A stretch of 64,000 bases of DNA from positions 1,984,001 to 2,048,000 of the forward strand of contig CP147779.1 of the NCBI GenBank assembly GCA_037308085.1. The letters run 5' to 3'. Position numbers and translations under genes: made by a program. Source of the DNA: Promethearchaeati archaeon SRVP18_Atabeyarchaeia-1 (GTDB taxonomy: Archaea; Asgardarchaeota; Atabeyarchaeia; Atabeyarchaeales; Atabeyarchaeaceae). This document shows, one piece after another, positions 1-64,000 of this stretch. Under the pieces are notes generated by a model. It saw only the letters and a list, made by a program, of their open reading frames with translations. It had not been told where the DNA came from and did not search any database. The first letter of the stretch is position 1; each line of letters starts with the position of its first letter.

Positions 1-686
1 ATTGGAAGGAGAAAATCATGAAGCGCGGTGAGAAGCTGGGTGACTTCATCCGCTACTTCGCAGACCCAAACAAGAACAGGGACTACACTGCACTGAACAG
101 TCGTGGCGAAGAACTACCCATAAGAATGCATCCTGGAACCTTTCAGAGTGTTCTGAATGCTCTGTCTAACGCAGCAGAGTACTTCGATGTCCGGGACGCA
201 AAAGAACTGAACGCCAAAGATATCCTCGAGCCTGGCAAGATGTCGGTGATTGACGTAACTGCTAAGCATGGATTCGGATTCGGCGCAGTTCTCTTGAGAG
301 ACCTGCTTGACAAGATCTTCGAAGCAAAAAGTCGCAGAGAAACCGAGGTCCCAGCCCTGATAATCATCGACGAGGTGCACGAATTCTACGGATCTGCGAG
401 AAGCCGCGAAGCCTTGTATACCTTGGACGCCATCTGCAGAAAGGGTCGCAGCCTGGAAATTGGTGTGATATTTGCTTCCCAGAACCCAGAGGACATGCCA
501 AAAGGTATCGTCAATGTTGTGAACACGAAAATCGGTTTCAAGTCAGATTCTCTTCGGGGAATCGATCCTGAGGCATTGAAGCCTGGCTACGGGATCGCAA
601 AAGTTCACGGCTTGAGTCAGCTGAATTTCGTGAAGTTTCCACTGTCTTTGGGTGGTGTAAGTGATGGAAGAAGAGCGAATAGATGA
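1..686 (+). CDS. HerA/FtsK-family ATPase, C-terminal part (frame open to the window edge)
   Basis: Walker B LIIIDEVHEF, arginine-finger region RKGRSLEIG and FASQNP motif typical of HerA/DUF87 ATPases. Confidence 0.8.
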   Translation, partial: WKEKIMKRGEKLGDFIRYFADPNKNRDYTALNSRGEELPIRMHPGTFQSVLNALSNAAEYFDVRDAKELNAKDILEPGKMSVIDVTAKHGFGFGAVLLRDLLDKIFEAKSRRETEVPALIIIDEVHEFYGSARSREALYTLDAICRKGRSLEIGVIFASQNPEDMPKGIVNVVNTKIGFKSDSLRGIDPEALKPGYGIAKVHGLSQLNFVKFPLSLGGVSDGRRANR

Positions 687-792
687 GGACATGGAAACCC
701 TCCTGAAGAAACTCCTAACTGAGAAGGAATTCGAGGTTCTGAGAGACATTGTTCGGTCTCGCGGCGATTTCAAAGTTGAGGAGGGGGAGTAG
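664..792 (+). CDS. Small acidic hypothetical protein (42 aa, MEEERIDEDMETLLKKLLTEKEFEVLRDIVRSRGDFKVEEGE)
   Basis: Not in the ORF track because it is short. Overlaps the HerA stop and abuts the next gene in the same frame. Confidence 0.5.
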   Translation: MEEERIDEDMETLLKKLLTEKEFEVLRDIVRSRGDFKVEEGE

Positions 793-2856
793 ACGTTTCA
801 GATCAAGTACACGTACCAAAAAGGTGGCCCGCAATATTCGTGCGCATACCCAAACATCAAAGACTACCACAATAACATATTCATAGTCAAGGGAAGGAAC
901 GATCAAGGAAAAAGCACTCTGATGCAGATGGTTGCCTTAGGTCTATATGGTCTAGACTCAGATGACATTGACAGCACACTCAAAGACAAGATGCGACGAC
1001 TCATATCGAGTGACACTGATATGTGTGAATTCGAATTCATAATCCAGAGTAGAGATGGCAACACCAGATTGGAGTCTAGCCTAAAGGATCATAAGATCTC
1101 GTTGTCTGAAAACGGCAAGGTGAAACCTCCGACCTACGTTCAAGATCACTTCAAAATACTTTTCGATGTCCCCGAAGAACCAACAAAGAAACTGATCTCT
1201 GCTTTAAGGTCAATAGATTATCACTTGGGCCAGTACGAGCTCTACGTTCAAAGATACAGAGGATGTATCAAGGAATCCCTCGACAAGATCGATGACTACG
1301 TGGATAAGGAGAACAGGCTTCAAGAGGAAGCGCAAGCGCTTGCCCTTAAGAACACTGAGCTTGGGAATCTTCAGAAAAGACTGGAAAGCGTGCAGGAAGA
1401 CTATTCTAAGATGGAGAAGGCATATGTGGTGGGCCTGCATAAGAGACTTTTCTACGATTTAACGGAGTTGGACAATCAGAAAGGGGAGCTAAACAAGCGC
1501 ATAAAACAGCTAAAGGAAGCTGGAGCCGGTGGAGGCAACAGGAAGTATGTCGAACGTTTGAAGATGTTTGGCGAGGTGCTGTCGACCCTTAAGCACTCGG
1601 TCAATACTTCGTCGTCTATCAATGATTTTCAGGATGAGGATGATAAAAAGCGCAACCTGTCCGTGGCCAAGGAAATCAATGACGTCTTTATGCCAAGAAA
1701 GATCAGCGATGAAAAGCAGAAGGGATGGAGGACTTTCTACGTTGACACCCTTAGAACCTTGGAGTCCAACCCATTGCAGAAGAAGAAGATGCCTGAGGAG
1801 GAACAGATAGAGCTGCTAGATCGGTTAATAGAGCTGCTCAAGGACTTTGTCAATATGAGCACAGAAATACCAGGAACTAACGGCAAGAATGTTAACGAGT
1901 TCTTGAAGGAGCTCGAATCAAGCAGGGGAAAATCGAAAAGCAGGATATCAGAGAAAGTCAGTCTGAATGAAGCGATAAAAGCCTGCAAGGAGATAATCGC
2001 AAACCTTGATACGTTTGCTGAAGTGACAGCGCAGATACCAAAAGAAGTTGCTGGAGAGGATGACCTTGATCAAGCCGATGAGGATCTTAAGAACGCAAAG
2101 AGAAAGTACGATAATAAGCTGAAGGAGTTCACCAACCTTCTTGGGCAGTATAATGCCATCCCGGAAAGAGAGAAGGTCGACCTACTGTCGACCAAAGAGC
2201 TTAGTGTTCATGATTACGAAAGCAAGAGAAAAGAGAAAACTGACCTGGATAGCAAGGTCAGGAACTGTCTCATAACTATAGAAAGCAAAAGGCAACTTGT
2301 TAATGATCTTTCAAAATCCAAGAAGCCTTCTGGCAGCCTCGACAAAGAAAAGCTAAAATCTGCATATGCTGCAACTGACGAGATTATGCGGAAAATCCAC
2401 TTGTGGAAGGACTACATAAGTTCGTTGGATCTTGAAAAGATGAGTTTCAAGAAGAGCCCTGATCTCGAAGCAGTCAAATTCTATGGCGCCCTTGGCGACT
2501 ACTTCGCCGATGTTCTAAAGGTCGTGTACTTCGAGAACAGGGGGTGGAATGTGCGGCAAATAGACTTCATGAATCGCCGTTACATTGTTGAAGCTAGAAG
2601 CCCGATAAGTTTCATCGATATCGGGACTGGGCACACTGCCCTAAACGCTCTACTAGCGAGAATGAAACAGGATTATGGCGGAAAGAAAAAGATCCTTCTC
2701 TTCGATGAGATAGGAATAATGGACGCTGGTAACATGGGCAGGCTACTGGAAGAAATAGGGAGACAGGTCAAAAGCAATGAAGTTCTATTCGCGTTGCTGA
2801 GTCAGGTCGATAATGAGCTCAACAGGCCGGAATTAGTACCTGTTAAACTCGAGTAG
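793..2856 (+). CDS. SMC/Rad50-like ABC ATPase with coiled coil (~687 aa; probable ACG start at 793, track start 922)
   Basis: Walker A GRNDQGKST lies in frame upstream of the 922 ATG. Long coiled coil, degenerate signature IGTGH, Walker B ILLFDE. Confidence 0.75.
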   Translation, partial: TFQIKYTYQKGGPQYSCAYPNIKDYHNNIFIVKGRNDQGKSTLMQMVALGLYGLDSDDIDSTLKDKMRRLISSDTDMCEFEFIIQSRDGNTRLESSLKDHKISLSENGKVKPPTYVQDHFKILFDVPEEPTKKLISALRSIDYHLGQYELYVQRYRGCIKESLDKIDDYVDKENRLQEEAQALALKNTELGNLQKRLESVQEDYSKMEKAYVVGLHKRLFYDLTELDNQKGELNKRIKQLKEAGAGGGNRKYVERLKMFGEVLSTLKHSVNTSSSINDFQDEDDKKRNLSVAKEINDVFMPRKISDEKQKGWRTFYVDTLRTLESNPLQKKKMPEEEQIELLDRLIELLKDFVNMSTEIPGTNGKNVNEFLKELESSRGKSKSRISEKVSLNEAIKACKEIIANLDTFAEVTAQIPKEVAGEDDLDQADEDLKNAKRKYDNKLKEFTNLLGQYNAIPEREKVDLLSTKELSVHDYESKRKEKTDLDSKVRNCLITIESKRQLVNDLSKSKKPSGSLDKEKLKSAYAATDEIMRKIHLWKDYISSLDLEKMSFKKSPDLEAVKFYGALGDYFADVLKVVYFENRGWNVRQIDFMNRRYIVEARSPISFIDIGTGHTALNALLARMKQDYGGKKKILLFDEIGIMDAGNMGRLLEEIGRQVKSNEVLFALLSQVDNELNRPELVPVKLE

Positions 2857-3762
2857 GTGATAACCATGAACGATTCAGGCATTTTGAGCGCGAATCAGAC
2901 CAGGGTGCTCGGGAAGTTGGTCTACAAAGGGAAAAACAGACCCAAGTCTAATCGTAAACTTGCCATTGGTCTGATCAAGAAAAAAAAGAAGAACCAGCAA
3001 GATTTCTACAAGTCTCTCTCCTTCCGTCAGAACGAAGCTAATCTACCCCAACATGAAATCGAAGAACTAGTAGCTAAGAACCTATTGAAGTTCATAAGCA
3101 GGAAAGACAAGCTACTCACGGTTACCTTGAAAGCGATGCTAGTTCTCGACTACGGAATCACAGACCTCTCGGGCAATATGGACGAGATGCTGAATGATTT
3201 TAACGAGGTCTTCTTCGAAGGAGTCATCAAGCTCTCCGATGAACCGCTAGAGGCCAGAGAGAAGGCGATTATATTGGGGCTGCTTGGCTTGGGGACAGTA
3301 TCAGAACAGTATTCTCTAAAGCCGGACAAAGAGAATCAAGAGGAACTCGGAAAATGCATTGATGACTTTGCCGTGAGCTTCATCAAGGAACTTGGCCCTG
3401 AATATGATGATGGAACCATCAAAGACCTGTGGCCGGGGGACGTAGTCGGCGAGGAGCCTGTGCTCGCACGTATGCGGAGAACAGATACTGTACAGGCCCG
3501 CACTGAAGGGGTATATAGGAAGAAGGAGGGCAGGCACTACCTGGACATACTGGCAGACGAGAAAATAGACGAGGCCAAACTGACATACCTATTTGAGAGG
3601 TTTTTCGACAAGAGACCCCTATCCTTTGAGGAAAAGAAGAAACTTGTCAAGGCCCTGGACGGCATCCAGGAACACGCGATTAGGCTAATCAGGAGCAACC
3701 CCCCATTCGATATGCTAGAGATTAGAAGACAGATCAGGCGCATCATAGAAAGTAAGCTCTGA
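2857..3762 (+). CDS. Hypothetical protein, possible N-terminal winged helix
   Basis: 301-aa ORF starting directly after the SMC stop. Basic N-terminus with an 'IEELVAKNLLKF...LTVT' wHTH-like pattern. Confidence 0.55.
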   Translation: MITMNDSGILSANQTRVLGKLVYKGKNRPKSNRKLAIGLIKKKKKNQQDFYKSLSFRQNEANLPQHEIEELVAKNLLKFISRKDKLLTVTLKAMLVLDYGITDLSGNMDEMLNDFNEVFFEGVIKLSDEPLEAREKAIILGLLGLGTVSEQYSLKPDKENQEELGKCIDDFAVSFIKELGPEYDDGTIKDLWPGDVVGEEPVLARMRRTDTVQARTEGVYRKKEGRHYLDILADEKIDEAKLTYLFERFFDKRPLSFEEKKKLVKALDGIQEHAIRLIRSNPPFDMLEIRRQIRRIIESKL

Positions 3763-3872
3763 AAGGTTTCTACGATGATTACCACAACGTCTGCCTAGAT
3801 GAATATCTAGTTTGAAAAGCAAAGCTGGACTGATTCCAAGGATAGTGGTCCGGGCAAAGGTGATAGCGACGG

Positions 3873-4358
3873 ATGAGTGAAGCATCTACTGAAAAAACCA
3901 AGATCAGCTCGTCCGAGTTGCTGACGGCATTCATAATAGTCATCATGCTCTTGGGGCTTACCACGTATGAGGTCGCCAGAGCGAATTCAGCTATGGCTGA
4001 ACTGAGCGGCTTCATTAGCGCTGCAATTCTCGTAGTTGCTGGAATCATTCCACTAATTGGCGACATTTATCGCCGCCCATATATCTATTTCCTGATTTTG
4101 CCTGGTCCATATGTTGGCTCGTGGTGTCTGTCATGGAATTTTTGGTCTTTGTTCGAAATCTCTCCATTCTTAGCGGGAGTCTTAGCATCGGCTATCTCGT
4201 TGAGCCTGATTACTTCCGTTCATAGATTTTCGCGCAGACGAGGCTCCGTCAGCTCCGCCTTTGCATTCTCGGGCAAAGACGAGATTAAGCTGTCAAGCGT
4301 CCTCTTATTGTTCACGGGGTTATTTGCATTGGGAGAAGCTCGGAGGCTTAACACTTGA
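3873..4358 (+). CDS. Membrane protein of unknown function
   Basis: 161 aa with several hydrophobic segments. Confidence 0.5.
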   Translation: MSEASTEKTKISSSELLTAFIIVIMLLGLTTYEVARANSAMAELSGFISAAILVVAGIIPLIGDIYRRPYIYFLILPGPYVGSWCLSWNFWSLFEISPFLAGVLASAISLSLITSVHRFSRRRGSVSSAFAFSGKDEIKLSSVLLLFTGLFALGEARRLNT

Positions 4359-4390
4359 GGTGGCCGCGCAGACAGAATTTTGACATCAGG

Positions 4391-4418
4391 ATTGCGTATA
4401 AGTCGGTTTTTGTGAGGG
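4391..4418 (+). repeat. dif-like Xer site, copy 1
   Basis: ATTGCGTATAA-GTCGGT-TTTTGTGAGGG. Confidence 0.7.
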
Positions 4419-4660
4419 ATCATCGTAACTCCCTGGAAGACAGATTTACGCCATTCATACGCTCCAGAAATTGCGCTAGTAAGTAGAGATTGTTCCCTCA
4501 GAGGGATCCAACTTGAATGGGTCCTCGAAGTACTCCACTGGAGTCTTTCCAGTCGACAGTTTGTGAGTTGCCGTTTTTGGGTAAGTTTTAAAAGGTTCAG
4601 AAAACCTCATAATATACGATTATCATCTTGGTTTTGGCGTTCCGTTTGTGGGGTGTGAGT

Positions 4661-6103
4661 ATGGTTTCGGGTCTTGTTATTGCGAAGGGCGAGACTGAGC
4701 TGGCTCTGCTGCCTTCGATGGCTAACAGGCATGGTCTGGTTGCAGGAGCCACGGGAACTGGAAAGACGGTGACCCTGCAGAAGATTGCTGAGAAGTTGAG
4801 TGGTATAGGAGTTCCAGTCTTCATGGCTGATGTAAAGGGAGACCTTTCAGGGATCAGCCAGGCAGGCGGCAGTAATCCGAAAGTTGAGGACAGGATAAAG
4901 ACTCTGCAAATCAAGGGTTTCACGTACGAGAGTTATCCTGTTGTTTTCTGGGACGTGTTTGGGCAGAGCGGCCATCCGATAAGGACCACAATAAGCGAAA
5001 TGGGGCCGCTGCTCATTAGCAGACTGCTGGGCCTCAATGATGTTCAGGAAGGCGTGCTCGCGACCGTCTTCAAGATTGCTGATGATAACGGATTGTTGCT
5101 CCTCGACTTGAAAGACCTCAGGTCTATGCTGCAAAATGTCGGGGACAATGCCAAGGTTTACACTACACAGTATGGGAACATTCCAACGGCAACCGTAGGC
5201 ACAATCCAGAGAGGGTTGCTTGAGCTTGAGCAGCAGGGCGGGGACAAGTTCTTCGGAGAGCCTGCTTTCGGTATAAACGATTTGATAAGGGTTGAGAACG
5301 GGAAAGGCGTTGTGAACGTACTGGCAGCAGACAAGCTCATAACCTCTCCAAAGGTCTACTCGACCTTCCTCCTCTATCTGCTGTCAGAGCTTTTCGAGCA
5401 GCTGCCGGAAATAGGAGATGTGGAAAAGCCAAAGCTTGTCTTCTTTTTTGATGAGGCGCACCTGCTTTTCAATGACGCGCCGAAGGCCCTGATTGAAAAA
5501 GTACAGCAGGTTGCCAGACTCATCAGGTCAAAGGGGGTTGGCGTCTACTTCATAAGCCAGAACCCCATGGACGTGCCTGAAATCGTTCTGGGGCAGTTGG
5601 GAAACAGGGTGCAGCACGCGCTCAGGGCATTCACGCCAATTGACCAGAAAGCGGTCTCTTCTGCAGCAAAGACCTTCCGGCCTAACCCGAAGATAAAGAT
5701 TGAGCAGGCAATCACTGAACTGGGTGTTGGGGAAGCGCTTGTCTCCTTCCTCGATGAGAAGGGCCAGCCAGGAATTGTCCAAAGGGCATTTGTTATCCCG
5801 CCAGGGAGTAGGATAGGCCCGATTACGCCGCAGGAGAGATCTGCCATCACTTCAAGGTCTGCTATGGCTGGGAAATACGAAAAGGCAATTGACAGGGAAT
5901 CCGCTTATGAGGTGCTACAGAGAAAGGCCCAGCAGGCTGCCCAGCAGGCTGCGAAGCCCGCAGCAAAGGCCGCTCCAAAAGGAAGGCAACAAAAGAGCGT
6001 TATGGATGCCGTGACCAAGAGCTTCGCTACCAGCGCGAGCCGGCAGGTTGGGAACCAGATAGTCCGAGGGCTACTTGGCTCCATTTTTGGGAAGAAGAGA
6101 TAA
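4661..6103 (+). CDS. DUF853/YjgR HerA-like ATPase
   Basis: [16 protein letters not shown] Walker [44 protein letters not shown] 4661 preferred over TTG 4628. Confidence 0.9.
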
Positions 6104-6115
6104 TCCATAGGATCT

Positions 6116-6159
6116 GGGGCAAGGAGACACCCGTCTTCAAACCGGGTAGGAATTGCCCC
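6116..6159. mobile_element. IS200/IS605-type end hairpin remnant
   Basis: GGGGCAA...TTGCCCC flanking ACCCG-TCTTCAAAC-CGGGT. The minus strand reads CAATTCCTACCCGGTTTGAAGACGGGTGTCTCCTTG, resembling IS605-group subterminal hairpins. Confidence 0.5.
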
Positions 6160-6330
6160 ACTCTCTCCGCGGATTTCCTAATCTCCGGAGATGACTTGCA
6201 TGTTTGCCGTCGCTTTTCCCGATCCAGAAAGACGTAGATGGGTCTAAGCTTCTTCTCGGTTCTCATGCACCAGTCCGATTTTCCTTCAAGGCTTCTCAGG
6301 TCATCGGCTTTTGCGTGGCTGGTAGCCGAG

Positions 6331-6358
6331 GATACGTATAAGTCGGCTTTTGTGCGGT
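6331..6358 (+). repeat. dif-like Xer site, copy 2
   Basis: GATACGTATAA-GTCGGC-TTTTGTGCGGT. Confidence 0.7.
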
Positions 6359-6532
6359 ACTCCCTGCATTTCAGAGTTGGCGTGCATCACCGAAAGTTCG
6401 GTCGAGAAAGCCAAACCAGACATCAAGGCACTGCAAAGGAGCGGCGCCGACTCGAGACGTAGCACGCGTCAGCCATTGCATCTTGAAAAAAGAAGTTGCA
6501 GCCGAGGGTATTGGCCCCCAGCTCTGAATTCT

Positions 6533-7966
6533 TCAGCCTTTGCGTTTCCGGATCAGCAATGCAGCGACTCCCATCGTTGCAAACCCAGCGACAAACCCGA
6601 CAGCGAGGCCGTAGATCGTTATGACTACTGGAACTCCAGCCGTTCCCGGAACATACGTGCTGTTGAACAGCTCTCCGATCTGTCCGCTTCGATATTCAGT
6701 GAACCAGACATGATATGGATTGCCTGACTGGATATCTATAGACAGAGGCAGCGCTTGTGCAGTCGGAACTGTGTATAGGAGGATCGTTCCGGTGAATGTC
6801 GGCGATGGTCCGGGCTGAATTACTCCTATGTGGTTGTAGAGCGGCTCTGTAAACCACGCGTAGCCATCGGCGCTGGCGGCTATGTCCCACGGTCTAGCTG
6901 GCGGCGGAACATAGCCTACTGCCGTCACGGTGGTCGGAATACTCCATACAACAAAAGGATCGCCTGTAACATTGAGTGGACCAGCGAACGCAGTGGGCGC
7001 TACTGCAGCGAACTGGATGGTAATATTCAGTGTCTTAGGATTCAAAGTCGCAGGTTCTAGTGGTAGAGTTGCCGTAGTCATCGATATGCTATAGGAGGAC
7101 TTGTTTGCGCTGCCGGCAAGCTGCTCATCGACCAGTGAGCTGAGCGGCTGAGTAACCCAAACATTATCTGCTGTATCGACATCCAAATCCCATGTATACC
7201 CTGGTTTAGTCAAAGGATAACTCAGAGCACTCGGCGCTAGAGGTAAGGGTATCTCATAGAGTCTGTCATACATGATATCTGTTATGAAGAGGCAGGTTCC
7301 GTTAGTCGTTATCCTCGTCGGGAAAGCAGCCGAAGAGCCCGTTGGCAACTTCATTGTATACATGAAAAGTGCACCAGTGGCCGGCACCAATTGGTAGAAT
7401 TGTGTTCTGTTGATGCCTGTAAACCAGACACTCCCTGACTGCAGAACAAGGTCTAGCGGCTTTACGTTAAGGTTCACCAAGCTGTAGTCAACCAGCTGGC
7501 CTGTGACCCAATTCAAGCTGCTGATCATAAAGCTCGTCGGGTTAGTGAACCATACCACTTTTTGCGTCTCATTTACTTTGATGTAGAGTGGAGATCGTTT
7601 CAAACCAGTATCAGGGAGTACCCATTCCTTAGCGGTCGTCGAAGTCTGGGTATCCGTGGTCGCGGGAGTCAATTGGTAGACGACGTCCCTTGCGATGTCG
7701 GTCACCCAGCTATAACCATTGGAGTCGTAGGCAATACCGAAAGGCGTGCGGGCAGGGCCAAGGTATGCTATAGTAGTAAGCGGTATAGCCGGCAGAAGAT
7801 ATTCCCGAATCAGCGTGGTCAGGGGAGGATCCGGGGACCGCTGCACTGATGGCATCTGTGTCACACTTGCACCAGGAACACTAGTTGTCGCTGACTGCGG
7901 CAATACGAAGATGCTGATAGATAGGAGAAGAACAAGCATTACGCAGAAAGAATTCCTCGTTGACAT
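6533..7966 (-). CDS. Secreted, membrane-anchored Vgb-lyase/NHL-like beta-propeller protein
   Basis: Signal peptide, repeated P-x-x-I-A...V-W-F-T-E blades (PWDIAASADGYAWFTE, HVWFTEYRSGQIG), C-terminal TM followed by RKRK. Confidence 0.75.
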   Translation of the reverse strand: MSTRNSFCVMLVLLLSISIFVLPQSATTSVPGASVTQMPSVQRSPDPPLTTLIREYLLPAIPLTTIAYLGPARTPFGIAYDSNGYSWVTDIARDVVYQLTPATTDTQTSTTAKEWVLPDTGLKRSPLYIKVNETQKVVWFTNPTSFMISSLNWVTGQLVDYSLVNLNVKPLDLVLQSGSVWFTGINRTQFYQLVPATGALFMYTMKLPTGSSAAFPTRITTNGTCLFITDIMYDRLYEIPLPLAPSALSYPLTKPGYTWDLDVDTADNVWVTQPLSSLVDEQLAGSANKSSYSISMTTATLPLEPATLNPKTLNITIQFAAVAPTAFAGPLNVTGDPFVVWSIPTTVTAVGYVPPPARPWDIAASADGYAWFTEPLYNHIGVIQPGPSPTFTGTILLYTVPTAQALPLSIDIQSGNPYHVWFTEYRSGQIGELFNSTYVPGTAGVPVVITIYGLAVGFVAGFATMGVAALLIRKRKG

Positions 7967-8393
7967 CTCCCACGTTTCACTCCTTGCTCCCTCAGTTTCT
8001 TTACAGATAGTCCGTATATATGATCAATACTAGTATATATCCACCCTCCCCCCCGGGCGGAAGTGTTAAGTGAAGGATGAGCAGAGTTTCAAGGTCTTCA
8101 AAGAACTCAGGAAGACCCCGCACGTTGTTCTCAGAGACGAGGAGAGAAAGCTAGTCGACATACTGAGTAAGGAACTGAGGCTTAATCGACTTTCGGTGTA
8201 GTTTGCTTGGTGCATCAGATCCAGTCCGAGATTAGATTCATGCGTGATCGTAAGAGGGTCCTCTCGTGAGAAATTACACATTTCGAAAATACAGCGGCCA
8301 ACGCGGATCTTCGCATCCACTGTCAAAATAGCTAGCATTGCGGACCCTCAAGGCATCTTTATATCCCATTTTTCTGCCGAACTTGAGACGTAC

Positions 8394-8421
8394 ACTGCAT
8401 ATAACTCGGCTTATGTGAAGC
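8394..8421 (+). repeat. dif-like Xer site, copy 3
   Basis: ACTGCATATAA-CTCGGC-TTATGTGAAGC. Confidence 0.75.
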
Positions 8422-8564
8422 CAACCCCGCTATTCCAAGCCTGCTTAGCATTAGGGTGACAGCTTGCGAACACACTCATTACTGTCATATCAGATTGATT
8501 ATCCGGATGCGTCGTCGGCCTGCATGGTATAGCTTAGCGCGCGAAAACGAAAGAGGCGGGTTTG

Positions 8565-11081
8565 TTAGAGGCTTCCGAATTCCGCGCGGGCTATTATGTC
8601 GTCCTGTATTGGCTTCCCGAGATCTGTGAAGTAGGCGCAGTAGCCGGATACTCTTACCACCAGGTCTCTGTATTTTTCTGGGTTTTTCTGGGCGTCTCTC
8701 AAGGTTTGGCTGTCCACGACATTTAACTGGACTTGGCTTCCCCCCAATTTGAAGTATGCTCTGATCAGACTGGCCACCTTCTGTCTCCTCTCCTCATCTC
8801 TGAGTAGCATGGGAAGCATTTTGATGTTCAGTGAGCAGCCGTTAGCGATTTTTGTATGTTCAATCTTTGAGCACGATTTTAGTATGGCTGTTGGTCCGTT
8901 TTTTTCAGCTCCGTTACTTGGGGACAGGCTGTTTGATGTTGTTTCTCCAGCTTTTCTTCCGTTGGGTGTTGCTCCAAGTAGGTTCCCGTCTAGGACGTGA
9001 AGTCCATATGAGAAGAATGAGGCTCTGTAGGGTCCTCCTCTCCAAGCCTTTTTACTTGTTACCATGTCGCAGAATGTTCCCGCGATTTCTCTGGCTATCC
9101 AATCGGCGTAATCGTCGTCGTTTCCGTATTTTGGAGCCCTGTTTATTAGTATCTGACGCAGCCTTTCCCTCTTCTCTCCTCTAAAATTGTTTTCTAGTGC
9201 GTCTATCAATTCACTCATGGTTACGGTTTTGTCGTCGAAAACCACTTTTCTTATTGCAGCTAGGGAATCAACTGTTGTGCCTAATCCGCGTCCACTTATA
9301 GAGTTAAAATTGTACCTCGCTCCTCCACTGGTCATATCCATGGCGTTTTCCACGCAGCCCTCAAGCGTGGCTGAGATGTAAGGATTAGGAAACATCTTGT
9401 CGTAGACCTCGTCCTTAATCTCCACCAGCTGAGATATGACGTCGACGCTGTGCTGAAGCTGTTTCTTGAAGGCATCCATTACCTCTTCGAATGTTCTGAA
9501 TTCCCTCGGATCCCCGGTGTCTGCTCCGGTTCTGCGTCCGAGCATTCTGATCATTCCGTTGGTGAGCATCATTTCCAGAATACCCACCAGCGATATGTCG
9601 TTTCCGCTGGTGCACCCGAAGGTGTTTCCGGCGCTTGTAGGCTCCACGCATCCGATTACCGCGTAGTCCCAAGCGTCCCCAAATCCTGTTCCATTATTGA
9701 TCAGGGCGGGGATGGTAACATCGTCGTTGTATAGCGCGGGTCCCGAGGTCACGCTGTAGACTTCGGCGATTTTTCGAAGCCACTCCTCGCTGGACTTGCT
9801 TGAAACACGTACAGAGAAGGTGTTGGTGAGATTCTTCATGTTTTTACAAGCATCCATCCACACGTAGGAGAGCTCGTTAGTGGCATCCTCCCCATCTCTA
9901 CCGACTCCCCCAATGGTTAGGGCGTCCTCGTCGGCACCGAGTTCTGAGGCGGTGTGCTTTCCGAAGCTGGGAAGAAGGAGCAGATTGTAGCTGAACTTGA
10001 TTAAAAGCTCTTCCACAAGCTCCAAAGCCTGTTCGCGGGTGATTTTTCCATTTTCGATATCCTTCTTGTAGTAGGGGTAAAGATACTGGTCAACCCGACC
10101 CACGGCTCCAATTAAACCCACACCATAACTTATTGAAGCCATGACTTGGGTGAACCATAGGAACTGGCAAGCTTCGTAGAAGTTTCGAGGTGGATTGCAG
10201 GGAACCCATCTACAGTTTTCAGCCATCTGGAGCAGTTCGGCTTTCCTCTGAGGATTATCTTCTTTCAACGCCATTTCTTCAGCCAACGATGCGAAGCGTT
10301 GACCAAACATTTTTGCGGCGTCGCAGCAGATCATTACGGCATCGAGGAACTTCTTTTTTTCAGAGCCCACGACGGTTTTCTTTATCTCCCGCGCCTTTTC
10401 TTTCACTCCCTTGAACCCTGTTTTGATTACGTTGTTGATACCGATAACCAAATGGCCCTGAACATCAAAAACATTCATCACCAAGTTTGGATTATTAAGC
10501 GTCACCTCATTCAAGCTACTAGATATGTAGCGTAGTCTTCCCCCGGCGTATAACTTCATGATTTTCCACATGTTTTTGAAGCCGAAGTTCTTCAGTCTCC
10601 TCAAGTTGGCTCCAGGGCCGAGGCTGATTCTGAAGTGTAGTCCTCTCTCCTTCATGATCTTGGTTCGGTGGTCCCTTACCGTTTTGCCCTTCCAGTACTT
10701 GAGCGTCTTCCCCAGTTCTTTCTCTTCCTCTCCTGATATGTGGTAGGGGTGGTCCTTCCTATTTTTGAGGTTTTTAAGGTCTGTTCTTAGGACGTAGTTT
10801 AGTTCGCCGCGCTCTATTGGAATAATAGTTGCTACCAGCTTGCTGGAACGGTTTCCCACTATTTGTTCTTCGGGAAGTATGTAGATGGTCATTTTTTGTA
10901 GAGTGTTTTCCAGAGCCTTCGCGGCTCGGATGGCTGGGTGCATACCCTCTGTTTCCTTGTAGGATTCGGTGTAGTACCGGGCGCGCTCTATGCATATTTC
11001 ATAGGGTGCTTCCAGAATCTTTCTTCTATAGATTTGTGTTCTGGAAGGACTGGAGGTTTGGGTTTCCGTAACTTGGACCGT
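8565..11081 (-). CDS. Glycyl radical enzyme (PFL2/dehydratase-like; ~838 aa, probable ACG start at 11081, track start 10943)
   Basis: Cys loop IGCVEP and Gly loop VRVSGY. The conserved N-terminal ICIERARYYTESYKETEG lies in frame upstream of 10943. Confidence 0.85.
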   Translation of the reverse strand, partial: TVQVTETQTSSPSRTQIYRRKILEAPYEICIERARYYTESYKETEGMHPAIRAAKALENTLQKMTIYILPEEQIVGNRSSKLVATIIPIERGELNYVLRTDLKNLKNRKDHPYHISGEEEKELGKTLKYWKGKTVRDHRTKIMKERGLHFRISLGPGANLRRLKNFGFKNMWKIMKLYAGGRLRYISSSLNEVTLNNPNLVMNVFDVQGHLVIGINNVIKTGFKGVKEKAREIKKTVVGSEKKKFLDAVMICCDAAKMFGQRFASLAEEMALKEDNPQRKAELLQMAENCRWVPCNPPRNFYEACQFLWFTQVMASISYGVGLIGAVGRVDQYLYPYYKKDIENGKITREQALELVEELLIKFSYNLLLLPSFGKHTASELGADEDALTIGGVGRDGEDATNELSYVWMDACKNMKNLTNTFSVRVSSKSSEEWLRKIAEVYSVTSGPALYNDDVTIPALINNGTGFGDAWDYAVIGCVEPTSAGNTFGCTSGNDISLVGILEMMLTNGMIRMLGRRTGADTGDPREFRTFEEVMDAFKKQLQHSVDVISQLVEIKDEVYDKMFPNPYISATLEGCVENAMDMTSGGARYNFNSISGRGLGTTVDSLAAIRKVVFDDKTVTMSELIDALENNFRGEKRERLRQILINRAPKYGNDDDYADWIAREIAGTFCDMVTSKKAWRGGPYRASFFSYGLHVLDGNLLGATPNGRKAGETTSNSLSPSNGAEKNGPTAILKSCSKIEHTKIANGCSLNIKMLPMLLRDEERRQKVASLIRAYFKLGGSQVQLNVVDSQTLRDAQKNPEKYRDLVVRVSGYCAYFTDLGKPIQDDIIARAEFGSL

Positions 11082-11243
11082 TTTTGATCTCCCCTTGAAC
11101 CTCTTAGGTTAACAACATCGTTTAAGAATATTAGCTTTTGTTTATGCAAAAGCCATGCCCAGTGGGGGTCAACCAACCATTAGAGTTTTCAGAAGAGATA
11201 GCGGGATTTTTTCGAAGAGAAACGTTCAGCAGAGAGGAGATTT

Positions 11244-11426
11244 ATGGGTAAAGAGATTTCTTGGAAAAATAAACTCGTTTTCGGTGATTGTCAGAATATG
11301 CAGGAATTGGAAGATAGTAGCGTTCATTTGGTGGTTGCTTCTCCATATTCTAACGCTCCTTTTGATTATCCGGACCTTTTTGAGAGTTATGGAAAGGGTT
11401 CGGAACTGTTCGGATGGACTGTATAA
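11244..11426 (+). pseudogene. N-terminal fragment of a beta-class DNA methyltransferase
   Basis: KLVFGDCQNMQELEDSSVHLVVASPY matches the GDC...VHLVVTSPPY start. The motif is degenerate and the ORF ends at 60 aa. Confidence 0.6.
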
Positions 11427-11452
11427 ATACGTGTAATCACATGTAAGACAAT

Positions 11453-12835
11453 ATGGAAGGAGAACTACGGGATGGAGAGCTTCACCCGGGCAGCCTGCGG
11501 ATCCTGGCGGTCGCACGTGAAGAGGCAGCCACCCACCGGGGGCACCACAGGTGGAAGGCGAGGGAAGGAGAAAAGAGAACCATCACGGTCGGATACGAGC
11601 CCTCCGCAGCAACACTCAGATACCTTGAGGACATGAGGGACGCGCTGACGGGCGCTGTCGCCCACGCATACGCCCTTGCCAAGACTGGTGGCCTGCTCCC
11701 GAGCCCAGTGGCGCTGAGGAGGAGGGTGAAGCCCTGGTTCGACGCCCACTACGACTACGCGAGGCACCACGTCAACCCTGTGTGCAGGACTGCTGTATCA
11801 CTGCTCAGGTCGTACAGGAAGAGGCACCACGAGCTCGCAATGCCCCGGGTCAGGAGGCTAGCCATGAGGATCGACTCCGAACTCTTCCGCGTCCTGGAGA
11901 AAGATGATGGAACCGTGACTGTGAGGGTGACGCTGAAGCCCTTCACCTACGAGACCATCACCTTCACTCCAAGCCACAGGAAGTGGAGCGAGTACAGCAG
12001 GGGAGCAGTGAGCGAACTACTGCTGACTGACAGGAGGCTCTGCGTAACCTTCATCGTGGGGCCTGATGGCGACGGCGGAAAGCCTCTCGGCGGGAGACTC
12101 GCAGGCTCAGACCTCAACTTCCGAAGCATAGACTCCACAGCGTTCAGAGGTGGCAAGCTGGAGCCACCCTGCACTGAGCCTCTCAACAAGATAGTGCAGG
12201 TTCAGAACGATTTCTCAAGGAGGCGAAGGAGACTCCAGCTACACATCAGGAACCCAGAGAAGAGAGCAGCGAAGCTCGCTGAGACAGGGGGCAGGCAGAG
12301 GAACAGGGTCCGGGACGAGCTCCACAAGCTCTCAACCAGGATCATCGGGGAGAACCCTGGCACCTCATTCATCTTCGAGGACTTGAGGAACATCCGGGGA
12401 AAGGGGGAAAGGAAGAGGAAGAAGGCGAGCAGGAAGCTGAGGACGTACCTGAGCCGATGGCCCTACAGGATGTTCCAGAGCATGGTCGAGTACAAGAGCC
12501 GATGCAGGACGATTTACGTGAGCCCGAGGGGGACCTCCACGGAGTGTCCCGTCTGCGGTGGAAAGTTAGAGCACCCAGCTTGGGCCATATCGAGATGCAA
12601 AACCTGTGGCGTGGACTACCAGCGGGATAGGCTCGCCTCGCTGGCGATACTCCGCCGTGGTCTGCGCCTTTGCCGCTACCCGTTTACGGTGAGTGCGGGC
12701 GCCTCTTGGCAGCAGATGAGGGATGAATACCTGTACGCCCCCGGAGAGCCGAGGCCGGGAGAACAGGCTGGACCAGATGCCGCCAACGCTCCGAATAGAA
12801 ACGCGGAAAACTTCCATGGTTTTCCACATTTCTAG
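11453..12835 (+). mobile_element. tnpB: IS200/IS605/IS607-family TnpB RNA-guided nuclease
   Basis: RuvC-I GSDLN, RuvC-II FIFEDL, TSTECPVCG...CKTCG Zn finger, RuvC-III QRDRLAS. GC is higher than in the flanks. Confidence 0.85.
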
Positions 12836-13065
12836 AAACGGTTGATCACGTCGTTGTTTCTTGTCCTATCGGAGGTAATGTTGAATGGATCTACAGCGAA
12901 GTCAACACGGGGACAGTAGAGATTTCTAGTGACTATGTCTTTTGAGTTCTTAGCGATACTCCATTCAGGAACCACATTGTTGTTCCCGAAGATGCGATCC
13001 AGGGACCTCAGGATCTCGCTATATTCGCTAACGTCAGGTTGCACCAAACCAGAGAGATTGGTCAT
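12832..13065 (-). pseudogene. Truncated hypothetical protein, possibly the N-terminus of a PD-(D/E)XK nuclease
   Basis: 77 aa ending at the TnpB stop. The VPEW...YCPRVDFAV pattern resembles a nuclease motif II. Confidence 0.35.
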
Positions 13066-13162
13066 GGTGGAGCAGGCATAGCCTTTCAGACATATTAGTA
13101 CTCTTGTTGCTAAAGGATTGGAGGACGCTTATGCGCGTTATTTGTTTAGAGCTTTTGCTTTG

Positions 13163-13190
13163 CCTTCGAATAAGTCGGCTTATGTGAAGC
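13163..13190 (+). repeat. dif-like Xer site, copy 4
   Basis: CCTTCGAATAA-GTCGGC-TTATGTGAAGC. Confidence 0.75.
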
Positions 13191-13364
13191 CGTACGAGAG
13201 GCTCGTCTAGGGGTGACGAAGCCAGAAGCTTGACAAGATGGCGTACCTCAATGTGTGGCTGAGATTCGTGTCTTCTTAAGCTACAGATACCAAGAAAAAC
13301 TTAAATGCAATCATAATAGCTTCCTATCCAAGCTGCCTCAGCCAGGAGAGGGGATGTAGCGAGT

Positions 13365-14174
13365 TTGGTTCTCGGCTTGATTGACTGGATCGCAGTTAAT
13401 TGGCTCGCCATTATCGGTCTTGTATCCACTTTTCTTTTCGGACTTCTTGCAGTAGTGTTTTACTATAGGAGTAAGAAGAATAAATCTCCATCCTACGCTA
13501 TTCGTAGCACAAATCTCGTGAGAGATCTGATCAGCAAATTCGAACACCTAGAAGTTCGGTACCGACGCCAGCGACTGGCGAACATGACTGTGACAAAGAT
13601 CGTGTTCTGGAATGCTGGCCGCGATACAATTCAAAGGGGAGACATCGCGTCAGCAGAGCCTGTGGCAATATACGCGCGTGAGCGTGTCAAGATACTTGAC
13701 GCGAGAATAGTTCAATCTGTTGAGCCAGCAAACAAATTCGGTCTCGCCGTGACTGAAAACCATTCCCTTGTCAGAATCGGATTTGAGTACATTGACAAGG
13801 GCCAAGGAATAGTTCTGCAGACACTTCACACGGGACAGTCAAGTCAAGATATTGATGTCCGCGGAAAGATAAAGGGAGCCGGGGGCCTGGTCAGAAGGCG
13901 CGTCCAGCGTCCTCCAGATCTCTCCTCCATACCCTTTTTTGGCAAACGATTGTCAGCGAAGCAACGGCGATACGTTACGGCGATAGTTTTCTCACTGATT
14001 CCTGTTGTCCTGGTACCTCTTGGATATTTCTCGTGGCTCCCCACTGAATTGGATTTTCGTTTCTACTTTTTTGTAGCCTTCTTCGGCGTATTTACGATCT
14101 TGTGTTGGTCGATAGCCCTCTCTACCTTGAGAAAAAGGTTACCTGATAAACTGGAAGTCTTCTGGGAAGACTGA
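13365..14174 (+). CDS. Membrane protein (1 N-terminal TM, soluble beta domain, 2 C-terminal TM)
   Basis: Hydropathy pattern of the 269-aa ORF. Confidence 0.65.
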   Translation: MVLGLIDWIAVNWLAIIGLVSTFLFGLLAVVFYYRSKKNKSPSYAIRSTNLVRDLISKFEHLEVRYRRQRLANMTVTKIVFWNAGRDTIQRGDIASAEPVAIYARERVKILDARIVQSVEPANKFGLAVTENHSLVRIGFEYIDKGQGIVLQTLHTGQSSQDIDVRGKIKGAGGLVRRRVQRPPDLSSIPFFGKRLSAKQRRYVTAIVFSLIPVVLVPLGYFSWLPTELDFRFYFFVAFFGVFTILCWSIALSTLRKRLPDKLEVFWED

Positions 14175-14639
14175 TATTACCTGGAGTTCATGCTGATATG
14201 ATCTGGATGTGACCGTCTTCTCAGCGAACTAATGACAGTGCATAATTCCGCAAGCCTTCATTCTCGTGGCGAAACAAGCAACAACTGATCTATCGTATTC
14301 CAAGCTCATCTAAGAGGACAAGTGACTGATACCTGGGTACGTGCGATCAATGCATAGGAAGAGAAGTCAAACCACCTTTTCCAAGACCTATTCCGTCATA
14401 TCATGGGACATTTCCATAATCGCATGTTTATCGATGGTGTGCACGCAAGTCAGCCTGTGAGTATTCCCGCGCGGTACTGGGTAAAAGTGAAGATCCTCCA
14501 ACCAGTCCGCGGAAGAACGCTGGGGCGAATGAGACTTCACGCGATACACGTGAACCATCAGACCACTCCAACGATCAATCTCAGGAATTCGTTAACAAAC
14601 ATTTTTGGATCTTGGAAGCTATTCGGTTCAACCTATACT

Positions 14640-15149
14640 TCAACTGTCTCTACCATAATGCCTTTCCAGAAAGTAAGCAAGGAACCAAGCACTGAAGTAG
14701 ATGAGGGCGGCATAATCATACTTGTTCTCCGGAGGAAATGCCTGTGGCAAAATCAGATAGAGAGGCCAGACTATAATATAGAAAACCGCGAGGGGGGTCC
14801 CCGCGATTGCCAGTGTCCTTAAGCCCGAGTGAACCACGAAATGCGAGAACCCACAATTTCTAGTCCACGTTGCTTTCAATATTCCCCTGTACTGTGAGTT
14901 AAGATAATCAAAAATGATGCAGAATGAAAAGAAAACGAATGCCGCGACTGGGATGATTGACACTATCTGACCCCATGGCGGATAATATACATGAGATGGT
15001 AGGAACTCTGCATTGAGCCTACTAAACATCAGAGTGAAGAATACCCCAAATACGGTCACTATCAATACTGGTTCATAGTCTGTCGGATCTTTTTCCTTTG
15101 CCTTGTGATTTGCGGGCATACCGTTACCCCCTATTACCCTTCTCCTCAC
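14640..15149 (-). CDS. Membrane protein of unknown function
   Basis: About 4 hydrophobic segments. Confidence 0.5.
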   Translation of the reverse strand: MRRRVIGGNGMPANHKAKEKDPTDYEPVLIVTVFGVFFTLMFSRLNAEFLPSHVYYPPWGQIVSIIPVAAFVFFSFCIIFDYLNSQYRGILKATWTRNCGFSHFVVHSGLRTLAIAGTPLAVFYIIVWPLYLILPQAFPPENKYDYAALIYFSAWFLAYFLERHYGRDS

Positions 15150-15318
15150 CGAGTGCAGTTTAACCTAACTCCCTTATAAGTTTGTGGTGAATTGTCAAAT
15201 CTATTAGACATGGCGCTAAGGAAGAAGCTAGAGGTTGGGGAGCAGGGGAGAAGAGCAGAGGGAATTTGGCTGACTTGGACTTTGAGATATAGCAGTAAGT
15301 CATTTGAAATGTAGATTG

Positions 15319-15346
15319 GTTTCACCTTATTCGGCTTAAGTGAGTC
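15319..15346 (+). repeat. Degenerate dif-like site, copy 5
   Basis: GTTTCACCTTA-TTCGGC-TTAAGTGAGTC. The TCGGC spacer and TTAxGTGA arm are retained. Confidence 0.35.
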
Positions 15347-15410
15347 AGTTGAGCCACAGGTGGAGAGTCGAAGACAGTTACCCAGGCTACAGGAATCACT
15401 TTCCTAGCTG

Positions 15411-16724
15411 ATGATCGTGTACAAAGTCTGTTCCGCATCCCGGCTATTGGCTACATTTATAATTGATCTTCTACGTAATATGTTCGGGATGATGGCTGTG
15501 CGAATTGACAAGGAAAGTTCCTCATTGGAATCTGCGGTCAAACCATTGCTTGAGGCTGCTGTTGCCGAACAATGGAAAGATGTGTTGAGTATCTTGTACC
15601 TCAACGGCTCTGTTATTGCACTGTCTGAGGATCTGCAGATGTTCTGTTTGGTGAGTGCTAGCGGACCGTACCAGGATATCGATCGCTCAATGGACATCTT
15701 GAAAGGTAAATCGGAAGTCGAACTTGTCCCTGTTTTTAAGGAATTCTTCAGTATGCTCTTGCCGAGGATCATGGTCATTCTACGGAAAGAAGAAGTCGCC
15801 TTGGCAAACAAGGAAGAAAAACAGCAAATGTTAGCAATGATGCTTATGGCTGAATTCCAGGGAGAACAGCGGACATATCAAAGAGATATTTCTCGAATTA
15901 TCGTCCAGGGCGCGTCATCACTTTCGGGTTCCATAGCCGTTGGGGTCGCAAAAACACTTCTAGAGATGAGGGACAGGCACATACATTCTGCTCTTGATGA
16001 GGAAGATTATGAGTTGATGATAGAGGGTTTGAGAAGGCTGAATATCATCGAGTCTGCCCTGCAGGTAAGCTTGTGTCCTGAGTGTGCCAATTACCAATTT
16101 ACTGTCTCAAGATACCCCTCGTTGGTCGAGGTTTGTCCGAGGTGTGGTTCCGAATGGGTCACTCTCACGCTTTATAGCCTTCAGCCTCCCTACAGCCTGA
16201 CGAAGGCTGACAATTCGGATCTTCCACTCTTCATTTCAGCCTACCTCAAACACAAGATAGGTATAGCAGCACCGACAGAGATGGTCAAGATCCTGCCCAA
16301 GGCCGTCATAAAGACAAATGAAGACAAAACGATTGAGGTTGATGTATACCTGCCGGACTACGATGCAGGGATAGAATGCAAAGTGTACGAGGATGCTTTT
16401 GCCCCTATGACCCAATCAAGGCTGGGCACCATTGTGGGTCATCTCATACCACAAATTAAGAGGTACACAAGCATAGGAATAAAGACTGTGATAGTCGTCA
16501 CGAACTTGGATGAGGGATCGCTGGGCAAGCTGAAAAGTGGTCTGCAGGACAGGCTGGCGAATGAAGATCCGAAGCCCACGGTCGAGGTTCTGCCGGGAGA
16601 GATCAACACTTTGCTCAATTGGCTAAATCAGCGGTCTTCGGCAATAGCTAAACAGATTCAAGATTCCTTAAACAAGGCACTTACGGATAGCATTCAAGGA
16701 AAACATCCATTGGATGAAAAGTGA
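15411..16724 (+). CDS. Zn-ribbon plus C-terminal PD-(D/E)XK nuclease-like protein
   Basis: CPEC...CPRC; IEVDVYLPDYDAGIECK. Confidence 0.65.
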   Translation: MIVYKVCSASRLLATFIIDLLRNMFGMMAVRIDKESSSLESAVKPLLEAAVAEQWKDVLSILYLNGSVIALSEDLQMFCLVSASGPYQDIDRSMDILKGKSEVELVPVFKEFFSMLLPRIMVILRKEEVALANKEEKQQMLAMMLMAEFQGEQRTYQRDISRIIVQGASSLSGSIAVGVAKTLLEMRDRHIHSALDEEDYELMIEGLRRLNIIESALQVSLCPECANYQFTVSRYPSLVEVCPRCGSEWVTLTLYSLQPPYSLTKADNSDLPLFISAYLKHKIGIAAPTEMVKILPKAVIKTNEDKTIEVDVYLPDYDAGIECKVYEDAFAPMTQSRLGTIVGHLIPQIKRYTSIGIKTVIVVTNLDEGSLGKLKSGLQDRLANEDPKPTVEVLPGEINTLLNWLNQRSSAIAKQIQDSLNKALTDSIQGKHPLDEK

Positions 16725-16809
16725 GCGAGGCCTTAGCGCTGCAAAGCGCAGTACGAAATTTGGGCCCCTTATCGAATTGCCACTAAATCGACACCGTCCA
16801 CGCATTATC

Positions 16810-17388
16810 CTAGTCGATGTCTAGTTGAGAGTATTCATTTGCCCTTCTGGTACCTATTACGAAGACACTCTTGGTACTCTTATTGAGGACGAGATAGGCG
16901 ATCTCAGGATTCTCGTAGACTAGTTCTACTACCTCGTCGACTTCCTTTCCGCTTATGACAAGCCCAACCAAGCAACTCATAAATCCGTCCGAAAAGGATC
17001 CCCATCTATAATAAAGGCTGGACTTCGCGACGAGTCTCGGTCCACTGATAGCTCTCGATGGACGTTCGAACATGCAATGGAACAAGGCGACTTCTTGCAG
17101 ACGAATATCAGTAAAGTCAGGAAAGCAATAGAAACCCCATCTCAGTCGAGATAGGAGTGTCTGCTGATTGACATCTATATCATACTCCCAGGGCGGTCCC
17201 TCATTTCGTGGCCTCTTGAATTGCAGACCAAGGATTTTGTTATTTACGGCGATAATCCTATCTATGGGCAACTTTTTCTCCTTTACTTGCCCTATTGAAT
17301 ACACCCTAACCCTCCATCCGATTCTTCGGAAGTAGTCGGCGATGCCAATCAGGATCCAGTCGGCATAATTGTCCTCCGTGGGAATCAT
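16810..17388 (-). CDS. Putative PD-(D/E)XK-fold nuclease
   Basis: EKKLPIDRIIAV...GLQFKRP (D...QxK variant). Confidence 0.5.
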   Translation of the reverse strand: MIPTEDNYADWILIGIADYFRRIGWRVRVYSIGQVKEKKLPIDRIIAVNNKILGLQFKRPRNEGPPWEYDIDVNQQTLLSRLRWGFYCFPDFTDIRLQEVALFHCMFERPSRAISGPRLVAKSSLYYRWGSFSDGFMSCLVGLVISGKEVDEVVELVYENPEIAYLVLNKSTKSVFVIGTRRANEYSQLDID

Positions 17389-17494
17389 ATCCGAATGCCT
17401 CCTTGGAAATCACTTCGGATTTCCTGCAATAGTTTGGATCACGCCATCTGCTGCCACCCGTTTCTCCTAGAAGCTACTTCATTAGATCCGGGTC

Positions 17495-18454
17495 TCACTT
17501 TTTCACTAGTCTGATCAGTTCCTCCTTCGTCAAGATCTTGTCATACCTTTCCTTGACTCTGTCCCTGCTCATTATTCCAAATCTGACTTGGTTCAGGAAG
17601 TCTTGGAAGTCAGGGTTCATCGTCGCAAGCTTATTGATCATGTCCCAGTCCAGGTACTCCTTATGCTTTGCAGGGTACACGATTTCAGAGGAGTCTGGGT
17701 CTTCTACATCCAATTTTATGACTCCAATCCCAAATGACGTCGACAGTCTTTTGAGGTTGCTTTGAAAGTCTTCATCAGTGGAGATCTCGGAAGCCACAAG
17801 ATAACCTTCATTTGCCCAAGATGAGTTTGACACTGTCTGGAAGAAGTATTCCCTCAGATTAGAGAAGTCTAGCTCGCGCTTTATCTCGAATGAATATAGC
17901 TTCACCGGAATGTTTCCTGTTTCTTTGCTGAACTCGAGTACCTCCCTTTTCCACTCCTCAAGCGGGAACCAGCAGCCAACCATGTCAGGATGAACCCATT
18001 CTCCAAACTCCTTCTTGTCTGACTTGGTGTGTTCGATTGTTTTTGTGTAAGCTCTAAGATAGTAGAACGCGAAGTATGCCAGTAAAGGATGTAGGTCCTT
18101 TTCTAGGTAGGTGAGCCTTTTTGGCGGCAGGGCTGATCTCATAGTATGCTCTTCGATGAGCTTCTCCAACTCGTCAGCGTCCTTCACAAGGGATCTGAGG
18201 TAGAACCTTGTTGGCCCTGAGCCCACTTTGACGAACGGACTATCCTCCCTGTCTCTGATACTGACATAGATCTTGGCTTCAATTGTCCTCCAAGGAGTCT
18301 TCCCCTGGGAACCTACGTTCTTGTCGTATCCTTTGCTTTTCGCCAGCTCCCAGATTTCTTCTGGGGATAAGGGTTTCTTCTCCTCTTCTACAACCTTCTT
18401 TGCTAACTCAGTGAAAGTCCACTTATCCAAGGCTTCCCTCCTCCAGGCAGTCAT
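17495..18454 (-). CDS. HARE-HTH plus restriction-endonuclease-like protein (HrgA/COG2958-like)
   Basis: PLSPEEIWE...GKTPWRTIEA HTH; EKDLHPLL, WVHPDMVG, YSFEIK, YFFQTVSNSSWANEGYLV. Confidence 0.8.
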   Translation of the reverse strand: MTAWRREALDKWTFTELAKKVVEEEKKPLSPEEIWELAKSKGYDKNVGSQGKTPWRTIEAKIYVSIRDREDSPFVKVGSGPTRFYLRSLVKDADELEKLIEEHTMRSALPPKRLTYLEKDLHPLLAYFAFYYLRAYTKTIEHTKSDKKEFGEWVHPDMVGCWFPLEEWKREVLEFSKETGNIPVKLYSFEIKRELDFSNLREYFFQTVSNSSWANEGYLVASEISTDEDFQSNLKRLSTSFGIGVIKLDVEDPDSSEIVYPAKHKEYLDWDMINKLATMNPDFQDFLNQVRFGIMSRDRVKERYDKILTKEELIRLVKK

Positions 18455-18505
18455 AGGTCTTCAAGGTAGCTTGTATGCATGACTCACTATAAGAATCTTG
18501 AGAGC

Positions 18506-19135
18506 CTACCGCCTCCGCCTCTGATAAAGTATCGATTTCTCCCAGTCATTTCCGTACATCATTCTCAACTCTTCCTGATTTTTCGTCCACAAGCTCTCAA
18601 AGTGAGATATTGACTCTTTGAATGCCTCAGGAGAGAACTTTCTAATTGTGTGCGTGGAATTCCCAAGCGCGTCACGCTTCAAGTCGGCTCCTATATCGAT
18701 GAAGAATGATTCTTTGGAACCTATCCATCGCTCATGGACCTTATTTATCTTTGAGATTTCGAAGTGTGGTCTGTCCCTAGCACATGTTTCCGCGTTTCTG
18801 AGGCATTTGTTGAGGTCCTTTATGGCAGAAGTAATAATACGTATTCCAGAGGATTTCGGTATTGAGTCTAAATAGCCAAAAGTTGTCTTGTCGATAAAGT
18901 CCAGCTCGGCAATCACGTCCCCAGAAAGCTGTTCAAACCACTTTTCGATGCTGTTCTCTGCCTTGTTTTTCTGACCTTTGTTGATTATGGATTCATCCCC
19001 CAAGGTTACATTCGGGTTTGCCGTGGGCTGCTTTAGCTCTTGAATTCTTTGCATTATCCTGCCTTCCATTTCCCGCAGGTATGCCAGAACAGAATCTCTG
19101 CCAAGTGCCTTTGACGGCAGCTCCGCTTCGCTCAA
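18506..19135 (-). CDS. Hypothetical protein, PLD-like (HDRF-type) domain
   Basis: VHERWIGS...IDIGADLK...HFESLW. Overlaps the upstream gene stop. Confidence 0.45.
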   Translation of the reverse strand: MSEAELPSKALGRDSVLAYLREMEGRIMQRIQELKQPTANPNVTLGDESIINKGQKNKAENSIEKWFEQLSGDVIAELDFIDKTTFGYLDSIPKSSGIRIITSAIKDLNKCLRNAETCARDRPHFEISKINKVHERWIGSKESFFIDIGADLKRDALGNSTHTIRKFSPEAFKESISHFESLWTKNQEELRMMYGNDWEKSILYQRRRR

Positions 19136-20307
19136 CGTGAATTGCCCCTCCCGCTTGAATAGTGAACGAGAGCATCGCGCAACCGCCTGATCTCGTCCAC
19201 AGTTTTCTTTAGTGCTTCTGCATCGCTCTGTTCACCTATGGGAATTTTGTAGTCAGTCGCATCCTCGATCGGAAACAGAATTGGAACAGGCATCTCTCGT
19301 ACAGCAAAGAGATTGACATGCATGATCGTTGCTCCATGTGCCAGTTCTCCAAGTTGTCTTCGAAACACCTTATTCAGCGTGTCACTCCGCAGATAGTCGA
19401 AAAGGAACCCTGAACCAACCTCCTTTGATTTTATTACAAAGAAGTTATTTGAGGCAACTGCTGGAACATCCTCTTTTTTCACGGCCACCATTTTCTCAAA
19501 ATCAAAAATGTTTTGTAGCAGTATATCTCCTGGAGCCAAGATACTCTTTGGATTCTTTTCTGCCAGTGCTCGAGATACGAATACCGGCGCCTTCTGAATT
19601 CTCCCGTCTTTGATGTCGCGGGGTCTTATGAACCTGTACTCGCCTTTATCTGACAGATCGGTTGACGAGTAGTGGGCACCCGTGAAAACGTCGGCAAGAT
19701 CCTTCAGTTTCATTGACCAAGCTCCGTAGGAATACGTTGGCTTCTGCAGGCCAAGGTGTCTGAGAACACTCGGACTCGTGAGGAAGGGGTTAGTGGCGCT
19801 CAGACCTATGATCGCTGATCGCAGACCATCAATCATCTTCCAGTCTTTCTCGGTCAGCATGTGACATTCATCAAGGAAGACCACGTCAAAGAAATCAGGT
19901 GGCAGAGATGATGCCAATTTATGAAGATCACTGGGCAACGCCAAAAGGATTTGCATGCCAACGTGGCTCTCTTGCAGAGTGCTTCTTGCAGATCTTGCCA
20001 GGACAGTCACTCTGACACTCTGAAGCGAGCGTTTCGAGAACAACATGGAGAACTGGTCCAAGATCTCGTTTCTTGGCGCAACTAACAGGGCATGCTTGAT
20101 CTTCTGTTCCCCGAACAATCCCTCTAGTGCCTCAACAACGATTACCGAACGTCCTAACCCTGCGGCAATTGACAGGAGAATCTTTTCCTTCGAGATTGAT
20201 GCCTTCCTAACAACGTCTATGCAGAATTTCTGAAACCAAAAGAGCGTGATGCTTGCCAAGGTGTGCCGCCCCCTCACATGCGCAATCAACAATGAGTCTT
20301 CAGTCAT
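19132..20307 (-). CDS. Degenerate SF2 (ResIII-like) ATPase domain fused to an HsdS-type target recognition domain
   Basis: IAAGLGRS, LLVAPRNEILDQ, VFLDECH, GLSAT, followed by MKLKDLADVFTG...RFIRPRDI...GDILL...GATIMHVN...MPVP. Confidence 0.65.
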   Translation of the reverse strand: MTEDSLLIAHVRGRHTLASITLFWFQKFCIDVVRKASISKEKILLSIAAGLGRSVIVVEALEGLFGEQKIKHALLVAPRNEILDQFSMLFSKRSLQSVRVTVLARSARSTLQESHVGMQILLALPSDLHKLASSLPPDFFDVVFLDECHMLTEKDWKMIDGLRSAIIGLSATNPFLTSPSVLRHLGLQKPTYSYGAWSMKLKDLADVFTGAHYSSTDLSDKGEYRFIRPRDIKDGRIQKAPVFVSRALAEKNPKSILAPGDILLQNIFDFEKMVAVKKEDVPAVASNNFFVIKSKEVGSGFLFDYLRSDTLNKVFRRQLGELAHGATIMHVNLFAVREMPVPILFPIEDATDYKIPIGEQSDAEALKKTVDEIRRLRDALVHYSSGRGNSR

Positions 20308-20369
20308 GGAAATATAAAGGTTTGTTCCCTTTGGTTCGCAGATCGCGGCTGAACAACATCCTCGGCAGC

Positions 20370-20909
20370 CTAATGTCTTGCGTCAAGGAACCGCAGAATT
20401 TCTCCCACAATCGCGTCGAGATGGTCTGGATCTCTTATCTCGGTAATCACAGCCTTACCAGATGCAAAAAGCAGAACGGTAATCTCTGGTAGTTCAGCCA
20501 ACTTGCAGATCGCCCCGGGGAACTGCTCAGGCTCATAGACAACCTCACCAGACTTCTTGGCGAGCTCATTCAGATCCAGAGTCCTCCCGAAATCCACGGT
20601 CGCGACAGCATTCCTAACCCTCATACTAATAGGAACGAACTTGGCTAGGCCTGCTTCAGCGAGGATATGTATTGCTGACTCCAGATCGCTAGTCGCTTCC
20701 CTACTGCTTCTGGTTCCAACGCTGATCATCTTGCCGCTGGAAAAGATTGTTACTCTACCCTTCATGGCTGGAGCCTTCAGATACGCTACGCGCCCTCCAT
20801 AGTACATGTCATCGTGTAGGCCGTACTTCAGATCGCCAATCTTATCCAGATCCACATTCTGCTTCAATTCGGCTGTAGCAACTACATTGACAAGATTCGC
20901 TTCGACCAT
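20370..20909 (-). CDS. tbp: TATA-box-binding protein paralogue
   Basis: Two TBP repeats: NVVATA...IFSSGKMISVG and NAVATV...YEPEQFPGA...LLFASGKAVIT. Confidence 0.85.
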   Translation of the reverse strand: MVEANLVNVVATAELKQNVDLDKIGDLKYGLHDDMYYGGRVAYLKAPAMKGRVTIFSSGKMISVGTRSSREATSDLESAIHILAEAGLAKFVPISMRVRNAVATVDFGRTLDLNELAKKSGEVVYEPEQFPGAICKLAELPEITVLLFASGKAVITEIRDPDHLDAIVGEILRFLDARH

Positions 20910-20951
20910 ACGGCTTAGATCTCCTGAGTTTGAACGTGCGTAATGGTACTG

Positions 20952-21284
20952 TTAAGGGTTCAGAAGGGGTACTGAGAGGGCATCTTCGTGTTCGGCCAAG
21001 AGTCTCTTTCCGTCGTCGAACCTTGGGTAGATTGTCTCCACGATCTTCCAGTAGCTTTTCCCGTGCTTCTTGCTGATGGTGTGCGCTACTTCATGGGCAA
21101 TTACGTACTTGAGGGCGTTCTTCGGCAAGACGATTGCGTTGAGCTTCACTGGAACGCTTCTCCCGACAAGCTTGGCTATCCGCCCTTTCTTGCCGTCTAT
21201 TCTCTCAACAATATTGAGGCCCAAGGTTCCGCAGGCCTCAACTTTACTATGTTGGGTTAGATACATCTGATTATGGGCGCCCAA
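20952..21284 (-). CDS. YgjP/DUF45-like zinc metallopeptidase, C-terminal part (possibly a remnant)
   Basis: YVIAHEVAH...KHGKSYW. Confidence 0.6.
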   Translation of the reverse strand: MGAHNQMYLTQHSKVEACGTLGLNIVERIDGKKGRIAKLVGRSVPVKLNAIVLPKNALKYVIAHEVAHTISKKHGKSYWKIVETIYPRFDDGKRLLAEHEDALSVPLLNP

Positions 21285-21521
21285 GGCTCCCCAAAGAAGG
21301 TACTCATACCTATGAAACCCCAGCCTTGGTCACAGACATCCTCTATTCGAAAGTTCTATAGCTACCACCTTGGGCGCCTAATAACTTCGCAACTATTTGG
21401 CGCAAGACCCTGATTTTGGAGGCTGGACGACACTAGGGATAAATCCTGTTTCTGAACATGTATCTAGACGGAAAGCCGCAGCGGCGAAAATGTTGGCAGA
21501 GCGGTCTGCTGGTGAAAGGAT

Positions 21522-22403
21522 ATGGTTGAGCCGATTGCATATGATCATGTTTGGCAGAAGTTCGAGATAGAAATCTACAGGCTGGTCAAACAGAGTTTGA
21601 CAGGTAAATTCAAGGTAGACTGGCATTATGAGCTGGAAATGCCTACGCCAAACGGAATTGAGAAGTCGACACCAGATGTTCTTGCTTTAATACAGTGTCT
21701 AGGATGCGAGGACACAAAAGATTATTACCCGTGCCTGATTCCAGCCATCATTTTCGATGCTCACTGCGCTTTCAGAACTGAGGGAAAGTTCTTTGAGGAG
21801 AAGAATAAGCAGATGAAGAAGTACTCGCGGATATGTGACTCGATTCTCATAATGCCACAGGGATATGAACAAATGCCGTACTGCAAAAGCAAAGGTGGTG
21901 AGTACCACATAATCAGCAAACATTACTTATCTTTGCTCTTAGAATCTATCATGAGTGAGGCAAAGATAGGAAGGGAGGAAGATGTCTGTGGTGAGAGACC
22001 GACGTTTGACTCCACGAACGTTTATAGGCACTTCGAGCTCTCCATTCGCAAAAGAATCGACAGATGCCCAGCATGCAATTCGGAAGTCTTCCCGATCTCC
22101 TTGATATACTGCTCGAACAATAATGAATTCCTTCACCCAGACTTCCTAGACTATGAAGAAGTGAGGAATGGTGTGGTGATGCCCACGCACTGTGAATGCA
22201 AAGGCTGTGATGCTCATGAAATGCTTGATCAAAACTACGAAAACTGCGACTACTCAACCGTAGAGAGCAAGTACCAATGTAGAGAATGTGGCGCAGTTAT
22301 TGACTCTGACGTTCAAAGCATCATACAGAATTTCAGTCCGAGCCAAATTGATGAGATAGAGGATTTCCCTTATTATGAGGAACTGCACAAGAAGCACCAT
22401 TGA
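21522..22403 (+). CDS. Cys-rich hypothetical protein (nuclease-like N-terminus, several CxxC)
   Basis: FEIEI...TPDVL...IIFDAH; CLGC, CPAC, CKGC, CREC. Confidence 0.55.
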   Translation: MVEPIAYDHVWQKFEIEIYRLVKQSLTGKFKVDWHYELEMPTPNGIEKSTPDVLALIQCLGCEDTKDYYPCLIPAIIFDAHCAFRTEGKFFEEKNKQMKKYSRICDSILIMPQGYEQMPYCKSKGGEYHIISKHYLSLLLESIMSEAKIGREEDVCGERPTFDSTNVYRHFELSIRKRIDRCPACNSEVFPISLIYCSNNNEFLHPDFLDYEEVRNGVVMPTHCECKGCDAHEMLDQNYENCDYSTVESKYQCRECGAVIDSDVQSIIQNFSPSQIDEIEDFPYYEELHKKHH

Positions 22404-22625
22404 AGGACCTCTTCGTGGTCGCGCATCCTAGGTTTTCGCATTTTCGTTCTTCATCAGACCCTTTCATGATTCGATAGGAAGATCGAGCACCAAGCTTCCA
22501 GTGATGGGCATATTCCCAGAGCGAACCTTCACGGATGACTTGAGGGTGAGGGGATCAGCCATGATGCAATTCAAGATTAGACCGGATTCGTTCTGTGCGG
22601 ATAGAGTGGGTGCCCAGCGTCTCTG

Positions 22626-23970
22626 TCAGAGGCAGACGCTATTCTCCTGTGTATCGCTGTGAGATCCTCTGGAGGGCAGCTTCTTCTGAAAATCGTATAC
22701 CGTAACTAGGTAGTTTGGAGAAACCATCTTAGCAAGTCTCTCGCTTGTTCTCGGTTCAGTGTATCTGTCTAGAGCTTGGAAACCGAGTGCTGCAAGGATT
22801 CCTACGCCCGGCAGCGCAGATGCAAGCCCACCAATGAGTCCTATGAGCGCAGATACTCCATACGATATGAAGCCTCTCTTGTGGCTGATATTCCTCGCAT
22901 CTCTCCAGATGCTATCAAGGATAGTCGATAACTCATGGCTGTTCTTCTCGACTACGTCAATTCTCCTTCCTTTTACCCCGCTAGGGAGTGCTTCTGTAAC
23001 TCTAAGCAACTGGTGGTCTTCATAGTCTTGTATCATTCTGCAGCAACTCTCGAAGGTCGTTGGATAGTGAATCACTTTGTTTAACACGAATCTGCCTATC
23101 TCATACACACTATCATCCGGTGTCCTCAAGTGATGTCTACCCAGGGTCCTTCGCATACCAGCCAGGAATTCTAGCCTGTAGTTGACGGTCAGTTTAAGTG
23201 GATCGACCGCTGGATAGTACAGACACCCAACAGCGACAAGCAAATCTAGCGCGTGGGTCGGATCATCAACGATCGCTTCTGTTACTTCTTCGATCAGTTT
23301 CTTGCTTCCGAACGACTTGGCTAGACTGTAGTATACGCGGTAATTGTGGATGATTCTGTCGGGTGGATACCATTTGGCTTGCTCCGAGCGCTCTATTTCC
23401 TGCTGAAATCCCAGGCCTGCCAATGTGTCGAATTCAGCCTGCCAATGTGTCGAATTCAGTGAAGTATTGCTTGACTCGCTTGGGTTTGAGGAGTACAGCG
23501 AATGAAGTAGGGGCGATTGGAGGCTTCAGCTCTTCAAAAAGGGGTCTGAGAAATTCAAGACTCTGATATCTTGTTGGCCGTTGAGTAAGAACAAACTGCA
23601 GTCTACCCGTTTGTTTGACGAAATCAATCAGTCTGTCAAGATCCTTGGATGTAAAGCCCGTTTCGCGATAAAGGTTGTCAAAACTCCTCCTGTCATTAGT
23701 TGGCTCTAATTGAATGACTGTTGAACCGTAGAAGGGGATGACACCCCACATTGAGAGACCGATGTTAATCCCTGCCAAGTGCTCCCTTGCATTTATGAAT
23801 CTCGCTAAGGGCGGGTATCTCTCAATCATACCTTTCTTGGCTTTTACCAAGAATCTGTCTAACTCTTCCTTCTCTCTATTGTCATAATCCAGGAGGAAAT
23901 CGTTGAATTCATTCATTTCATTCACCAAATGCTCTCGTTGATTTGTCCTTGCTATCGGTAACTGCCTCAA
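22626..23970 (-). pseudogene. Hypothetical ~440-aa gene frameshifted by a 22-bp tandem duplication
   Basis: GCCTGCCAATGTGTCGAATTCA occurs at 23415-23436 and 23437-23458. Removing one copy joins ORFs 23434..23970 and 22626..23423. Confidence 0.75.
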
Positions 23971-24268
23971 CTATGATTCAAAGCAGACTGATATCTTTGC
24001 ATCATCTGCGACTTGGACGGGCATTATTCAAGCCCTTCCAGCCTCCTCTCCGATCTGGTGTTGCGACTTGCGTTCCATTTGCACGTCACAGATTGAGAAC
24101 CGCGTTAATCTTAATAAAGTGTTTCAAGATATGTCACTCCAGACTGCATAAAGGGAGGGTCTAAGCGCGTCAAGATAAGAGACGGCTAAAGGATCAGTTA
24201 TGGCCAGCATTTGAGCGAATAAAGCGACTATGTTTTGTTCAGTAAGAACTTGCCTGAGGTAGATCAAA

Positions 24269-26938
24269 GTGGCAGGGATTGATGAGGACACGACTCGAAG
24301 AGAACTGGTCGAAAGAGCGCTACGAGATGCAAGATGGCCAGTCCTGGACTACTCTGGGAGCAAGAGTTACCGTACCGCCGCCGTGAGAGAGTATGAGACC
24401 GCACACGGACCAGCCGATTATATCCTGTTCTATGAGAGCGAAGCTCTTGCAGCGGTAGAGGCGAAGCGACTTGGTCTGGGCCCTCAAAATGTACTATCTC
24501 AGGCTAAGAGGTACGCAAAAGGCTATCAAGGAGGAAGTTTCGTTTTTGGTGAATTCCATCTCCCATTCATCTATTCCACCAACGGAATAAAGTTCTGGTT
24601 CCAAGATCTGAGACAAGAGACATCACGGTCACGTGAGATCTCAAAGTTCCACACCCCACTTGCGCTCAAAGAAATGCTCAATAATGACAGCACAGCTGCA
24701 GCCGAGTGGCTTCAACAGAACCCCAACGACAATCCGTTCCTGAGACCCTACCAGCGAGAATCAATAGCGGCAATCGAGTACGCCGTCCGAATGGGAAAAC
24801 GGAAGATGCTACTTGCGATGGCCACAGGAACAGGGAAGACCTTCGTGGCAGTGTCACTGATCTATAGGCTACTCAAGTCGGGCTTCGCCAAGAGAATCCT
24901 GTTCCTTGTTGACAGGCGTGCACTTGCCGCACAGGCTGTCGGTGCGTTTGCAGCCTTTGAGCCTGAGCCGGGTCTGAAGTTCGACCGTATCTACGAAGTC
25001 TACAGCCAGAGATTCAGAAGAGAAGATCTGCTCGAAGAGTCAAGTAAGTTCGATATTAATGTCATCCCTAATGAGTACCTGACTGATCCAAAGCCACATC
25101 ACTCTTTTGTCTACATCTGCACAATACAGAGGATGATGATTAACCTGTTTGGGAAAGCTTCAGTCTTCGAGCAGACCTCAGGTGAGCTCGAGGACGAGAG
25201 CGACGCGGACATCCTCCCCGTACCCATTCACGCGTTTGACTTCATAGTCGCCGATGAATGCCACAGAGGCTACACCTCAACCGAGGAAGGCAAGTGGCGA
25301 GAGGTTCTCGAGCACTTTGATGCCATCAAAATCGGTCTAACAGCTACGCCAGCTGCGCACACGACGGCCTACTTCGAAGACATAGTCTACAGGTACGACT
25401 ACGAGAGAGCCGTCCGCGAAGGCTATCTCGTCGACTACGACGCTATAGATATCAAGTCAGACATCACGATGAAGGGTCTCTTCCTGAAAGAAGGCGAAGA
25501 AATAACTTACATAGACAGAACGTCGGGTGTATCATCGTATGATGTGTTGGAGGACGAGCGCACGTTCGAGACGAACGAATTAGAGCAAAAAGCAGCAGCA
25601 CCCGACAGAAACCGGAGAATAGTAAAAGAGGTCGCCACGTACATAAGAAAGCAGGAGGAGGAACTGGGGCGCTTCCCAAAGACCCTGGTTTTTGCAGTCA
25701 ACGACCTGCCACACGTTTCCCATGCTGACCAACTGGTCAATATACTCAGAGACGAATTCGGCAGGGGAGATGCATTCGTCGAGAAGATCACCGGGAGCCC
25801 AACCGTCGACAGACCATTACAGAGAATACGAGAATTCAGAAATAGACCGCTCCCCGCGGTAGCAGTAACCGTCGACATGCTGACGACGGGAGTCGACATA
25901 CCCAAACTCGAAAACCTGGTATTCCTTCGACCAGTCAAATCGCGTATCCTGTTCACGCAGATGCTTGGACGGGGCACAAGGAAGTGCCAAGACATCAATA
26001 AGACCCACTTCACCGTATATGACTGCTTCGATGGGACGCTGCTCGAATACTTCAGAAGAGCAACCGAGTTCACGGCAGACCCCCCAACCAAACCCACACG
26101 GGCCTGGCGTGAAATCATCGACAGCATATATGGAAACAAGGACCGACAATACAATGCCAAGGTCCTCATTAGGAGGCTCAGGAGGATTGAAAAAGACGTC
26201 TCGGCGGAAGGCAGGGAGATGTTCGCAAAGTTTATTCCGGATGGCGATGTCGGAAGCTTCGCGCAATCGCTTCCCGAACGACTCCAGACTGATTGGACTA
26301 ATACAATGCTGATGCTAAGAAACCCCGAATTTCAGAACCTGCTGGAGGACTATCCGCGGGCCGACAAAACATTCGTTGTCGCTCAAATGGCTCAAGACAC
26401 GGTGACTTCGGAATACATGTTCAGAACCAACGATGGAAAAGCACTGAAACCAGAGGACTACCTCATAGCATTCGAGAGATTTGTCAAAGAGAATCCCGAC
26501 CACATCGAAGCTCTAAGGCTTTTGCTCAACAAACCAAAGGATTTCGGGACTCGCGAGCTGAGCGACCTCAGAAAGAAGCTTGAGGCTCGACCCGAGCACT
26601 TCACAGAGGAAAACTTACGCAAAGCATATCATAACGAACTTGCAGACGTAATATCAATCATCCGACACGCGGCAGCGGGCGAGCCACTCCTAACAGCAGA
26701 GGAACGAGTGGATCGAGCAATCGCAAAGATCAAGGGCAACAAGAAATTCAACCCAGAACAAGAGAAGTGGCTTGAATTAGTTCGAAACCACTCAATCAGA
26801 GAACTACTCTTGGAGGAGCGAGACTTCAATCTGCTACCGTTCTCCAGACATGGAGGGTGGTACAAGGCAAACGCTGTATTTCAGGGTGAACTGATTGCGC
26901 TTATCCATGAGATCAATGCACAGGTGATAACTGCATGA
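24269..26938 (+). CDS. hsdR: Type I restriction enzyme R subunit
   Basis: ADY...VEAK nuclease, MATGTGKT, DECHRG, GLTATP, QMLGRGTR, EcoEI-like C-terminus. Confidence 0.93.
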   Translation: MAGIDEDTTRRELVERALRDARWPVLDYSGSKSYRTAAVREYETAHGPADYILFYESEALAAVEAKRLGLGPQNVLSQAKRYAKGYQGGSFVFGEFHLPFIYSTNGIKFWFQDLRQETSRSREISKFHTPLALKEMLNNDSTAAAEWLQQNPNDNPFLRPYQRESIAAIEYAVRMGKRKMLLAMATGTGKTFVAVSLIYRLLKSGFAKRILFLVDRRALAAQAVGAFAAFEPEPGLKFDRIYEVYSQRFRREDLLEESSKFDINVIPNEYLTDPKPHHSFVYICTIQRMMINLFGKASVFEQTSGELEDESDADILPVPIHAFDFIVADECHRGYTSTEEGKWREVLEHFDAIKIGLTATPAAHTTAYFEDIVYRYDYERAVREGYLVDYDAIDIKSDITMKGLFLKEGEEITYIDRTSGVSSYDVLEDERTFETNELEQKAAAPDRNRRIVKEVATYIRKQEEELGRFPKTLVFAVNDLPHVSHADQLVNILRDEFGRGDAFVEKITGSPTVDRPLQRIREFRNRPLPAVAVTVDMLTTGVDIPKLENLVFLRPVKSRILFTQMLGRGTRKCQDINKTHFTVYDCFDGTLLEYFRRATEFTADPPTKPTRAWREIIDSIYGNKDRQYNAKVLIRRLRRIEKDVSAEGREMFAKFIPDGDVGSFAQSLPERLQTDWTNTMLMLRNPEFQNLLEDYPRADKTFVVAQMAQDTVTSEYMFRTNDGKALKPEDYLIAFERFVKENPDHIEALRLLLNKPKDFGTRELSDLRKKLEARPEHFTEENLRKAYHNELADVISIIRHAAAGEPLLTAEERVDRAIAKIKGNKKFNPEQEKWLELVRNHSIRELLLEERDFNLLPFSRHGGWYKANAVFQGELIALIHEINAQVITA

Positions 26939-28347
26939 GCGAAGTCGTGACGAAACTATGGGGATTCTGCAACACCCTAAGGCACGACGGCATAGGATAC
27001 GGCGACTACATCGAACAGCTAACATACCTGCTCTTCCTGAAACTCGCCGGAGAGAAAGGAGTAAAACTCCCAGGAGGCTGCACATGGAAAGACCTCAGAG
27101 CAAAATCAGGATCAGAACTACTCGACGCCTATATCGAAATTCTGCGCACCCTCTCAAGACAGAAGGGGATGCTCAAAGACATTTTTTCCGGCTCATTGTC
27201 AAAATTCCGAGAACCAGTGAACCTCAAACGCTTAATCGGACTCATAGATGAAACACAATGGACCGCGCTAGATGTCGATATCAAGGCACAGGCGTACGAA
27301 GGGCTCCTCCAGAAATATGCCTCTGAAGAAAAGGGAGCTGGACAGTATTTCACCCCTCGAGAAGCTATAAGGTGTGTGATTCGTTGCATAAGGCCAGATA
27401 TCATGGAAAAACCAGACTTCTCAATACATGATCCCGCCTTGGGCACTGCGGGTTTCCTGATCGGCGCGTATGAATGGATGATGGCTGAGACAAAGGAGGG
27501 AGCCCAACTTAGCAGGGAGGAACGGGAGCGTCTGCAGAAACATACATTCTCTGGATGCGAAATAGTCCAAGATACTCGTAGACTGGGACTCATGAACCTT
27601 TATCTGCATGAAATCGAAGCAGACATCTACTATGGAGACGCTCTAGCTGAAGGCCCCCACCTGTCAAAACGACACGATTGCATAATGACGAACCCACCAT
27701 TCGGGACAAAGGGTGCAGGAGAAATCCCCGTCCGTGAAGATTTCACGGTCAAGACGTCGAACAAGCAAATTAACTTTCTTCAGCATGTCATCATATCTCT
27801 GAAGCCTGGCGGGAGGGCGGCGATTGTGCTGCCAGATAACGTCCTTTTTGAGGAACATGCCGGTAGGCAAGTGAGAAAGCTTCTTCTGGCTGATTGTGAA
27901 CTCCACACAATTCTTAGACTGCCGATAGGCACGTTCACACCCTATTCATCGGGCGTCAAAGCTAACATCTTGTTCTTCCGCAAAGGCTCACCTACAAAAG
28001 AGATCTGGATCTACGACCTTCGAACCAATACTGAAAAGGTAACGATACGACATTCGCTGACCGCGAACTACTTCATGGATTTTGAAGCATGCTACAGCAT
28101 GAATCCGCGTAAGGAAACTGAAAGGTTCAAGCGATTCAGAGTCGAAGACATAATCAATCGGAACTATAGTCTTGACATTTCATGGCTGAGAGATGCGACT
28201 TCTGAGGATCCAACGAATCTTCCTGATCCTGAAGACTTGATTGGCGAAGCTTTAACGACTCTTCAAGTAGCTGTGGACGCTCTGACAGAACTGACCGCTA
28301 ATCTTGGTAGGAATAGTGCTAAGAACAAGGTCGAAAGAAATGGATGA
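26935..28347 (+). CDS. hsdM: Type I R-M methyltransferase subunit
   Basis: GAGQYFTPR, DPALGTAGFL, TNPPFG. 4-nt overlap with hsdR. Confidence 0.95.
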   Translation: MSEVVTKLWGFCNTLRHDGIGYGDYIEQLTYLLFLKLAGEKGVKLPGGCTWKDLRAKSGSELLDAYIEILRTLSRQKGMLKDIFSGSLSKFREPVNLKRLIGLIDETQWTALDVDIKAQAYEGLLQKYASEEKGAGQYFTPREAIRCVIRCIRPDIMEKPDFSIHDPALGTAGFLIGAYEWMMAETKEGAQLSREERERLQKHTFSGCEIVQDTRRLGLMNLYLHEIEADIYYGDALAEGPHLSKRHDCIMTNPPFGTKGAGEIPVREDFTVKTSNKQINFLQHVIISLKPGGRAAIVLPDNVLFEEHAGRQVRKLLLADCELHTILRLPIGTFTPYSSGVKANILFFRKGSPTKEIWIYDLRTNTEKVTIRHSLTANYFMDFEACYSMNPRKETERFKRFRVEDIINRNYSLDISWLRDATSEDPTNLPDPEDLIGEALTTLQVAVDALTELTANLGRNSAKNKVERNG

Positions 28348-29836
28348 GATATCGGAGAGATTAACGGACGAGAAAAGCGGCTCAGTTGACTTGCCCAAAG
28401 GCTGGATTAGAGTTTCTTTGGGAGACTATGTTTTCATTGCAGCCAGAATCGGATGGAGAGGTTTGAAGAAGAGTGAATACCTAAAAGAAGGACCACTATT
28501 CCTGGCGGTCAAGGACATTCGAGAGGACGGAACAATAGACTGGGATGGTATCACAGACCATCTAAATGATTTCAGATATTCTGAGTCCCCGGAAATACAG
28601 TTGAAAGATCATGATGTACTTGTCACAAAGGATGGAACGATCGGGAAAATAGGTTTCCTAGAAAGCGTTCCCTCCAAGGCAACAGTGAATTCCTCCATTC
28701 TGGTTGTGCGACCTTGTCTAGGGATTTTGCCAAAATTCCTGTTCTACTATTTTAGGGGTCCAGAATTTCAGGATATAGTTGAAGAAAAGGTTACCGGCAC
28801 TGCAGTGCCACACTTGTTCCAACACGACATTAAGAGATTTCAGCTAAATGTACCTCCCTTCGTTGAGCAAAAACGAATAGTCGCCAAAATCGAAGAACTC
28901 TTCCAAGAACTCCGTTCATCGGAACAGGGAGTCTGCAAAGCTATGCTTCTGGTGAAGCGATTCCACCAGTGGGTTTTCGAAGCGGCAGTTGTTGGAGAAC
29001 TTACGGCGGAGTGGAGGGAAGCTCATAAGAGTGACTCTGAATCAGCATCAGTTCTTCTCGAGAAGATAAGGGAGAATCTGAAAAGTGGTCTCGGCTCAAG
29101 GCGCGCGGAAAAGCCTCTAAGAGAAATAGAGTTACCTCGGCTCCCGGAATGTTGGGCATGGACGACAGTAGGTGACATTTCAGAGATGGCTCAGTATGGA
29201 TATACCTCAAGTTCCAGCTCAGACCCCATTGGACCGAAGATGCTCAGAATAACGGATATCCAACACGATACTGTAGACTGGAGAGCTGTGCCATACTGCA
29301 GGATAGCAGATCAAGAGAAGCGGAAATTCCTGCTAGGCGAGGGGGATCTTGTTTTTGCGAGAACTGGGGCAACGGTCGGAAAGAGTTATCTCATTAAAGG
29401 CGAAATACCCGAGGCCATCTTCGCTTCGTACCTTATCAGAGTCGTAATTTCCCGTCTCATTAACAAGGAATTTGTCTACTATTTCTTCCATTCCGATATG
29501 TACTGGTCGCAGATACGAGCGAGGCAAGTAGGGACCGGTCAACCCAATGTGAATTCCCGGATGTTATCAGAAATAAACCTGCCCTTGCCGCCGCTTCCCG
29601 AGCAGCAGGAGGTGGTGCAGATGGTCAAAAGCTACCTGTCAATGGTCCAAGAAATTGAGAGGAACATTGGTCTCGCCCTTCAACACATAGAGAAAGCACG
29701 GAAAAGCATCCTGAAGAGTGCGTTTGAAGGCGGACTGGTTCCCCGTGACCCAAGTGATGAACCGGCTTCGATTCTATTGGAACGAATGAAGGCTAAACGT
29801 GCAGCCAGCAAAAAGAGGGATATTTCCTCGAAATGA
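28340..29836 (+). CDS. hsdS: Type I R-M specificity subunit
   Basis: Two TRDs (LPKGW..., LPECWAW...) with PPFVEQKRIVAKIEE and PPLPEQQEVV spacers. ATG 28340 overlaps the hsdM end. Confidence 0.93.
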   Translation: MDEISERLTDEKSGSVDLPKGWIRVSLGDYVFIAARIGWRGLKKSEYLKEGPLFLAVKDIREDGTIDWDGITDHLNDFRYSESPEIQLKDHDVLVTKDGTIGKIGFLESVPSKATVNSSILVVRPCLGILPKFLFYYFRGPEFQDIVEEKVTGTAVPHLFQHDIKRFQLNVPPFVEQKRIVAKIEELFQELRSSEQGVCKAMLLVKRFHQWVFEAAVVGELTAEWREAHKSDSESASVLLEKIRENLKSGLGSRRAEKPLREIELPRLPECWAWTTVGDISEMAQYGYTSSSSSDPIGPKMLRITDIQHDTVDWRAVPYCRIADQEKRKFLLGEGDLVFARTGATVGKSYLIKGEIPEAIFASYLIRVVISRLINKEFVYYFFHSDMYWSQIRARQVGTGQPNVNSRMLSEINLPLPPLPEQQEVVQMVKSYLSMVQEIERNIGLALQHIEKARKSILKSAFEGGLVPRDPSDEPASILLERMKAKRAASKKRDISSK

Positions 29837-30381
29837 GGGCGGCAGCCTTATGAAGAGACTAAGAGGAAAGACAGGCAGAACGCACAAGCCTATGAGGCAA
29901 GCGGTATTGTTTGAAATGAGGCACACTCTCGACAAGTCGATTTGCCCCAGACAAACTTGGTGGTTGGAGTGCTGTCGAACAGAGGCTACGCAAGATTGCT
30001 AGAATGCCTTACTGGGATTAGGATGTCTTCGCCAGCGTCGGTATTTTATCGGTTGCACCTTTTCTGTCTCGGATCTTAGGGGCAATGGAGCTCTCTCGAA
30101 TAACTACTTCTGATTAACGAAGGCTACCGTCTTTAGGACTAGGGGAAAACTGGAATCTCAGCGCAGATGTTCCAAGCTATCCTCAGTACATGATTTGCTT
30201 GGAACAGATAATCGCTGGGTGTGTATGCGCTTTCCAAAGGCGGGTGAACTGCAATTCGGATCATTATCAAATCGTCAATGGAGCGAATTCACTCGAGGAC
30301 CATGCCTAATTATTGTGGTGATGATAGGGGTCTTTTTAATCCTTGAGGGTTACTCCCTGATGGTAGCTGGGATCTAGATGG

Positions 30382-30861
30382 TTGAAAGGAAAGGTGGATG
30401 TAGCCTTGCTCACAGAAGAAGAGAACGAGTGGCAAGTAGCCGACGATTTGAAGGAAGCCCGAATGAAGCGGTGGCAGGAGTGGTCTCGAGCCCACAAGAA
30501 GGAACGAAGCGAGTACAGCAAAGTCCAGAATATGAGGCAGCGTGATGAGGTTCATGAATGGCTTGGTGGCAGTTGTTTTGTCTGTGGCTCCAGAAATGCA
30601 TTGGAGATTCATCATCTGCGCGACAGACATGGAACGGCTAGCCGGGTCTTCTCAATCTCGGAGGCGAGAAGGAATCCTAGAGGGCTTGTGTTGCTGTGTT
30701 TCAAACACCACAAGGTTATCCACGCAGGCAATCTCAAGTCCTACAGACTGCTCAAATGGCTCTTCGAAGTGGCCAGAGCATCTTCATACCGCATGAACCT
30801 GCGCGAGCTGCTACCAAAGCAAATCGGAAAGCGAAGTCGCACACAGGTCTTCAGTACTTGA
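30382..30861 (+). CDS. HNH endonuclease-like protein
   Basis: CFVCGS...LEIHH...LVLLCFKHHKVIH. Confidence 0.65.
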   Translation: MKGKVDVALLTEEENEWQVADDLKEARMKRWQEWSRAHKKERSEYSKVQNMRQRDEVHEWLGGSCFVCGSRNALEIHHLRDRHGTASRVFSISEARRNPRGLVLLCFKHHKVIHAGNLKSYRLLKWLFEVARASSYRMNLRELLPKQIGKRSRTQVFST

Positions 30862-31080
30862 AATCCACCAAGGAAGCCAGCTCTTTCCCCGAATGCTTCC
30901 GCGCCTGGAGTGTCCCACCCTCGAAGACGTCTACCCAGCGATCGCCTATTTAAATAGCCTAACAGCTATTCAACCCTGCCCGACCGAAGCTTCCAGAAAT
31001 CGCAACGCATTTGTCTTCTTCATGATGCGTGGAATGCCCCCAAGTGCATATCGTATAATGCCTCCAATACCGTCTACGTC

Positions 31081-31953
31081 TCATGTTCTGATCAGGCCTA
31101 GGCGTGCCAGTTCTTCTTCGGTGTCTCGCATGTCTATTGCCTCGTATATTGCAGTTGTGTCTCGGTTCTTGTGGTGTAGTAAGTTCTGCAGGTATTCCGT
31201 TCTGACGTTTCTGCGTCTCATGGCGACAGCGAATGTGTGTCTCAACATGTGTGGTGAGATCCTCTTGGTTATCCCGCCTTTTCTGGCAACCCTTTCTACG
31301 GTGTATTGAAGCCCTCTCCTTGAGAGGTGGATAAGGAGATCGTCGCTTTCGAGTCGTTGCTCTTGGACATGGCGTCTGATGAGTTTCGCCGCGTCTTCGT
31401 CAATAAGGGCGGGGACAATGATGTAGGGGCGTACGGCACCTCGCTTCAGCCTAACATTAAGATGACTGGTTTCGAGGTCGATATCTTTCACCTTCAGACT
31501 GAGAAGTTCTCCCATTCGCATTCCTGTGCTTACGAGCAGGTTGACAATGAGCTTTTCTCTGGGACTTGAAGCTGCGCTTAGGAACCTTTCTTTCTCTTCC
31601 TCGGTCAGGTAGATTGGGTTTCGGGGCGGCCTTGCCATCCTGGCGGTTCTGGGCATGGGGCTCCCGGTGATTCTGCCGCTGTCAACCATGTACTGAAAGA
31701 AGGATGAGAGGCATGCTCTCGTGGCGATTATTGATGATCTCCTGTACGCGTGCTTGTGGACTCTGTCGCCGCTCGGCTTGCTGAGGTATTCTATGAAGGC
31801 TGCCAGGTCCTGCCTTGTGATCTTCTTGATGTTCCTGTCGTCTGCGAGGAAACGCCGGAACATTCCCAGGGTGTATCCGTATTGTTTGGGTGTTAGGTCG
31901 GAGGTGTCTCTGAGCTTGAGCTGACCTAGGAAGGCTTCAATTTCCTGGTTCAT
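31081..31953 (-). CDS. Xer-family tyrosine recombinase
   Basis: 290 aa, N-terminal SAM-like domain, TGMRMGEL (R), SPHMLRH (HxxR), LLHH, TTAIY (Y). Confidence 0.9.
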   Translation of the reverse strand: MNQEIEAFLGQLKLRDTSDLTPKQYGYTLGMFRRFLADDRNIKKITRQDLAAFIEYLSKPSGDRVHKHAYRRSSIIATRACLSSFFQYMVDSGRITGSPMPRTARMARPPRNPIYLTEEEKERFLSAASSPREKLIVNLLVSTGMRMGELLSLKVKDIDLETSHLNVRLKRGAVRPYIIVPALIDEDAAKLIRRHVQEQRLESDDLLIHLSRRGLQYTVERVARKGGITKRISPHMLRHTFAVAMRRRNVRTEYLQNLLHHKNRDTTAIYEAIDMRDTEEELARLGLIRT

Positions 31954-31976
31954 GGGTCTGCAACCCCGTTATTTTT

Positions 31977-32004
31977 GCTTCGCAAAAACTGTATTATGTG
32001 CAGT
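31977..32004 (-). promoter_or_regulatory. dif-like site in the recombinase promoter (inverted, different spacer)
   Basis: Minus strand ACTGCACATAA-TACAGT-TTTTGCGAAGC, between a TATA-like CTTAAATAG (~32021-32029) and the ATG at 31953. Confidence 0.75.
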
Positions 32005-32063
32005 ACCTGTGCCCGAGCCCCTATTTAAGGGCTTTTCCCCCCACCCTCCACAGCCAAAAACCC

Positions 32064-32840
32064 CTACCTTCGGCGCCCACCCGGCGGCCGGAGGCGCGCC
32101 TCCCCAAGCTGCTTCGCCAGGTCACCCTCCTCGAGCCTATGGCCACATGACGGGCACTTCTCGTTGACGTGCAGGAACTCGAGCAGGTGCACCCTGTGCG
32201 CAGCAGCCCCACAGAAGGGGCACCAGGCAAGCAGATCACCCTCCCCAAACCCAAGGTGGCAGACCATGCAGATCCGCAGCCCATCACCCTGCGCCACGGG
32301 GGGCGCCGCCTCGGCCGCTTTGCCGGGCGAAGGCGGGGCTCCGACGCCCGCCGCAAGGTTTTCCCCGCAGCTCCAGCAGTAGCCGGCATCCTCGTTGGCT
32401 GCGCCGGCGCCGCAGCGCGGGCAGGCGCGCCCCTGGACGGCAGCCTCATCCGCCTTGGAGGGCGCTCCCCAGCGCTCAAGCTCAAAGAGCTCCGCGCTGC
32501 CCTTATCCGCGAAGAACATCCTCATCTGCTCGTACTGGTTTTTCAAACTCTTCTTGGTGTCCCCCACGACCAGGAACCTGGCGGCGCATCTGTTTCCGCC
32601 GGAACCTGCAATGACCACGAAGACCGTGTCAAGCGTATCCCCGCCGCTCTCCGTGTATACCACACCTAACCTGCCAGACTCGTAGAGGCGGGTTCCCGCC
32701 CGATACCCTGCGAGGTTGTTAAGCTTCCCATAGAATTGGGTGAAGGCGTCAATGACCCTGCTCACATCGACACCGGGCCTAAGCCTTAGGCTGACCTCCT
32801 CCCACAGGGGCGGCTCCCTCGGAAATCGACCAATAGACAA
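32064..32840 (-). CDS. Zn-ribbon plus RING-like domain protein
   Basis: CPRC...CWSC; CMVC-x12-CPFC-x4-H-x2-H-x10-CPSC. Confidence 0.75.
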   Translation of the reverse strand: MSIGRFPREPPLWEEVSLRLRPGVDVSRVIDAFTQFYGKLNNLAGYRAGTRLYESGRLGVVYTESGGDTLDTVFVVIAGSGGNRCAARFLVVGDTKKSLKNQYEQMRMFFADKGSAELFELERWGAPSKADEAAVQGRACPRCGAGAANEDAGYCWSCGENLAAGVGAPPSPGKAAEAAPPVAQGDGLRICMVCHLGFGEGDLLAWCPFCGAAAHRVHLLEFLHVNEKCPSCGHRLEEGDLAKQLGEARLRPPGGRRR

Positions 32841-33282
32841 CTCTCACAACCCCTCTGTCAGAGAGTTAGAACAATGCAGAGATAAGGTTTGCCGTCTCCG
32901 CCCTGCCGCCTGAACTCACCCTGCGCAGGCGACAAGCGCTTCGCGATTGCGGGCAATAAGCGGCGGACTCTGTATTACATTACCCCCATTGAGTGGCATT
33001 TCCATAAATGAAAGTATAGGGCTATTTGTAGAAGTTCATGGGAGAAGTCGGCGGATCACCCGAAACCTAATTAAATAGCCTGCTAATTATACAAACCGCG
33101 GTCTGCACTTATTGGCGCAGCCTAGGGAAGGGAAGCCTACCTGCGGTGGAAGCGCCAGGCCCACCCACAGGGAGACCTCAGTCCAAGTTGCAGCCTCTTC
33201 GAGGCAGCCGCAAACCATTATATGCACCCTCCAACGTACCTTCGAAGTAGCCAGCAGGTGAGAGGAAAGGGGGCTATCCAAG

Positions 33283-33948
33283 ACGGCGAATAGGAAGGGG
33301 AAGGCCATCCCAGCGCTTGCCCTGCTTGCCCTAGTCTTTCTATCCTCCTCCGCGGTAACCACGTCGCGGGCTGCCGACTACACTAAGGTCGGCGTGAAGG
33401 TGGGGGACAGAGCAGACTATGCAACAGACTACTGGCAGGCTGACCGCCTGGCAATTGAGATCACAAGTGTAGTGGGGGCCGTGGTGTACGCAACGATGAC
33501 AGACTACTGGGCCAACGGCACAGTGGTGAACGTCAACACCTACCATGGCAACATCTCAGCCGGCGGCCTGGAGTTCCTCTACTGCGCAAACCTGCAGAAA
33601 GGCGACAAACTCTACGAAGGATCCACCGGCAAGTGGTTCAACGACACCTTCTCAATGGAGCTCGCCGGCGAGACGAGAACCGTGAACCTGCTGCTCCAAT
33701 TTGGCGATCACGCCTACTTTGATCAGGCAACTGGGATCTTAGCCAAGCTCGTCTCCCTGCCAGGCGAGTGGAACTACACCATGATCTCAACGAACATGTG
33801 GGGGCCTGGCATGGTGGATCCGGTGGCGCTAGCGATCGTTGGTGGAATCGCAGCGATAGCGACAGTGGTAATTGTAGCGGCGGTCAAACTCAAGAAGGCA
33901 GGGAAGTTCGGCGTAGCCGAGCCGACGTTCGGACCCAGGCGCCGCTGA
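33283..33948 (+). CDS. Surface type I membrane glycoprotein, paralogue 1 (probable ACG start; track start 33394)
   Basis: AADYTKVGVKVGDRADY...YFDQATGILAK...NYTMISTNMW plus TM. The signal peptide is encoded upstream of 33394. Confidence 0.75.
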   Translation, partial: TANRKGKAIPALALLALVFLSSSAVTTSRAADYTKVGVKVGDRADYATDYWQADRLAIEITSVVGAVVYATMTDYWANGTVVNVNTYHGNISAGGLEFLYCANLQKGDKLYEGSTGKWFNDTFSMELAGETRTVNLLLQFGDHAYFDQATGILAKLVSLPGEWNYTMISTNMWGPGMVDPVALAIVGGIAAIATVVIVAAVKLKKAGKFGVAEPTFGPRRR

Positions 33949-34209
33949 CCTGCTTTTTTGTGGGTTGGATCTGCCATCCATCACCACCTATTTTCCTTTC
34001 ATGAAGAGTAAAGGTCGGGGCTGACTCCTTGCAAGGAGCCCTCTTTCGTCTTTCAAAGACGCTCCAGTGGGCGCGATGAGAAAAAGCGGAAACCAAGCGG
34101 GGGCTAACGGCCCAACTGCGGAACCAAATCGTTTTATATAGGTGCTTCTAGACAATCTAGACAATCCTCATCATAAGATAACACAACTAAGGGGGATGCG
34201 TCGACTATC

Positions 34210-34830
34210 ATGTCTCGGATAAGTAATAAGGTCACTTTCAGTTTTGCATTAATCGCGCTCGTATTGTTCTCTTCGTCAATCATAGCCACGTCGCAGGCTG
34301 CTGACTACGCCAAGATCGGCGTCAGAGTAGGAGACAGAGCAGACTATTCCATCGCGAACCCTAACCACGACCGGCTACGGCTAGAAGTGACAGAGGTTAC
34401 AGGAGTCTTCGTTAATATCACCATCACAGACTACTGGTCCAACGGCACGGTGGTAGATTTTACCACTGCACGCGGCAACGTTTCAAACGGCGGATTGGCG
34501 GAGGTTCTGCTGTGCGGGGGTCTGCAGGCAGGTGACCTACTTTACCCAGGAGCAGGCATGTACTTCAATTACACCGTAAGCATGGAGATCGCTGGAGCAA
34601 TGAGAACCGTGAATGAGATCATTATCTCAGGCGACCAACACGTATACTACGATCAGGAGACCGGAATATTCGCCAAAATGGCTCACCCGGGTCACTCGAA
34701 CGTTACCATGATCTCGACAAACATGTGGAGACCCGTTGATCCAGTGGTGCTGATTCTCATTGGCGGCGGAGGCGCAGCGGTGGCGGCCATCGTGGTGGCG
34801 GCTATCATCCTTCAAAGGCGCAGGAAGTAG
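34210..34830 (+). CDS. Surface type I membrane glycoprotein, paralogue 2
   Basis: Signal peptide, AADYAKIGVRVGDRADY, YYDQETGIFAK, C-terminal TM followed by RRRK, several N-x-S/T sequons. Confidence 0.8.
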   Translation: MSRISNKVTFSFALIALVLFSSSIIATSQAADYAKIGVRVGDRADYSIANPNHDRLRLEVTEVTGVFVNITITDYWSNGTVVDFTTARGNVSNGGLAEVLLCGGLQAGDLLYPGAGMYFNYTVSMEIAGAMRTVNEIIISGDQHVYYDQETGIFAKMAHPGHSNVTMISTNMWRPVDPVVLILIGGGGAAVAAIVVAAIILQRRRK

Positions 34831-34890
34831 TAGATGAGTGGCGGCAAGCTGTGGAGCGAGCAGCCCCGCAAACTCCTCCCCTAGCCTCTT

Positions 34891-35180
34891 TTTTTCTGCC
34901 AATTCCTTCGCCGACAAAGGGGAGGAGCAACAGGCCAGCCTCGATTTCTACTCTATCTCCCCGTGGTCCTCTTGCAGACGTCGATCAGCTGTCCGCTATT
35001 CAAGGTGCACATTCGCGCTAGACATATGCGATGCGATGGTCTCCCATATAATTAGGCAGTGGGTCGAGGTACGGACACCTGCCGCCATTGATTCAGTTTA
35101 TTCGTCCCTTGCCGCCCGTTCTGAGGGCGAAGAGGTACATGTGGTGAGCCTCGTTGGCAAGAATATGGATCGAGCTGCAA
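34891..35180 (+). repeat. Diverged ~290-bp direct repeat of 36010-36307, including the first 9 codons of the arrestin gene
   Basis: Shared TTTATTCGTCCCTTG.CGCCCGTTC.GAGGGCGAAGAGGTACATGTGGTGAG..TCGTTGGCAAGAATATGGAT. Confidence 0.85.
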
Positions 35181-35337
35181 CCAGCATCCCCTGCCAGATA
35201 GGCGCCCCCCCGAAGGAGGAGGGGGAGGAGAAGGCCGCTAAGCCAGCGAGCTGCAGCCTGAAGAGTATAAATACAGCCTACAACAAACATCGTAGGCAGC
35301 GCGAGCTGGAACACCAGCAGGAGGATGATGCGAGAGC

Positions 35338-35946
35338 GTGAACAGGAAAACAGCTTCAATCTTGGCTCTTCTGGCGACGCTACTTGTCTGTTCCACAATC
35401 GTGGCGCCCTCAACGGCCGCCGACTACTCGAAGATCGGAGTCAAAGTGGGTGATAGGGCAGACTACTCCATCCAATACGCCGAATGTGACCGGCTGCGGG
35501 TAGAGGTCACAGAGGTAACAGGGACCTTCGTAAACCTGACCTTGACCTATCACTGGTCGAATGGCACAGTGGTAGACCTTATCCATTATGCAGGAAACGT
35601 ATCAAGTGGTGACTTGGCAGACGCCGTGGTATGCGGGGGCCTGCAGGCTGGCGACCCACTCTGGCAGGGTGGCTACCTGTTCTTCAGTAGTACAGTCAAC
35701 TTGGAGATCGCGGGAGAAATGAGAACAGTTAATGACCACACCGATGGTGGCAGCCACTATTACTTCGATCAGGAGACTGGAATCCTGGCGAAGGCTGTGG
35801 CCCCAGGTGGCTCTAACTACACCATGATCTCAACGAACATGTGGGGAGCGGCTAACCCAATGGTGCTGATTCTCATTGGCGGCGGAGCGGCAGTGATCGC
35901 CCTAGTCGCAGCGATTGCGGTACTGGTGAGTAGACGCCGAAAGTAG
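35338..35946 (+). CDS. Surface type I membrane glycoprotein, paralogue 3
   Basis: Same motifs as paralogues 1 and 2. Confidence 0.8.
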   Translation: MNRKTASILALLATLLVCSTIVAPSTAADYSKIGVKVGDRADYSIQYAECDRLRVEVTEVTGTFVNLTLTYHWSNGTVVDLIHYAGNVSSGDLADAVVCGGLQAGDPLWQGGYLFFSSTVNLEIAGEMRTVNDHTDGGSHYYFDQETGILAKAVAPGGSNYTMISTNMWGAANPMVLILIGGGAAVIALVAAIAVLVSRRRK

Positions 35947-36280
35947 GACTCAGAGTCATGCCTAAGGAGAGAGACTCGAAACAACAATATCGCGCTCTTC
36001 TCCATCTTTTTTTTCTGCCAGGTCCTTAGGCGGCAAATGGGAGGAACACCGGGCTAGCCTCAATGCTCAATGTGTACCCTATCTCCCTACGACCCTCTTG
36101 CGAACTTCGATCAGCTGTCTACGATTCGAGGCGCATATGCGCGCTAAATATATGTGGTGCGACGTTTTCCTGTATCATTAGGCGGCGGGGCCCAGATATG
36201 GACCTTTGCCTCCTTCGATTCGGTTTATTCGTCCCTTGTCGCCCGTTCAGAGGGCGAAGAGGTACATGTGGTGAGTTTCG

Positions 36281-37402
36281 TTGGCAAGAATATGGATTGA
36301 GATGCAAAAGCAAGTCTACTTGCTTGGCGAGGAGGTAAGCGGCATTGTGCACGCCTCCTTGGACAAGCCAATCTCCCAGAGAGGCGCCGCAATACATTTG
36401 ATAGGTAAGGAGAGGACCGAAATCAGCTACCAACAGGCGGTCCAGCCAGGTCATACCCAGCAAACGGGGATAGGGGCTGTAATCCAAGGCTACCAAAGAA
36501 CAGGTCAACCCACTAGTACCCAGCAGACGCGCACGGAAACTGCGGTCCAAGAGTCTGAGTTCTTGCATCAGGAATATCCGATACCCTTGCCGGTAGATGA
36601 GAAGGGAAAGTTTAGTCCTGGAGAGCACGCCGCCCCGTTCAAATTCATGCTGCAGCAAGGTTTGCCGGCAAGCTACGCGGGCCGCCATGCAAGAATCCAG
36701 TACTTAGTAGAGGCGAAGATCGACGTTCCTATGGGTATGGATGTGAGGCAGTCATCTCAGTTTACCGTCGCATCGGCAAATCTTCAGCCCCTCCAATCTG
36801 GACCGGTTACCGCCTACTCCGACTCTTGGGGAAACCCGCAGAGCGCTGGCATCAGCTTCACTATCGAAAGAAGCCAATACGGGAAAGGCGAAGTTGTGAG
36901 TGGCAAGTGCTCCTTCAGAAATCCATCCTCGAAAGACTTGAGGAAGATTGACATCCATCTTAGATGGGTCGAGACGGCAAGCGCTCAAAACCAGAGAGCC
37001 ACAACCGAGGTAATTAGACAGGATTCCCAAATCCCGGTAGGGGGCAGAGTGCTTCAAGGTGAGACACCCTTCAGCATAAACGTACCCGGGCAAGCCCCAC
37101 CTACCTACGAGGCAACACTCTCAAATGTAAGATGCATTTTGAGCGCAAGCATGGACATCGCCATGGGGCTTGATGTCGCTGCAAGCCAGACGATTAGTAT
37201 CGTCGAAAACGCGGGACCTGGGGCGCCTCCGCCTCCCCAACCTCCAGTCAGGCAAGGCGAAGTACCTTGGACAGGCCCAGCGCAGACTTATCAGCCAGCC
37301 AACTACCCCCAACCAGCCGGCGCAGGCGCTTATTGCCCACACTGCGGTGCTAGCATCAAATCAGGCGAACAGTACTGCCCCATGTGCGGCTCCAGATTAT
37401 GA
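36281..37402 (+). CDS. Arrestin/Vps26-fold protein with Pro-rich linker and double Zn ribbon
   Basis: VYLLGEEVSG, PFKFMLQQGLPASYAG...IQYLVEAKID (arrestin-N), YGKGEVVSG (arrestin-C), CPHC...CPMC. Confidence 0.75.
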   Translation: MARIWIEMQKQVYLLGEEVSGIVHASLDKPISQRGAAIHLIGKERTEISYQQAVQPGHTQQTGIGAVIQGYQRTGQPTSTQQTRTETAVQESEFLHQEYPIPLPVDEKGKFSPGEHAAPFKFMLQQGLPASYAGRHARIQYLVEAKIDVPMGMDVRQSSQFTVASANLQPLQSGPVTAYSDSWGNPQSAGISFTIERSQYGKGEVVSGKCSFRNPSSKDLRKIDIHLRWVETASAQNQRATTEVIRQDSQIPVGGRVLQGETPFSINVPGQAPPTYEATLSNVRCILSASMDIAMGLDVAASQTISIVENAGPGAPPPPQPPVRQGEVPWTGPAQTYQPANYPQPAGAGAYCPHCGASIKSGEQYCPMCGSRL

Positions 37403-37700
37403 AGAACGGTGCAACGGCACATGGAGAATGTCGAGAAGGAGCCTCCAAGGGAATGGCGTGAACTCTCTTCGCTGATCCATCGGTTCACGGCGGCTGTGAA
37501 TAAGCAGCCATCTTCAGCTTGACCTGTGTCTCTTACTTTGGGTCCATGATTTCGTTGGCAGTTTGTGTGCTCTTTTATCGCTTTTGTCGGCGAGAAGCGA
37601 AATCTCCCCTGGCTCGGAGAGCAGGTCTAAGCATATGCTTAAATACGGGGGTGAGCCATACTCGGCTGCAATTCGAGATAAAGTGTGGAGCGAGTTTTCT

Positions 37701-38351
37701 GTGAGGAGGAGCCGAGCTTATTCGCTTGTAGCGCTCTCGATACTCATGGTTCTTGTGGCATCCACTACCCCTGCTGCCGCCGCGGACTACGCAAAGGTTG
37801 GCGTCAAAGTAGGGGACATTGCAACGTACAGGACGGCGATGTCGGGCTCAGCTGTTAACAAGACGGTGTTTCTCGTATATGGGATTGTTGGAACCTCCTT
37901 TTACATCAACTATACGTATTTCCTCCCGAACGGCGCAGTGTCTAGCCAGGGTCAACTTGTCGGGGACACTGTGACTGGGGGCATGTTGAATGTCTTGGTG
38001 ACGAAGAATCTGACGACTAATGACCGGATCTATTCTGGCTCACCGATAAAGATTAATGACTCGGGCATATTGATCTTCGGTGGTATGTCTAGAATCATCA
38101 ACCATGCGAGGATTTCCGGTGGATTGTTTGAATTTTGGTGGGACAAGGACACAGGTCTCGTCGTCAAAATGAACCTCTACTCCGTTGCCTGGCTTAACTT
38201 AACTATGATTTCAACGACAGCTTGGTTTCCCGTGGCTCCCCCGGGCTTGTTCGATAACCCCTTAGCGTTGCCGCTTCTGGTAATGAGCGCTCTTGTAGTC
38301 GCGCTTCTTGTAGCGATACTTGTTGTAGCTAGACGCAAGAAGCACAGATGA
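37701..38351 (+). CDS. Surface type I membrane glycoprotein, paralogue 4 (more divergent)
   Basis: AADYAKVGVKVGDIATY, WWDKDTGLVVK, NLTMISTTAW plus TM. GTG 37701 gives the signal peptide. Confidence 0.75.
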   Translation: MRRSRAYSLVALSILMVLVASTTPAAAADYAKVGVKVGDIATYRTAMSGSAVNKTVFLVYGIVGTSFYINYTYFLPNGAVSSQGQLVGDTVTGGMLNVLVTKNLTTNDRIYSGSPIKINDSGILIFGGMSRIINHARISGGLFEFWWDKDTGLVVKMNLYSVAWLNLTMISTTAWFPVAPPGLFDNPLALPLLVMSALVVALLVAILVVARRKKHR

Positions 38352-38636
38352 GGCGAGTGCGGAATGCGCGCTCGAGGACTCTTTCTTGGAATGCTGTTAG
38401 TTTAACCTTCTCTGCCTGATCACCGTGCTGAGTTATGATAAGGTCATCATTCCAAAATCCCGAGAGATAGGTCACACTCCTGCTAAGCTTATCTGGCGAT
38501 ATGCTGAGGCAGCAAGAAAGAACGCGTGCGAAAAGGATGAAGCGAATAGATAATAGGAGAGAAGAGATCTATGACAACATGGAACAGTTTAAAGCCCTGC
38601 TAACCATGATAAGAATTCAAGTGTGAGGTTCTTGAA

Positions 38637-39755
38637 ATGTTGAAAAGTGATCCTGAAGATGTTTATCGTAAGCTGCGCAAGCACTTGGATGAGTTTCCGA
38701 TCGGTTTTCCTTCCACCAAGTCGGGTGTGGAAATCCGCCTTCTCAAGTACTTCTTTACGCCCGAGGAAGCGGAGATAGCGATGCGTCTCACTATTCTACC
38801 GCAAACGCTTGAGCAAATACACAAGCAACTTGAGAAGACAGGCCTTTCCATCGGCAAGTTAGAGCGCACCCTAGCTGAGATGGGGAGAAAGGGAAGCATA
38901 TACCTGGTGAAAGGCAGGGAAGGGAGCTACTACCTGAACGCGCAGCTCGCAATAGGAATGTATGAACATCAAGTAAACAGGCTTACCAAGGGATTCGTGG
39001 CGGACATGCACCAGTACTTTGACGAGTCTTTTGGAAAAGAAATAACGCGGCCCGGCAGCTCGCAGATGCGCATCATACCAGTAGACAAGAGTATCACCCC
39101 GGAGTACAAGGTTGAAACCTTCGAGAATCTAAAGAGTATTATTGAAGATTTCAGCGGGCCAATTAGCGTCGCTAACTGCATCTGCCGCCAAGGGAATGAT
39201 CTCATTGGGCAGCCATGCAAGCAAACCTCCCTCCGAGAATCCTGTCTCCAATTCGGATCCGCCGCACGAATGTACGTCGACGAAGGGCGCGGCCGGCTCA
39301 TAACAAAAGCGGAGACGCTGGAAATCTTGAAGAAGGCTCAAGAAGATGGGCTAGTCCTCGAAATGATGAATACGCTGAAACCAGCGGCCATATGCACCTG
39401 CTGCCGAGACTGCTGCGGGTACTTGACAACCGTCAAGAGACTTCCCCGCCCTGCCGAGTTCCTCCCGTCAAACTACTACGTGCAAGTCGACGCTGAGTCC
39501 TGCACAGGCTGCGAGACCTGCGTCAACGTATGCCCCATGGGCGCGCGAACCGTCAAGGATAACGTGTCGGAGGTCGACCTTGGGCGCTGCATCGGCTGCG
39601 GAGTATGCGTCCCCGCATGCACAGCAGGTGCCACCAAGCTGGTCAAGAAAGAGAAGATCATTGCCCCACCCAAGGACACATCTGCCATGTACATGGAGAT
39701 CCTGAAGAACAAGACGCAGATGAAGAGAATGGAAGCTAAGAAGGGAGACAATTAG
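38637..39755 (+). CDS. 4Fe-4S dicluster (ferredoxin) domain protein with N-terminal HTH
   Basis: CTGCETCVNVCP and CIGCGVCVPAC; CICR and ICTCCRDCC motifs. Confidence 0.85.
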   Translation: MLKSDPEDVYRKLRKHLDEFPIGFPSTKSGVEIRLLKYFFTPEEAEIAMRLTILPQTLEQIHKQLEKTGLSIGKLERTLAEMGRKGSIYLVKGREGSYYLNAQLAIGMYEHQVNRLTKGFVADMHQYFDESFGKEITRPGSSQMRIIPVDKSITPEYKVETFENLKSIIEDFSGPISVANCICRQGNDLIGQPCKQTSLRESCLQFGSAARMYVDEGRGRLITKAETLEILKKAQEDGLVLEMMNTLKPAAICTCCRDCCGYLTTVKRLPRPAEFLPSNYYVQVDAESCTGCETCVNVCPMGARTVKDNVSEVDLGRCIGCGVCVPACTAGATKLVKKEKIIAPPKDTSAMYMEILKNKTQMKRMEAKKGDN

Positions 39756-39928
39756 AGGCAAGTAAGAAGGCATCTCGCGGCTTCACCCATGATTTCAATG
39801 CATCTCAGAACAGCGAAGCTAGTCTTCTCGTCCTCAACAAAGCAATCATATTTCATTCCTTTGACGAAATTCAAAGCGCGTTTCATGTTCTCAAGGATGT
39901 CGCGGACGTAAATGGAGAGATCTCGCAT
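39752..39928 (-). pseudogene. Truncated HepT/DUF86 toxin (58 aa)
   Basis: MRDLSIYVRDILE...AVLRCIEIMGEAA, then a stop. No Rx4H motif. Coupled to the MNT gene by TGATG. Confidence 0.7.
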
Positions 39929-40224
39929 CATACTGTGACTTCCTCACTTAGGATTCTGCTTCGCAGCTCAGGTCTAATATCTGCCCTGGGAATGAGGTCA
40001 ACCTTAACACCCAGAAGATCTGAGAGATAATTCTCAAGGCTTACTAGCTTGAGAAGGCTGACTGGCTCCTCGAACTCCACCAGAACATCGAGATCGCTTC
40101 CACTCTTCTGCTCTCCTCTCACATAAGAGCCGAAAATCCCGACGGACTTGACTTTGAACTCCTTCCTGAGAACAGGAAGAATTTCTCTGAGCCTCCTCTT
40201 CGCGACTTCAATGTCTACAAGCAT
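39928..40224 (-). CDS. Minimal nucleotidyltransferase (MntA antitoxin)
   Basis: GIFGSYVRGEQKSGSDLDVLVEF...LLGVKVDL. Confidence 0.88.
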   Translation of the reverse strand: MLVDIEVAKRRLREILPVLRKEFKVKSVGIFGSYVRGEQKSGSDLDVLVEFEEPVSLLKLVSLENYLSDLLGVKVDLIPRADIRPELRSRILSEEVTV

Positions 40225-40581
40225 AACGTCTACCCACCACGTTACAGTGGCAATGACGACCGGGTGCGCCAGAACACATGCTCTCCTATCGTCAATGCTC
40301 CTTATTTTAATTCCTGTTGAAATCTTCGTCCTTTCCTTGCTCATCCTGACTTAACCAAAGGGAAAAATTCGGAAGGAGCTCCCTCGAAAAATGTACGAAG
40401 GAGATGTTGGCCGATCCGCTTGTCACGGACTTGGAGGAGCAGGAAACCCGCGAAGGAAGCAGCTTCACAGTTGGATTCCTCAAAGATGCATGCTCTACCC
40501 TTCGTTGCATCGGTCGGTAATAGAATTGAGCGCGGCAACTCCTTGAGCCGACTTTCCCTCCTTAGCTACCGGCCGCCCTCT

Positions 40582-41322
40582 TCAGCACCGCCAGTCCATC
40601 CTCTTCTGCATCGCCGGCGTTCCCCTGGAGTCTAGCCTCGTTTTCACAACTCTGTCAATTACCTCGTCAACGTTGTCCTTGATCAGAGAGCCGTGTGACG
40701 GTGCGATCATCTTGATATTCTTCTTCCCGAGGGGGGCCAGGTATTTCTTGATGTTCTCCTTGCTGTATCCGAGGCCTTCATGGAGAACCATGATGTCGTG
40801 GACGAGCCTTTCGGTTGGCGATCCCGCTGCCTGCGCCGCCTTTTTCTGGCCCAGCTGCCCGAAGTAGTCTCCAGAGAAGAGGATCCCATCAGGCTGCAGC
40901 AGGTAGACGACGGTCCCAGTCGTCTCTATGGGGGCGTAGATGACTTCCATCCTCCGGCTGCCAAGCGGGATCGTTTCTCCGCCGTTTACCGGCGTTATTC
41001 CTCTAACCACCCCCATGAAGCCGAGCTGAACCTTGAGGAAGTTGTGTGCAACGACGCTGGCATTGTATGCCTCTGACACGTATTCCGGGAGCCCCCCAAG
41101 GTGATCAAGGTGCTCATGGGTAATCATTATGTGGGATGTTGATTCGAGGGAAACCATGTCGCCAATCAAGCGGAGAAACCCGTTCGCCAAGTAGGGCGTC
41201 CCCGTCTCGATCAGCACAGGGGCCTTGCCGGCTATAAGGAAGGAGGATACGGAGATCGAGTTCTCCGGCAGATACTCGGTTAGCCCAAATACGCCGTCGG
41301 CGATCTCGTAGATGTCAACCAT
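40582..41322 (-). CDS. Metallo-beta-lactamase-fold protein (FprA/ODP-like di-iron domain)
   Basis: THEHLDHLGG, ILFSGDYFG, MIAPSHG. Confidence 0.75.
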   Translation of the reverse strand: MVDIYEIADGVFGLTEYLPENSISVSSFLIAGKAPVLIETGTPYLANGFLRLIGDMVSLESTSHIMITHEHLDHLGGLPEYVSEAYNASVVAHNFLKVQLGFMGVVRGITPVNGGETIPLGSRRMEVIYAPIETTGTVVYLLQPDGILFSGDYFGQLGQKKAAQAAGSPTERLVHDIMVLHEGLGYSKENIKKYLAPLGKKNIKMIAPSHGSLIKDNVDEVIDRVVKTRLDSRGTPAMQKRMDWRC

Positions 41323-41335
41323 GCTTGCCGCCGCC

Positions 41336-41752
41336 TCAGATGTAGCTGATCTGAGAGTACTTGCCGTTCACCTCATTTATCTCCCCTTCAAGCGCGTTGA
41401 GTTCTTCCTTTATCATGTCGAAGAGTTCCGGTGTGCTGCCGTTTATCTCCGTTTCACCGATCTTCTCTTCGATGATCTTGACGTACTTCTTGGCGAGCTG
41501 CTTGGCCACAGCCACGTTGACTCTCGAGATCGCGGCGAGCATGAGCCTTCGGCCCACCGCCAAGCTGATCTGGTTTCTGCCAGTGACCACCTGCTCAATC
41601 GACTCGCTTAGAACGCTCAATGTAAATGATCGGATGGCACTTAGGGCGGAGACCGCTAGCTCTGACTTGGCTCCGGGCGGTGCCCCGAAGAACCTGTCGG
41701 CAATCAGAAGACCCTCCTTTGTCCCCAGAATATAGCCGAAAATCATCGACAT
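41336..41752 (-). CDS. Longin/roadblock-like small protein
   Basis: GYILGTKEGLLIADR...LAVSALSAIRSF...IEQVVTG pattern. Confidence 0.5.
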   Translation of the reverse strand: MSMIFGYILGTKEGLLIADRFFGAPPGAKSELAVSALSAIRSFTLSVLSESIEQVVTGRNQISLAVGRRLMLAAISRVNVAVAKQLAKKYVKIIEEKIGETEINGSTPELFDMIKEELNALEGEINEVNGKYSQISYI

Positions 41753-41959
41753 CTCGAGAACACCACTTGAGGCGAACTCCCTCTCTCTTACCGAGTGAAG
41801 AGCTTCACTTGCCCCTAAAGCTTTTCTCCTCACGTCCTCCTTGGCGCCGCATTGAGAGAGTGATGCCATGATGAAGCGTATATGCAACAAGCTCTCACGA
41901 ACCCCGAGGTTTCTCTTGGGCATAAGAGAGATATATGCGGGAGGCGCGTAGTCAATTAC

Positions 41960-42811
41960 ATGTCGGTGAGACTGTCATTCGTCTTGAGGGGTAATTCAAG
42001 TATCCGCCAGCTAATGGATGTTTTTCGTGCCCAGTTCCACAAGGAAATACGGTTCAGGAAGGTCACCAAGTACGTCTTTGAGTCGGAGAAGACGTACCTG
42101 CTCATAGCGGAAAGAGAGAACTTCGCCGCCGCTGTCCTTCTTCAGCAAGACGGAGGCTCTTGGAGAGCACTGATTTCCCCGCAGCGCGTTTGGAACGAGG
42201 AAGTGTCTTTCTATCGGGGTGAAGAGTCTATCTTGGCCGAGCTCAAGACCTTCTTCACCCAGAAGTGTGCAGACATGATAACCGTAGTGAGCGCATGGAC
42301 GAGCAGCGATGAGAAGGAAGAACCACGTCAATCTGAGGATGACGATGTTACCCCCCTCTACTCGGAAATCAGCGAAGAGGGCACCATGACACGCTGCCCA
42401 AAGTGTGGAGCCGCGGAGATCATATTTCCCAACCAACGTAAGTGCTCGAAGTGCGGCACCGAGATAGTGAGAAAAGGCAGCTACCCAGAACCAGATGAGG
42501 CGGAGGAAGAAGCTGGCCCGCCTCCCACGGTTGTCCAATCTAAAGGCGCGGAGGTTGGCAAGTGCATGGTCTGTGGCATGGGCATCCATCAAGGCGAACC
42601 CCTCGCGTGTTGCCCGAGCTGCGGAGGCAGGGCGCACCGCGTACACCTGCTGGAGTTCGTTCACGTGAAGGGGGAATGCCCTTCCTGCCACAATCACATA
42701 GTAGAGGAAGACATAGCAGAACGAGTTTCGCATCAAGAAGTCGCAGGGAGCGCGTCTAACCGGAGAACACGCGTGAAAGCTGGATTCCCCAAGAAAAGCG
42801 GCGCCGAATAG
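41960..42811 (+). CDS. Zn-ribbon plus RING-like domain protein
   Basis: CPKC...CSKC; CMVC-x12-CPSC-x4-H-x2-H-x10-CPSC. Confidence 0.75.
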   Translation: MSVRLSFVLRGNSSIRQLMDVFRAQFHKEIRFRKVTKYVFESEKTYLLIAERENFAAAVLLQQDGGSWRALISPQRVWNEEVSFYRGEESILAELKTFFTQKCADMITVVSAWTSSDEKEEPRQSEDDDVTPLYSEISEEGTMTRCPKCGAAEIIFPNQRKCSKCGTEIVRKGSYPEPDEAEEEAGPPPTVVQSKGAEVGKCMVCGMGIHQGEPLACCPSCGGRAHRVHLLEFVHVKGECPSCHNHIVEEDIAERVSHQEVAGSASNRRTRVKAGFPKKSGAE

Positions 42812-42879
42812 GGGGGATCCGTCAACAATAGGGGGCCCGCTCTACTTCAAGTAGGGCAGCTTGCCGGAATAGGGGATGT

Positions 42880-44214
42880 CTACTCATAGTCTTGCTCATT
42901 AAGGGCCCTTCCACATGCTGGACAGGTCTTGTTGCTGCGAATCCAATCTATGAGGTGCTGTCTATGCGCTAGTTTTCCGCAGTGGGGGCACCACACCACG
43001 TCGTCCCGCTGCCCGAGCTCGCCGCCACAGACCGTGCAGGCCTCTGTCACCTCTGCCTTGAGAGACGTGCTCCTCTTGATCTTTACCTGAAGGCTTTTCG
43101 CGGGAGCGGCCACCACCCTCGGCTCTGAGGGAATCTTCGCGCCGCAGTACGGGCAGAACTCGGGGCTTGGTGTCTTGAGGGTGGCGCCGCAACTGGGACA
43201 TCGGGCTGCTGGTCTCTGCCCAGTCTCTGTGGGTTTTTCCCTTGACCCCACGCGTTGACTCTGAAGTGGCTTCTGCGGAATACTCACCAGAAAACCGCTG
43301 CGCTTCTCCAGCTGCTGGGGAGGGAGAACCTTGTCGCCTACTGGGCTATCAACAACCCTTATGGTTGCAGTTGCTGCAACGTCTTCCCCCATAGATATAT
43401 CCAAGTTCGCCGTGAGGATGCACCTGAGGTTGAAGAGAGTTCTCTCGAAAGTCAATGGGGCGTCTTTGGGTATTGGAATACTGAAGGAGTTCTCGCCCTT
43501 GAGCACCCTGCTCCCCAAGGGTATTACGACGTCCTGTTCCACCAGATCAGTTTTGCCTTCATGGCCTTCGGCAACCGCGTTCTCAACCCATTTCAGCGAT
43601 ATGTCGATCTTTCTCAGGCTCTTCGTGCCCGGGTTCCTGAAGGCGCAACTGCCGCCGAGAACACTCCCTCTCTCGCATTCGAGCCCGCCCAGGCGGAGGC
43701 GGAGACCGGCGCTCGACTCTTCGCTCCAGAGGTCCGAGCTTACTTCAACTGGCCCAGAGGCCAGTGCTGGCTCCTGAAGGCTTGAGACTACGGTAATCTC
43801 GAATAGGTCCCTGATGTCGAATGCATTGGGGATATCGATCTTCGCGGCTATCCCATAGGTGATCTTAGCTTTAGTCCCTTCGTAGGTCCCCGGAAGCGTT
43901 TCGGGGAGTACGAACCTAAAGGGAATGGTGTAGTCCCCGGGCTCCAGCTTTCCTTTCCCGTTCACCGGCAGAGGCAACATGGACTCTTGGTGCAGAAACT
44001 CGGACTCCTCTCTCGCCTTAGCCCTGTTCTTTCCTGCCTGGTATTCCACCTCTGTTCTCTCCTTGCCTATCAGTGCCAGCATAGAACTTCTTTGAGAGGT
44101 AGACTTGTTCAGCGATACGTGCAGGAAGCCGCTTACCTCGTCACCAGGAACGTAGATTACCTTCTGAAGATCTATCCCCATTTCACTCATGGAGTTATCC
44201 CCCTGCCTCTTCAA
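42880..44214 (-). CDS. Arrestin-fold / Zn-ribbon / RING-like fusion, paralogue A
   Basis: IYVPGDEVSG, IPFRFVLPETLPGTYEG...ITYGIAAKID; CPSC..CPYC; CTVC-x12-CPHC-x4-HRQH-LIDW-x6-CPAC. Confidence 0.8.
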   Translation of the reverse strand: MKRQGDNSMSEMGIDLQKVIYVPGDEVSGFLHVSLNKSTSQRSSMLALIGKERTEVEYQAGKNRAKAREESEFLHQESMLPLPVNGKGKLEPGDYTIPFRFVLPETLPGTYEGTKAKITYGIAAKIDIPNAFDIRDLFEITVVSSLQEPALASGPVEVSSDLWSEESSAGLRLRLGGLECERGSVLGGSCAFRNPGTKSLRKIDISLKWVENAVAEGHEGKTDLVEQDVVIPLGSRVLKGENSFSIPIPKDAPLTFERTLFNLRCILTANLDISMGEDVAATATIRVVDSPVGDKVLPPQQLEKRSGFLVSIPQKPLQSQRVGSREKPTETGQRPAARCPSCGATLKTPSPEFCPYCGAKIPSEPRVVAAPAKSLQVKIKRSTSLKAEVTEACTVCGGELGQRDDVVWCPHCGKLAHRQHLIDWIRSNKTCPACGRALNEQDYE

Positions 44215-44384
44215 TATGTGTGGATTCGTCCCGCTTGGTTGAAAGCGCGCCAGAGCTTATGCGTCTCAAATCTAGTAGCCATCACACATATATATCCCGG
44301 TTCGGTTCAACCCCCACGGCGTCGGGGCTCGCCAAGGATCAGGTGCGCACATGGTGGAAAGCTCGGTTCTCGCCGATTAGCCTC

Positions 44385-45779
44385 CTACCTGTAGTCCGCC
44401 TCCTCCAAGCTCTTCCCGCAGGCGGGGCAGCTCTTACTGCCAGCGATCCACTCAAGGAGATGCCCTCTATGCGCGAGTCTGCCGCAGTGGGGGCACCAAA
44501 CAACATCATCGCCCTGGCCGAGCTGACCGCCGCAGACTGTGCAGGCTTCTAACCCCTGCGCCTTGGGGGGAGCGGTTCTCCTAACTCTCACCTCTGTGGC
44601 CTCCGCCACAGCAGGCGCTTCCCTCGGTCCTGCCAGGAGCCTCGCACCACAGTACGGGCAGTAGCTGGCGTTGGGTGTCCTCAGGTTGGCGCCACAGTCG
44701 GGGCACTGCACCACTGGTCCTGGCACAGTCCCAGGTAGACTCACCGGGCGACCTGCATATGTATTTTGATATGCCTTCTCGGAGGGCTTCTCCGAGGCAC
44801 CGTAACTCTCAGCCGGGGAGTAAGGCATGGCTTTCCCACGCTCCACGTACCCGAAGATCCTGATGGGCTGATCCGCCGCCACGTCCGACGCCCAGGCCAC
44901 GTCGAGGTCTGTTCTCAGAACACACGTTACGCTTGCGAGGGGCGACTCGAAGGTTAGCGGAGCATCCTGGGGTATCGGGATACTGAAGGGGCTCTCACCT
45001 TTCGGCAGCTTGCCTCCAAGGGGCACCTCAGCAGCCTGCTTCATTACGTCGGTTGTCACAGTATGGCCTTGGGCATTCGCTGTCTCAACCCACCTCATTT
45101 CCACCCCGATCTTCCTCAGGCTCTTGGAGTCAGGATTCCTGAAGGCGCACCTCCCACTCAAGACTTCCCCCTGCCCATATTCACAGCGATCCAGCCTGAA
45201 GCTGATGCCGGGGCTCTCCGGGCTTCCCCAGTTGGCTGAGCAGGCATCGACCGGCCTAGGCGCGGAGACCTGGGCCCCTGTGAGAACATCAAACTCACAC
45301 GACTCGTTAACGTCAGACCCCATGGGCACATCGATCTTCGCGGTGATCACATACGTGATTCTCGCGTGGTTGCCCCTATACGTTGCCGGCAGACCTTGCG
45401 AAAGCGTGAATCTGAAGGGGAACTTGTAGGTCCCAGATAGGGCGCGCCCCTTCTCGTCAGGAGGCAGAGGCAAAGGGCTATCTTGGCGCAGGAACTCGGA
45501 CTCTTCAACCGCAGTTCGATGCTCCATCGTCGAGCCTCCTCCAAAGGTTGAGCGCCCCCCAAAGGTTGAACGCGCACCGAATCCCCGATGCCCCGTGACG
45601 TGTACCGTGGTGGTGTAACTGACCTCGGTCCTCACCTTCCCCAGCAATTGCAGCAAGGCGCTTTTAAATGAGACTGGTTTATCCAACGAAACGAGTACGT
45701 TGCCGCTTACCTCTTCACCAGGGAGGTAAGCCTTCTTCGGAAGATCTATCCTCATATCCCCCATACGCTGACCATCCAT
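44385..45779 (-). CDS. Arrestin-fold / Zn-ribbon / RING-like fusion, paralogue B
   Basis: AYLPGEEVSG, FPFRFTLSQGLPATYRG; same C-terminal Zn ribbon and RING pattern. Confidence 0.8.
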   Translation of the reverse strand: MDGQRMGDMRIDLPKKAYLPGEEVSGNVLVSLDKPVSFKSALLQLLGKVRTEVSYTTTVHVTGHRGFGARSTFGGRSTFGGGSTMEHRTAVEESEFLRQDSPLPLPPDEKGRALSGTYKFPFRFTLSQGLPATYRGNHARITYVITAKIDVPMGSDVNESCEFDVLTGAQVSAPRPVDACSANWGSPESPGISFRLDRCEYGQGEVLSGRCAFRNPDSKSLRKIGVEMRWVETANAQGHTVTTDVMKQAAEVPLGGKLPKGESPFSIPIPQDAPLTFESPLASVTCVLRTDLDVAWASDVAADQPIRIFGYVERGKAMPYSPAESYGASEKPSEKAYQNTYAGRPVSLPGTVPGPVVQCPDCGANLRTPNASYCPYCGARLLAGPREAPAVAEATEVRVRRTAPPKAQGLEACTVCGGQLGQGDDVVWCPHCGRLAHRGHLLEWIAGSKSCPACGKSLEEADYR

Positions 45780-46212
45780 GGCTCCTCACATTGAAGAGGT
45801 ATCCGATCTAACAAGTGGTACGGAAGCCCCTCGGTGAGCTACCAACGCCTTGAAGGGTGTTGGCTTCCTGGTTCATGGACCGAGCTCGCCTTAGCGCGTG
45901 GGGCACCGCTGAGGTTCCCCGGGTGCGCCAGGGTAGGGGCTTCGATCTCCGCAGGCGTAGATTCGGCACGCACCGTGCCTACCGCCCAGACAGATGCATC
46001 TTCCTCTATTTAAATCCGCCATCCATCCCGCACCCTTTAGGGCATGGGCTTTCTGACCCGCGTCGGCAATAAATCCTTTTGCGCCCTAACTACTATCCCG
46101 GCTCCCAGGGGGAACAGTGGCTGGGCCGGGAAGAACATAGGCGTACTACGGGACGGCGCGGCGCGCGAAGTGCGTGTGCGCCGAGAAGCACGGGTTGTGG
46201 CACCGCAGAGCC

Positions 46213-47514
46213 CTATCTGTAATCCTCCTCGTTGAGGCTCTTTCCGCAGGCAGGGCAGCTCCTGTTCCTGGCAATCCACTGCAGAAGGTGCTCCCTATGT
46301 GCCAGTTTACCGCAGTGGCGGCACCAGACTACGTCGTCGCGCTGGCCGAGTCCATAGCCGCAGACGGTGCAGATCTCCATCCCCACCACCTCTGAATCTT
46401 CGCTTTTCTCGGTGTTGACCTGCACGCCTCTTGCCATAGGAGTGACCTCTCTCGACTCTCCCCGGATTCTCGTGCCACAGTGTGTGCAGTAGTTGGCGTC
46501 CCTAGCTCTGAGAGAATTGCCACAGCTAGGGCACCTTGTGGCGGACATCCGCCCAGCCTCTGCGAGGTACTCGCCGCGATCTGATAAGTCAGACTCATCT
46601 GGTTTCTCCAGAATACCCTTTGCCGTAGCCTTCTCCCCGAATCTTGGATATGAGACTGCGCCTTCCCCGTATCCCTGGCTCGCGATGATTATTGTCTTTT
46701 GTGCTTCAACGTCGCTTCCCAGAGCGACGTCCAGTTTCGCGGCGAGGACGCATCTCACGCTTGATAGGGGCGATTTATAGGTCAGCGGGGCATCCTGGGG
46801 TATCGGGATGCTGAAGGGGCTCTCACCTTTCAAGAGCCTGCCTCGGAGCGGTACGTGAATGATCTCCTCCGCCACCTCAGCCCTTGCCTTGTGGTCCCCG
46901 GCCTTTGCTGCTTCGATCCATTTCAAGGTAAAGTCAAACTTCCTCAGGTTCTTGGAGCCTGGGTTCCTGAAGGCGCACCTCCCGCTCAGGACTTCCCCCC
47001 GCCCATATTCACAGCGATCCAGCCTGAAGTTGATCCCAGGGCTCTTGGGATCGTCCCAGGAGTCTGAGCAGGCGTTGGTCGGTTCGGACCGGAAAACCGG
47101 GAACCCCGAGGTAACCCCGAACTCACGCGAGTCTCCAATGTCGAACCCTAGAGGAACATCGATCTTGGCTGTTATCGTATACAGGATCTCGACATTCCTC
47201 CCCTTGTACGTTCCTGGGAGCCCTTCCGGGATCATGAATCTGAAGGGGATGTCATAGTCTCCTGCTCTGAACCTCCCTCCCTCGTCAGTTGGCAGAGCTA
47301 CCGGAAGTTCTCGGTAGAGGAACTCCCGCTCTTCGACCGCTGTGGCGGTGCTTTCCCCTGCTGAGTAAGTGACACTCGTTCTTTCCTTCCCCATCATGCA
47401 TATCGTGGCACTCCTGCTGGAAACTGGTTTATCTAGGAAAAGGTGCACGAAGCCGCCCACATCTTCCCCTGGATAGTGAAGTGACTTCTGAATATCTATC
47501 TGTGCTCTGCGCAC
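46213..47514 (-). CDS. Arrestin-fold / Zn-ribbon / RING-like fusion, paralogue C
   Basis: HYPGEDVGG, IPFRFMIPEGLPGTYKG; same C-terminal Zn ribbon and RING pattern. Confidence 0.8.
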   Translation of the reverse strand: MRRAQIDIQKSLHYPGEDVGGFVHLFLDKPVSSRSATICMMGKERTSVTYSAGESTATAVEEREFLYRELPVALPTDEGGRFRAGDYDIPFRFMIPEGLPGTYKGRNVEILYTITAKIDVPLGFDIGDSREFGVTSGFPVFRSEPTNACSDSWDDPKSPGINFRLDRCEYGRGEVLSGRCAFRNPGSKNLRKFDFTLKWIEAAKAGDHKARAEVAEEIIHVPLRGRLLKGESPFSIPIPQDAPLTYKSPLSSVRCVLAAKLDVALGSDVEAQKTIIIASQGYGEGAVSYPRFGEKATAKGILEKPDESDLSDRGEYLAEAGRMSATRCPSCGNSLRARDANYCTHCGTRIRGESREVTPMARGVQVNTEKSEDSEVVGMEICTVCGYGLGQRDDVVWCRHCGKLAHREHLLQWIARNRSCPACGKSLNEEDYR

Positions 47515-47892
47515 GGTTCTGCGCCTCCTGCCCGTCGCCTCATGTCATGTATCTAGCGATCTTGAGCATTTATCTGCTCCCCCTTAGGGTCAGCTCGGTT
47601 CTTTCATGGGCCGGACCTCATCAGCCGCAATAGGGAGCCAAGGCTAGCGCATAGTGCGCAATGATTACGAGGGCATGGCCTTCACCCGCAAGCCAAGGCT
47701 GGTTGTCAACTTGGATACGATCAGGCGAAGTGATAAGCCATTACTATCTCCACGGAAAAGTGAGGGCGCAAGCAGGCGGCTCTCGTGAGAGAGCGGGCGG
47801 GAGTCCGATGGTGTCGGATGACGACACGACTTAAATATGACCGTACGTAAAGGTTAAGATGGAGAGCCGCGGGCAACCTGGCTGGTTGCGCC

Positions 47893-48681
47893 GTGAGGAG
47901 GGGATCCGCGTTGGAAAGGAGTGCTCTGCCTTCAATCCTTGAACGATTAATGTTTGTTGTAGCGCTTGTTTTGCTTGCCATCGCGATTGCCTTGCCCTTC
48001 TATCAGGTATACATTCCTCCTTGGGGTGGACTCGGAGGGGGGGTGCGCAGAGATGTCTTTGGCTACGAGGAGCCGATACTTCTATTCTCATATTCTGCCT
48101 TCGGGCTATTTGCACTCCTATATATCGAGAAGATTCTTCTTGCAAAGAGGAAAACCGCATATGACTTCAATGCTCCACTTGCGTACGCCACGCTGCTCTT
48201 GGGGTTGCCCGCCCTTATCATGCTCGCGCTGACCCACCCAGAATACGTCGGCGGCGGAATGCGTATCCCAGAGTCAAGCGGCGTTCTCTTTATGATCCTT
48301 ATGCCAGGGGGCTACGTGTACCTTGCGGGCTGCGCCTTGCTCATCGCAAGCCGGATCGTTCCCCTCATGGTGCCAAAGAAGAGCGCCCCTGCTTCAGAGA
48401 GAATCGCTGGTTGGCTCAAGAGAAACCGGGTAGGCGCCTCCACCACGGCGCTCCTTTTGACCGCCATATCATCTATTCTGCTAACGTATATTGGCTCGGG
48501 GACGGTAGATTCAGTTACTGACTATGGTTTTGGTATTACCACCCTCTTCCTATTCGACGTATCGAGGCGTTTTATATACTTGGCGCAGTATGGAGATCTG
48601 TTTCTCCTCTTGGTCATCCTAGCAGCAATTGCGGTGAATATAGTGCTCTACTCTCGCTACAGGGTTCGGCTCCGAAAGTAG
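47893..48681 (+). CDS. Multi-pass membrane protein
   Basis: About 6 hydrophobic segments. Confidence 0.6.
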   Translation: MRRGSALERSALPSILERLMFVVALVLLAIAIALPFYQVYIPPWGGLGGGVRRDVFGYEEPILLFSYSAFGLFALLYIEKILLAKRKTAYDFNAPLAYATLLLGLPALIMLALTHPEYVGGGMRIPESSGVLFMILMPGGYVYLAGCALLIASRIVPLMVPKKSAPASERIAGWLKRNRVGASTTALLLTAISSILLTYIGSGTVDSVTDYGFGITTLFLFDVSRRFIYLAQYGDLFLLLVILAAIAVNIVLYSRYRVRLRK

Positions 48682-48818
48682 GTCGGGGGCTTCCCTCGGC
48701 AAGCCGCAATGCCGTCCACTTAGCTCTGCGCGGTGAGCGGAGAGGTGGTGAGATGGGCAACCCCAGCCCATAGGCTATTCAGGATTCATACTTCCTGAGG
48801 GTCAAAAGGCAAGCGCCC

Positions 48819-49232
48819 CTACCAGACCGCTTCCCGCATCTTCTGGTCCGAGTCCTTGAAGAAGCGGTCGTAGGCTGCATCCAGAGTCTGGGTGGCGTCC
48901 TTTAGAGTCTCCCAATTCTCGGAGTACTCTTGGGGTGGGAAGTTGCTGAAAAAGATGTTCTGCAGCTCCTCTAGTTCTTTCTTGACTACGCTCCCCTTTG
49001 CGTTGAGTTCTGTGCGGGTGATGAAGAGCAGCTTGTGGGCCGAAGCAACGAAGTACATTGAATTCCCTATGGAGACGGATTCCAGTTCACCTGACAGCGT
49101 CTTCTTCGCGAAGGAGTCCATAGCAGTCATAAACCCTGGGAGGAGGTGCTGCTCTGCCTGCTTCTCAGTGGACTTGGAGTATATGCTCGTGCCAGCATCC
49201 GTAACTACGTAGAAGTGGGTTATCATTGGCAT
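48819..49232 (-). CDS. Longin-like domain protein
   Basis: ITHFYVVTDAGTSIYSK...LLPGFMTAMDSFAK...ELESVSIG...LLFI, the pattern of Asgard longin-like domains. Confidence 0.65.
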   Translation of the reverse strand: MPMITHFYVVTDAGTSIYSKSTEKQAEQHLLPGFMTAMDSFAKKTLSGELESVSIGNSMYFVASAHKLLFITRTELNAKGSVVKKELEELQNIFFSNFPPQEYSENWETLKDATQTLDAAYDRFFKDSDQKMREAVW

Positions 49233-49255
49233 AGCTCATTCTACCGCTATACAGA

Positions 49256-50005
49256 TTACTGCCTGAGGCGTCTCGGCAGAACGAATCCAATGTAGAGCAG
49301 AATCCCAGAGATTCCCGCCGCGATCCAGCCCGCGATGACCCAGTAAGTGTAGCCTTCCGGCTCGAAGAACGCTGTCCAGACGCTGTCCATGACGAACAGC
49401 AGGTAGGCTACGATTATGCTTAGGGCTGCCAAGCGGATGTAGGAGAATCCTCGCCTCGCAATCTGGTCGGTTGTTCCGTGAATTGCGCGCGTTGTCGCCA
49501 TGATAAGCGTGAGGTATAGCGCCAGGGCGAAGGTGAGGTGGACCAGAAGGAGAACTGTGAACGTGTCGAGGAGTGTTGAACCAGTAGCCATTGTTGGGCC
49601 GAGGATGGGCAACAGCACCGCGACCGCTCCTTCCACCACGCCGAAGATCTTCAGTCTTGCTCCTCCGGATTCTCTGCCCTTATAGAAGATCTCCAACATG
49701 AAGAGGTACAGGAAAATGTTGGCTATAGCCGACATTGAGAAGGCTAGGCTCAGGCCGACCCTCCGAATGCCGACTAGAGGATCCATGACTAGCATGTCCA
49801 GAAGCTGCATGCATGTGGTCAGACTCAGGAATAGCGAGGTGAGGGTGATGTAGCGTGTAGCAGGCTGCCTGCGCTCCCTGTACCGCCCGAAAAGCTTCAG
49901 TGTCAGAAACACGAGTATTGCCGTTATTATCACTTGGCTCAGGAAGACCATGAGCACTCGCTCGTTGAAGAAGACTACGCCCAGCATTGCCCAACACCTA
50001 TTCAA
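49256..50005 (-). CDS. Seven-transmembrane protein
   Basis: Seven hydrophobic helices counted by eye; ends LYIGFVLP-RRLRQ. Confidence 0.65.
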   Translation of the reverse strand: MNRCWAMLGVVFFNERVLMVFLSQVIITAILVFLTLKLFGRYRERRQPATRYITLTSLFLSLTTCMQLLDMLVMDPLVGIRRVGLSLAFSMSAIANIFLYLFMLEIFYKGRESGGARLKIFGVVEGAVAVLLPILGPTMATGSTLLDTFTVLLLVHLTFALALYLTLIMATTRAIHGTTDQIARRGFSYIRLAALSIIVAYLLFVMDSVWTAFFEPEGYTYWVIAGWIAAGISGILLYIGFVLPRRLRQ

Positions 50006-50346
50006 CTAATCGGCTCCGAAACTAACAAGATTATCTCGTGAGGGATTTCTAATATACGTTTCGGGGAAGGTGCGAGGATCGCAAGAAGCGCCGAGCCTGC
50101 GCTCTCACCGACTGGGAACCGTGAAGCCGAAAAGCGTGACGGGCAAGACATTGAGAACTTACCTTTGAAAGCAGAGGCAATGGGCCCCGCCCCAGCTATC
50201 TATTTAAGCCTTCGACAAGCTATGTTCTGGAGGCAACTTCATCCACGAGCAGACTGCCAACCCCAAGCATCCCCTAGCCCTCAAGGGGCACAGAAGCAGT
50301 TCCCTCAGAAATATATATTTAACCTTAGATGGATGGAGGAGGTAGC

Positions 50347-51000
50347 ATGGTAGACGCACAGGCGATCATGTCCCTGGAGATCTTAGCTGTGAAGGAGCAA
50401 GCCAAAGTGTATGGCCCGGTCATCCCGAGACTCGTCGGAATCTCCGCGTCGAAGTTTGTCGCCGAAAAACTGGGGGAAGCCACACCCGCCGTCAACAACC
50501 TTGACCAAGCCGTCGACTACCTTACAAAGAGCCAAAGCCGGTACCCGAAAGCCTTCACGGCCTTGGCCTACGGAGTCTACAAGGCGGGAAGCACGCTTGA
50601 AGGAAACTCCGGCGCCAGCACCAGGATCTTCAAGTCAATCATGAGAAAGATCATGGAGAGCATGGGGCTCGGGAAGATGCTGGGCCGCGAGCAGAGCACA
50701 TGTGCCGCGATAACGAAGAACACGAAGTTCAACGAGGACATGAACGTAGTTGAGAAGGGAATCACGAAGGTCACCGGAGACAGCAATACTGCCGTGAACG
50801 CTATCACGGGGTGCGACTACATCGACGTATGCAACAAACTAGCACAGGAAGGAATTTTCAGGGCAGCCTCATGCGGGCTAGAGTGCATCTACGCGCTGTC
50901 GGACGCCGCCACAGCAGCAATGCTGACGGGCAGCGAACACGAATACCGGGTATTGAGGTTCGACCCACCGATATGCGAGTACAAGGTTTTCAAGCTTTGA
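50347..51000 (+). CDS. Hypothetical protein with a Cys-containing V4R/MetOD-like C-terminus
   Basis: ITGCDYIDVC...ECIY...PPICEYKV. Confidence 0.5.
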   Translation: MVDAQAIMSLEILAVKEQAKVYGPVIPRLVGISASKFVAEKLGEATPAVNNLDQAVDYLTKSQSRYPKAFTALAYGVYKAGSTLEGNSGASTRIFKSIMRKIMESMGLGKMLGREQSTCAAITKNTKFNEDMNVVEKGITKVTGDSNTAVNAITGCDYIDVCNKLAQEGIFRAASCGLECIYALSDAATAAMLTGSEHEYRVLRFDPPICEYKVFKL

Positions 51001-51059
51001 GAACAGCGACCTTTCACGGATCGCCCACTGGAACTATTCAGATCTGCGGGGGGATTTGG

Positions 51060-51533
51060 ATGTCTTTATCCAGCAAGTTGAGCCATTTTCGCGTTACCGA
51101 CGCAAAATTCGTGACAGGGGGAAAGAAGGGCGGCGGCAGAATGATAGAAGTCCGCCTTGAGGGCGCAAAGATCCTGCCCGCGCAAACCATACAGATCGTT
51201 GAGCACGAGCCTTGGATTGGATCCTGGTGGAAGACACGAAACTCAAAAAAGATACTTCTTGATGATGATGCCGCTACAAAAGACAAGTACATTCTCAGCC
51301 TCGCGATCCACGAGGTAGTCGAGAAGTGGGTGTACGAGACCTTCTTCAAAGGCACTCCAATCAGCAAGGTGTACTCAACTTGCCATAGGACGGCGCAAAA
51401 CCTGGAACGAACTTACCATCAACAGAAGTGGGGAAAGGAATCCTGGAAGGAATACTCGAAGATAGTCAACAAGGCGTACCGGAAAGAGAGGAGGTACGAG
51501 GAGAGCGACAAGGCAAAGGCAACAAGCAGGTGA
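51060..51533 (+). CDS. Hypothetical protein, zincin-like HExxE
   Basis: LAIHEVVE...CHRTAQ. Confidence 0.45.
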   Translation: MSLSSKLSHFRVTDAKFVTGGKKGGGRMIEVRLEGAKILPAQTIQIVEHEPWIGSWWKTRNSKKILLDDDAATKDKYILSLAIHEVVEKWVYETFFKGTPISKVYSTCHRTAQNLERTYHQQKWGKESWKEYSKIVNKAYRKERRYEESDKAKATSR

Positions 51534-51538
51534 GGCTC

Positions 51539-52150
51539 TCACACCCGTCCTGCAAAGTAGCTGCTCACGGCGCCTGCTATCCTTACGGCGACTGGACCTA
51601 CTATGAGAAGTGTAATCAACGAGACGCTTAGGAATGGCAGGAAATTGTAGAGAAGCGTGGGCAGAAGGTTCTGTCCAGCGATCACCAAGAGTCCACCCAA
51701 GTAGAGGATCACCATTGCGATGAGGCCTGCCATGGTGAATACCAGTAGCTTGCCTAGCCTCCTCCCTCTTGAGAAGCCTTCGCCTTCGGTGTAGTGCGGG
51801 ATACCTGTTATGAGGCCGAGCAAACCGTAGGAGAGGTTGATGACTCCGAGAGCTATGATCTGCTGCGTGAAAAGGGCATCGGCACCTAGGGTTCCAAGGA
51901 ACCCGACGAGTAGACCTGACAGCGGACCGAAGAACGCTGCTGCTACCGGGATAGCAAGCAAGGCGAAGTCTATCTGCACCGTGAGCATGCCCATGAGTTT
52001 GTAGCTGGGCGACCTCACGAAGTACAGGACTATGTAGCTCACTATCCCTGCGAGGGAGCCCAGCAGTGTCTTGAGGATGTCCTCGCGGGTTTGGAGTCGC
52101 ATGAAGTACAGGGCTCTTTCCAGTCGGGTTTTCTCCTTCTTCTTGGTCAT
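51539..52150 (-). CDS. ECF transporter S component
   Basis: AAFFGPLSGLLVGFLG, GLLGLITG; about 6 TM. Confidence 0.75.
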   Translation of the reverse strand: MTKKKEKTRLERALYFMRLQTREDILKTLLGSLAGIVSYIVLYFVRSPSYKLMGMLTVQIDFALLAIPVAAAFFGPLSGLLVGFLGTLGADALFTQQIIALGVINLSYGLLGLITGIPHYTEGEGFSRGRRLGKLLVFTMAGLIAMVILYLGGLLVIAGQNLLPTLLYNFLPFLSVSLITLLIVGPVAVRIAGAVSSYFAGRV

Positions 52151-52165
52151 TGTTCATCGTCCCTC

Positions 52166-53776
52166 TCACGCGATGACGAATGAGTAGCTGCCTGGAGTGA
52201 GTGTAAGTAGCATCTGGCTGCCATTCTGGGTCCAGTTTGCGTATGTGCCCTGCGCCGTGTAGACGTTCTGGACGCTTGGGAAGTTGCTGAACGTCAAGAC
52301 CACATTACTGGCCGTCTCCAAGGTTAGAATGAACGCTGCTCTGGCGGTATCGTAGTAGGCCTGGTAGATGAATAACCCGTCCGTCGTGGACTGGTTAGAG
52401 ATGTAGGGCTTCGCGAAGAAGGTGTCGTTTCGAGGATTCATGAGATCAGTCAGAGTCGAGCTGGCGTGGCACCAAGCCCACGCGACGTTGATGACTGGGA
52501 AGGCGAACGAACTCAGGCTACCCATGACGCTTGTGTCAAAGGAGTACTTGTAGCCGCTCCAACTGGCTTCAAAGGGGCTATAGAACCAGTTCTCAAGCTT
52601 CCTGAAGAGCGCTTGGTCGCCCATCTCTCGTGCACAGAATAGGGCAAACACGTTGCCTACGTATTCGGAGAGGCTGAAGTCATGTGGGTAGTAGTACGAG
52701 TCCACCACGTAGGCGGTGTCCTCCGTGCTATAGTGGACAAAGGCTCCTTTCCAGTTGCCATACAGCTCGTTGGCGAGCGCTGTCATCCCCATGGCGTTGT
52801 AGAACATTGTTGTCCACGCAGAGCCGTAGGCTGAGACCTTGGGGTATGTTGTTCCCCTGGTTAATGCTGGTCCGGGATAGGATTGCGGGGCATCACTTCC
52901 TCTATGCTCCATGAGAGGTGCACGTATGTAGTAGCCGTCCACAGGTATCCCCCGGGGGTCAATCATGTTCGCCTCCCACCAGGAGATGCCCGGCAAGGTG
53001 GCTTGCTGGTAGTTTGTGCCGTGGAGCTTGTCGTATAGCCTCATCGCGTAGAAGGGGATGCAATTGCACTGCACAAACACGATGAAGGGCTCGCAGGGTA
53101 TCAATCCCACTCCCCACCTGCCGAGGCCATTCGAGGGGTTTCCGTCCCACGTCACGTTTGCGGTAAGCGTCGCGTTCCACTGGTCCATGTAGCTCTCTAT
53201 CTCGCTGTTGTAGATGCTGTCATGGAACAGGCTGTAGTATAGCAGTTCCATCAACGCGTAGTGCCCGGTCCACATGATGTTTGTGGGACCCCTGAAACTA
53301 TTGCCAAGAAGCGAATAGTTGGCGTTAGTGAAATCAGGGCTGATCCATTCAAGCTGCTCCATCGCGGAGCTGTTCATCATGGCGATGAGTTTGTGGAATA
53401 CCTCTGTGTAGTAGCTGGTTCGGTAGCCTGGCGTGGAGTCAGCGATCTTCGCCATTCCATAGGTCGTGAACGCCAGGAAGTACTGAGTCATGAAGGGCGG
53501 TAGCATGCTCAGATCGTTCACACTCGAATTCGACAGATCAGTTACACCGTAGTAGTCCCGGAAAAGGTTGAGCAGCCCGATAACTCGCCGGTCGAGCACC
53601 GGATACGCGTTCAAGTCAAAGGACCCTTTTCCCTGGACGCTTATCACGCCAAGCTGGGGATTCGCATACTGGGCGGGTGCCAGCAGGAAGGTTGAAGTTC
53701 CAGCTGCTATTGTCATTATGAGAAGGAGTGAGAAGAACTTGTTTTTCGAAGCTAGACTGATGGTTTTCTTGGCCAA
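52166..53776 (-). CDS. Secreted linalool dehydratase/isomerase-like protein
   Basis: NIMWTGHYALMELLY and CEPFIVFVQCN resemble the LinD NIMYKGH and CEPDNYFVQCN motifs; signal peptide. Confidence 0.65.
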   Translation of the reverse strand: MAKKTISLASKNKFFSLLLIMTIAAGTSTFLLAPAQYANPQLGVISVQGKGSFDLNAYPVLDRRVIGLLNLFRDYYGVTDLSNSSVNDLSMLPPFMTQYFLAFTTYGMAKIADSTPGYRTSYYTEVFHKLIAMMNSSAMEQLEWISPDFTNANYSLLGNSFRGPTNIMWTGHYALMELLYYSLFHDSIYNSEIESYMDQWNATLTANVTWDGNPSNGLGRWGVGLIPCEPFIVFVQCNCIPFYAMRLYDKLHGTNYQQATLPGISWWEANMIDPRGIPVDGYYIRAPLMEHRGSDAPQSYPGPALTRGTTYPKVSAYGSAWTTMFYNAMGMTALANELYGNWKGAFVHYSTEDTAYVVDSYYYPHDFSLSEYVGNVFALFCAREMGDQALFRKLENWFYSPFEASWSGYKYSFDTSVMGSLSSFAFPVINVAWAWCHASSTLTDLMNPRNDTFFAKPYISNQSTTDGLFIYQAYYDTARAAFILTLETASNVVLTFSNFPSVQNVYTAQGTYANWTQNGSQMLLTLTPGSYSFVIA

Positions 53777-54038
53777 TAAGCCTCACCAAATCAGCGTTAT
53801 TTCGCAAGGTTCTTCCCTATTAAGCCACTGGTAGAGCACCTATCGAAGTCGGCAATCTCATACGTCAATCATGGATCTACGCTTTATAGCTGGTGGAGAG
53901 ATATGTGCCGTGTGGAGAGAGGCTCGCCTGTCCATGGGCTACAGGCTGGAATCTCGAAAAGGGCGATCCGGTATCAATTCGAAGAATATATATCGCTTTC
54001 AAGGAATTGTGTTAGCGGAGTTCCTGGAGGCGCTTAAG

Positions 54039-54818
54039 ATGAGCAAGGATAATGTGAGTATCATCACTAAGAAGCTGAACAAGAGATTCGACAAAGTTCA
54101 GGCGGTCAAGAACTTGGACCTGCAAGTAGATGTGGGCACCAGATTTGGATTCTTGGGACCGAACGGTTCAGGAAAAACAACTACCGTTCGCATGCTGTCG
54201 GCCCTGATGAAACCGACCAGTGGCCAGGCCACTGTCTGCGGTTTTGATATCGTCAGAGAAGCCAGCAAAGTCAAGAGTGTGACAGGCCTGCTTCCCGAAA
54301 CCCCCGGAGTCTACTCTAAGCTTTCCGCTGTCGAGTTCCTAGAGTTCATAGGCGCACTCCGCGACATGAGCGGAGAGGCGCTCCACAAGCGAGTCGACCG
54401 CATTCTAGAAATGCTTGGGCTTGAAAGCCGCGAGAATGACCTTCTCGAATCCTATTCATCTGGAATGAAGCAGAAGGTGCTTGTAGCGTCGACGCTGCTA
54501 CATGATCCGAAGCTCGTCTTCCTGGATGAGCCGACTTCTCGTCTAGACCCTGCCGCAAGCGCACTAATAAAGGACCTCATAATCGTCCTCGCAAAGGAAA
54601 CTCACACAACCTTCTTTATATGCACACACCAGACTGCCTTCGCGGAGGGCGTCTGCGACGAGATCGGGATACTCAGCGAAGGAGAGCTTGTCACCGTGGG
54701 TTCACCCGACGACATAATGCGATCCGTAAAAGCAAGGACCCTTGAAGACGCATACCTAAGCATTGTTGGAGGAAAAGTCGACCGCGAAAAGCTCCTCGAG
54801 TGGAGGAAAGGTAAATGA
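54039..54818 (+). CDS. ABC-2 exporter ATP-binding subunit
   Basis: GPNGSGKTT, YSSGMKQK, FLDEPT, CTH. Confidence 0.92.
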   Translation: MSKDNVSIITKKLNKRFDKVQAVKNLDLQVDVGTRFGFLGPNGSGKTTTVRMLSALMKPTSGQATVCGFDIVREASKVKSVTGLLPETPGVYSKLSAVEFLEFIGALRDMSGEALHKRVDRILEMLGLESRENDLLESYSSGMKQKVLVASTLLHDPKLVFLDEPTSRLDPAASALIKDLIIVLAKETHTTFFICTHQTAFAEGVCDEIGILSEGELVTVGSPDDIMRSVKARTLEDAYLSIVGGKVDREKLLEWRKGK

Positions 54819-56500
54819 CCCGCAAGTGGTTTCAGGTTGCAAGGGCTGAGTTCCTCGCTTCGACATCGAGGTACCGTGGCAAGCGGCGCATCGTGTGGGT
54901 TGGCGCTTCTGCTCTAGGCGTTTTCTGGGCTCTATACATAGTTCCAACAATCGTGTCACAGTTGCTCGCCGAAATCGGCCCACTGGTGGCCCCGATATTG
55001 CAGAGCGCCTATTTCTTTCCGGGGTTCATGCGTTCGACCATCATGCTAGTGTGGTCTATGCTTCTCATCTATCCGATGTCAGCCGCGCTCCAAGAGATCA
55101 AAGTTGGGCAATGGGAGATTATGCTTAGTCACGACGTCGGGACGAGAAGCATCATGATAGGCACCTTCCTAGCTAAGATCCCCGTATACGGTTTGGTAAC
55201 GCTTTTCCTCGCGCCGATCCTCGTCTCACCCTTCGCCATATTCTATAGCGTCTCAGTTATTGGCCAGGTATTCATGTATCTGACCATATTCTTCATTGCC
55301 GTGAGCACGATCTGGCTTGCCAACTTCCTCATAACAGCGATACAGGGGAAGCTTGGCGATTCCCCCAGGGGAAACGACTTGGCCAAGGCTCTCGGCATAG
55401 TGCTTGGCATCATTGTTATTGTCCCCATGTACGGGCTCATCTACCTTGCTCCCACTGTTTCACAGATACTGGGAACTAACGTCTTCCTCTTTCTTCCCTT
55501 CACATGGGGCGCGGACTTGCTCACTTGGATCATTATCTCGTTTAACGGTGTAGGGCTCCCCCAGTCAACCATGACAGCCTTTGCGTCGGCACTCACCCTA
55601 GACTGGTTCTCCGATCTCCTACTCCTCTCCGTGTTCTCTCTAGCCATCATCGGACTAGCCTTCGGCTCTGCGGGCAGGCTGTTCCGCATTGGAGCAGGTG
55701 CCAGAACTGAGAAGATCGTTACTGTCGGAAAAGACGGCCCCTTCCTGAGGCTCATCCGGCGAGTCTTCCCTGGATCCTTTGGAGTTCTTCTCACCACGTC
55801 ACTCAAGGATTTCTTGCGGAAGGCACAAAACGTTTCGATGCTAGCTTATGCCATAGTCTTGTCAGTTATCCTCCCCTTCTTTCTGAACCTCGAAGGCATA
55901 AACGCCGGGCATGGCACGGTGAGTGAAGCGTTCCTGACCTACTTCATTACGCCGGTGATTTTCGGGTGGATGCTCGGTATCTTCAGCGGCATGAGCTTCG
56001 GAGGAATTGGATTCCTTGATTCCCAAGACCAGCTGTGGATCATTAAAACACCCCCGAAGGGCGCAACAAGATTCGTCAAAGCAAGAGTAGTAGAGGCATT
56101 TCTAATGGCTCTGATTATCGCAACTATCCCTGCGGCTATTTTCCTTATCTTGATGAACTACAGCCTCATCCAGACGATTGTGATCTGGATCTATGGATAT
56201 CTGTCGGTATGCGGTTCAGCAATGGTGGGCATAGGAGTTTCTGCGATTAACCCGACGTATGATGACACGCAAAGCGGTGCATTCAAGTCAGGCAGGTTGA
56301 TAACAGTGTTCATTGTGATGGGAACTTCGATGATCTGGTTCTTTGTCGCGATCTTCTCAATATTCCCCGCCCTGGGAACACCAGACCTTTCTAATCCCTT
56401 TATGCTACCACTGGCGCTCGGCATCATGATCGCGCCTTTGCTGCTGGCGGGTTTGTTGACCGCGTATATTGGCGCGAGGAGACTCAGGAGACCCTACTAG
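54815..56500 (+). CDS. ABC exporter permease
   Basis: 12 or more TM, 4-nt overlap with the ATPase gene. Confidence 0.75.
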   Translation: MTRKWFQVARAEFLASTSRYRGKRRIVWVGASALGVFWALYIVPTIVSQLLAEIGPLVAPILQSAYFFPGFMRSTIMLVWSMLLIYPMSAALQEIKVGQWEIMLSHDVGTRSIMIGTFLAKIPVYGLVTLFLAPILVSPFAIFYSVSVIGQVFMYLTIFFIAVSTIWLANFLITAIQGKLGDSPRGNDLAKALGIVLGIIVIVPMYGLIYLAPTVSQILGTNVFLFLPFTWGADLLTWIIISFNGVGLPQSTMTAFASALTLDWFSDLLLLSVFSLAIIGLAFGSAGRLFRIGAGARTEKIVTVGKDGPFLRLIRRVFPGSFGVLLTTSLKDFLRKAQNVSMLAYAIVLSVILPFFLNLEGINAGHGTVSEAFLTYFITPVIFGWMLGIFSGMSFGGIGFLDSQDQLWIIKTPPKGATRFVKARVVEAFLMALIIATIPAAIFLILMNYSLIQTIVIWIYGYLSVCGSAMVGIGVSAINPTYDDTQSGAFKSGRLITVFIVMGTSMIWFFVAIFSIFPALGTPDLSNPFMLPLALGIMIAPLLLAGLLTAYIGARRLRRPY

Positions 56501-56605
56501 CCGCAAGACGGCTGCCGACAGGCAGACAGCTGCAGCCGCAAGCCGCCATCGGTTCTCTCCACCTAAAACTATATTACACTAGACCATGAGAAGTGACGCC
56601 GATCG

Positions 56606-57214
56606 GTGGTGTTGCAGTTGATGAGGGACGAGATCATTAGTTTCGTCAAGCAAATGAAAGCCGGCGACCATGTAATCTTCTTCCACTCAAGCCGTGAAGA
56701 CAAGCGCTACGTCCTCTTCACATATATTCAAGCTGGGCTCGAAAAGGGACAAGCAGCAGCTTACGTGACTAGCCAGGAGACCCCGGACCAAGTTAGAAAA
56801 GCCATGCAGGAATACGGAGTCGATGTGAAGCGCCACGAGGCTAGCGGCGCACTAAGGGTGATAGACTACAGAGGATGGTACATCATTGGCGGAGGATTTG
56901 ACCCTGAGAAAACTATGGATCTGTGGAGAGGATTAGTAAGGGAAACTAGGAAGAAAGGATTCAAGGGCATGCGGGTAACTGGGGACATGACGTGCTTCTT
57001 TGACCACGAAATCGTTCAAGACCTAATGGAGTATGAGGCAAACTTCAGCAAATCGGTTGGCGCTGAGATTATGGCCATCTGCGCCTATGATCAGCGGCTC
57101 TTCGCCGAGCAGTCAGTGAAAGCCGACTCCCCTGAAGTAATGCTGAGCCTTCTGACATCACACTCTACCGCGATCATCACGGGACACCCAGAAGGGCTGG
57201 TCAAGACTATCTAG
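56606..57214 (+). CDS. Stand-alone MEDS sensory domain protein
   Basis: GDHVIFFH, YIQAGLEKG, RVTGDM, LMEYE, AICAYD. Confidence 0.85.
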   Translation: MVLQLMRDEIISFVKQMKAGDHVIFFHSSREDKRYVLFTYIQAGLEKGQAAAYVTSQETPDQVRKAMQEYGVDVKRHEASGALRVIDYRGWYIIGGGFDPEKTMDLWRGLVRETRKKGFKGMRVTGDMTCFFDHEIVQDLMEYEANFSKSVGAEIMAICAYDQRLFAEQSVKADSPEVMLSLLTSHSTAIITGHPEGLVKTI

Positions 57215-57240
57215 ATGCCGAGAGACATGCGAATTGCGCA

Positions 57241-58278
57241 TTAAATCGGTTCTCGTTTTTCCTTGACGGCTCTTAGACCGTAAGCAAGCAGGGCAACGAC
57301 AACCAGCAACGCAACGTAGGTTGCAGAGAATGCCTGAATGTATTGTTGAGCAAGGAACGGGTAGATTACGTACTCGATGAGAGCTAAGTGCAGAACATAG
57401 ATGAAGAGAGAAGACTCGCCCACGACGCTCAGGGGTTTGCATATAGCCGAGGACGAAGTCCAACCCACCAAGGTGAAAAGCACAACTATCAGCCCGATCG
57501 CGGTCAAAGCGTAGCCGATCGAAGGGGGATAGAACAGTTCGCTGTATCCCGCGCGAACTAAGAGGCTGCCAGGAAAGATCAGCCAGACGAGAATACCAAC
57601 GACAAGAAGCCCAAGCCCGGCCACCAGAAACCCAGTTCCTCCGAAACTATCCTTAGAGTTGGAGCTCCAACGAATGTTAGCGAGGGTGGCGCCTAAGAAG
57701 GAGAATCCTAGCCAAGGAAAAACGGGGAACCAGCCGTCCACCAACCAGTGATTCAGAACGCCCATCTGGTTCGAGACGATGAAGGTTTGTTGCCCCAGCA
57801 GGTTGAATTCGGTCGGATAGTCAGCATAGCCAAGAGCTATCTGGAGAAGGGGAGTGGCGGCGAGGATGGCGATTATGATGACCCACTGAATAGCAGGTCT
57901 GAGCCTTAGAAACAGGTATGCGAGTGGAATTGAGACGCCAATCAGGTAGAGTACATCAACGGTCGTGAAAGGATAGATCCTCCATATTGTAAGGTCGACC
58001 AGCACTCCCACCAGTATGACCTTTGCCCCCCGGACTGAGAAGTGCCTCAAGTTGTGCCCTTCTGTTCTGGCTGTGTAAGCAACCATCATACCGGAAATCA
58101 GTATGAACAACGGCGCAGCGAAGGATCCGTAGAGGCGGAGCCAAAGTGGATGCGGCTGAAGTAGCAGAAAGGCGGCGCTGTTGGCGGCGATCATCATGAT
58201 AACTGCAATCCCACGGAGCGTATCCACGGACGCATCTCGTACCTGAGCTAAGGGACTCTTACCCCGTTCCTGCGGCAT
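57241..58278 (-). CDS. DUF1624/HGSNAT-like membrane acyltransferase-family protein
   Basis: SVDTLRGIAVIMMI, AAPLFILISG, FPVFPWLG, GESSLFIYVLH. Confidence 0.8.
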   Translation of the reverse strand: MPQERGKSPLAQVRDASVDTLRGIAVIMMIAANSAAFLLLQPHPLWLRLYGSFAAPLFILISGMMVAYTARTEGHNLRHFSVRGAKVILVGVLVDLTIWRIYPFTTVDVLYLIGVSIPLAYLFLRLRPAIQWVIIIAILAATPLLQIALGYADYPTEFNLLGQQTFIVSNQMGVLNHWLVDGWFPVFPWLGFSFLGATLANIRWSSNSKDSFGGTGFLVAGLGLLVVGILVWLIFPGSLLVRAGYSELFYPPSIGYALTAIGLIVVLFTLVGWTSSSAICKPLSVVGESSLFIYVLHLALIEYVIYPFLAQQYIQAFSATYVALLVVVALLAYGLRAVKEKREPI

Positions 58279-58957
58279 GCGAGAATCTACCCTCTGCAGA
58301 CCATTCCTCCTTCACGAGTGCAGTAGAGGCAAACAGAGATAATAATCCCCCCCACGAATTACTCGGCTCCTTGGAGAGTCTCGCGCGCCCCGTTCTTGCT
58401 GCTTCTTTGCGGTGTCACATTTGTAACAAGTTTAGACTGATATAGCGCCTATAACCGACTATTATTCATGAGCCTCTGTGTGAGGACAGGACGCACGAAG
58501 CCTGTGTCGGCTTCGGCATACGGCATCAGCCTATTCCGGTGAAGAACCGGGTGGAAATCAAAGACCCACATGGAGACTCTAACTGCAACCCGCTCCTCCA
58601 ATAATGTCTGTTGGAGCCTAACTCAGCTAACGCACAGATTGCCGCTTGAGAGCAACCTACGCCACTAGGGCGGCAGTAACTGCTTTCCGTGTTCCCGCTG
58701 TTCCTCGTTAATTCTCTCCTGCCTGCCGTCTCAGTGGCGACCCATTGTTGATGTGGCTGCGAGTTCCGCTCCGAGGGGCGGGTCCTGAACTATGACAAAC
58801 TCGGATTGCCAGAAATGTGTGATCTAAGAAAGATGCCTACTTCTTGGCCACAGATTGCGATTGGAGGAAGCTGGCCAAGCGCAATACGAGCCTGAACAAA
58901 AAAGAAGGGTTGAGGTTAGAGTTCTTGCGGCAGAGGAATTTATGGCTTTAGAACCCT

Positions 58958-59614
58958 CTACTTCTTCGTTATGTCTTGGAGTCTCTTGTTAATTTCAGCC
59001 CAATTGACGATGTTCCAGAAAGCTTCAAGGTACTTAGCTCTGTCATTCTTGTAATCGATGTAGTATGCGTGCTCAAAGACATCGACAACCATCAGGATTC
59101 TGAATGTCGGAATAACATTCGTGTTGTGCTTCTCAACCTGCATTATTATCGGTTTGCCGAGTTCCCTGCAGTAGGCTAATGCTGCCCATCCAGATCCTTC
59201 TACGCTCTGTGCGGCCTGCGTGAATTCCTTCTTGAATCTGTCAAAGCTCCCGAACTCCTTGGTAAGCGCATCTAGTATAGGTCCTGTCGGTTTTCCGCTC
59301 TTAGCTGCAGGCGCTAGGTTCTCCCAGAACAGTGAGTGCATTCTGTGTCCGCCGATATTCCATGAAAGGTCCTTGAGAATTGCTTTCATGTCGAGATCCG
59401 CGTTTTCCTTTCGCGCCTTCTCGAGCTTATCAAAGTCCGCGTTTGCCCCATTGACGTACGCCTGGTGGTGTTTCTGGTGGTGTATTGTGAGCTGGGTTTC
59501 AGACATGTGAGGCTCCAAGTCCTTGTATCCGTACGGCAGCTTGGGTAATGCATAGGTTTTGGCTTTCTCCAAAGTCGTGTATCCTCCTTCTACTCTCCAA
59601 TTAGTCCTAATCAT
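58958..59614 (-). CDS. sod: Fe/Mn superoxide dismutase (likely start TTG 59572)
   Basis: [32 protein letters not shown]. Confidence 0.95.
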
Positions 59615-59855
59615 TTCTTCCTGGCTGTTTCCTATCTAAGGTTTCCCTCATCCACTTGCTTTGAATGAGAGATAACCATATGCTTTTATCTGTTTTTCTA
59701 TCCGCTGGCCAGCTGGCCTTTGATGCTGACCTTGCGCCACATCACCGTCTTCCAAACTCATATAAAAAAGTCTGTCCCACCGCTTCGCGCGTGGGACTTA
59801 ATAAGTGTGGAGGCAAGGTCTAAGAACCTTCACCAGAACAGGTCGGCTAGCTCAG

Positions 59856-60311
59856 CTACATTTCTTCGAGGAGGGTCGTGAAAGTGTCGTGGTGATCCTC
59901 TTCCTGCTGCATTATTTCACGGAAGAGTCTGTTTGTTGTTTCGTCGCCTTCTTTTCTGGCCTTCTCAATGATTCCCTTGTAGAGCTTGATTGCGCCTTCC
60001 TCGTCTTTCACGTTCTGTGCAATCATGTCCTTGAGGTCTTCTCTAACGAAGATTGGCTCAGGCTTTGTCGTTGGTGTTCCTCCTAGGTAGAAGAGCCTCT
60101 CGGCTATCATCTCTGCGTGCTTCATCTCTTGCTTCGCAATACTCGCTAGTTCATCTTTTACGGTGAACCCTTTCACTCCACTCCACTGAACGTGCTGCCA
60201 CATGTACTGGATTGAAACCTGCATCTCAGCTGCTATCCCCTTGTTTAGAAGATCCAGCAGCTCCTTGGATACCTTAACTACACTTGCGGTCTTTATCTCG
60301 CTCAAATACAA
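59856..60311 (-). CDS. Ferritin-like/bacterioferritin-family protein
   Basis: AEMQVSIQY, EMKHAE, DEEGAIKLY, EEDHH di-iron ligands. Confidence 0.88.
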   Translation of the reverse strand: MYLSEIKTASVVKVSKELLDLLNKGIAAEMQVSIQYMWQHVQWSGVKGFTVKDELASIAKQEMKHAEMIAERLFYLGGTPTTKPEPIFVREDLKDMIAQNVKDEEGAIKLYKGIIEKARKEGDETTNRLFREIMQQEEDHHDTFTTLLEEM

Positions 60312-60605
60312 TTGCCCTCCTAATATTCATCGTGTGGGCTTGGTTCTGCAATAGCTATGCTCTCTGCGTATTTATATTTTGGCTATGCCCCTGAAATCGC
60401 GCTATCGTACTCGCAGTGCAGATACACGGTAAGCGGCTATCAGGCTGTCCGTTCGGGCATCCTTTTAGGTTTGAATGGACAGTAGGATGCTTCGTGTCAG
60501 GCGCTATTCAACTCCTAGCGGAGCGCCCAAGGCAATAGCTGGTTCGCAGCGGCGAAGCATTAAGATCTACCCCGTTATGTTGCTGGAAGAAGGTGTCTCG
60601 AGTAC

Positions 60606-61961
60606 ATGGACTACCTGCCAGTAGCTTCTCTAGTGGTCTTCCTCGCGACAATCTTTCTTATGATCAAGAGGCCTAGAGGAATAAACCTTGGCGTAGCTGC
60701 TGGGATCGGCGCGATCGCTTCATTGCTACTGGGCACCGTTAGCATCGGAGACGCTATTGTGGCGCTTGGCAATATATGGGATGCTGCCTTAGCCTTCGTC
60801 GGAATTGTGACGCTGTCGGTGACTCTGGACACAATGGGATTCTTCAGGTGGGCAGCCCTAAGAATTGCGGGGTTCGCGCACGGCAGTGGCGTCAGACTGT
60901 ACTTCTACACGGCGCTTTTAACGGCCGCTGTGAGCATACTTTTCGCCAATGACAGCGCAGTGCTGATATTAACCCCGATTGTTATGGAGATGGTTCGCAA
61001 TCTGAAAATGACTAAGAGCAGTAGAGTTGCATATCTCTTCGGCGCTGGTCTGATCGCTGACACCGCCGCGATGCCACTCATAACTAGCAATCCCGTAAAC
61101 ATTGTCAGCGCTGACTATTTCGGGTACACGTTTATTGAACACATGGTTTTCATGGTTCCAATTGCGGTCGCAACAGTGCTACTAAGCATGCTCGTGGTCT
61201 ATCTCTTCTTCAGGAGGGACATACCGAAGGCGTACTCCACGGAGCTGGTGCAGATTCTTGTAAAGAACGAGCACAGTCCAATGTGGCTGAAAACGAGTAT
61301 GGCGACTCTCGTCGCCATAGATGCAGGGTACGTGGTAGCATCATTCAACAGGATACCTGTCTCATTCGTAATCTGCGCAGGCGCTCTGTTCCTCCTTCTT
61401 CTATATGCTGGAACCTACAGGAGGGAGGCAGTGTACAGAGAGGAGCGAGTCGGCGCCATGCATGTCTTGAGGAAAGTAAACTGGGACATCCTCTTCTTCA
61501 TGATAAGTATCTTCCTTGTTGTCCAGGGTCTGAGTCATGCAGGTGCTGTCAGCTTCTTCTCCACTCTCTTCGTGAATTCACTTTCCCTGCCTTCAGTGCT
61601 CTCAACGTTGGTGCCCAGCCTCATTGTGACTGTCAGCGCTAGCGCGATGAATAACTGGCCGATGACTTTCATGGGACTACTGTCAATAAAGCAGTCGATG
61701 ATGACCTATGGGCTGAGCCCACAGTCGAGCACCACCCTCATCTTCTCCAACATAATCGGGAACAACCTTGGACCACACTTCTTTCCACTTGGCTCGCTCG
61801 CTATTCTAATGTGGCTTGGAACCATGAAGAGAAAGGGCTTAACGATAAGCTTCAAGGACTACCTGAAAGTAGGGTCAATACTCTCGGTCTTAGAGGTCAC
61901 CGTAGCAGCCGTCATACTGTGGATTGAGCAGACGTTTCTCGGCTTCACCCTAAGCGTATAG
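60606..61961 (+). CDS. arsB: ArsB/NhaD-family permease (arsenical pump-like)
   Basis: FANDSAVLILTP, IADTAAMPLITSNPVN, MNNWP, NNLGP...GSLAILMW. Confidence 0.8.
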   Translation: MDYLPVASLVVFLATIFLMIKRPRGINLGVAAGIGAIASLLLGTVSIGDAIVALGNIWDAALAFVGIVTLSVTLDTMGFFRWAALRIAGFAHGSGVRLYFYTALLTAAVSILFANDSAVLILTPIVMEMVRNLKMTKSSRVAYLFGAGLIADTAAMPLITSNPVNIVSADYFGYTFIEHMVFMVPIAVATVLLSMLVVYLFFRRDIPKAYSTELVQILVKNEHSPMWLKTSMATLVAIDAGYVVASFNRIPVSFVICAGALFLLLLYAGTYRREAVYREERVGAMHVLRKVNWDILFFMISIFLVVQGLSHAGAVSFFSTLFVNSLSLPSVLSTLVPSLIVTVSASAMNNWPMTFMGLLSIKQSMMTYGLSPQSSTTLIFSNIIGNNLGPHFFPLGSLAILMWLGTMKRKGLTISFKDYLKVGSILSVLEVTVAAVILWIEQTFLGFTLSV

Positions 61962-61998
61962 CCTGTTCCCTTGGTTGGCGGCTAATATCCCAGGTTAC

Positions 61999-63153
61999 TC
62001 AAGTTTTTCTTGAAGGTTGCATGAAATCAGCCAGTGTTCTCTGCTGTCCCTCCTGTTTCTCGAAGCCGGATACTTTGACACCTACTCTTCTCGCCTCATG
62101 CGTCGATTCTGCAAGGAATCTCTCGAAGAGTTCTCTAGCTGTTTTCTTTATGACTTCGAGTTGGTTCATTGGGTTTTCAAAGGTCTTGGATCGGCTATGG
62201 GCGGTGAGATCGGTCATAACCACGACTATCCCGATGGACTTGAAAGTGAGACCCCGTTCCAGAAGCCTCGAATAGACCTCCGCGCTCAGCTGATTGGCCT
62301 TCTCCATGATTACACTCAAGTCTCGAGTGTTCTCCTTGAGTGTGGCTATCCTGCTTATCGATAGGGCTTCCCCTCTTTCCTCCACGGGCTGATCGTCAAG
62401 CCCGACAGACGCGTTATGGAAATAGGTTCCAAGAGCCTTTCCAAAGGTTTCGATGAGCTTCTGCGCGTCGAACCTAGCCAAATCGCTTATTGTGCTTATT
62501 CCCAGCTCCCCCATTTTTCCCTCCGTTTTCGCCCCAATCCCAGGAATACGGCCGACGGGCATTGGTGAAAGGAAGCTTTCAACTTCGTCTGCCTCAACAA
62601 CCGTCAAACCGTCTGGTTTCTGCACATCTGAAGCGATCTTGGCGACAAGCTTGTTTGGGGCAACCCCAATGGAACATGTTATTCCTTCCTGAGCTTTTGT
62701 CTTGTCCTTTATCTCGAACGCAGCCCAACGTGCGTCCTTGAAGTTGCCCCTAACTCTCTCGCCCACGTCCAGATAGGCCTCATCTATCCCAACCTGTTCG
62801 AAGGCATCAGCATAGCCTCTGAGGATAGCCATTACCCGTTCTGAGACTTCTTCGTAGTATCGGCGGTCCATGGGGAGGAAGACTGCCTCGATGCCTTTCA
62901 GCCTCTTTTTCGCAAGAGCGATGGGTATCCCGGACCTCACGCCATGCTCCCTCGCGATGTAGTTCGCCGTGGCGACCGCCCCGCTGTCCTCCGTCCGCCC
63001 AGAATACACGCACACTACGACAGGCTTGTCCCTAATGGACGGGTTCCTTATCTCCTCAACCTGTGCGTAGAAGTAGTCCAGATCCACAAGCATGACGACT
63101 CTCTGCTGCAAGCGGGGCTCCCTCACAAAGATAATATCGATCAACTGATTCAT
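61999..63153 (-). CDS. dinB: Y-family DNA polymerase IV (DinB/Dpo4)
   Basis: VDLDYFYAQVE, ATANYIAR, GIDEAYLD, NKLVAKIASD..KPDG. Confidence 0.93.
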   Translation of the reverse strand: MNQLIDIIFVREPRLQQRVVMLVDLDYFYAQVEEIRNPSIRDKPVVVCVYSGRTEDSGAVATANYIAREHGVRSGIPIALAKKRLKGIEAVFLPMDRRYYEEVSERVMAILRGYADAFEQVGIDEAYLDVGERVRGNFKDARWAAFEIKDKTKAQEGITCSIGVAPNKLVAKIASDVQKPDGLTVVEADEVESFLSPMPVGRIPGIGAKTEGKMGELGISTISDLARFDAQKLIETFGKALGTYFHNASVGLDDQPVEERGEALSISRIATLKENTRDLSVIMEKANQLSAEVYSRLLERGLTFKSIGIVVVMTDLTAHSRSKTFENPMNQLEVIKKTARELFERFLAESTHEARRVGVKVSGFEKQEGQQRTLADFMQPSRKT

Positions 63154-63186
63154 AAAGAGAGATCATATGGCCAAAGGTGGACTACC

Positions 63187-64000
63187 TTGACGGAAACTGC
63201 AAGAAATCCCGGGAAGAGGACAGGAGCTACTTCGAAGCCTGATCCTATTGGAGGAAGGAAAGACGGCAACGTGAGGATAACCGTAATACGATACGACCCG
63301 AACCACTATGAGGAGAAGCGGGTAGGCAGAATCGAGGAGTGTTTCCCAATAAAGGGGGAACCAGGCGTAACATGGGTCAACATAGACGGTCTGGAGAGAA
63401 AGGACATCATAGAGAAAGTCGGTGCTCACCTCGAGGTGTTCCCGCTGATAGTGGAAGATGTCCTGAGAAAAGGTGGACGCCCAAAACTCGAAGAGTTCGA
63501 CGACTATATATTTGCCATCTTGAAGATGCTCTACTACGGCGAGTCGAAAAAAGAGATAGTCACCGAGCAGGTCTCATGTATCTTTGGAGAGAACTACGTT
63601 GTGACCTTTCAGGAGAGGATTGGAGACGTCTTTGAACCCGTAAGGCAAAGGCTGAAGAGTGGAAAGGGCCGCGGACGAAGAATGGGTTCAGACTATCTTG
63701 CCTTCATGTTAATCGATGCCATCATAGACAACTACTTCCTCATCCTGGAGGGCATTGGGGATCGCATGGCTTCACTTGAAGAGGAGGTTGTGGAGTTCCC
63801 TACCAAGGAGACCCTGAGGGCCACCTACAAACTGAGGAGAAAACTCCTCTTCTTGGACAAAGCAATCTGGCCGTCAAGGACCGTGGTGGATCGCCTGGAG
63901 CGGAGCGACTCGAGACTCATAAAGAGGATCACCAGGCAGTACCTAAGGGATGTCTACGACCACGCGATTCAAGTCATAGAGAGCATAGAAACATACCGCG
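63187..64000 (+). CDS. corA: CorA magnesium/cobalt transporter, truncated by the window end
   Basis: Frame +1, absent from the track: TWVNIDGL...EDVL...RPKLEEFDDYIF...EQVS...VVTFQE...DAIIDNYF...YLRDVYDH. Confidence 0.88.
   Translation, partial: MTETARNPGKRTGATSKPDPIGGRKDGNVRITVIRYDPNHYEEKRVGRIEECFPIKGEPGVTWVNIDGLERKDIIEKVGAHLEVFPLIVEDVLRKGGRPKLEEFDDYIFAILKMLYYGESKKEIVTEQVSCIFGENYVVTFQERIGDVFEPVRQRLKSGKGRGRRMGSDYLAFMLIDAIIDNYFLILEGIGDRMASLEEEVVEFPTKETLRATYKLRRKLLFLDKAIWPSRTVVDRLERSDSRLIKRITRQYLRDVYDHAIQVIESIETYR

Follow-up and report, generated by a model that had tools for sequence, protein, structure and literature searches.

What does an archaeal chromosome do with a row of dif sites? Archaeal dif is described in reviews as a single-copy site (PMC8371274), whereas the genome of SRVP18_Atabeyarchaeia-1 (here G000) carries four to five direct copies of a dif-like repeat that enclose cargo genes, and a further dif-like site with another type of spacer at the gene of its Xer recombinase. 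All of these lie in the 64,000-nucleotide stretch analyzed here (the window), to which the site and gene positions below refer. The first-pass annotation had listed four direct 28-bp sites of 11-6-11 dif layout, placed between genes and carrying near-identical spacers, and this description was borne out in full: coordinates and sequences agree, all four sites are on the plus strand and lie between called genes (4/4), the array spacer reads NTCGGY, and the ATAA-N6-TTAT frame is the same as in the dif of P. abyssi. Site 1 (4391–4418, ATTGCGTATAA-GTCGGT-TTTTGTGAGGG, 35.3 bits on a 28-nt matrix built from the sites) has a fair left arm and a right arm with the inner core TTTT rather than TTAT. Site 2 (6331–6358, GATACGTATAA-GTCGGC-TTTTGTGCGGT, 33.3 bits) is flanked by convergent genes and shares with site 1 the frame ATAA-N6-TTTT and arms that agree with each other at just 4/11 positions. 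The best-scoring member of the array is site 3 (8394–8421, ACTGCATATAA-CTCGGC-TTATGTGAAGC, 38.1 bits), the arms of which match each other at 8/11 positions. Site 4 (13163–13190, CCTTCGAATAA-GTCGGC-TTATGTGAAGC, 35.7 bits) is identical to site 3 over the right arm and one further base; its left arm is degenerate, its frame is ATAA-N6-TTAT, and its arms also agree at 8/11 positions.

The repeats are far from chance occurrences. The 17-nt core ATAASTCGGYTTWTGTG is matched four times in the window (0.04 expected; none of 100 shuffles reached four), and its perfect matches in the 2.81-Mb genome are exactly these four sites. The 28-nt matrix gives them 33–38 bits, a range well separated from ten composition-preserving genome shuffles, in which no match reached 27 bits or more, and the genome-wide scan did not find the motif at other promoters. 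When a strict two-arm pattern was applied genome-wide, site 8394 was the sole array site to pass; the two other matches have unrelated spacers, and their number equals the control rate. Conservation is confined to about 25–28 bp, with no extended palindrome, hairpin ends, conserved flanks, or attC-like fold, and an Rfam search of the sites returned no match. A degenerate fifth copy, also claimed for position 15319 (15319–15346, plus strand, GTTTCACCTTA-TTCGGC-TTAAGTGAGTC), is present but marginal, since about 2.4 matches at its 18.0 bits are expected per genome; its support comes mainly from its position at the array end, of which it may be the decayed remnant. Across 12 array-type sites in G000, two related genomes (G001 and G002), and a metagenomic contig (L082), spacer positions 2–5 (TCGG) are invariant (12/12) while the arms vary, as expected of sites that are obliged to recombine with one another.

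Consecutive sites enclose cargo genes that are unrelated to each other, and Pfam searches agreed with the identities proposed earlier for the ATPase, the beta-propeller, and the glycyl radical enzyme with its TnpB element; the two proposed membrane proteins had no match. Module 1 (4419–6330) holds a single plus-strand gene (4628–6103) for a DUF853/HerA_C ATPase with 64–69% identity to bacterial DUF853 proteins; an 81% relative of this gene has no flanking sites. Module 2 (6359–8393) holds a minus-strand gene (6533–7966) for a Vgb-lyase-like beta-propeller, the homologue of which in the sister species G001 lies in another chromosomal context without sites. Module 3 (8422–13162) contains an orphan glycyl radical enzyme (8565–10943, minus strand), one of five paralogues and without an adjoining activase, together with an inserted IS200/IS605-type TnpB copy (11394–12843, plus strand; bounds approximate, set where similarity to the G001 copies begins and ends). 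TnpB copies elsewhere lack the dif-like motif, and this insertion is unrelated to the sites. Module 4 (13191–15318) encodes two small predicted membrane proteins (13365–14174, plus; 14640–15119, minus), each with three hydrophobic segments and neither with a Pfam match. The modules are 2–5 kb long and mostly single-gene, with genes in both orientations and an unremarkable GC content. No PF00589 integrase lies inside any of them (genome search, 1,988–1,999 kb, and Pfam scans of the module genes), Pfam found only cargo genes and no replication or transfer genes among the module genes, and searches for viruses or plasmids carrying a site or the cargo, viral contigs included, gave no match.

The recombinase that could act on these sites is encoded on the minus strand at 31081–31953. 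This 290-aa protein is the only Xer-sized tyrosine recombinase (PF00589) of the genome. Its best matches are NCBIfam XerA_Arch (183 bits, below the cut-off of 220) and the XerA structures 5HXY and 4A8E, with which its catalytic R, H-x-x-R, H, and Y align. The integron-integrase profile TIGR02249 reaches only 87.7 bits (cut-off 265), with its best stretch limited to profile positions 6–172, and the related PRK15417 profile and IntI4 (2A3V) align with the C-terminal 65 residues alone, which leaves the region of the additional IntI domain unmatched. The enzyme is XerA-like, in line with the earlier proposal of a Xer recombinase, but it is not next to the array: 17.9 kb separate it from the nearest strong site and 15.7 kb from the marginal one at 15319, and the intervening DNA carries defence genes, including type I restriction-modification. 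A site of its own lies 23 bp upstream of the xerA ATG (31977–32004, minus strand, ACTGCACATAA-TACAGT-TTTTGCGAAGC). This inverted copy had been listed alongside the array sites; it is present and its place is conserved in G001 and G002, but its 20.3 bits are not significant alone and its spacer is another one. A dif-like site stands 23–35 bp upstream of xerA in all three genomes, with perfect arms in G002, and its spacer (TACAGT in G000, TACATC in the relatives) differs from NTCGGY at most positions, which makes recombination with the array unlikely.

The array lies roughly opposite orc1/cdc6, that is, opposite the likely replication origin. Site 8394 is 173 degrees from the best orc1/cdc6 gene, and its counterpart in G002 (CGTGCACATAA-CTCGGC-TTATGTGCAGT, 9/11 arm positions symmetric) is 179 degrees from orc1. 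GC and k-mer skews gave a broad plateau (1.37–2.28 Mb) that does not pin the terminus, with a minimum at 0.2 Mb and not at orc1. With its two good arms, its spacer CTCGGC, and its placement about 173 degrees from orc1/cdc6, site 8394 is the most likely dif, at which chromosome dimers would be resolved. A competing candidate for the true dif is the xerA-proximal site, a position that dif takes in haloarchaea and streptococci (PMC11840125, PMC5357621).

Comparison with relatives shows that the sites persist while the DNA between them does not. The 30–40 kb to the left of xerA are non-syntenic between the two complete genomes, G000 and G002, and the stretch from a conserved gene to xerA measures 40 kb in the former and 31 kb in the latter. 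Both have a CTCGGC site followed by a direct GTCGGC site around unrelated cargo, namely 4.8 kb with the glycyl radical enzyme and TnpB in G000 versus 9.6 kb of orphan genes in G002; the cargo between equivalent sites is thus wholly different, in a comparison between genera. On contig L082, which is related to the lineage, three direct sites share their left arm and spacer, and a good right arm is present in the last one alone, a degenerate-arm series that resembles bacterial IMEX arrays. Single sites that have palindromic arms and share this core are present on contigs of Bathyarchaeia and Thermoplasmata. The Logan contigs of four runs contained the reference arrangement and no alternative junction; a single contig ended 9 nt past site 8394, which is not at the predicted branch point.

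We favour, with moderate confidence, the explanation that the repeats are target sites of the single host XerA and that the array consists of a live dif at 8394 and hybrid sites from modules that XerA has inserted. In this model, small circular modules, each with a dif-like site and no recombinase of its own, would be inserted by an XerA crossover in the 6-bp spacer, and the sites other than 8394 would be the hybrid, attL/attR-like products. The outcome would be modules in tandem to the left and to the right of the live dif, within a 40-kb hypervariable, defence-rich island that has xerA at its right border. Arm decay around 8394 fits such an origin: to its left the right arms are weak (TTTT for TTAT), and to its right the left arms are weak. 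Adjacent sites differ at an outer spacer position (GTCGGT, GTCGGC, CTCGGC, GTCGGC, and TTCGGC in the marginal fifth), which should make it harder for XerA to excise the modules once more and would thereby explain the persistence of the array. XerA binding, integration by XerA, the succession of steps, and a stabilising role for differing arms and spacers are what we infer from this pattern, which suggests that the housekeeping XerA also inserts genes.

The likeliest alternative, though one that we still regard as unlikely, is that the sites bind XerA but are not scars of mobile elements, being instead duplicated or relic dif sites or architectural sites of the terminus, with ordinary variable-island genes between them. 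Two copies of dif occur at one locus in S. solfataricus (PMC2958812), XerA binds two sites in T. acidophilum but recombines just one, and there are precedents for XDS sites and for domain boundaries associated with dif (PMC11840125). The B. subtilis XDS, where XerD unloads SMC, and the non-recombining dif1 of T. acidophilum are possible parallels; the terminus-like position and the absence of junction variants from the assemblies also point this way. However, the boundary near dif in T. kodakarensis needed neither XerA nor dif (PMC11840125), and in 12 sites from four sequences conservation is higher in the spacer than in the arms, which binding alone would not need. The xerA-proximal sites, conversely, retain their arms with a different spacer. 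The complete replacement of cargo between equivalent sites and the one-arm-degenerate series in L082, an integration signature, likewise argue against relic or architectural sites. A strictly XDS-type site, which keeps a binding half-site, leaves the spacer and second arm free, and does not recombine, was rejected because TCGG is kept in 12/12 spacers and most sites have two recognisable arms.

Insertion by XerA is also to be set against an integron-like platform, in which the site upstream of xerA would be an attI-like primary insertion point and the array a cassette store. The conserved site 23–35 bp upstream of xerA in three genomes and the mostly single-gene modules are what such a platform would offer, but we consider it improbable: the xerA-proximal site is inverted and its spacer is unlike that of the array, 15.7–17.9 kb of defence genes lie between the two, no IntI-specific domain was matched, and the 28-bp sites, which have no conserved flanks, attC-like fold, or Rfam match, accompany genes in both orientations. 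More improbable still is a role unconnected with Xer, in which the motif would be an operator for a transcription factor, part of a promoter or terminator, or the end of a transposon. The intergenic placement of all copies, the short T-runs in sites 1 and 2, and the TnpB element in module 3 might be read in this way, yet all copies share one orientation regardless of their neighbour genes, and a promoter role is ruled out at site 2 by its convergent flanking genes. The motif is, moreover, absent from other promoters genome-wide and from TnpB copies elsewhere, similarity ends at about 25–28 bp without hairpin ends, and the precise ATAA-N6-TTAT dyad is a match to dif.

Among known systems, the archaeal XerA/dif pairs (P. 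abyssi, T. kodakarensis, T. acidophilum dif1/dif2, S. solfataricus, and haloarchaea) are alike in having a single XerA and a 28-bp 11-6-11 site whose inner arms read ATAA/TTAT and whose spacer contains TCGG, and there are precedents for two sites per genome (T. acidophilum dif1/dif2, S. solfataricus) and for a site upstream of the xerA operon (haloarchaea). The validated dif of P. abyssi, ATTGGATATAA-TCGGCC-TTATATCTAAA (PMC2958812), closely resembles the array sites in its ATAA-N6-TTAT frame and its TCGG-containing spacer. As for mobile elements, the earlier analogy to pdif modules, IMEX, and integrons holds in part for IMEX, fails for pdif modules as the sites do not alternate, and fails for integrons as neither an IntI domain nor attC is present; the array is a variant of IMEX or dif modules and not an integron. 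In IMEX, direct dif-like sites flank DNA inserted at the chromosomal dif, which has no recombinase of its own and uses the Xer of its host; at secondary sites one arm diverges while the spacer and the other arm are retained, and tandem arrays build up at dif (PMC5357621). The direct sites, the shared TCGG spacer core, the identical right arms at 8394 and 13163, and the modules without an encoded recombinase conform to this scheme. Unlike IMEX, however, the array has an archaeal host in which XerA is the sole enzyme and FtsK control is absent, its modules are 2–5 kb, mostly of one gene, and lack phage, replication, or transfer functions, and apparent insertions flank the live dif to the left and to the right. 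The likeness to pdif modules of Acinetobacter plasmids lies in small units that hold one gene or a few between 28-bp Xer sites, with unrelated accessory cargo and no mobility genes. The pdif modules reside on plasmids and alternate in site orientation (XerC/D, then XerD/C), whereas the array sites are all direct, on the plus strand of a 2.8-Mb chromosome, near the presumed terminus. A row of mostly single-gene modules with a tyrosine recombinase in the neighbourhood recalls integrons, including the archaeal integrons of Ghaly et al. 2022 (PMC9668308), but integron attC sites are folded and 57–141 nt long, while the sites here are double-strand and of the 11-6-11 dif type, the genes point in either direction, 15.7–17.9 kb separate the array from the recombinase, and the recombinase-side site has another spacer.

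Our literature search found no paper on dif-bounded gene modules in archaea, and a published mobile-element survey of these same genomes never mentions Xer or dif. To our knowledge, elements that exploit Xer have been documented in bacteria only. Site 8394 gives Atabeyarchaeia a specific dif candidate and thereby a marker of the terminus. If XerA does insert the modules, they would represent a simple recombinase-free route of horizontal gene gain in Asgard archaea, with the near-bacterial DUF853 ATPase and the orphan glycyl radical enzyme as examples of gained genes; part of a hypervariable defence island would be explained, and other archaeal genomes could be searched for such modules by their sequence signature. 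More tentatively, in Atabeyarchaeia and perhaps in many archaea, XerA/dif dimer resolution may double as a gene-capture platform at the terminus, at which circular promoter-bearing modules, each with one dif-like site, would be inserted by dif, swapped, and lost. Such a platform would be functionally analogous to integrons and IMEX while dispensing with a dedicated integrase, and it would help to build defence and accessory islands in the closest prokaryotic relatives of eukaryotes.

The window carries four direct copies of a 28-bp dif-like site (11-bp arm, 6-bp spacer, 11-bp arm), at 4391 (ATTGCGTATAA-GTCGGT-TTTTGTGAGGG), 6331 (GATACGTATAA-GTCGGC-TTTTGTGCGGT), 8394 (ACTGCATATAA-CTCGGC-TTATGTGAAGC) and 13163 (CCTTCGAATAA-GTCGGC-TTATGTGAAGC), all four on the plus strand and with the positions and sequences reported in the first-pass annotation. 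These copies form the top direct-repeat family returned by the repeat finder for the window, and their 17-nt core occurs four times against an expectation of 0.04, a count reached in none of 100 shuffles. The motif is not scattered: across the whole Atabeyarchaeia-1 genome (2,808,651 bp), perfect core matches occur only at the four array sites, which score 33-38 bits with a 28-nt weight matrix, whereas ten block-wise shuffles of the genome stayed below 27 bits. Half-sites, scanned across the same genome, show scatter at chance level only. Likeness between the array sites ends at about 25-28 bp, except for a short ACTCCCTG downstream of 4391 and 6331, and gene calls place all of them between genes. 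Reading the motif as a promoter, a terminator or an IS end was rejected in view of its orientation, its position and the absence of extended similarity. Because Rfam and tRNA scans of the window returned no matches, the window contains no tRNA-type att site. The degenerate copy described at 15319 is present at 18.0 bits, yet its support is marginal because about 2.4 matches of at least 18 bits are expected per genome; the inverted copy at 31977 was likewise found, with 20.3 bits, a score that is not significant by itself.

The genome encodes four PF00589 proteins, three with open frames of 441-468 aa and the fourth, of 290 aa, at window 31081-31953 (xerA, minus strand); no integrase gene was found by this search within any array module. 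Family, structures and catalytic residues support the proposed Xer recombinase near the array as a XerA-like protein: the best family of the 290-aa protein is NCBIfam XerA_Arch (183 bits, below the 220-bit cut-off), among solved structures it is closest to the XerA proteins of Thermoplasma acidophilum (5HXY) and Pyrococcus abyssi (4A8E), and its catalytic Arg, His-x-x-Arg, His and Tyr align with both. Integron-integrase profiles match it on the profile flanks only, with the IntI-specific domain region unmatched. The array sites share with the experimentally validated dif of P. abyssi, ATTGGATATAA-TCGGCC-TTATATCTAAA (PMC2958812), the ATAA-N6-TTAT frame and a TCGG-containing spacer. The arms of a site in the sister complete genome Candidatus Atabeyarchaeum deiterrae Atabeyarchaeia-2 (CP147780.1), CGTGCACATAA-CTCGGC-TTATGTGCAGT, are symmetric at 9 of 11 positions, and Bathyarchaeia and Thermoplasmata contigs carry single same-core sites with palindromic arms, one per 8-10 kb stretch. 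Spacer positions 2-5 read TCGG in all 12 array-type sites (five from Atabeyarchaeia-1, three from Atabeyarchaeia-2, three from a related metagenome contig and one from a further relative), and the arms are variable. Conservation centred on the crossover is a requirement of recombining partners, and binding by itself requires none. It is highly probable that the array sites are XerA targets.

The chromosomal dif is very probably among the array sites, and 8394 is likely the live copy. Measured against a half-site consensus taken from the perfect-armed Atabeyarchaeia-2 site, a manual count gives 16 of 18 matched positions at 8394 versus 12-14 at the other sites. In Atabeyarchaeia-1, the strict two-arm pattern CAYAYAA-N6-YTATG retrieves site 8394 and two matches with unrelated spacers, about the control rate, and a second arm-pair scan agrees. 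The best orc1/cdc6 gene lies at 0.639 Mb in Atabeyarchaeia-1, 173 degrees from site 8394 (genome position 1,992,394), and at 0.640 Mb in Atabeyarchaeia-2, 179 degrees from the perfect-armed site at 2,014,532. Cumulative skew, computed for GC and for the most skewed 4- and 5-mers, reaches its lowest point near 0.2 Mb and forms a plateau at 1.37-2.28 Mb; because these leave the terminus ambiguous, we infer its location from the orc1 antipode. Elsewhere in Atabeyarchaeia-1, a weak dif-like site at 1,539,060-1,539,087 (minus strand, 20.9 bits, chance-level by score), GCTGTGCATAA-CTCGGC-TTTTATGATCC, has the exact CTCGGC spacer; the GC-skew maximum is about 150-180 kb away, and a gene for a 441-aa integrase 15 kb away.

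Comparison of the two complete genomes shows homologous genes to the right of xerA and none to its left, where the nearest common block (Atabeyarchaeia-1 1,972,347-1,974,585; Atabeyarchaeia-2 2,005,817-2,008,055) is separated from xerA by unrelated sequence of 40 kb and 31 kb, respectively. The Atabeyarchaeia-1 island contains a UvrD-nuclease, a DNA methylase, a NurA-HerA-SMC-like operon, the array, type I restriction-modification genes and a TBP paralogue. In Atabeyarchaeia-2, a CTCGGC site and a GTCGGC site 9.6 kb further on have orphan genes in the interval, and between the same spacer-type pair in Atabeyarchaeia-1, 8394-13163, lie an orphan glycyl radical enzyme and a TnpB insertion (module 3). 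The beta-propeller of module 2 (6331-8394) has a homologue in the further relative, in a block that is syntenic with Atabeyarchaeia-1 at 1.87 Mb and carries no sites. The DUF853 ATPase of module 1 (4391-6331) shares 64-69% identity with proteins named as bacterial, and at the locus of an 81% relative of its gene (L137) flanking sites are absent. The related metagenome contig, 74-89% identical in nucleotide sequence to scattered parts of Atabeyarchaeia-1, carries three direct sites spaced at 1.0-1.2 kb, with single genes between them; their left arms are near-identical and their spacers CTCGGC, and a proper right arm is confined to the last of the three.

Several features of the island and its surroundings were recorded alongside. 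The open frame of the module-3 glycyl radical enzyme (847 aa), one of five such paralogues and without an adjacent activase, matches the family N-terminus upstream of its first ATG (10943; window 10644-11111, minus strand); no ATG, GTG or TTG start lies upstream of this ATG, which implies that the start codon is non-canonical or that the gene is damaged at its 5' end. At its left, over window 1-3762 and as much as 14 kb upstream of it (genome 1,974,600-1,988,000), the island contains what looks like a candidate defence system with site 4391 as its right boundary: a UvrD-PD-(D/E)XK helicase-nuclease, an N6/N4 methylase and an operon of NurA-like, HerA-like, 42-aa, 644-aa (weak LmuB/SMC-like match) and 298-aa products. 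Within the variable defence island, precomputed gene calls place a 179-aa TATA-binding-protein paralogue (PF00352) at about 20370-20909 (minus strand), adjoining a ResIII/type I specificity fusion gene, and a 22-nt unit (GCCTGCCAATGTGTCGAATTCA, two copies, 23415-23458) is perfectly duplicated in tandem where two minus-strand ORFs meet. A second Atabeyarchaeia-2 cluster (1,804,738-1,813,729; locus L034, 9738-18729) has three same-strand dif-like sites at 1,804,744-1,813,708, adjoins NiFe-hydrogenase genes and encloses a WD40-Roc GTPase-TIR gene and orphan genes; the main array is about 200 kb away and in the opposite orientation. In Atabeyarchaeia-1, a CRISPR-Cas locus has a strong isolated dif-like site 305 bp from its cas6 end (2,232,171-2,232,198; locus L116, 7171-7198; 27.2 bits; ACTGAACACAA-CTCGGC-TTATGTGAATC), and a degenerate copy 26.6 kb upstream of this site, at 2,205,582, has the same spacer and a GTGAAGCC tail; the flanking conserved genes are 27 kb apart in Atabeyarchaeia-1 and 14 kb apart in Atabeyarchaeia-2.

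Xer-mediated insertion is the best reading of how the modules originated, one towards which the sequences incline us slightly. In the mechanism that we infer, protection of the array included, a circular module with a dif-like site would recombine through XerA with the chromosomal dif and leave two hybrid sites, of which the one keeping two good arms would remain active and the other would be crippled, and successive insertions would displace older modules outward. The Atabeyarchaeia-1 array fits a two-sided version of such insertion at 8394: to the left of this site the right arms are weakened (TTTT for TTAT), and to its right the left arms are weakened (CCTTCGAATAA, then GTTTCACCTTA). Neighbouring sites also have unlike bases at an outer position of the spacer (GTCGGT, GTCGGC, CTCGGC, GTCGGC, TTCGGC). 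For tyrosine recombinases, a spacer difference between sites should hinder complete strand exchange, and these outer differences, together with the weak arms, would guard the array against deletion, although in vitro XerA requires no FtsK-like activator (PMC2958812).

Public assembly contigs from four runs, found by exact matches to the glycyl radical enzyme, DUF853, propeller, left-flank and module-4 proteins, gave no sign of array movement: all of them match the reference arrangement at 100% identity, with no alternative junction, and the genome as a whole has 100% identical public contigs in wetland runs. The strain is present in runs SRR28200043, SRR29366204, SRR29366194 and SRR29366192. 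Contigs break off in the multi-copy TnpB and, in one case, 9 nt beyond site 8394, a point other than the predicted branch point. Searches of viral contigs, whose 27 core-motif matches are at chance level and have no consistent arms, and searches with two Atabeyarchaeia-2 module proteins, for which viral relatives were not found, revealed no viral or plasmid carrier. In genome and metagenome collections, a 20-nt pattern gave only single sites per contig outside the lineage and no further arrays, the informative match being the related contig with three sites. Around XerA-like genes of seven other Asgard genomes there were no repeated ATAA-N6-TTAT sites, a null result that says little because the recombinases are only about 30% identical to the Atabeyarchaeia-1 XerA.

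The proposal of a Xer-driven cassette array holds for its dif-like sites, XerA-like recombinase and variable cargo but not for its likeness to integrons and pdif modules; the array is neither an integron nor a pdif array. It works most like an IMEX, although its modules are gene-sized and without element functions. A review of archaeal tyrosine recombinases treats dif as single-copy and makes no use of the word IMEX (PMC8371274), a Xer review gives IMEX for bacteria only (PMC5357621), and our literature search for archaeal IMEX or dif-like cassettes returned nothing relevant. The Asgard archaeon Atabeya-1 is described in PMC11291895 and PMC11529989, and the latter, on mobile elements of these same genomes, lists 14 integrated elements for Atabeya-1 and contains no mention of Xer or dif. 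More than one dif-like site per archaeon has precedents in S. solfataricus (PMC2958812) and T. acidophilum (dif1/dif2; PMC11840125).

In all three genomes a further dif-like site is found 23-35 bp upstream of the xerA start: ACTGCACATAA-TACAGT-TTTTGCGAAGC in Atabeyarchaeia-1 (window 31977-32004, minus strand), ACTGCACATAA-TACATC-TTATGTGCAAT in Atabeyarchaeia-2 (2,039,652-2,039,679) and GGCTCGCATTA-TACATC-TTATGTGCAAT in the further relative (C180, about 1,510-1,540). Its arms are of the array type and its spacer (TACAGT or TACATC) is of a different class, which makes exchange with the array unlikely; by its spacer, the xerA-proximal site should not recombine with the array sites. It may be an autoregulatory operator, or it may be a second resolution site, which would parallel difSL, located next to xerS, and the dif that haloarchaea have upstream of their xerA operon (PMC5357621; PMC11840125). 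If the xerA-proximal site is the real dif, the array would still consist of XerA sites, but how it arose would have to be explained in a different way.

Follow-up and report, generated by a model that had tools for sequence, protein, structure and literature searches.

A recombinase gene that seems to carry a recombination site in its own promoter raises the question of what that site is for: the resolution of chromosome dimers, control of the gene itself, or traffic with the cassettes found nearby. The window, a stretch of 64,000 nt from the closed 2.81 Mb chromosome of an Atabeyarchaeia archaeon (G000; positions 1,984,001 to 2,048,000 of CP147779.1), contains a xerA-like tyrosine recombinase gene of 290 aa (P0001; 31081..31953, minus strand), identified with Pfam and NCBIfam profiles. 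Upstream of it lies a dif-type core site of 28 bases, ACTGCACATAA-TACAGT-TTTTGCGAAGC (31977..32004, minus strand). The site follows an 11-6-11 plan, with left arm ACTGCACATAA at 31994-32004, spacer TACAGT at 31988-31993 and right arm TTTTGCGAAGC at 31977-31987, all on the minus strand; it extends from -51 to -24 relative to the xerA ATG at 31953, with 23 nt (31954-31976) in between. We refer to the TACAKY-spacer site at xerA as class A and to STCGGY-spacer sites as class B. An earlier note had described the minus-strand TACAGT site as matching the arms of one array copy (its copy 3, here class-B site 3) at 10/11 and 9/11 positions, with a different spacer, on the opposite strand and 23 bp from the ATG, and all of this was borne out. 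The match depends on orientation, with 19 of 22 arm positions identical when the class-A site is inverted and just 15 of 22 when it is read on the array strand.

P0001 combines a Pfam Phage_integrase domain (1.3e-27) with a SAM-like N-terminal domain in a two-domain build, and its catalytic R, K, HxxR, H/W and Y align with those of the solved XerA chains 5hxy and 4a8e, the closest solved structures. Against the NCBIfam equivalog model XerA_Arch (NF040815) it scored 183.1 bits, and since this is below the cut-off of 220, P0001 is filed as XerA-like only. Its orthologues in two other genomes of the class, G001 and G002, reached 173 and 183 bits, and most other Asgard XerA proteins, to which P0001 is 30-34% identical, reached 220-310. 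A further 15 orthologues (P0002-P0016) were found in the protein database at 56-68% identity. The G000 genome holds five XerA_Arch matches, of which P0001 is the best and the others score 94, 94, 73 and 28 bits; P0001 is thus the sole XerA-grade recombinase of this genome. Among 301 Asgard genomes, 146 have an XerA-grade match and 155 have none, and with just this share of genomes and a score below the cut-off, a housekeeping role for P0001 is an assumption. Two other identities were rejected. As an XerS, P0001 falls short with 65.6 bits, the cut-off being 267. As the recombinase of a phase-variable Type I hsdS shufflon it would need a partner for hsdS (28304-29836), and no inverted pair in 18500-32100 joins that gene to another hsdS piece, the best pair there being 44 nt at 80% within one ORF.

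The class-A site lies within the promoter region of xerA. A TATA-like TTAAATA lies at 32022..32028 (minus strand; -75 to -69 from the ATG), and its counterpart in the G002 alignment is CAAAATA. It falls where TTWAWAW motifs are modestly enriched ahead of 1622 long G000 ORFs, with 35 hits in the bins from -85 to -75 and about 5 in each of the other bins, and it is a plausible predicted TATA box for xerA. The transcription start predicted from it, about 25 nt downstream, would fall within the class-A left arm. On the other side of the site, a Shine-Dalgarno-like GGGG is found at 31964..31967 (minus strand; -14 to -11); GGTG, GGAG and GAGG motifs peak genome-wide at -18 to -10, and GGTG or GGGG runs stand in comparable positions in G002, G001 and G009, the last a genome of a distant Asgard family. 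With the TATA-like box on one side and the ribosome-binding site on the other, the site covers the predicted transcription start, so that XerA bound there should hinder transcription of its own gene. RNA folding of the leader gave no structure worth naming (z = -0.67), and tRNA and Rfam scans found nothing, with no tRNA gene near xerA.

The earlier note had made its proposal depend on the site being present upstream of orthologous genes, where we found it in both of the other class genomes (2/2) and in G009. G002 carries ggtACTGCACATAA-TACATC-TTATGTGCAAT 23 nt before the xerA ATG and G001 carries GGCTCGCATTA-TACATC-TTATGTGCAAT 35 nt before it, while in G009, whose XerA is 32% identical, GTTGCGCAAAA-CCTGGA-TTTTGCGAGAA stands 11 nt before the ATG. 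All four sites lie immediately upstream of a lone xer gene, as in an xer gene with an adjacent dif module, and all have 11-6-11 spacing with imperfectly inverted arms, the plan that the cited passages give for archaeal dif: 11-bp imperfect inverted arms and a 6-bp spacer (PMC2958812, PMC11840125). Aligned, they share the invariant columns C-CA--A N6 TT-TG-G, which match this published plan and so support the reading as a dif site. The most conserved archaeal dif feature is described as a TAA-N6-8-TTA core (PMC11840125), and the corresponding trinucleotides are TAA-N6-TTT in G000, TAA-N6-TTA in G002, TTA-N6-TTA in G001 and AAA-N6-TTT in G009. The arms are complementary at 6/11 positions in G000 and at 10/11 in G002. 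The sample behind this conservation is small, comprising three class genomes and one distant genome.

Between G000 and G002, whose XerA proteins are 67% identical, 18 consecutive bases are identical, namely the first 15 bases of the site and 3 upstream of it, and the stretch from site to ATG matches at only 9/23 positions. Across genomes with 67-77% identical XerA, the exact 11-6-11 geometry and four to six of the six spacer bases are kept. G001 and G002 agree at 17/17 positions of spacer and right arm and at 5/11 of the left arm, where similarity stops; this single case fits an earlier crossover inside the site. In the two closed genomes, G000 and G002, xerA is syntenic, and a conserved islet, made up of the gene, the site and some 50 bp of promoter, is flanked on either side by unlike gene content, as a vertically kept module would be expected to look. 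Under a strict pattern, adjacency to xerA was found at 1 of 30 canonical Asgard xerA loci, at 0 of 23 distant genome_contigs loci (L007-L029) and at 0 of 80 metagenome loci, the last being those kept from 83 relatives, all at 24-39% identity with no close orthologue among them. Elsewhere in Asgard archaea, single-copy sites away from xerA have the same arm core: CACATAA-TAATAA-TTTTGTG in four listed genomes of genus g25, CACAAAA-CTCTTT-TTTTGCG in three genomes of genus g13, and CACAAAA-ATWAAG-TTTTGCG in three of genus g28, joined by two further genomes whose spacer variants are ATACAG and ATATAG. As these sites are genus-conserved and single-copy, the arm core looks like an Asgard dif motif.

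How far chance could produce such a site depends on what is counted. With up to 3 mismatches, the arm pattern has 2 matches in the window, the class-A site and copy 3, where 0.00 would be expected, and at least 2 were seen in 0 of 100 shuffles. A loose core expression gave 6 hits, equal to 5 sites, across the 2.81 Mb genome, all inside 28 kb; in 10 order-3 Markov genomes it averaged 2.2 hits (range 0-5), so that the raw count by itself is just modestly high. The weight rests instead on clustering, on extended arm identity and on the position beside xerA. As a TACAKY-spacer site with good arms, the class-A site is alone in the chromosome, scoring 31.0 bits with a runner-up at 4.3 (3340 hexamers). 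It is no longer strictly single-copy once the arms by themselves are counted, as the same arm core occurs with another spacer at four intact and two decayed sites elsewhere in the chromosome. A generic palindrome scan of the G000 xerA upstream region missed the class-A site, the top palindrome being another one that was matched by 40 of 100 shuffles, and when 33 xerA upstream regions were scored for 11-(6-8)-11 palindromes, a blunt method, the true site was picked in G002 (score reached by 0/100 shuffles) and G009 (43/100), and those of G000 and G001 were overlooked.

The other sites with this arm core belong to the STCGGY spacer class, whose four intact and two decayed copies in the G000 chromosome all lie in flexible DNA. 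The intact copies are all on the plus strand: site 1, ATTGCGTATAA-GTCGGT-TTTTGTGAGGG (4391..4418; 24.2 bits), site 2, GATACGTATAA-GTCGGC-TTTTGTGCGGT (6331..6358; 23.0 bits), site 3, ACTGCATATAA-CTCGGC-TTATGTGAAGC (8394..8421; 31.7 bits), and site 4, CCTTCGAATAA-GTCGGC-TTATGTGAAGC (13163..13190; 29.1 bits). They are 19-28 kb from the class-A site, the nearest 18.8 kb off on the 3' side of xerA. In G000 they bound integrase-less single-cargo cassettes, and in G002 a 9.6-kb segment with 15 ORFs and no integrase domain. The surrounding block of 30-40 kb, with xerA at its edge, has wholly unlike content in the two genomes (different Type I restriction systems, McrBC and cassettes), and PHROGs returned a single weak DnaA-like hit (6.4e-5) for 25 island ORFs. 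The earlier note's claim that the promoter site links the recombinase to the array holds in that the arm core CRNAWWA / TTWTGYG is common to all class-A and class-B sites, and class-B sites are on this ground probably bound by the same XerA. From the general behaviour of tyrosine recombinases, unlike spacers would be expected to keep the class-A site from crossing over with the cassette sites, as the earlier note proposed. Of the six spacer positions, 4-5 differ between the two classes, and the class-A site points the opposite way to the array; class-B sites may belong to a spacer-compatibility group of their own, linked to exchangeable cassettes.

The reading that we favour, at about an even chance, is that the class-A site is the cognate XerA core site for dimer resolution, part of a vertically inherited xerA-dif module, and probably also an autorepression operator. 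Embedded in the promoter and kept there in relatives, the site is most likely XerA's own target. Two XerA monomers would bind the two 11-bp arms, the two class-A sites on a chromosome dimer would synapse, and cuts by XerA where the 6-bp spacer meets the arms would resolve the dimer. As the sole member of its spacer class in the chromosome, the site would allow resolution without deletion or inversion. Occupied by XerA, it would double as an autorepression operator. Of the three readings in the earlier note, native dif, attI-like site and autorepression operator, the dif-type and operator readings are still live, given conservation upstream of xerA, and the attI-like reading is not supported.

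The operator could, however, be the whole function. In that case XerA would bind the class-A site and repress its own promoter with no recombination there, and a class-B site would be the working dimer-resolution site, which we regard as possible if somewhat unlikely. The position of the class-A site between the TATA-like box and the Shine-Dalgarno motif, over the predicted start, fits this reading as well, and a model for it is Thermoplasma acidophilum dif1, a second XerA-binding site, which according to PMC11840125, citing Jo 2017, was bound by XerA and not recombined in vitro. The canonical TAA-N6-TTA, from which the G000 class-A site departs, is found in class-B sites 3 and 4. Xer-exploiting elements are expected to enter at host dif, and because class-B sites bound integrase-less segments as such elements do, a class-B site could be the true dif. 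Against this, the flanks and neighbours of class-B sites show no conservation between G000 and G002, their two to six copies are awkward for a resolution site, and G001 gave 0 hits when up to 2 mismatches were allowed (genome 94% complete in 280 contigs). The class-A site, for its part, has kept its recombination geometry and most spacer bases, and the arm swap in G001 resembles a past crossover within it. An att remnant beside an integrase gene would be a different matter again: the recombinase would then serve an island that is or once was mobile, and the site would have no part in chromosome maintenance. We find this improbable, although xerA does lie at the edge of a block with exchanged contents, P0001 does fall below the XerA cut-off with low identity to other Asgard XerA proteins, and many Asgard genomes do lack an XerA-grade match. 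The class-A spacer class has no partner in the chromosome, so nothing would be excisable; xerA is syntenic in the two closed genomes though the supposed cargo is entirely unlike; and the protein is short, with a simple Xer-type site, no arm-type repeats found around the gene and no tRNA gene near the site. Viral contigs yielded no close relative of P0001, only two loci at 28-39% identity. Assembled contigs of four (X2-X5) of eight public runs from two studies, compared over 22001-42000, showed no joint or loose end at 31977-32004 among those listed, with the limit that contigs drop rare forms, and one 5991-base contig of X2, possibly the source sample, spans the class-A site unchanged.

An integron-style arrangement, in which class-B cassettes would enter at an attI-like acceptor beside the recombinase gene, draws on the adjacency of site and gene and on the arms shared with the cassette sites. 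It is very improbable, considering that no cassette abuts the class-A site, that the nearest cassette site is on the far side of xerA, and that the spacer class occurs once in the genome, with a spacer unlike those of the array, to which the site is inverted. Insertion at the site would moreover cut xerA from its TATA box, and P0001 scored far below the cut-offs of the integron-integrase models TIGR02249 (87.7 bits; cut-off 265) and NF011946 (64 bits; cut-off 435). Chance resemblance, or a decaying relic that has no function, is scarcely credible. The roughly 2.2 loose-core hits expected per genome and the limited complementarity of the G000 arms speak for it, but the shuffles did not reproduce two arm-pattern matches, place, geometry and strand are kept in 3/3 class genomes and G009, and the run of 18 identical bases sits within a diverged leader.

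The favoured reading, a dif site that may also act as an operator, places the locus in an arrangement of a known kind that is newly seen in this Asgard lineage. In Haloferax volcanii and Halobacterium salinarum, the xerA operon is likewise preceded by a putative dif element (Yamaura et al. 2025, PMC11840125), a dif-like imperfect inverted repeat upstream of an archaeal XerA's own gene or operon; as described there, those sites differ in being predicted only, from a TAA-N6-8-TTA search, near SMC-dependent domain boundaries. The G000 site, unlike the haloarchaeal ones, is placed between a TATA-like box and the start codon, in a chromosome that also has a second spacer class in several copies. 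In streptococci and lactococci, a single Xer-type recombinase gene, xerS, adjoins its own dif-like site, difSL (PMC2958812), but that system is bacterial, at the terminus and FtsK-dependent, and P0001 is not XerS; FtsK is given as absent from archaea in the cited passage of PMC8371274. The Thermococcales XerA/dif systems of P. abyssi and T. kodakarensis have, as described, the same 11-6-11 plan and AT-rich inner arms, the T. kodakarensis dif being TTTTGATATAA-TGTACC-TTATATGACAA (PMC11840125). Their dif is placed in the termination region and not beside xerA (PMC2958812), and the arm core is GATATAA, against CRCAWWA here. For the class-B cassettes, the best analogue is provided by the pdif modules and IMEX elements described in Acinetobacter, which are bounded by Xer sites and have no integrase of their own; they differ in having XerC/XerD heterodimer sites and in being mostly plasmid-borne, and the class-A site bounds no module. 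In Tn3/gamma-delta res, a recombination site likewise overlies the recombinase promoter and the recombinase represses its own gene, but there the recombinase is a serine enzyme, res has three subsites and the whole is a transposon. A full-text search for Asgard XerA returned no paper with either term in its title or abstract, and 'xer' is absent (0 occurrences) from the paper that describes mobile elements in complete Atabeyarchaeia genomes.

Taken further, the sequences might describe a two-tier XerA system, in which a unique promoter-embedded dif would serve dimer resolution and self-throttling and the STCGGY class, shared across genera, would serve the same enzyme in the capture, stacking and release of integrase-less cassettes in a hypervariable defence island beside the gene. 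We consider this extension unlikely. If true, archaea would here have an Xer-driven equivalent of integrons and pdif modules, with a spacer code that separates housekeeping from cassette traffic. The locus gives Asgard archaea a concrete, testable candidate Xer/dif pair, and the arm core CRCAWWA-N6-TTWTGYG can help to place Asgard replication termini and to recognise Xer-dependent mobile DNA. The promoter-overlapping site also offers a simple model of how an FtsK-less archaeon might limit a recombinase that also sees nearby cassette sites. On the terminus of this chromosome, GC skew and orc1/cdc6 position disagree. The class-A site is at 2.016 Mb. Cumulative GC skew peaks globally at 1.37 Mb, 0.63 Mb away from the site, and has a lesser peak at about 2.075 Mb; the best orc1/cdc6 gene stands at 639-640 kb, and its antipode, at 2.044 Mb, is 28 kb from the class-A site.

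To characterize the recombinase, we examined the xerA-like tyrosine recombinase gene at 31081-31953 (-), whose 290-aa product comprises a SAM-like N-terminal domain and a Phage_integrase catalytic domain. Its best NCBIfam model was archaeal XerA (183.1 bits, below the 220-bit cut-off), its closest solved chains were XerA of T. acidophilum and P. abyssi, and alignment to these chains found the catalytic R, K, HxxR, H and Y in place. It scored highest of the five XerA-model matches in the source genome (G000, a closed chromosome of 2,808,651 bp in which the window spans C1:1984001-2048000), the other four being longer integrases or a fragment (94, 94, 73 and 28 bits). The site that the earlier note had placed 23 bp from the xerA ATG, a 28-base 11-6-11 dif-type sequence here called class A, was found at 31977-32004 (-) as ACTGCACATAA-TACAGT-TTTTGCGAAGC, 23 bases before the start codon. 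As claimed, its arms match array copy 3 (8394-8421, +) at 10/11 and 9/11 positions, with a different spacer and an inverted orientation. Allowing ≤3 mismatches, the arm pattern had 2 matches in the window against 0.00 expected, and 0 of 100 shuffles had two or more.

By sequence, TTAAATA, a TATA-like heptamer, occupies -75 to -69 from the ATG, and GGGG occupies -14 to -11. SD-like motifs peaked sharply at -18 to -10 across the genome, and the regions upstream of 1622 long ORFs showed a modest enrichment of TATA-like heptamers at -85 to -75, so the proposed order of TATA box, site and start codon is reasonable. Transcription is predicted to start at about -46, within the left arm of the site. 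The fold of the leader RNA held nothing notable, and searches near xerA for tRNA genes, Rfam families and an hsdS shufflon signature found none.

The class comprises three genomes in our collection, and conservation upstream of orthologous xer genes, on which the earlier note had made its readings depend, was found in both of the others. In the closed genome G002 (XerA 67% identical) the site is ggtACTGCACATAA-TACATC-TTATGTGCAAT, 23 nt before the ATG, and in the LC30 MAG, G001, it is GGCTCGCATTA-TACATC-TTATGTGCAAT, 35 nt before it. G000 and G002 share 18 consecutive identical bases, made up of ggt, the left arm and four positions of the spacer, compared with just 9/23 in the leader below the site. 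G001 and G002 are identical at 17/17 positions of spacer and right arm and at 5/11 of the left arm, with no alignment further upstream; in this single case, the break is exactly the trace that a crossover inside the site would be expected to leave. Among distant Asgard homologues (29-34% identity), one of eight, in a genome of another family (G009), had a matching site, GTTGCGCAAAA-CCTGGA-TTTTGCGAGAA, 11 nt before the ATG; this genome carries two extra sites with other spacers. Alignment of the four upstream regions gave the invariant columns C-CA--A N6 TT-TG-G. The strict pattern CRCAWWA-N6-TTWTGYG matched 12 of 157 fetched loci, all 12 from these four genomes, and by set it matched 1/30 canonical Asgard xerA loci, 0/80 metagenome loci and 0/23 distant genome_contigs loci (L007-L029). 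Adjacency of site and xerA is not general across Asgard and metagenome loci.

Class-B sites are the direct array copies starting at 4391, 6331, 8394 and 13163 (+), all with the spacer [GC]TCGG[CT]. Across the whole chromosome, a loose core expression found exactly these four and the class-A site; counted on both strands, 6 matches compared with a mean of 2.2 (range 0-5) in 10 order-3 Markov genomes, and the clustering of the five sites within 28 kb is a stronger signal than the count. A half-site matrix gave these sites 23-32 bits, scores that are circular because the matrix was built from them; elsewhere in the genome the highest score was 18.8. Among 3340 TACAKY hexamers the xerA site alone scored well (31.0 bits; runner-up 4.3), and the 5151 STCGGY hexamers yielded two further places with recognisable arms before dropping to -1.7. 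Therefore, class A is unique in this chromosome and class B is multi-copy. The two degenerate class-B sites, ACTGAACACAA-CTCGGC-TTATGTGAATC (G000:C1:2232171-2232198, +, 17.7 bits) and GCTGTGCATAA-CTCGGC-TTTTATGATCC (G000:C1:1539060-1539087, -, 11.6 bits), lie outside the window, far from the array, and their spacer is exactly CTCGGC. That two conserved spacer classes coexist on one arm core deserves follow-up, mainly as a matter of the array.

Apart from distant Type I restriction homologues, no gene is common to G000 and G002 in the block left of xerA, which in G000 runs from a core gene at 1,972,347-1,974,383 to xerA (~40.7 kb; ~30.7 kb in G002). The G000 block contains a Type I system, a TBP gene, ORFs of unknown kind and the class-B cassettes. 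Every stretch flanked by two class-B sites has one main cargo gene and lacks an integrase: a HerA_C-type (HerA-like) ATPase (4628-6103, 1.5e-220), a Vgb-lyase-like beta-propeller protein (6533-7966), and a PFL-like glycyl-radical enzyme with TnpB (8565-12835), for which no activase was seen. In G002, two class-B sites 9.6 kb apart enclose 15 ORFs, none with an integrase domain and one with a weak DnaA-like match, followed by McrBC and another Type I system. To the right of the class-A site, similarity spans ~50 bp across the TATA region and then ends, core genes restarting after 1.4 kb in G000 versus 5.8 kb in G002. With such unlike flanks around a shared gene, site and promoter, the three thus form a conserved islet within flexible DNA.

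The variable island includes the TBP gene (20370-20909, -; 179 aa, Pfam TBP 3.2e-31), which is flanked by a ResIII/Methylase_S ORF and a YgjP-like fragment and has no equivalent in the corresponding region of G002. Among the joints and loose ends listed from contigs of four public DNA runs (X2-X5), none fell at the class-A site. In contigs of X3 and X4, position 33771 runs directly into 35815, which leaves out 2043 bp, with 32 letters in common. The missing stretch is a deletion between paralogues arranged in tandem (33394-33948, 34210-34830, 35338-35946), and the number of copies here therefore varies among strains. At 23415-23458 a 22-nt unit is exactly duplicated in tandem, and close by, at 23748-23882, contigs of X2, X3 and X5 skip 133 bp. 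Three ORFs at G002:C1:2041074-2044933 and G000:C1:2343117-2345544, at unrelated positions, share 94-98% protein identity between genera, with neighbouring core genes 67-88% identical, which points to recent exchange of a mobile element. One of the three adjoins a TnpB-like gene immediately upstream of the G002 class-A site.

The earlier note had read the class-A site as a native dif, an attI-like site or an autorepression operator. We give an even chance to a xerA-dif module in which the site would be XerA's unique core site, serving dimer resolution, and, because it covers the predicted transcription start, would double as an autorepression operator. Counting in favour of this reading are a spacer class that occurs only once, vertical conservation of the site together with xerA, an exact recombination geometry, the trace of an arm swap and precedents, gene-adjacent dif sites being already known as a kind; our literature search found no published Xer/dif description for the Atabeyarchaeia lineage. 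The attI-like part did not hold: distance, orientation, spacer, promoter disruption and integrase family all speak against it, and we consider it very improbable.

The main rival, to which we assign a distinctly smaller though real probability, is that XerA binds the class-A site without recombining it and that the working dif is a class-B site. Class-B sites behave like termini of elements that exploit Xer, whose normal entry point is the dif of the host; this also counts against the module. The class-A site would then be like T. acidophilum dif1, which is bound by XerA and not recombined in vitro (PMC11840125). However, class-B sites lack conserved flanks and vary in number, and none was found in G001, an incomplete assembly. 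That the recombinase is instead the integrase of the island seems unlikely, since the G000 chromosome holds no partner site of the class-A spacer class and xerA is syntenic in G000 and G002 while the supposed cargo is unrelated.

Among 301 sampled Asgard genomes, 146 had a XerA-grade match and 124 the CRCAWWA-N6-TTWTGYG pattern. Several genera showed one recurring site with a genus-specific spacer, on contigs separate from the xerA contig: among the matches listed, CACATAA-TAATAA-TTTTGTG in g25 (4 genomes), CACAAAA-CTCTTT-TTTTGCG in g13 (3) and CACAAAA-ATWAAG-TTTTGCG in g28 (3, with ATACAG and ATATAG spacer variants in two more). The arm core therefore looks like a general Asgard dif motif. 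This usual arrangement is like that of Thermococcales, where dif does not adjoin xerA (PMC2958812). By contrast, f1 (the family of G000) and f8 share the gene-adjacent arrangement known from XerS/difSL (PMC2958812) and proposed for two haloarchaea (PMC11840125).

Other arrangements were also seen. In family f29, G288 had 7 pattern matches per strand, with CGCAAAA/TTTTGCG arms identical in five sites, and G267 had 5 sites, most with CACAAAA and TTTTGTG or a close variant; in both genomes the spacer differs in every site, several sites lie <2 kb from a contig end and the xerA contig carries none. Upstream of xerA in family f21 (L048-L072), the 11-nt TTTGACGACAT or a near match to it occurs 20-35 nt from the gene start, its orientation differing among genomes, and it could represent a promoter element that is invertible or palindromic; some of these genomes have a dyad, GGATAAT-N8-ATTATCC, farther upstream.

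In passages that give no coordinates, PMC11291895 describes a bidirectional skew pattern for Atabeyarchaeia genomes. In G000, cumulative GC skew had its global minimum at ~0.21 Mb, its maximum at ~1.37 Mb and a secondary maximum at ~2.075 Mb. The antipodes of the two orc1/cdc6 genes (639-640 kb and 675-676 kb) fall at 2.04-2.08 Mb, 28-65 kb from the class-A site. Close to the global minimum and outside the window, locus L005 (G000:C1:168463-169075) encodes a truncated tyrosine recombinase, a 180-aa open frame with the N-terminal domain and the beginning of the catalytic domain before a stop. An AT-rich 11-6-11 site, CTTCAATATAA-TGATAT-TTATATGTGCA, lies ~110 bp upstream of it, and the two may represent a dead second xer-dif module.
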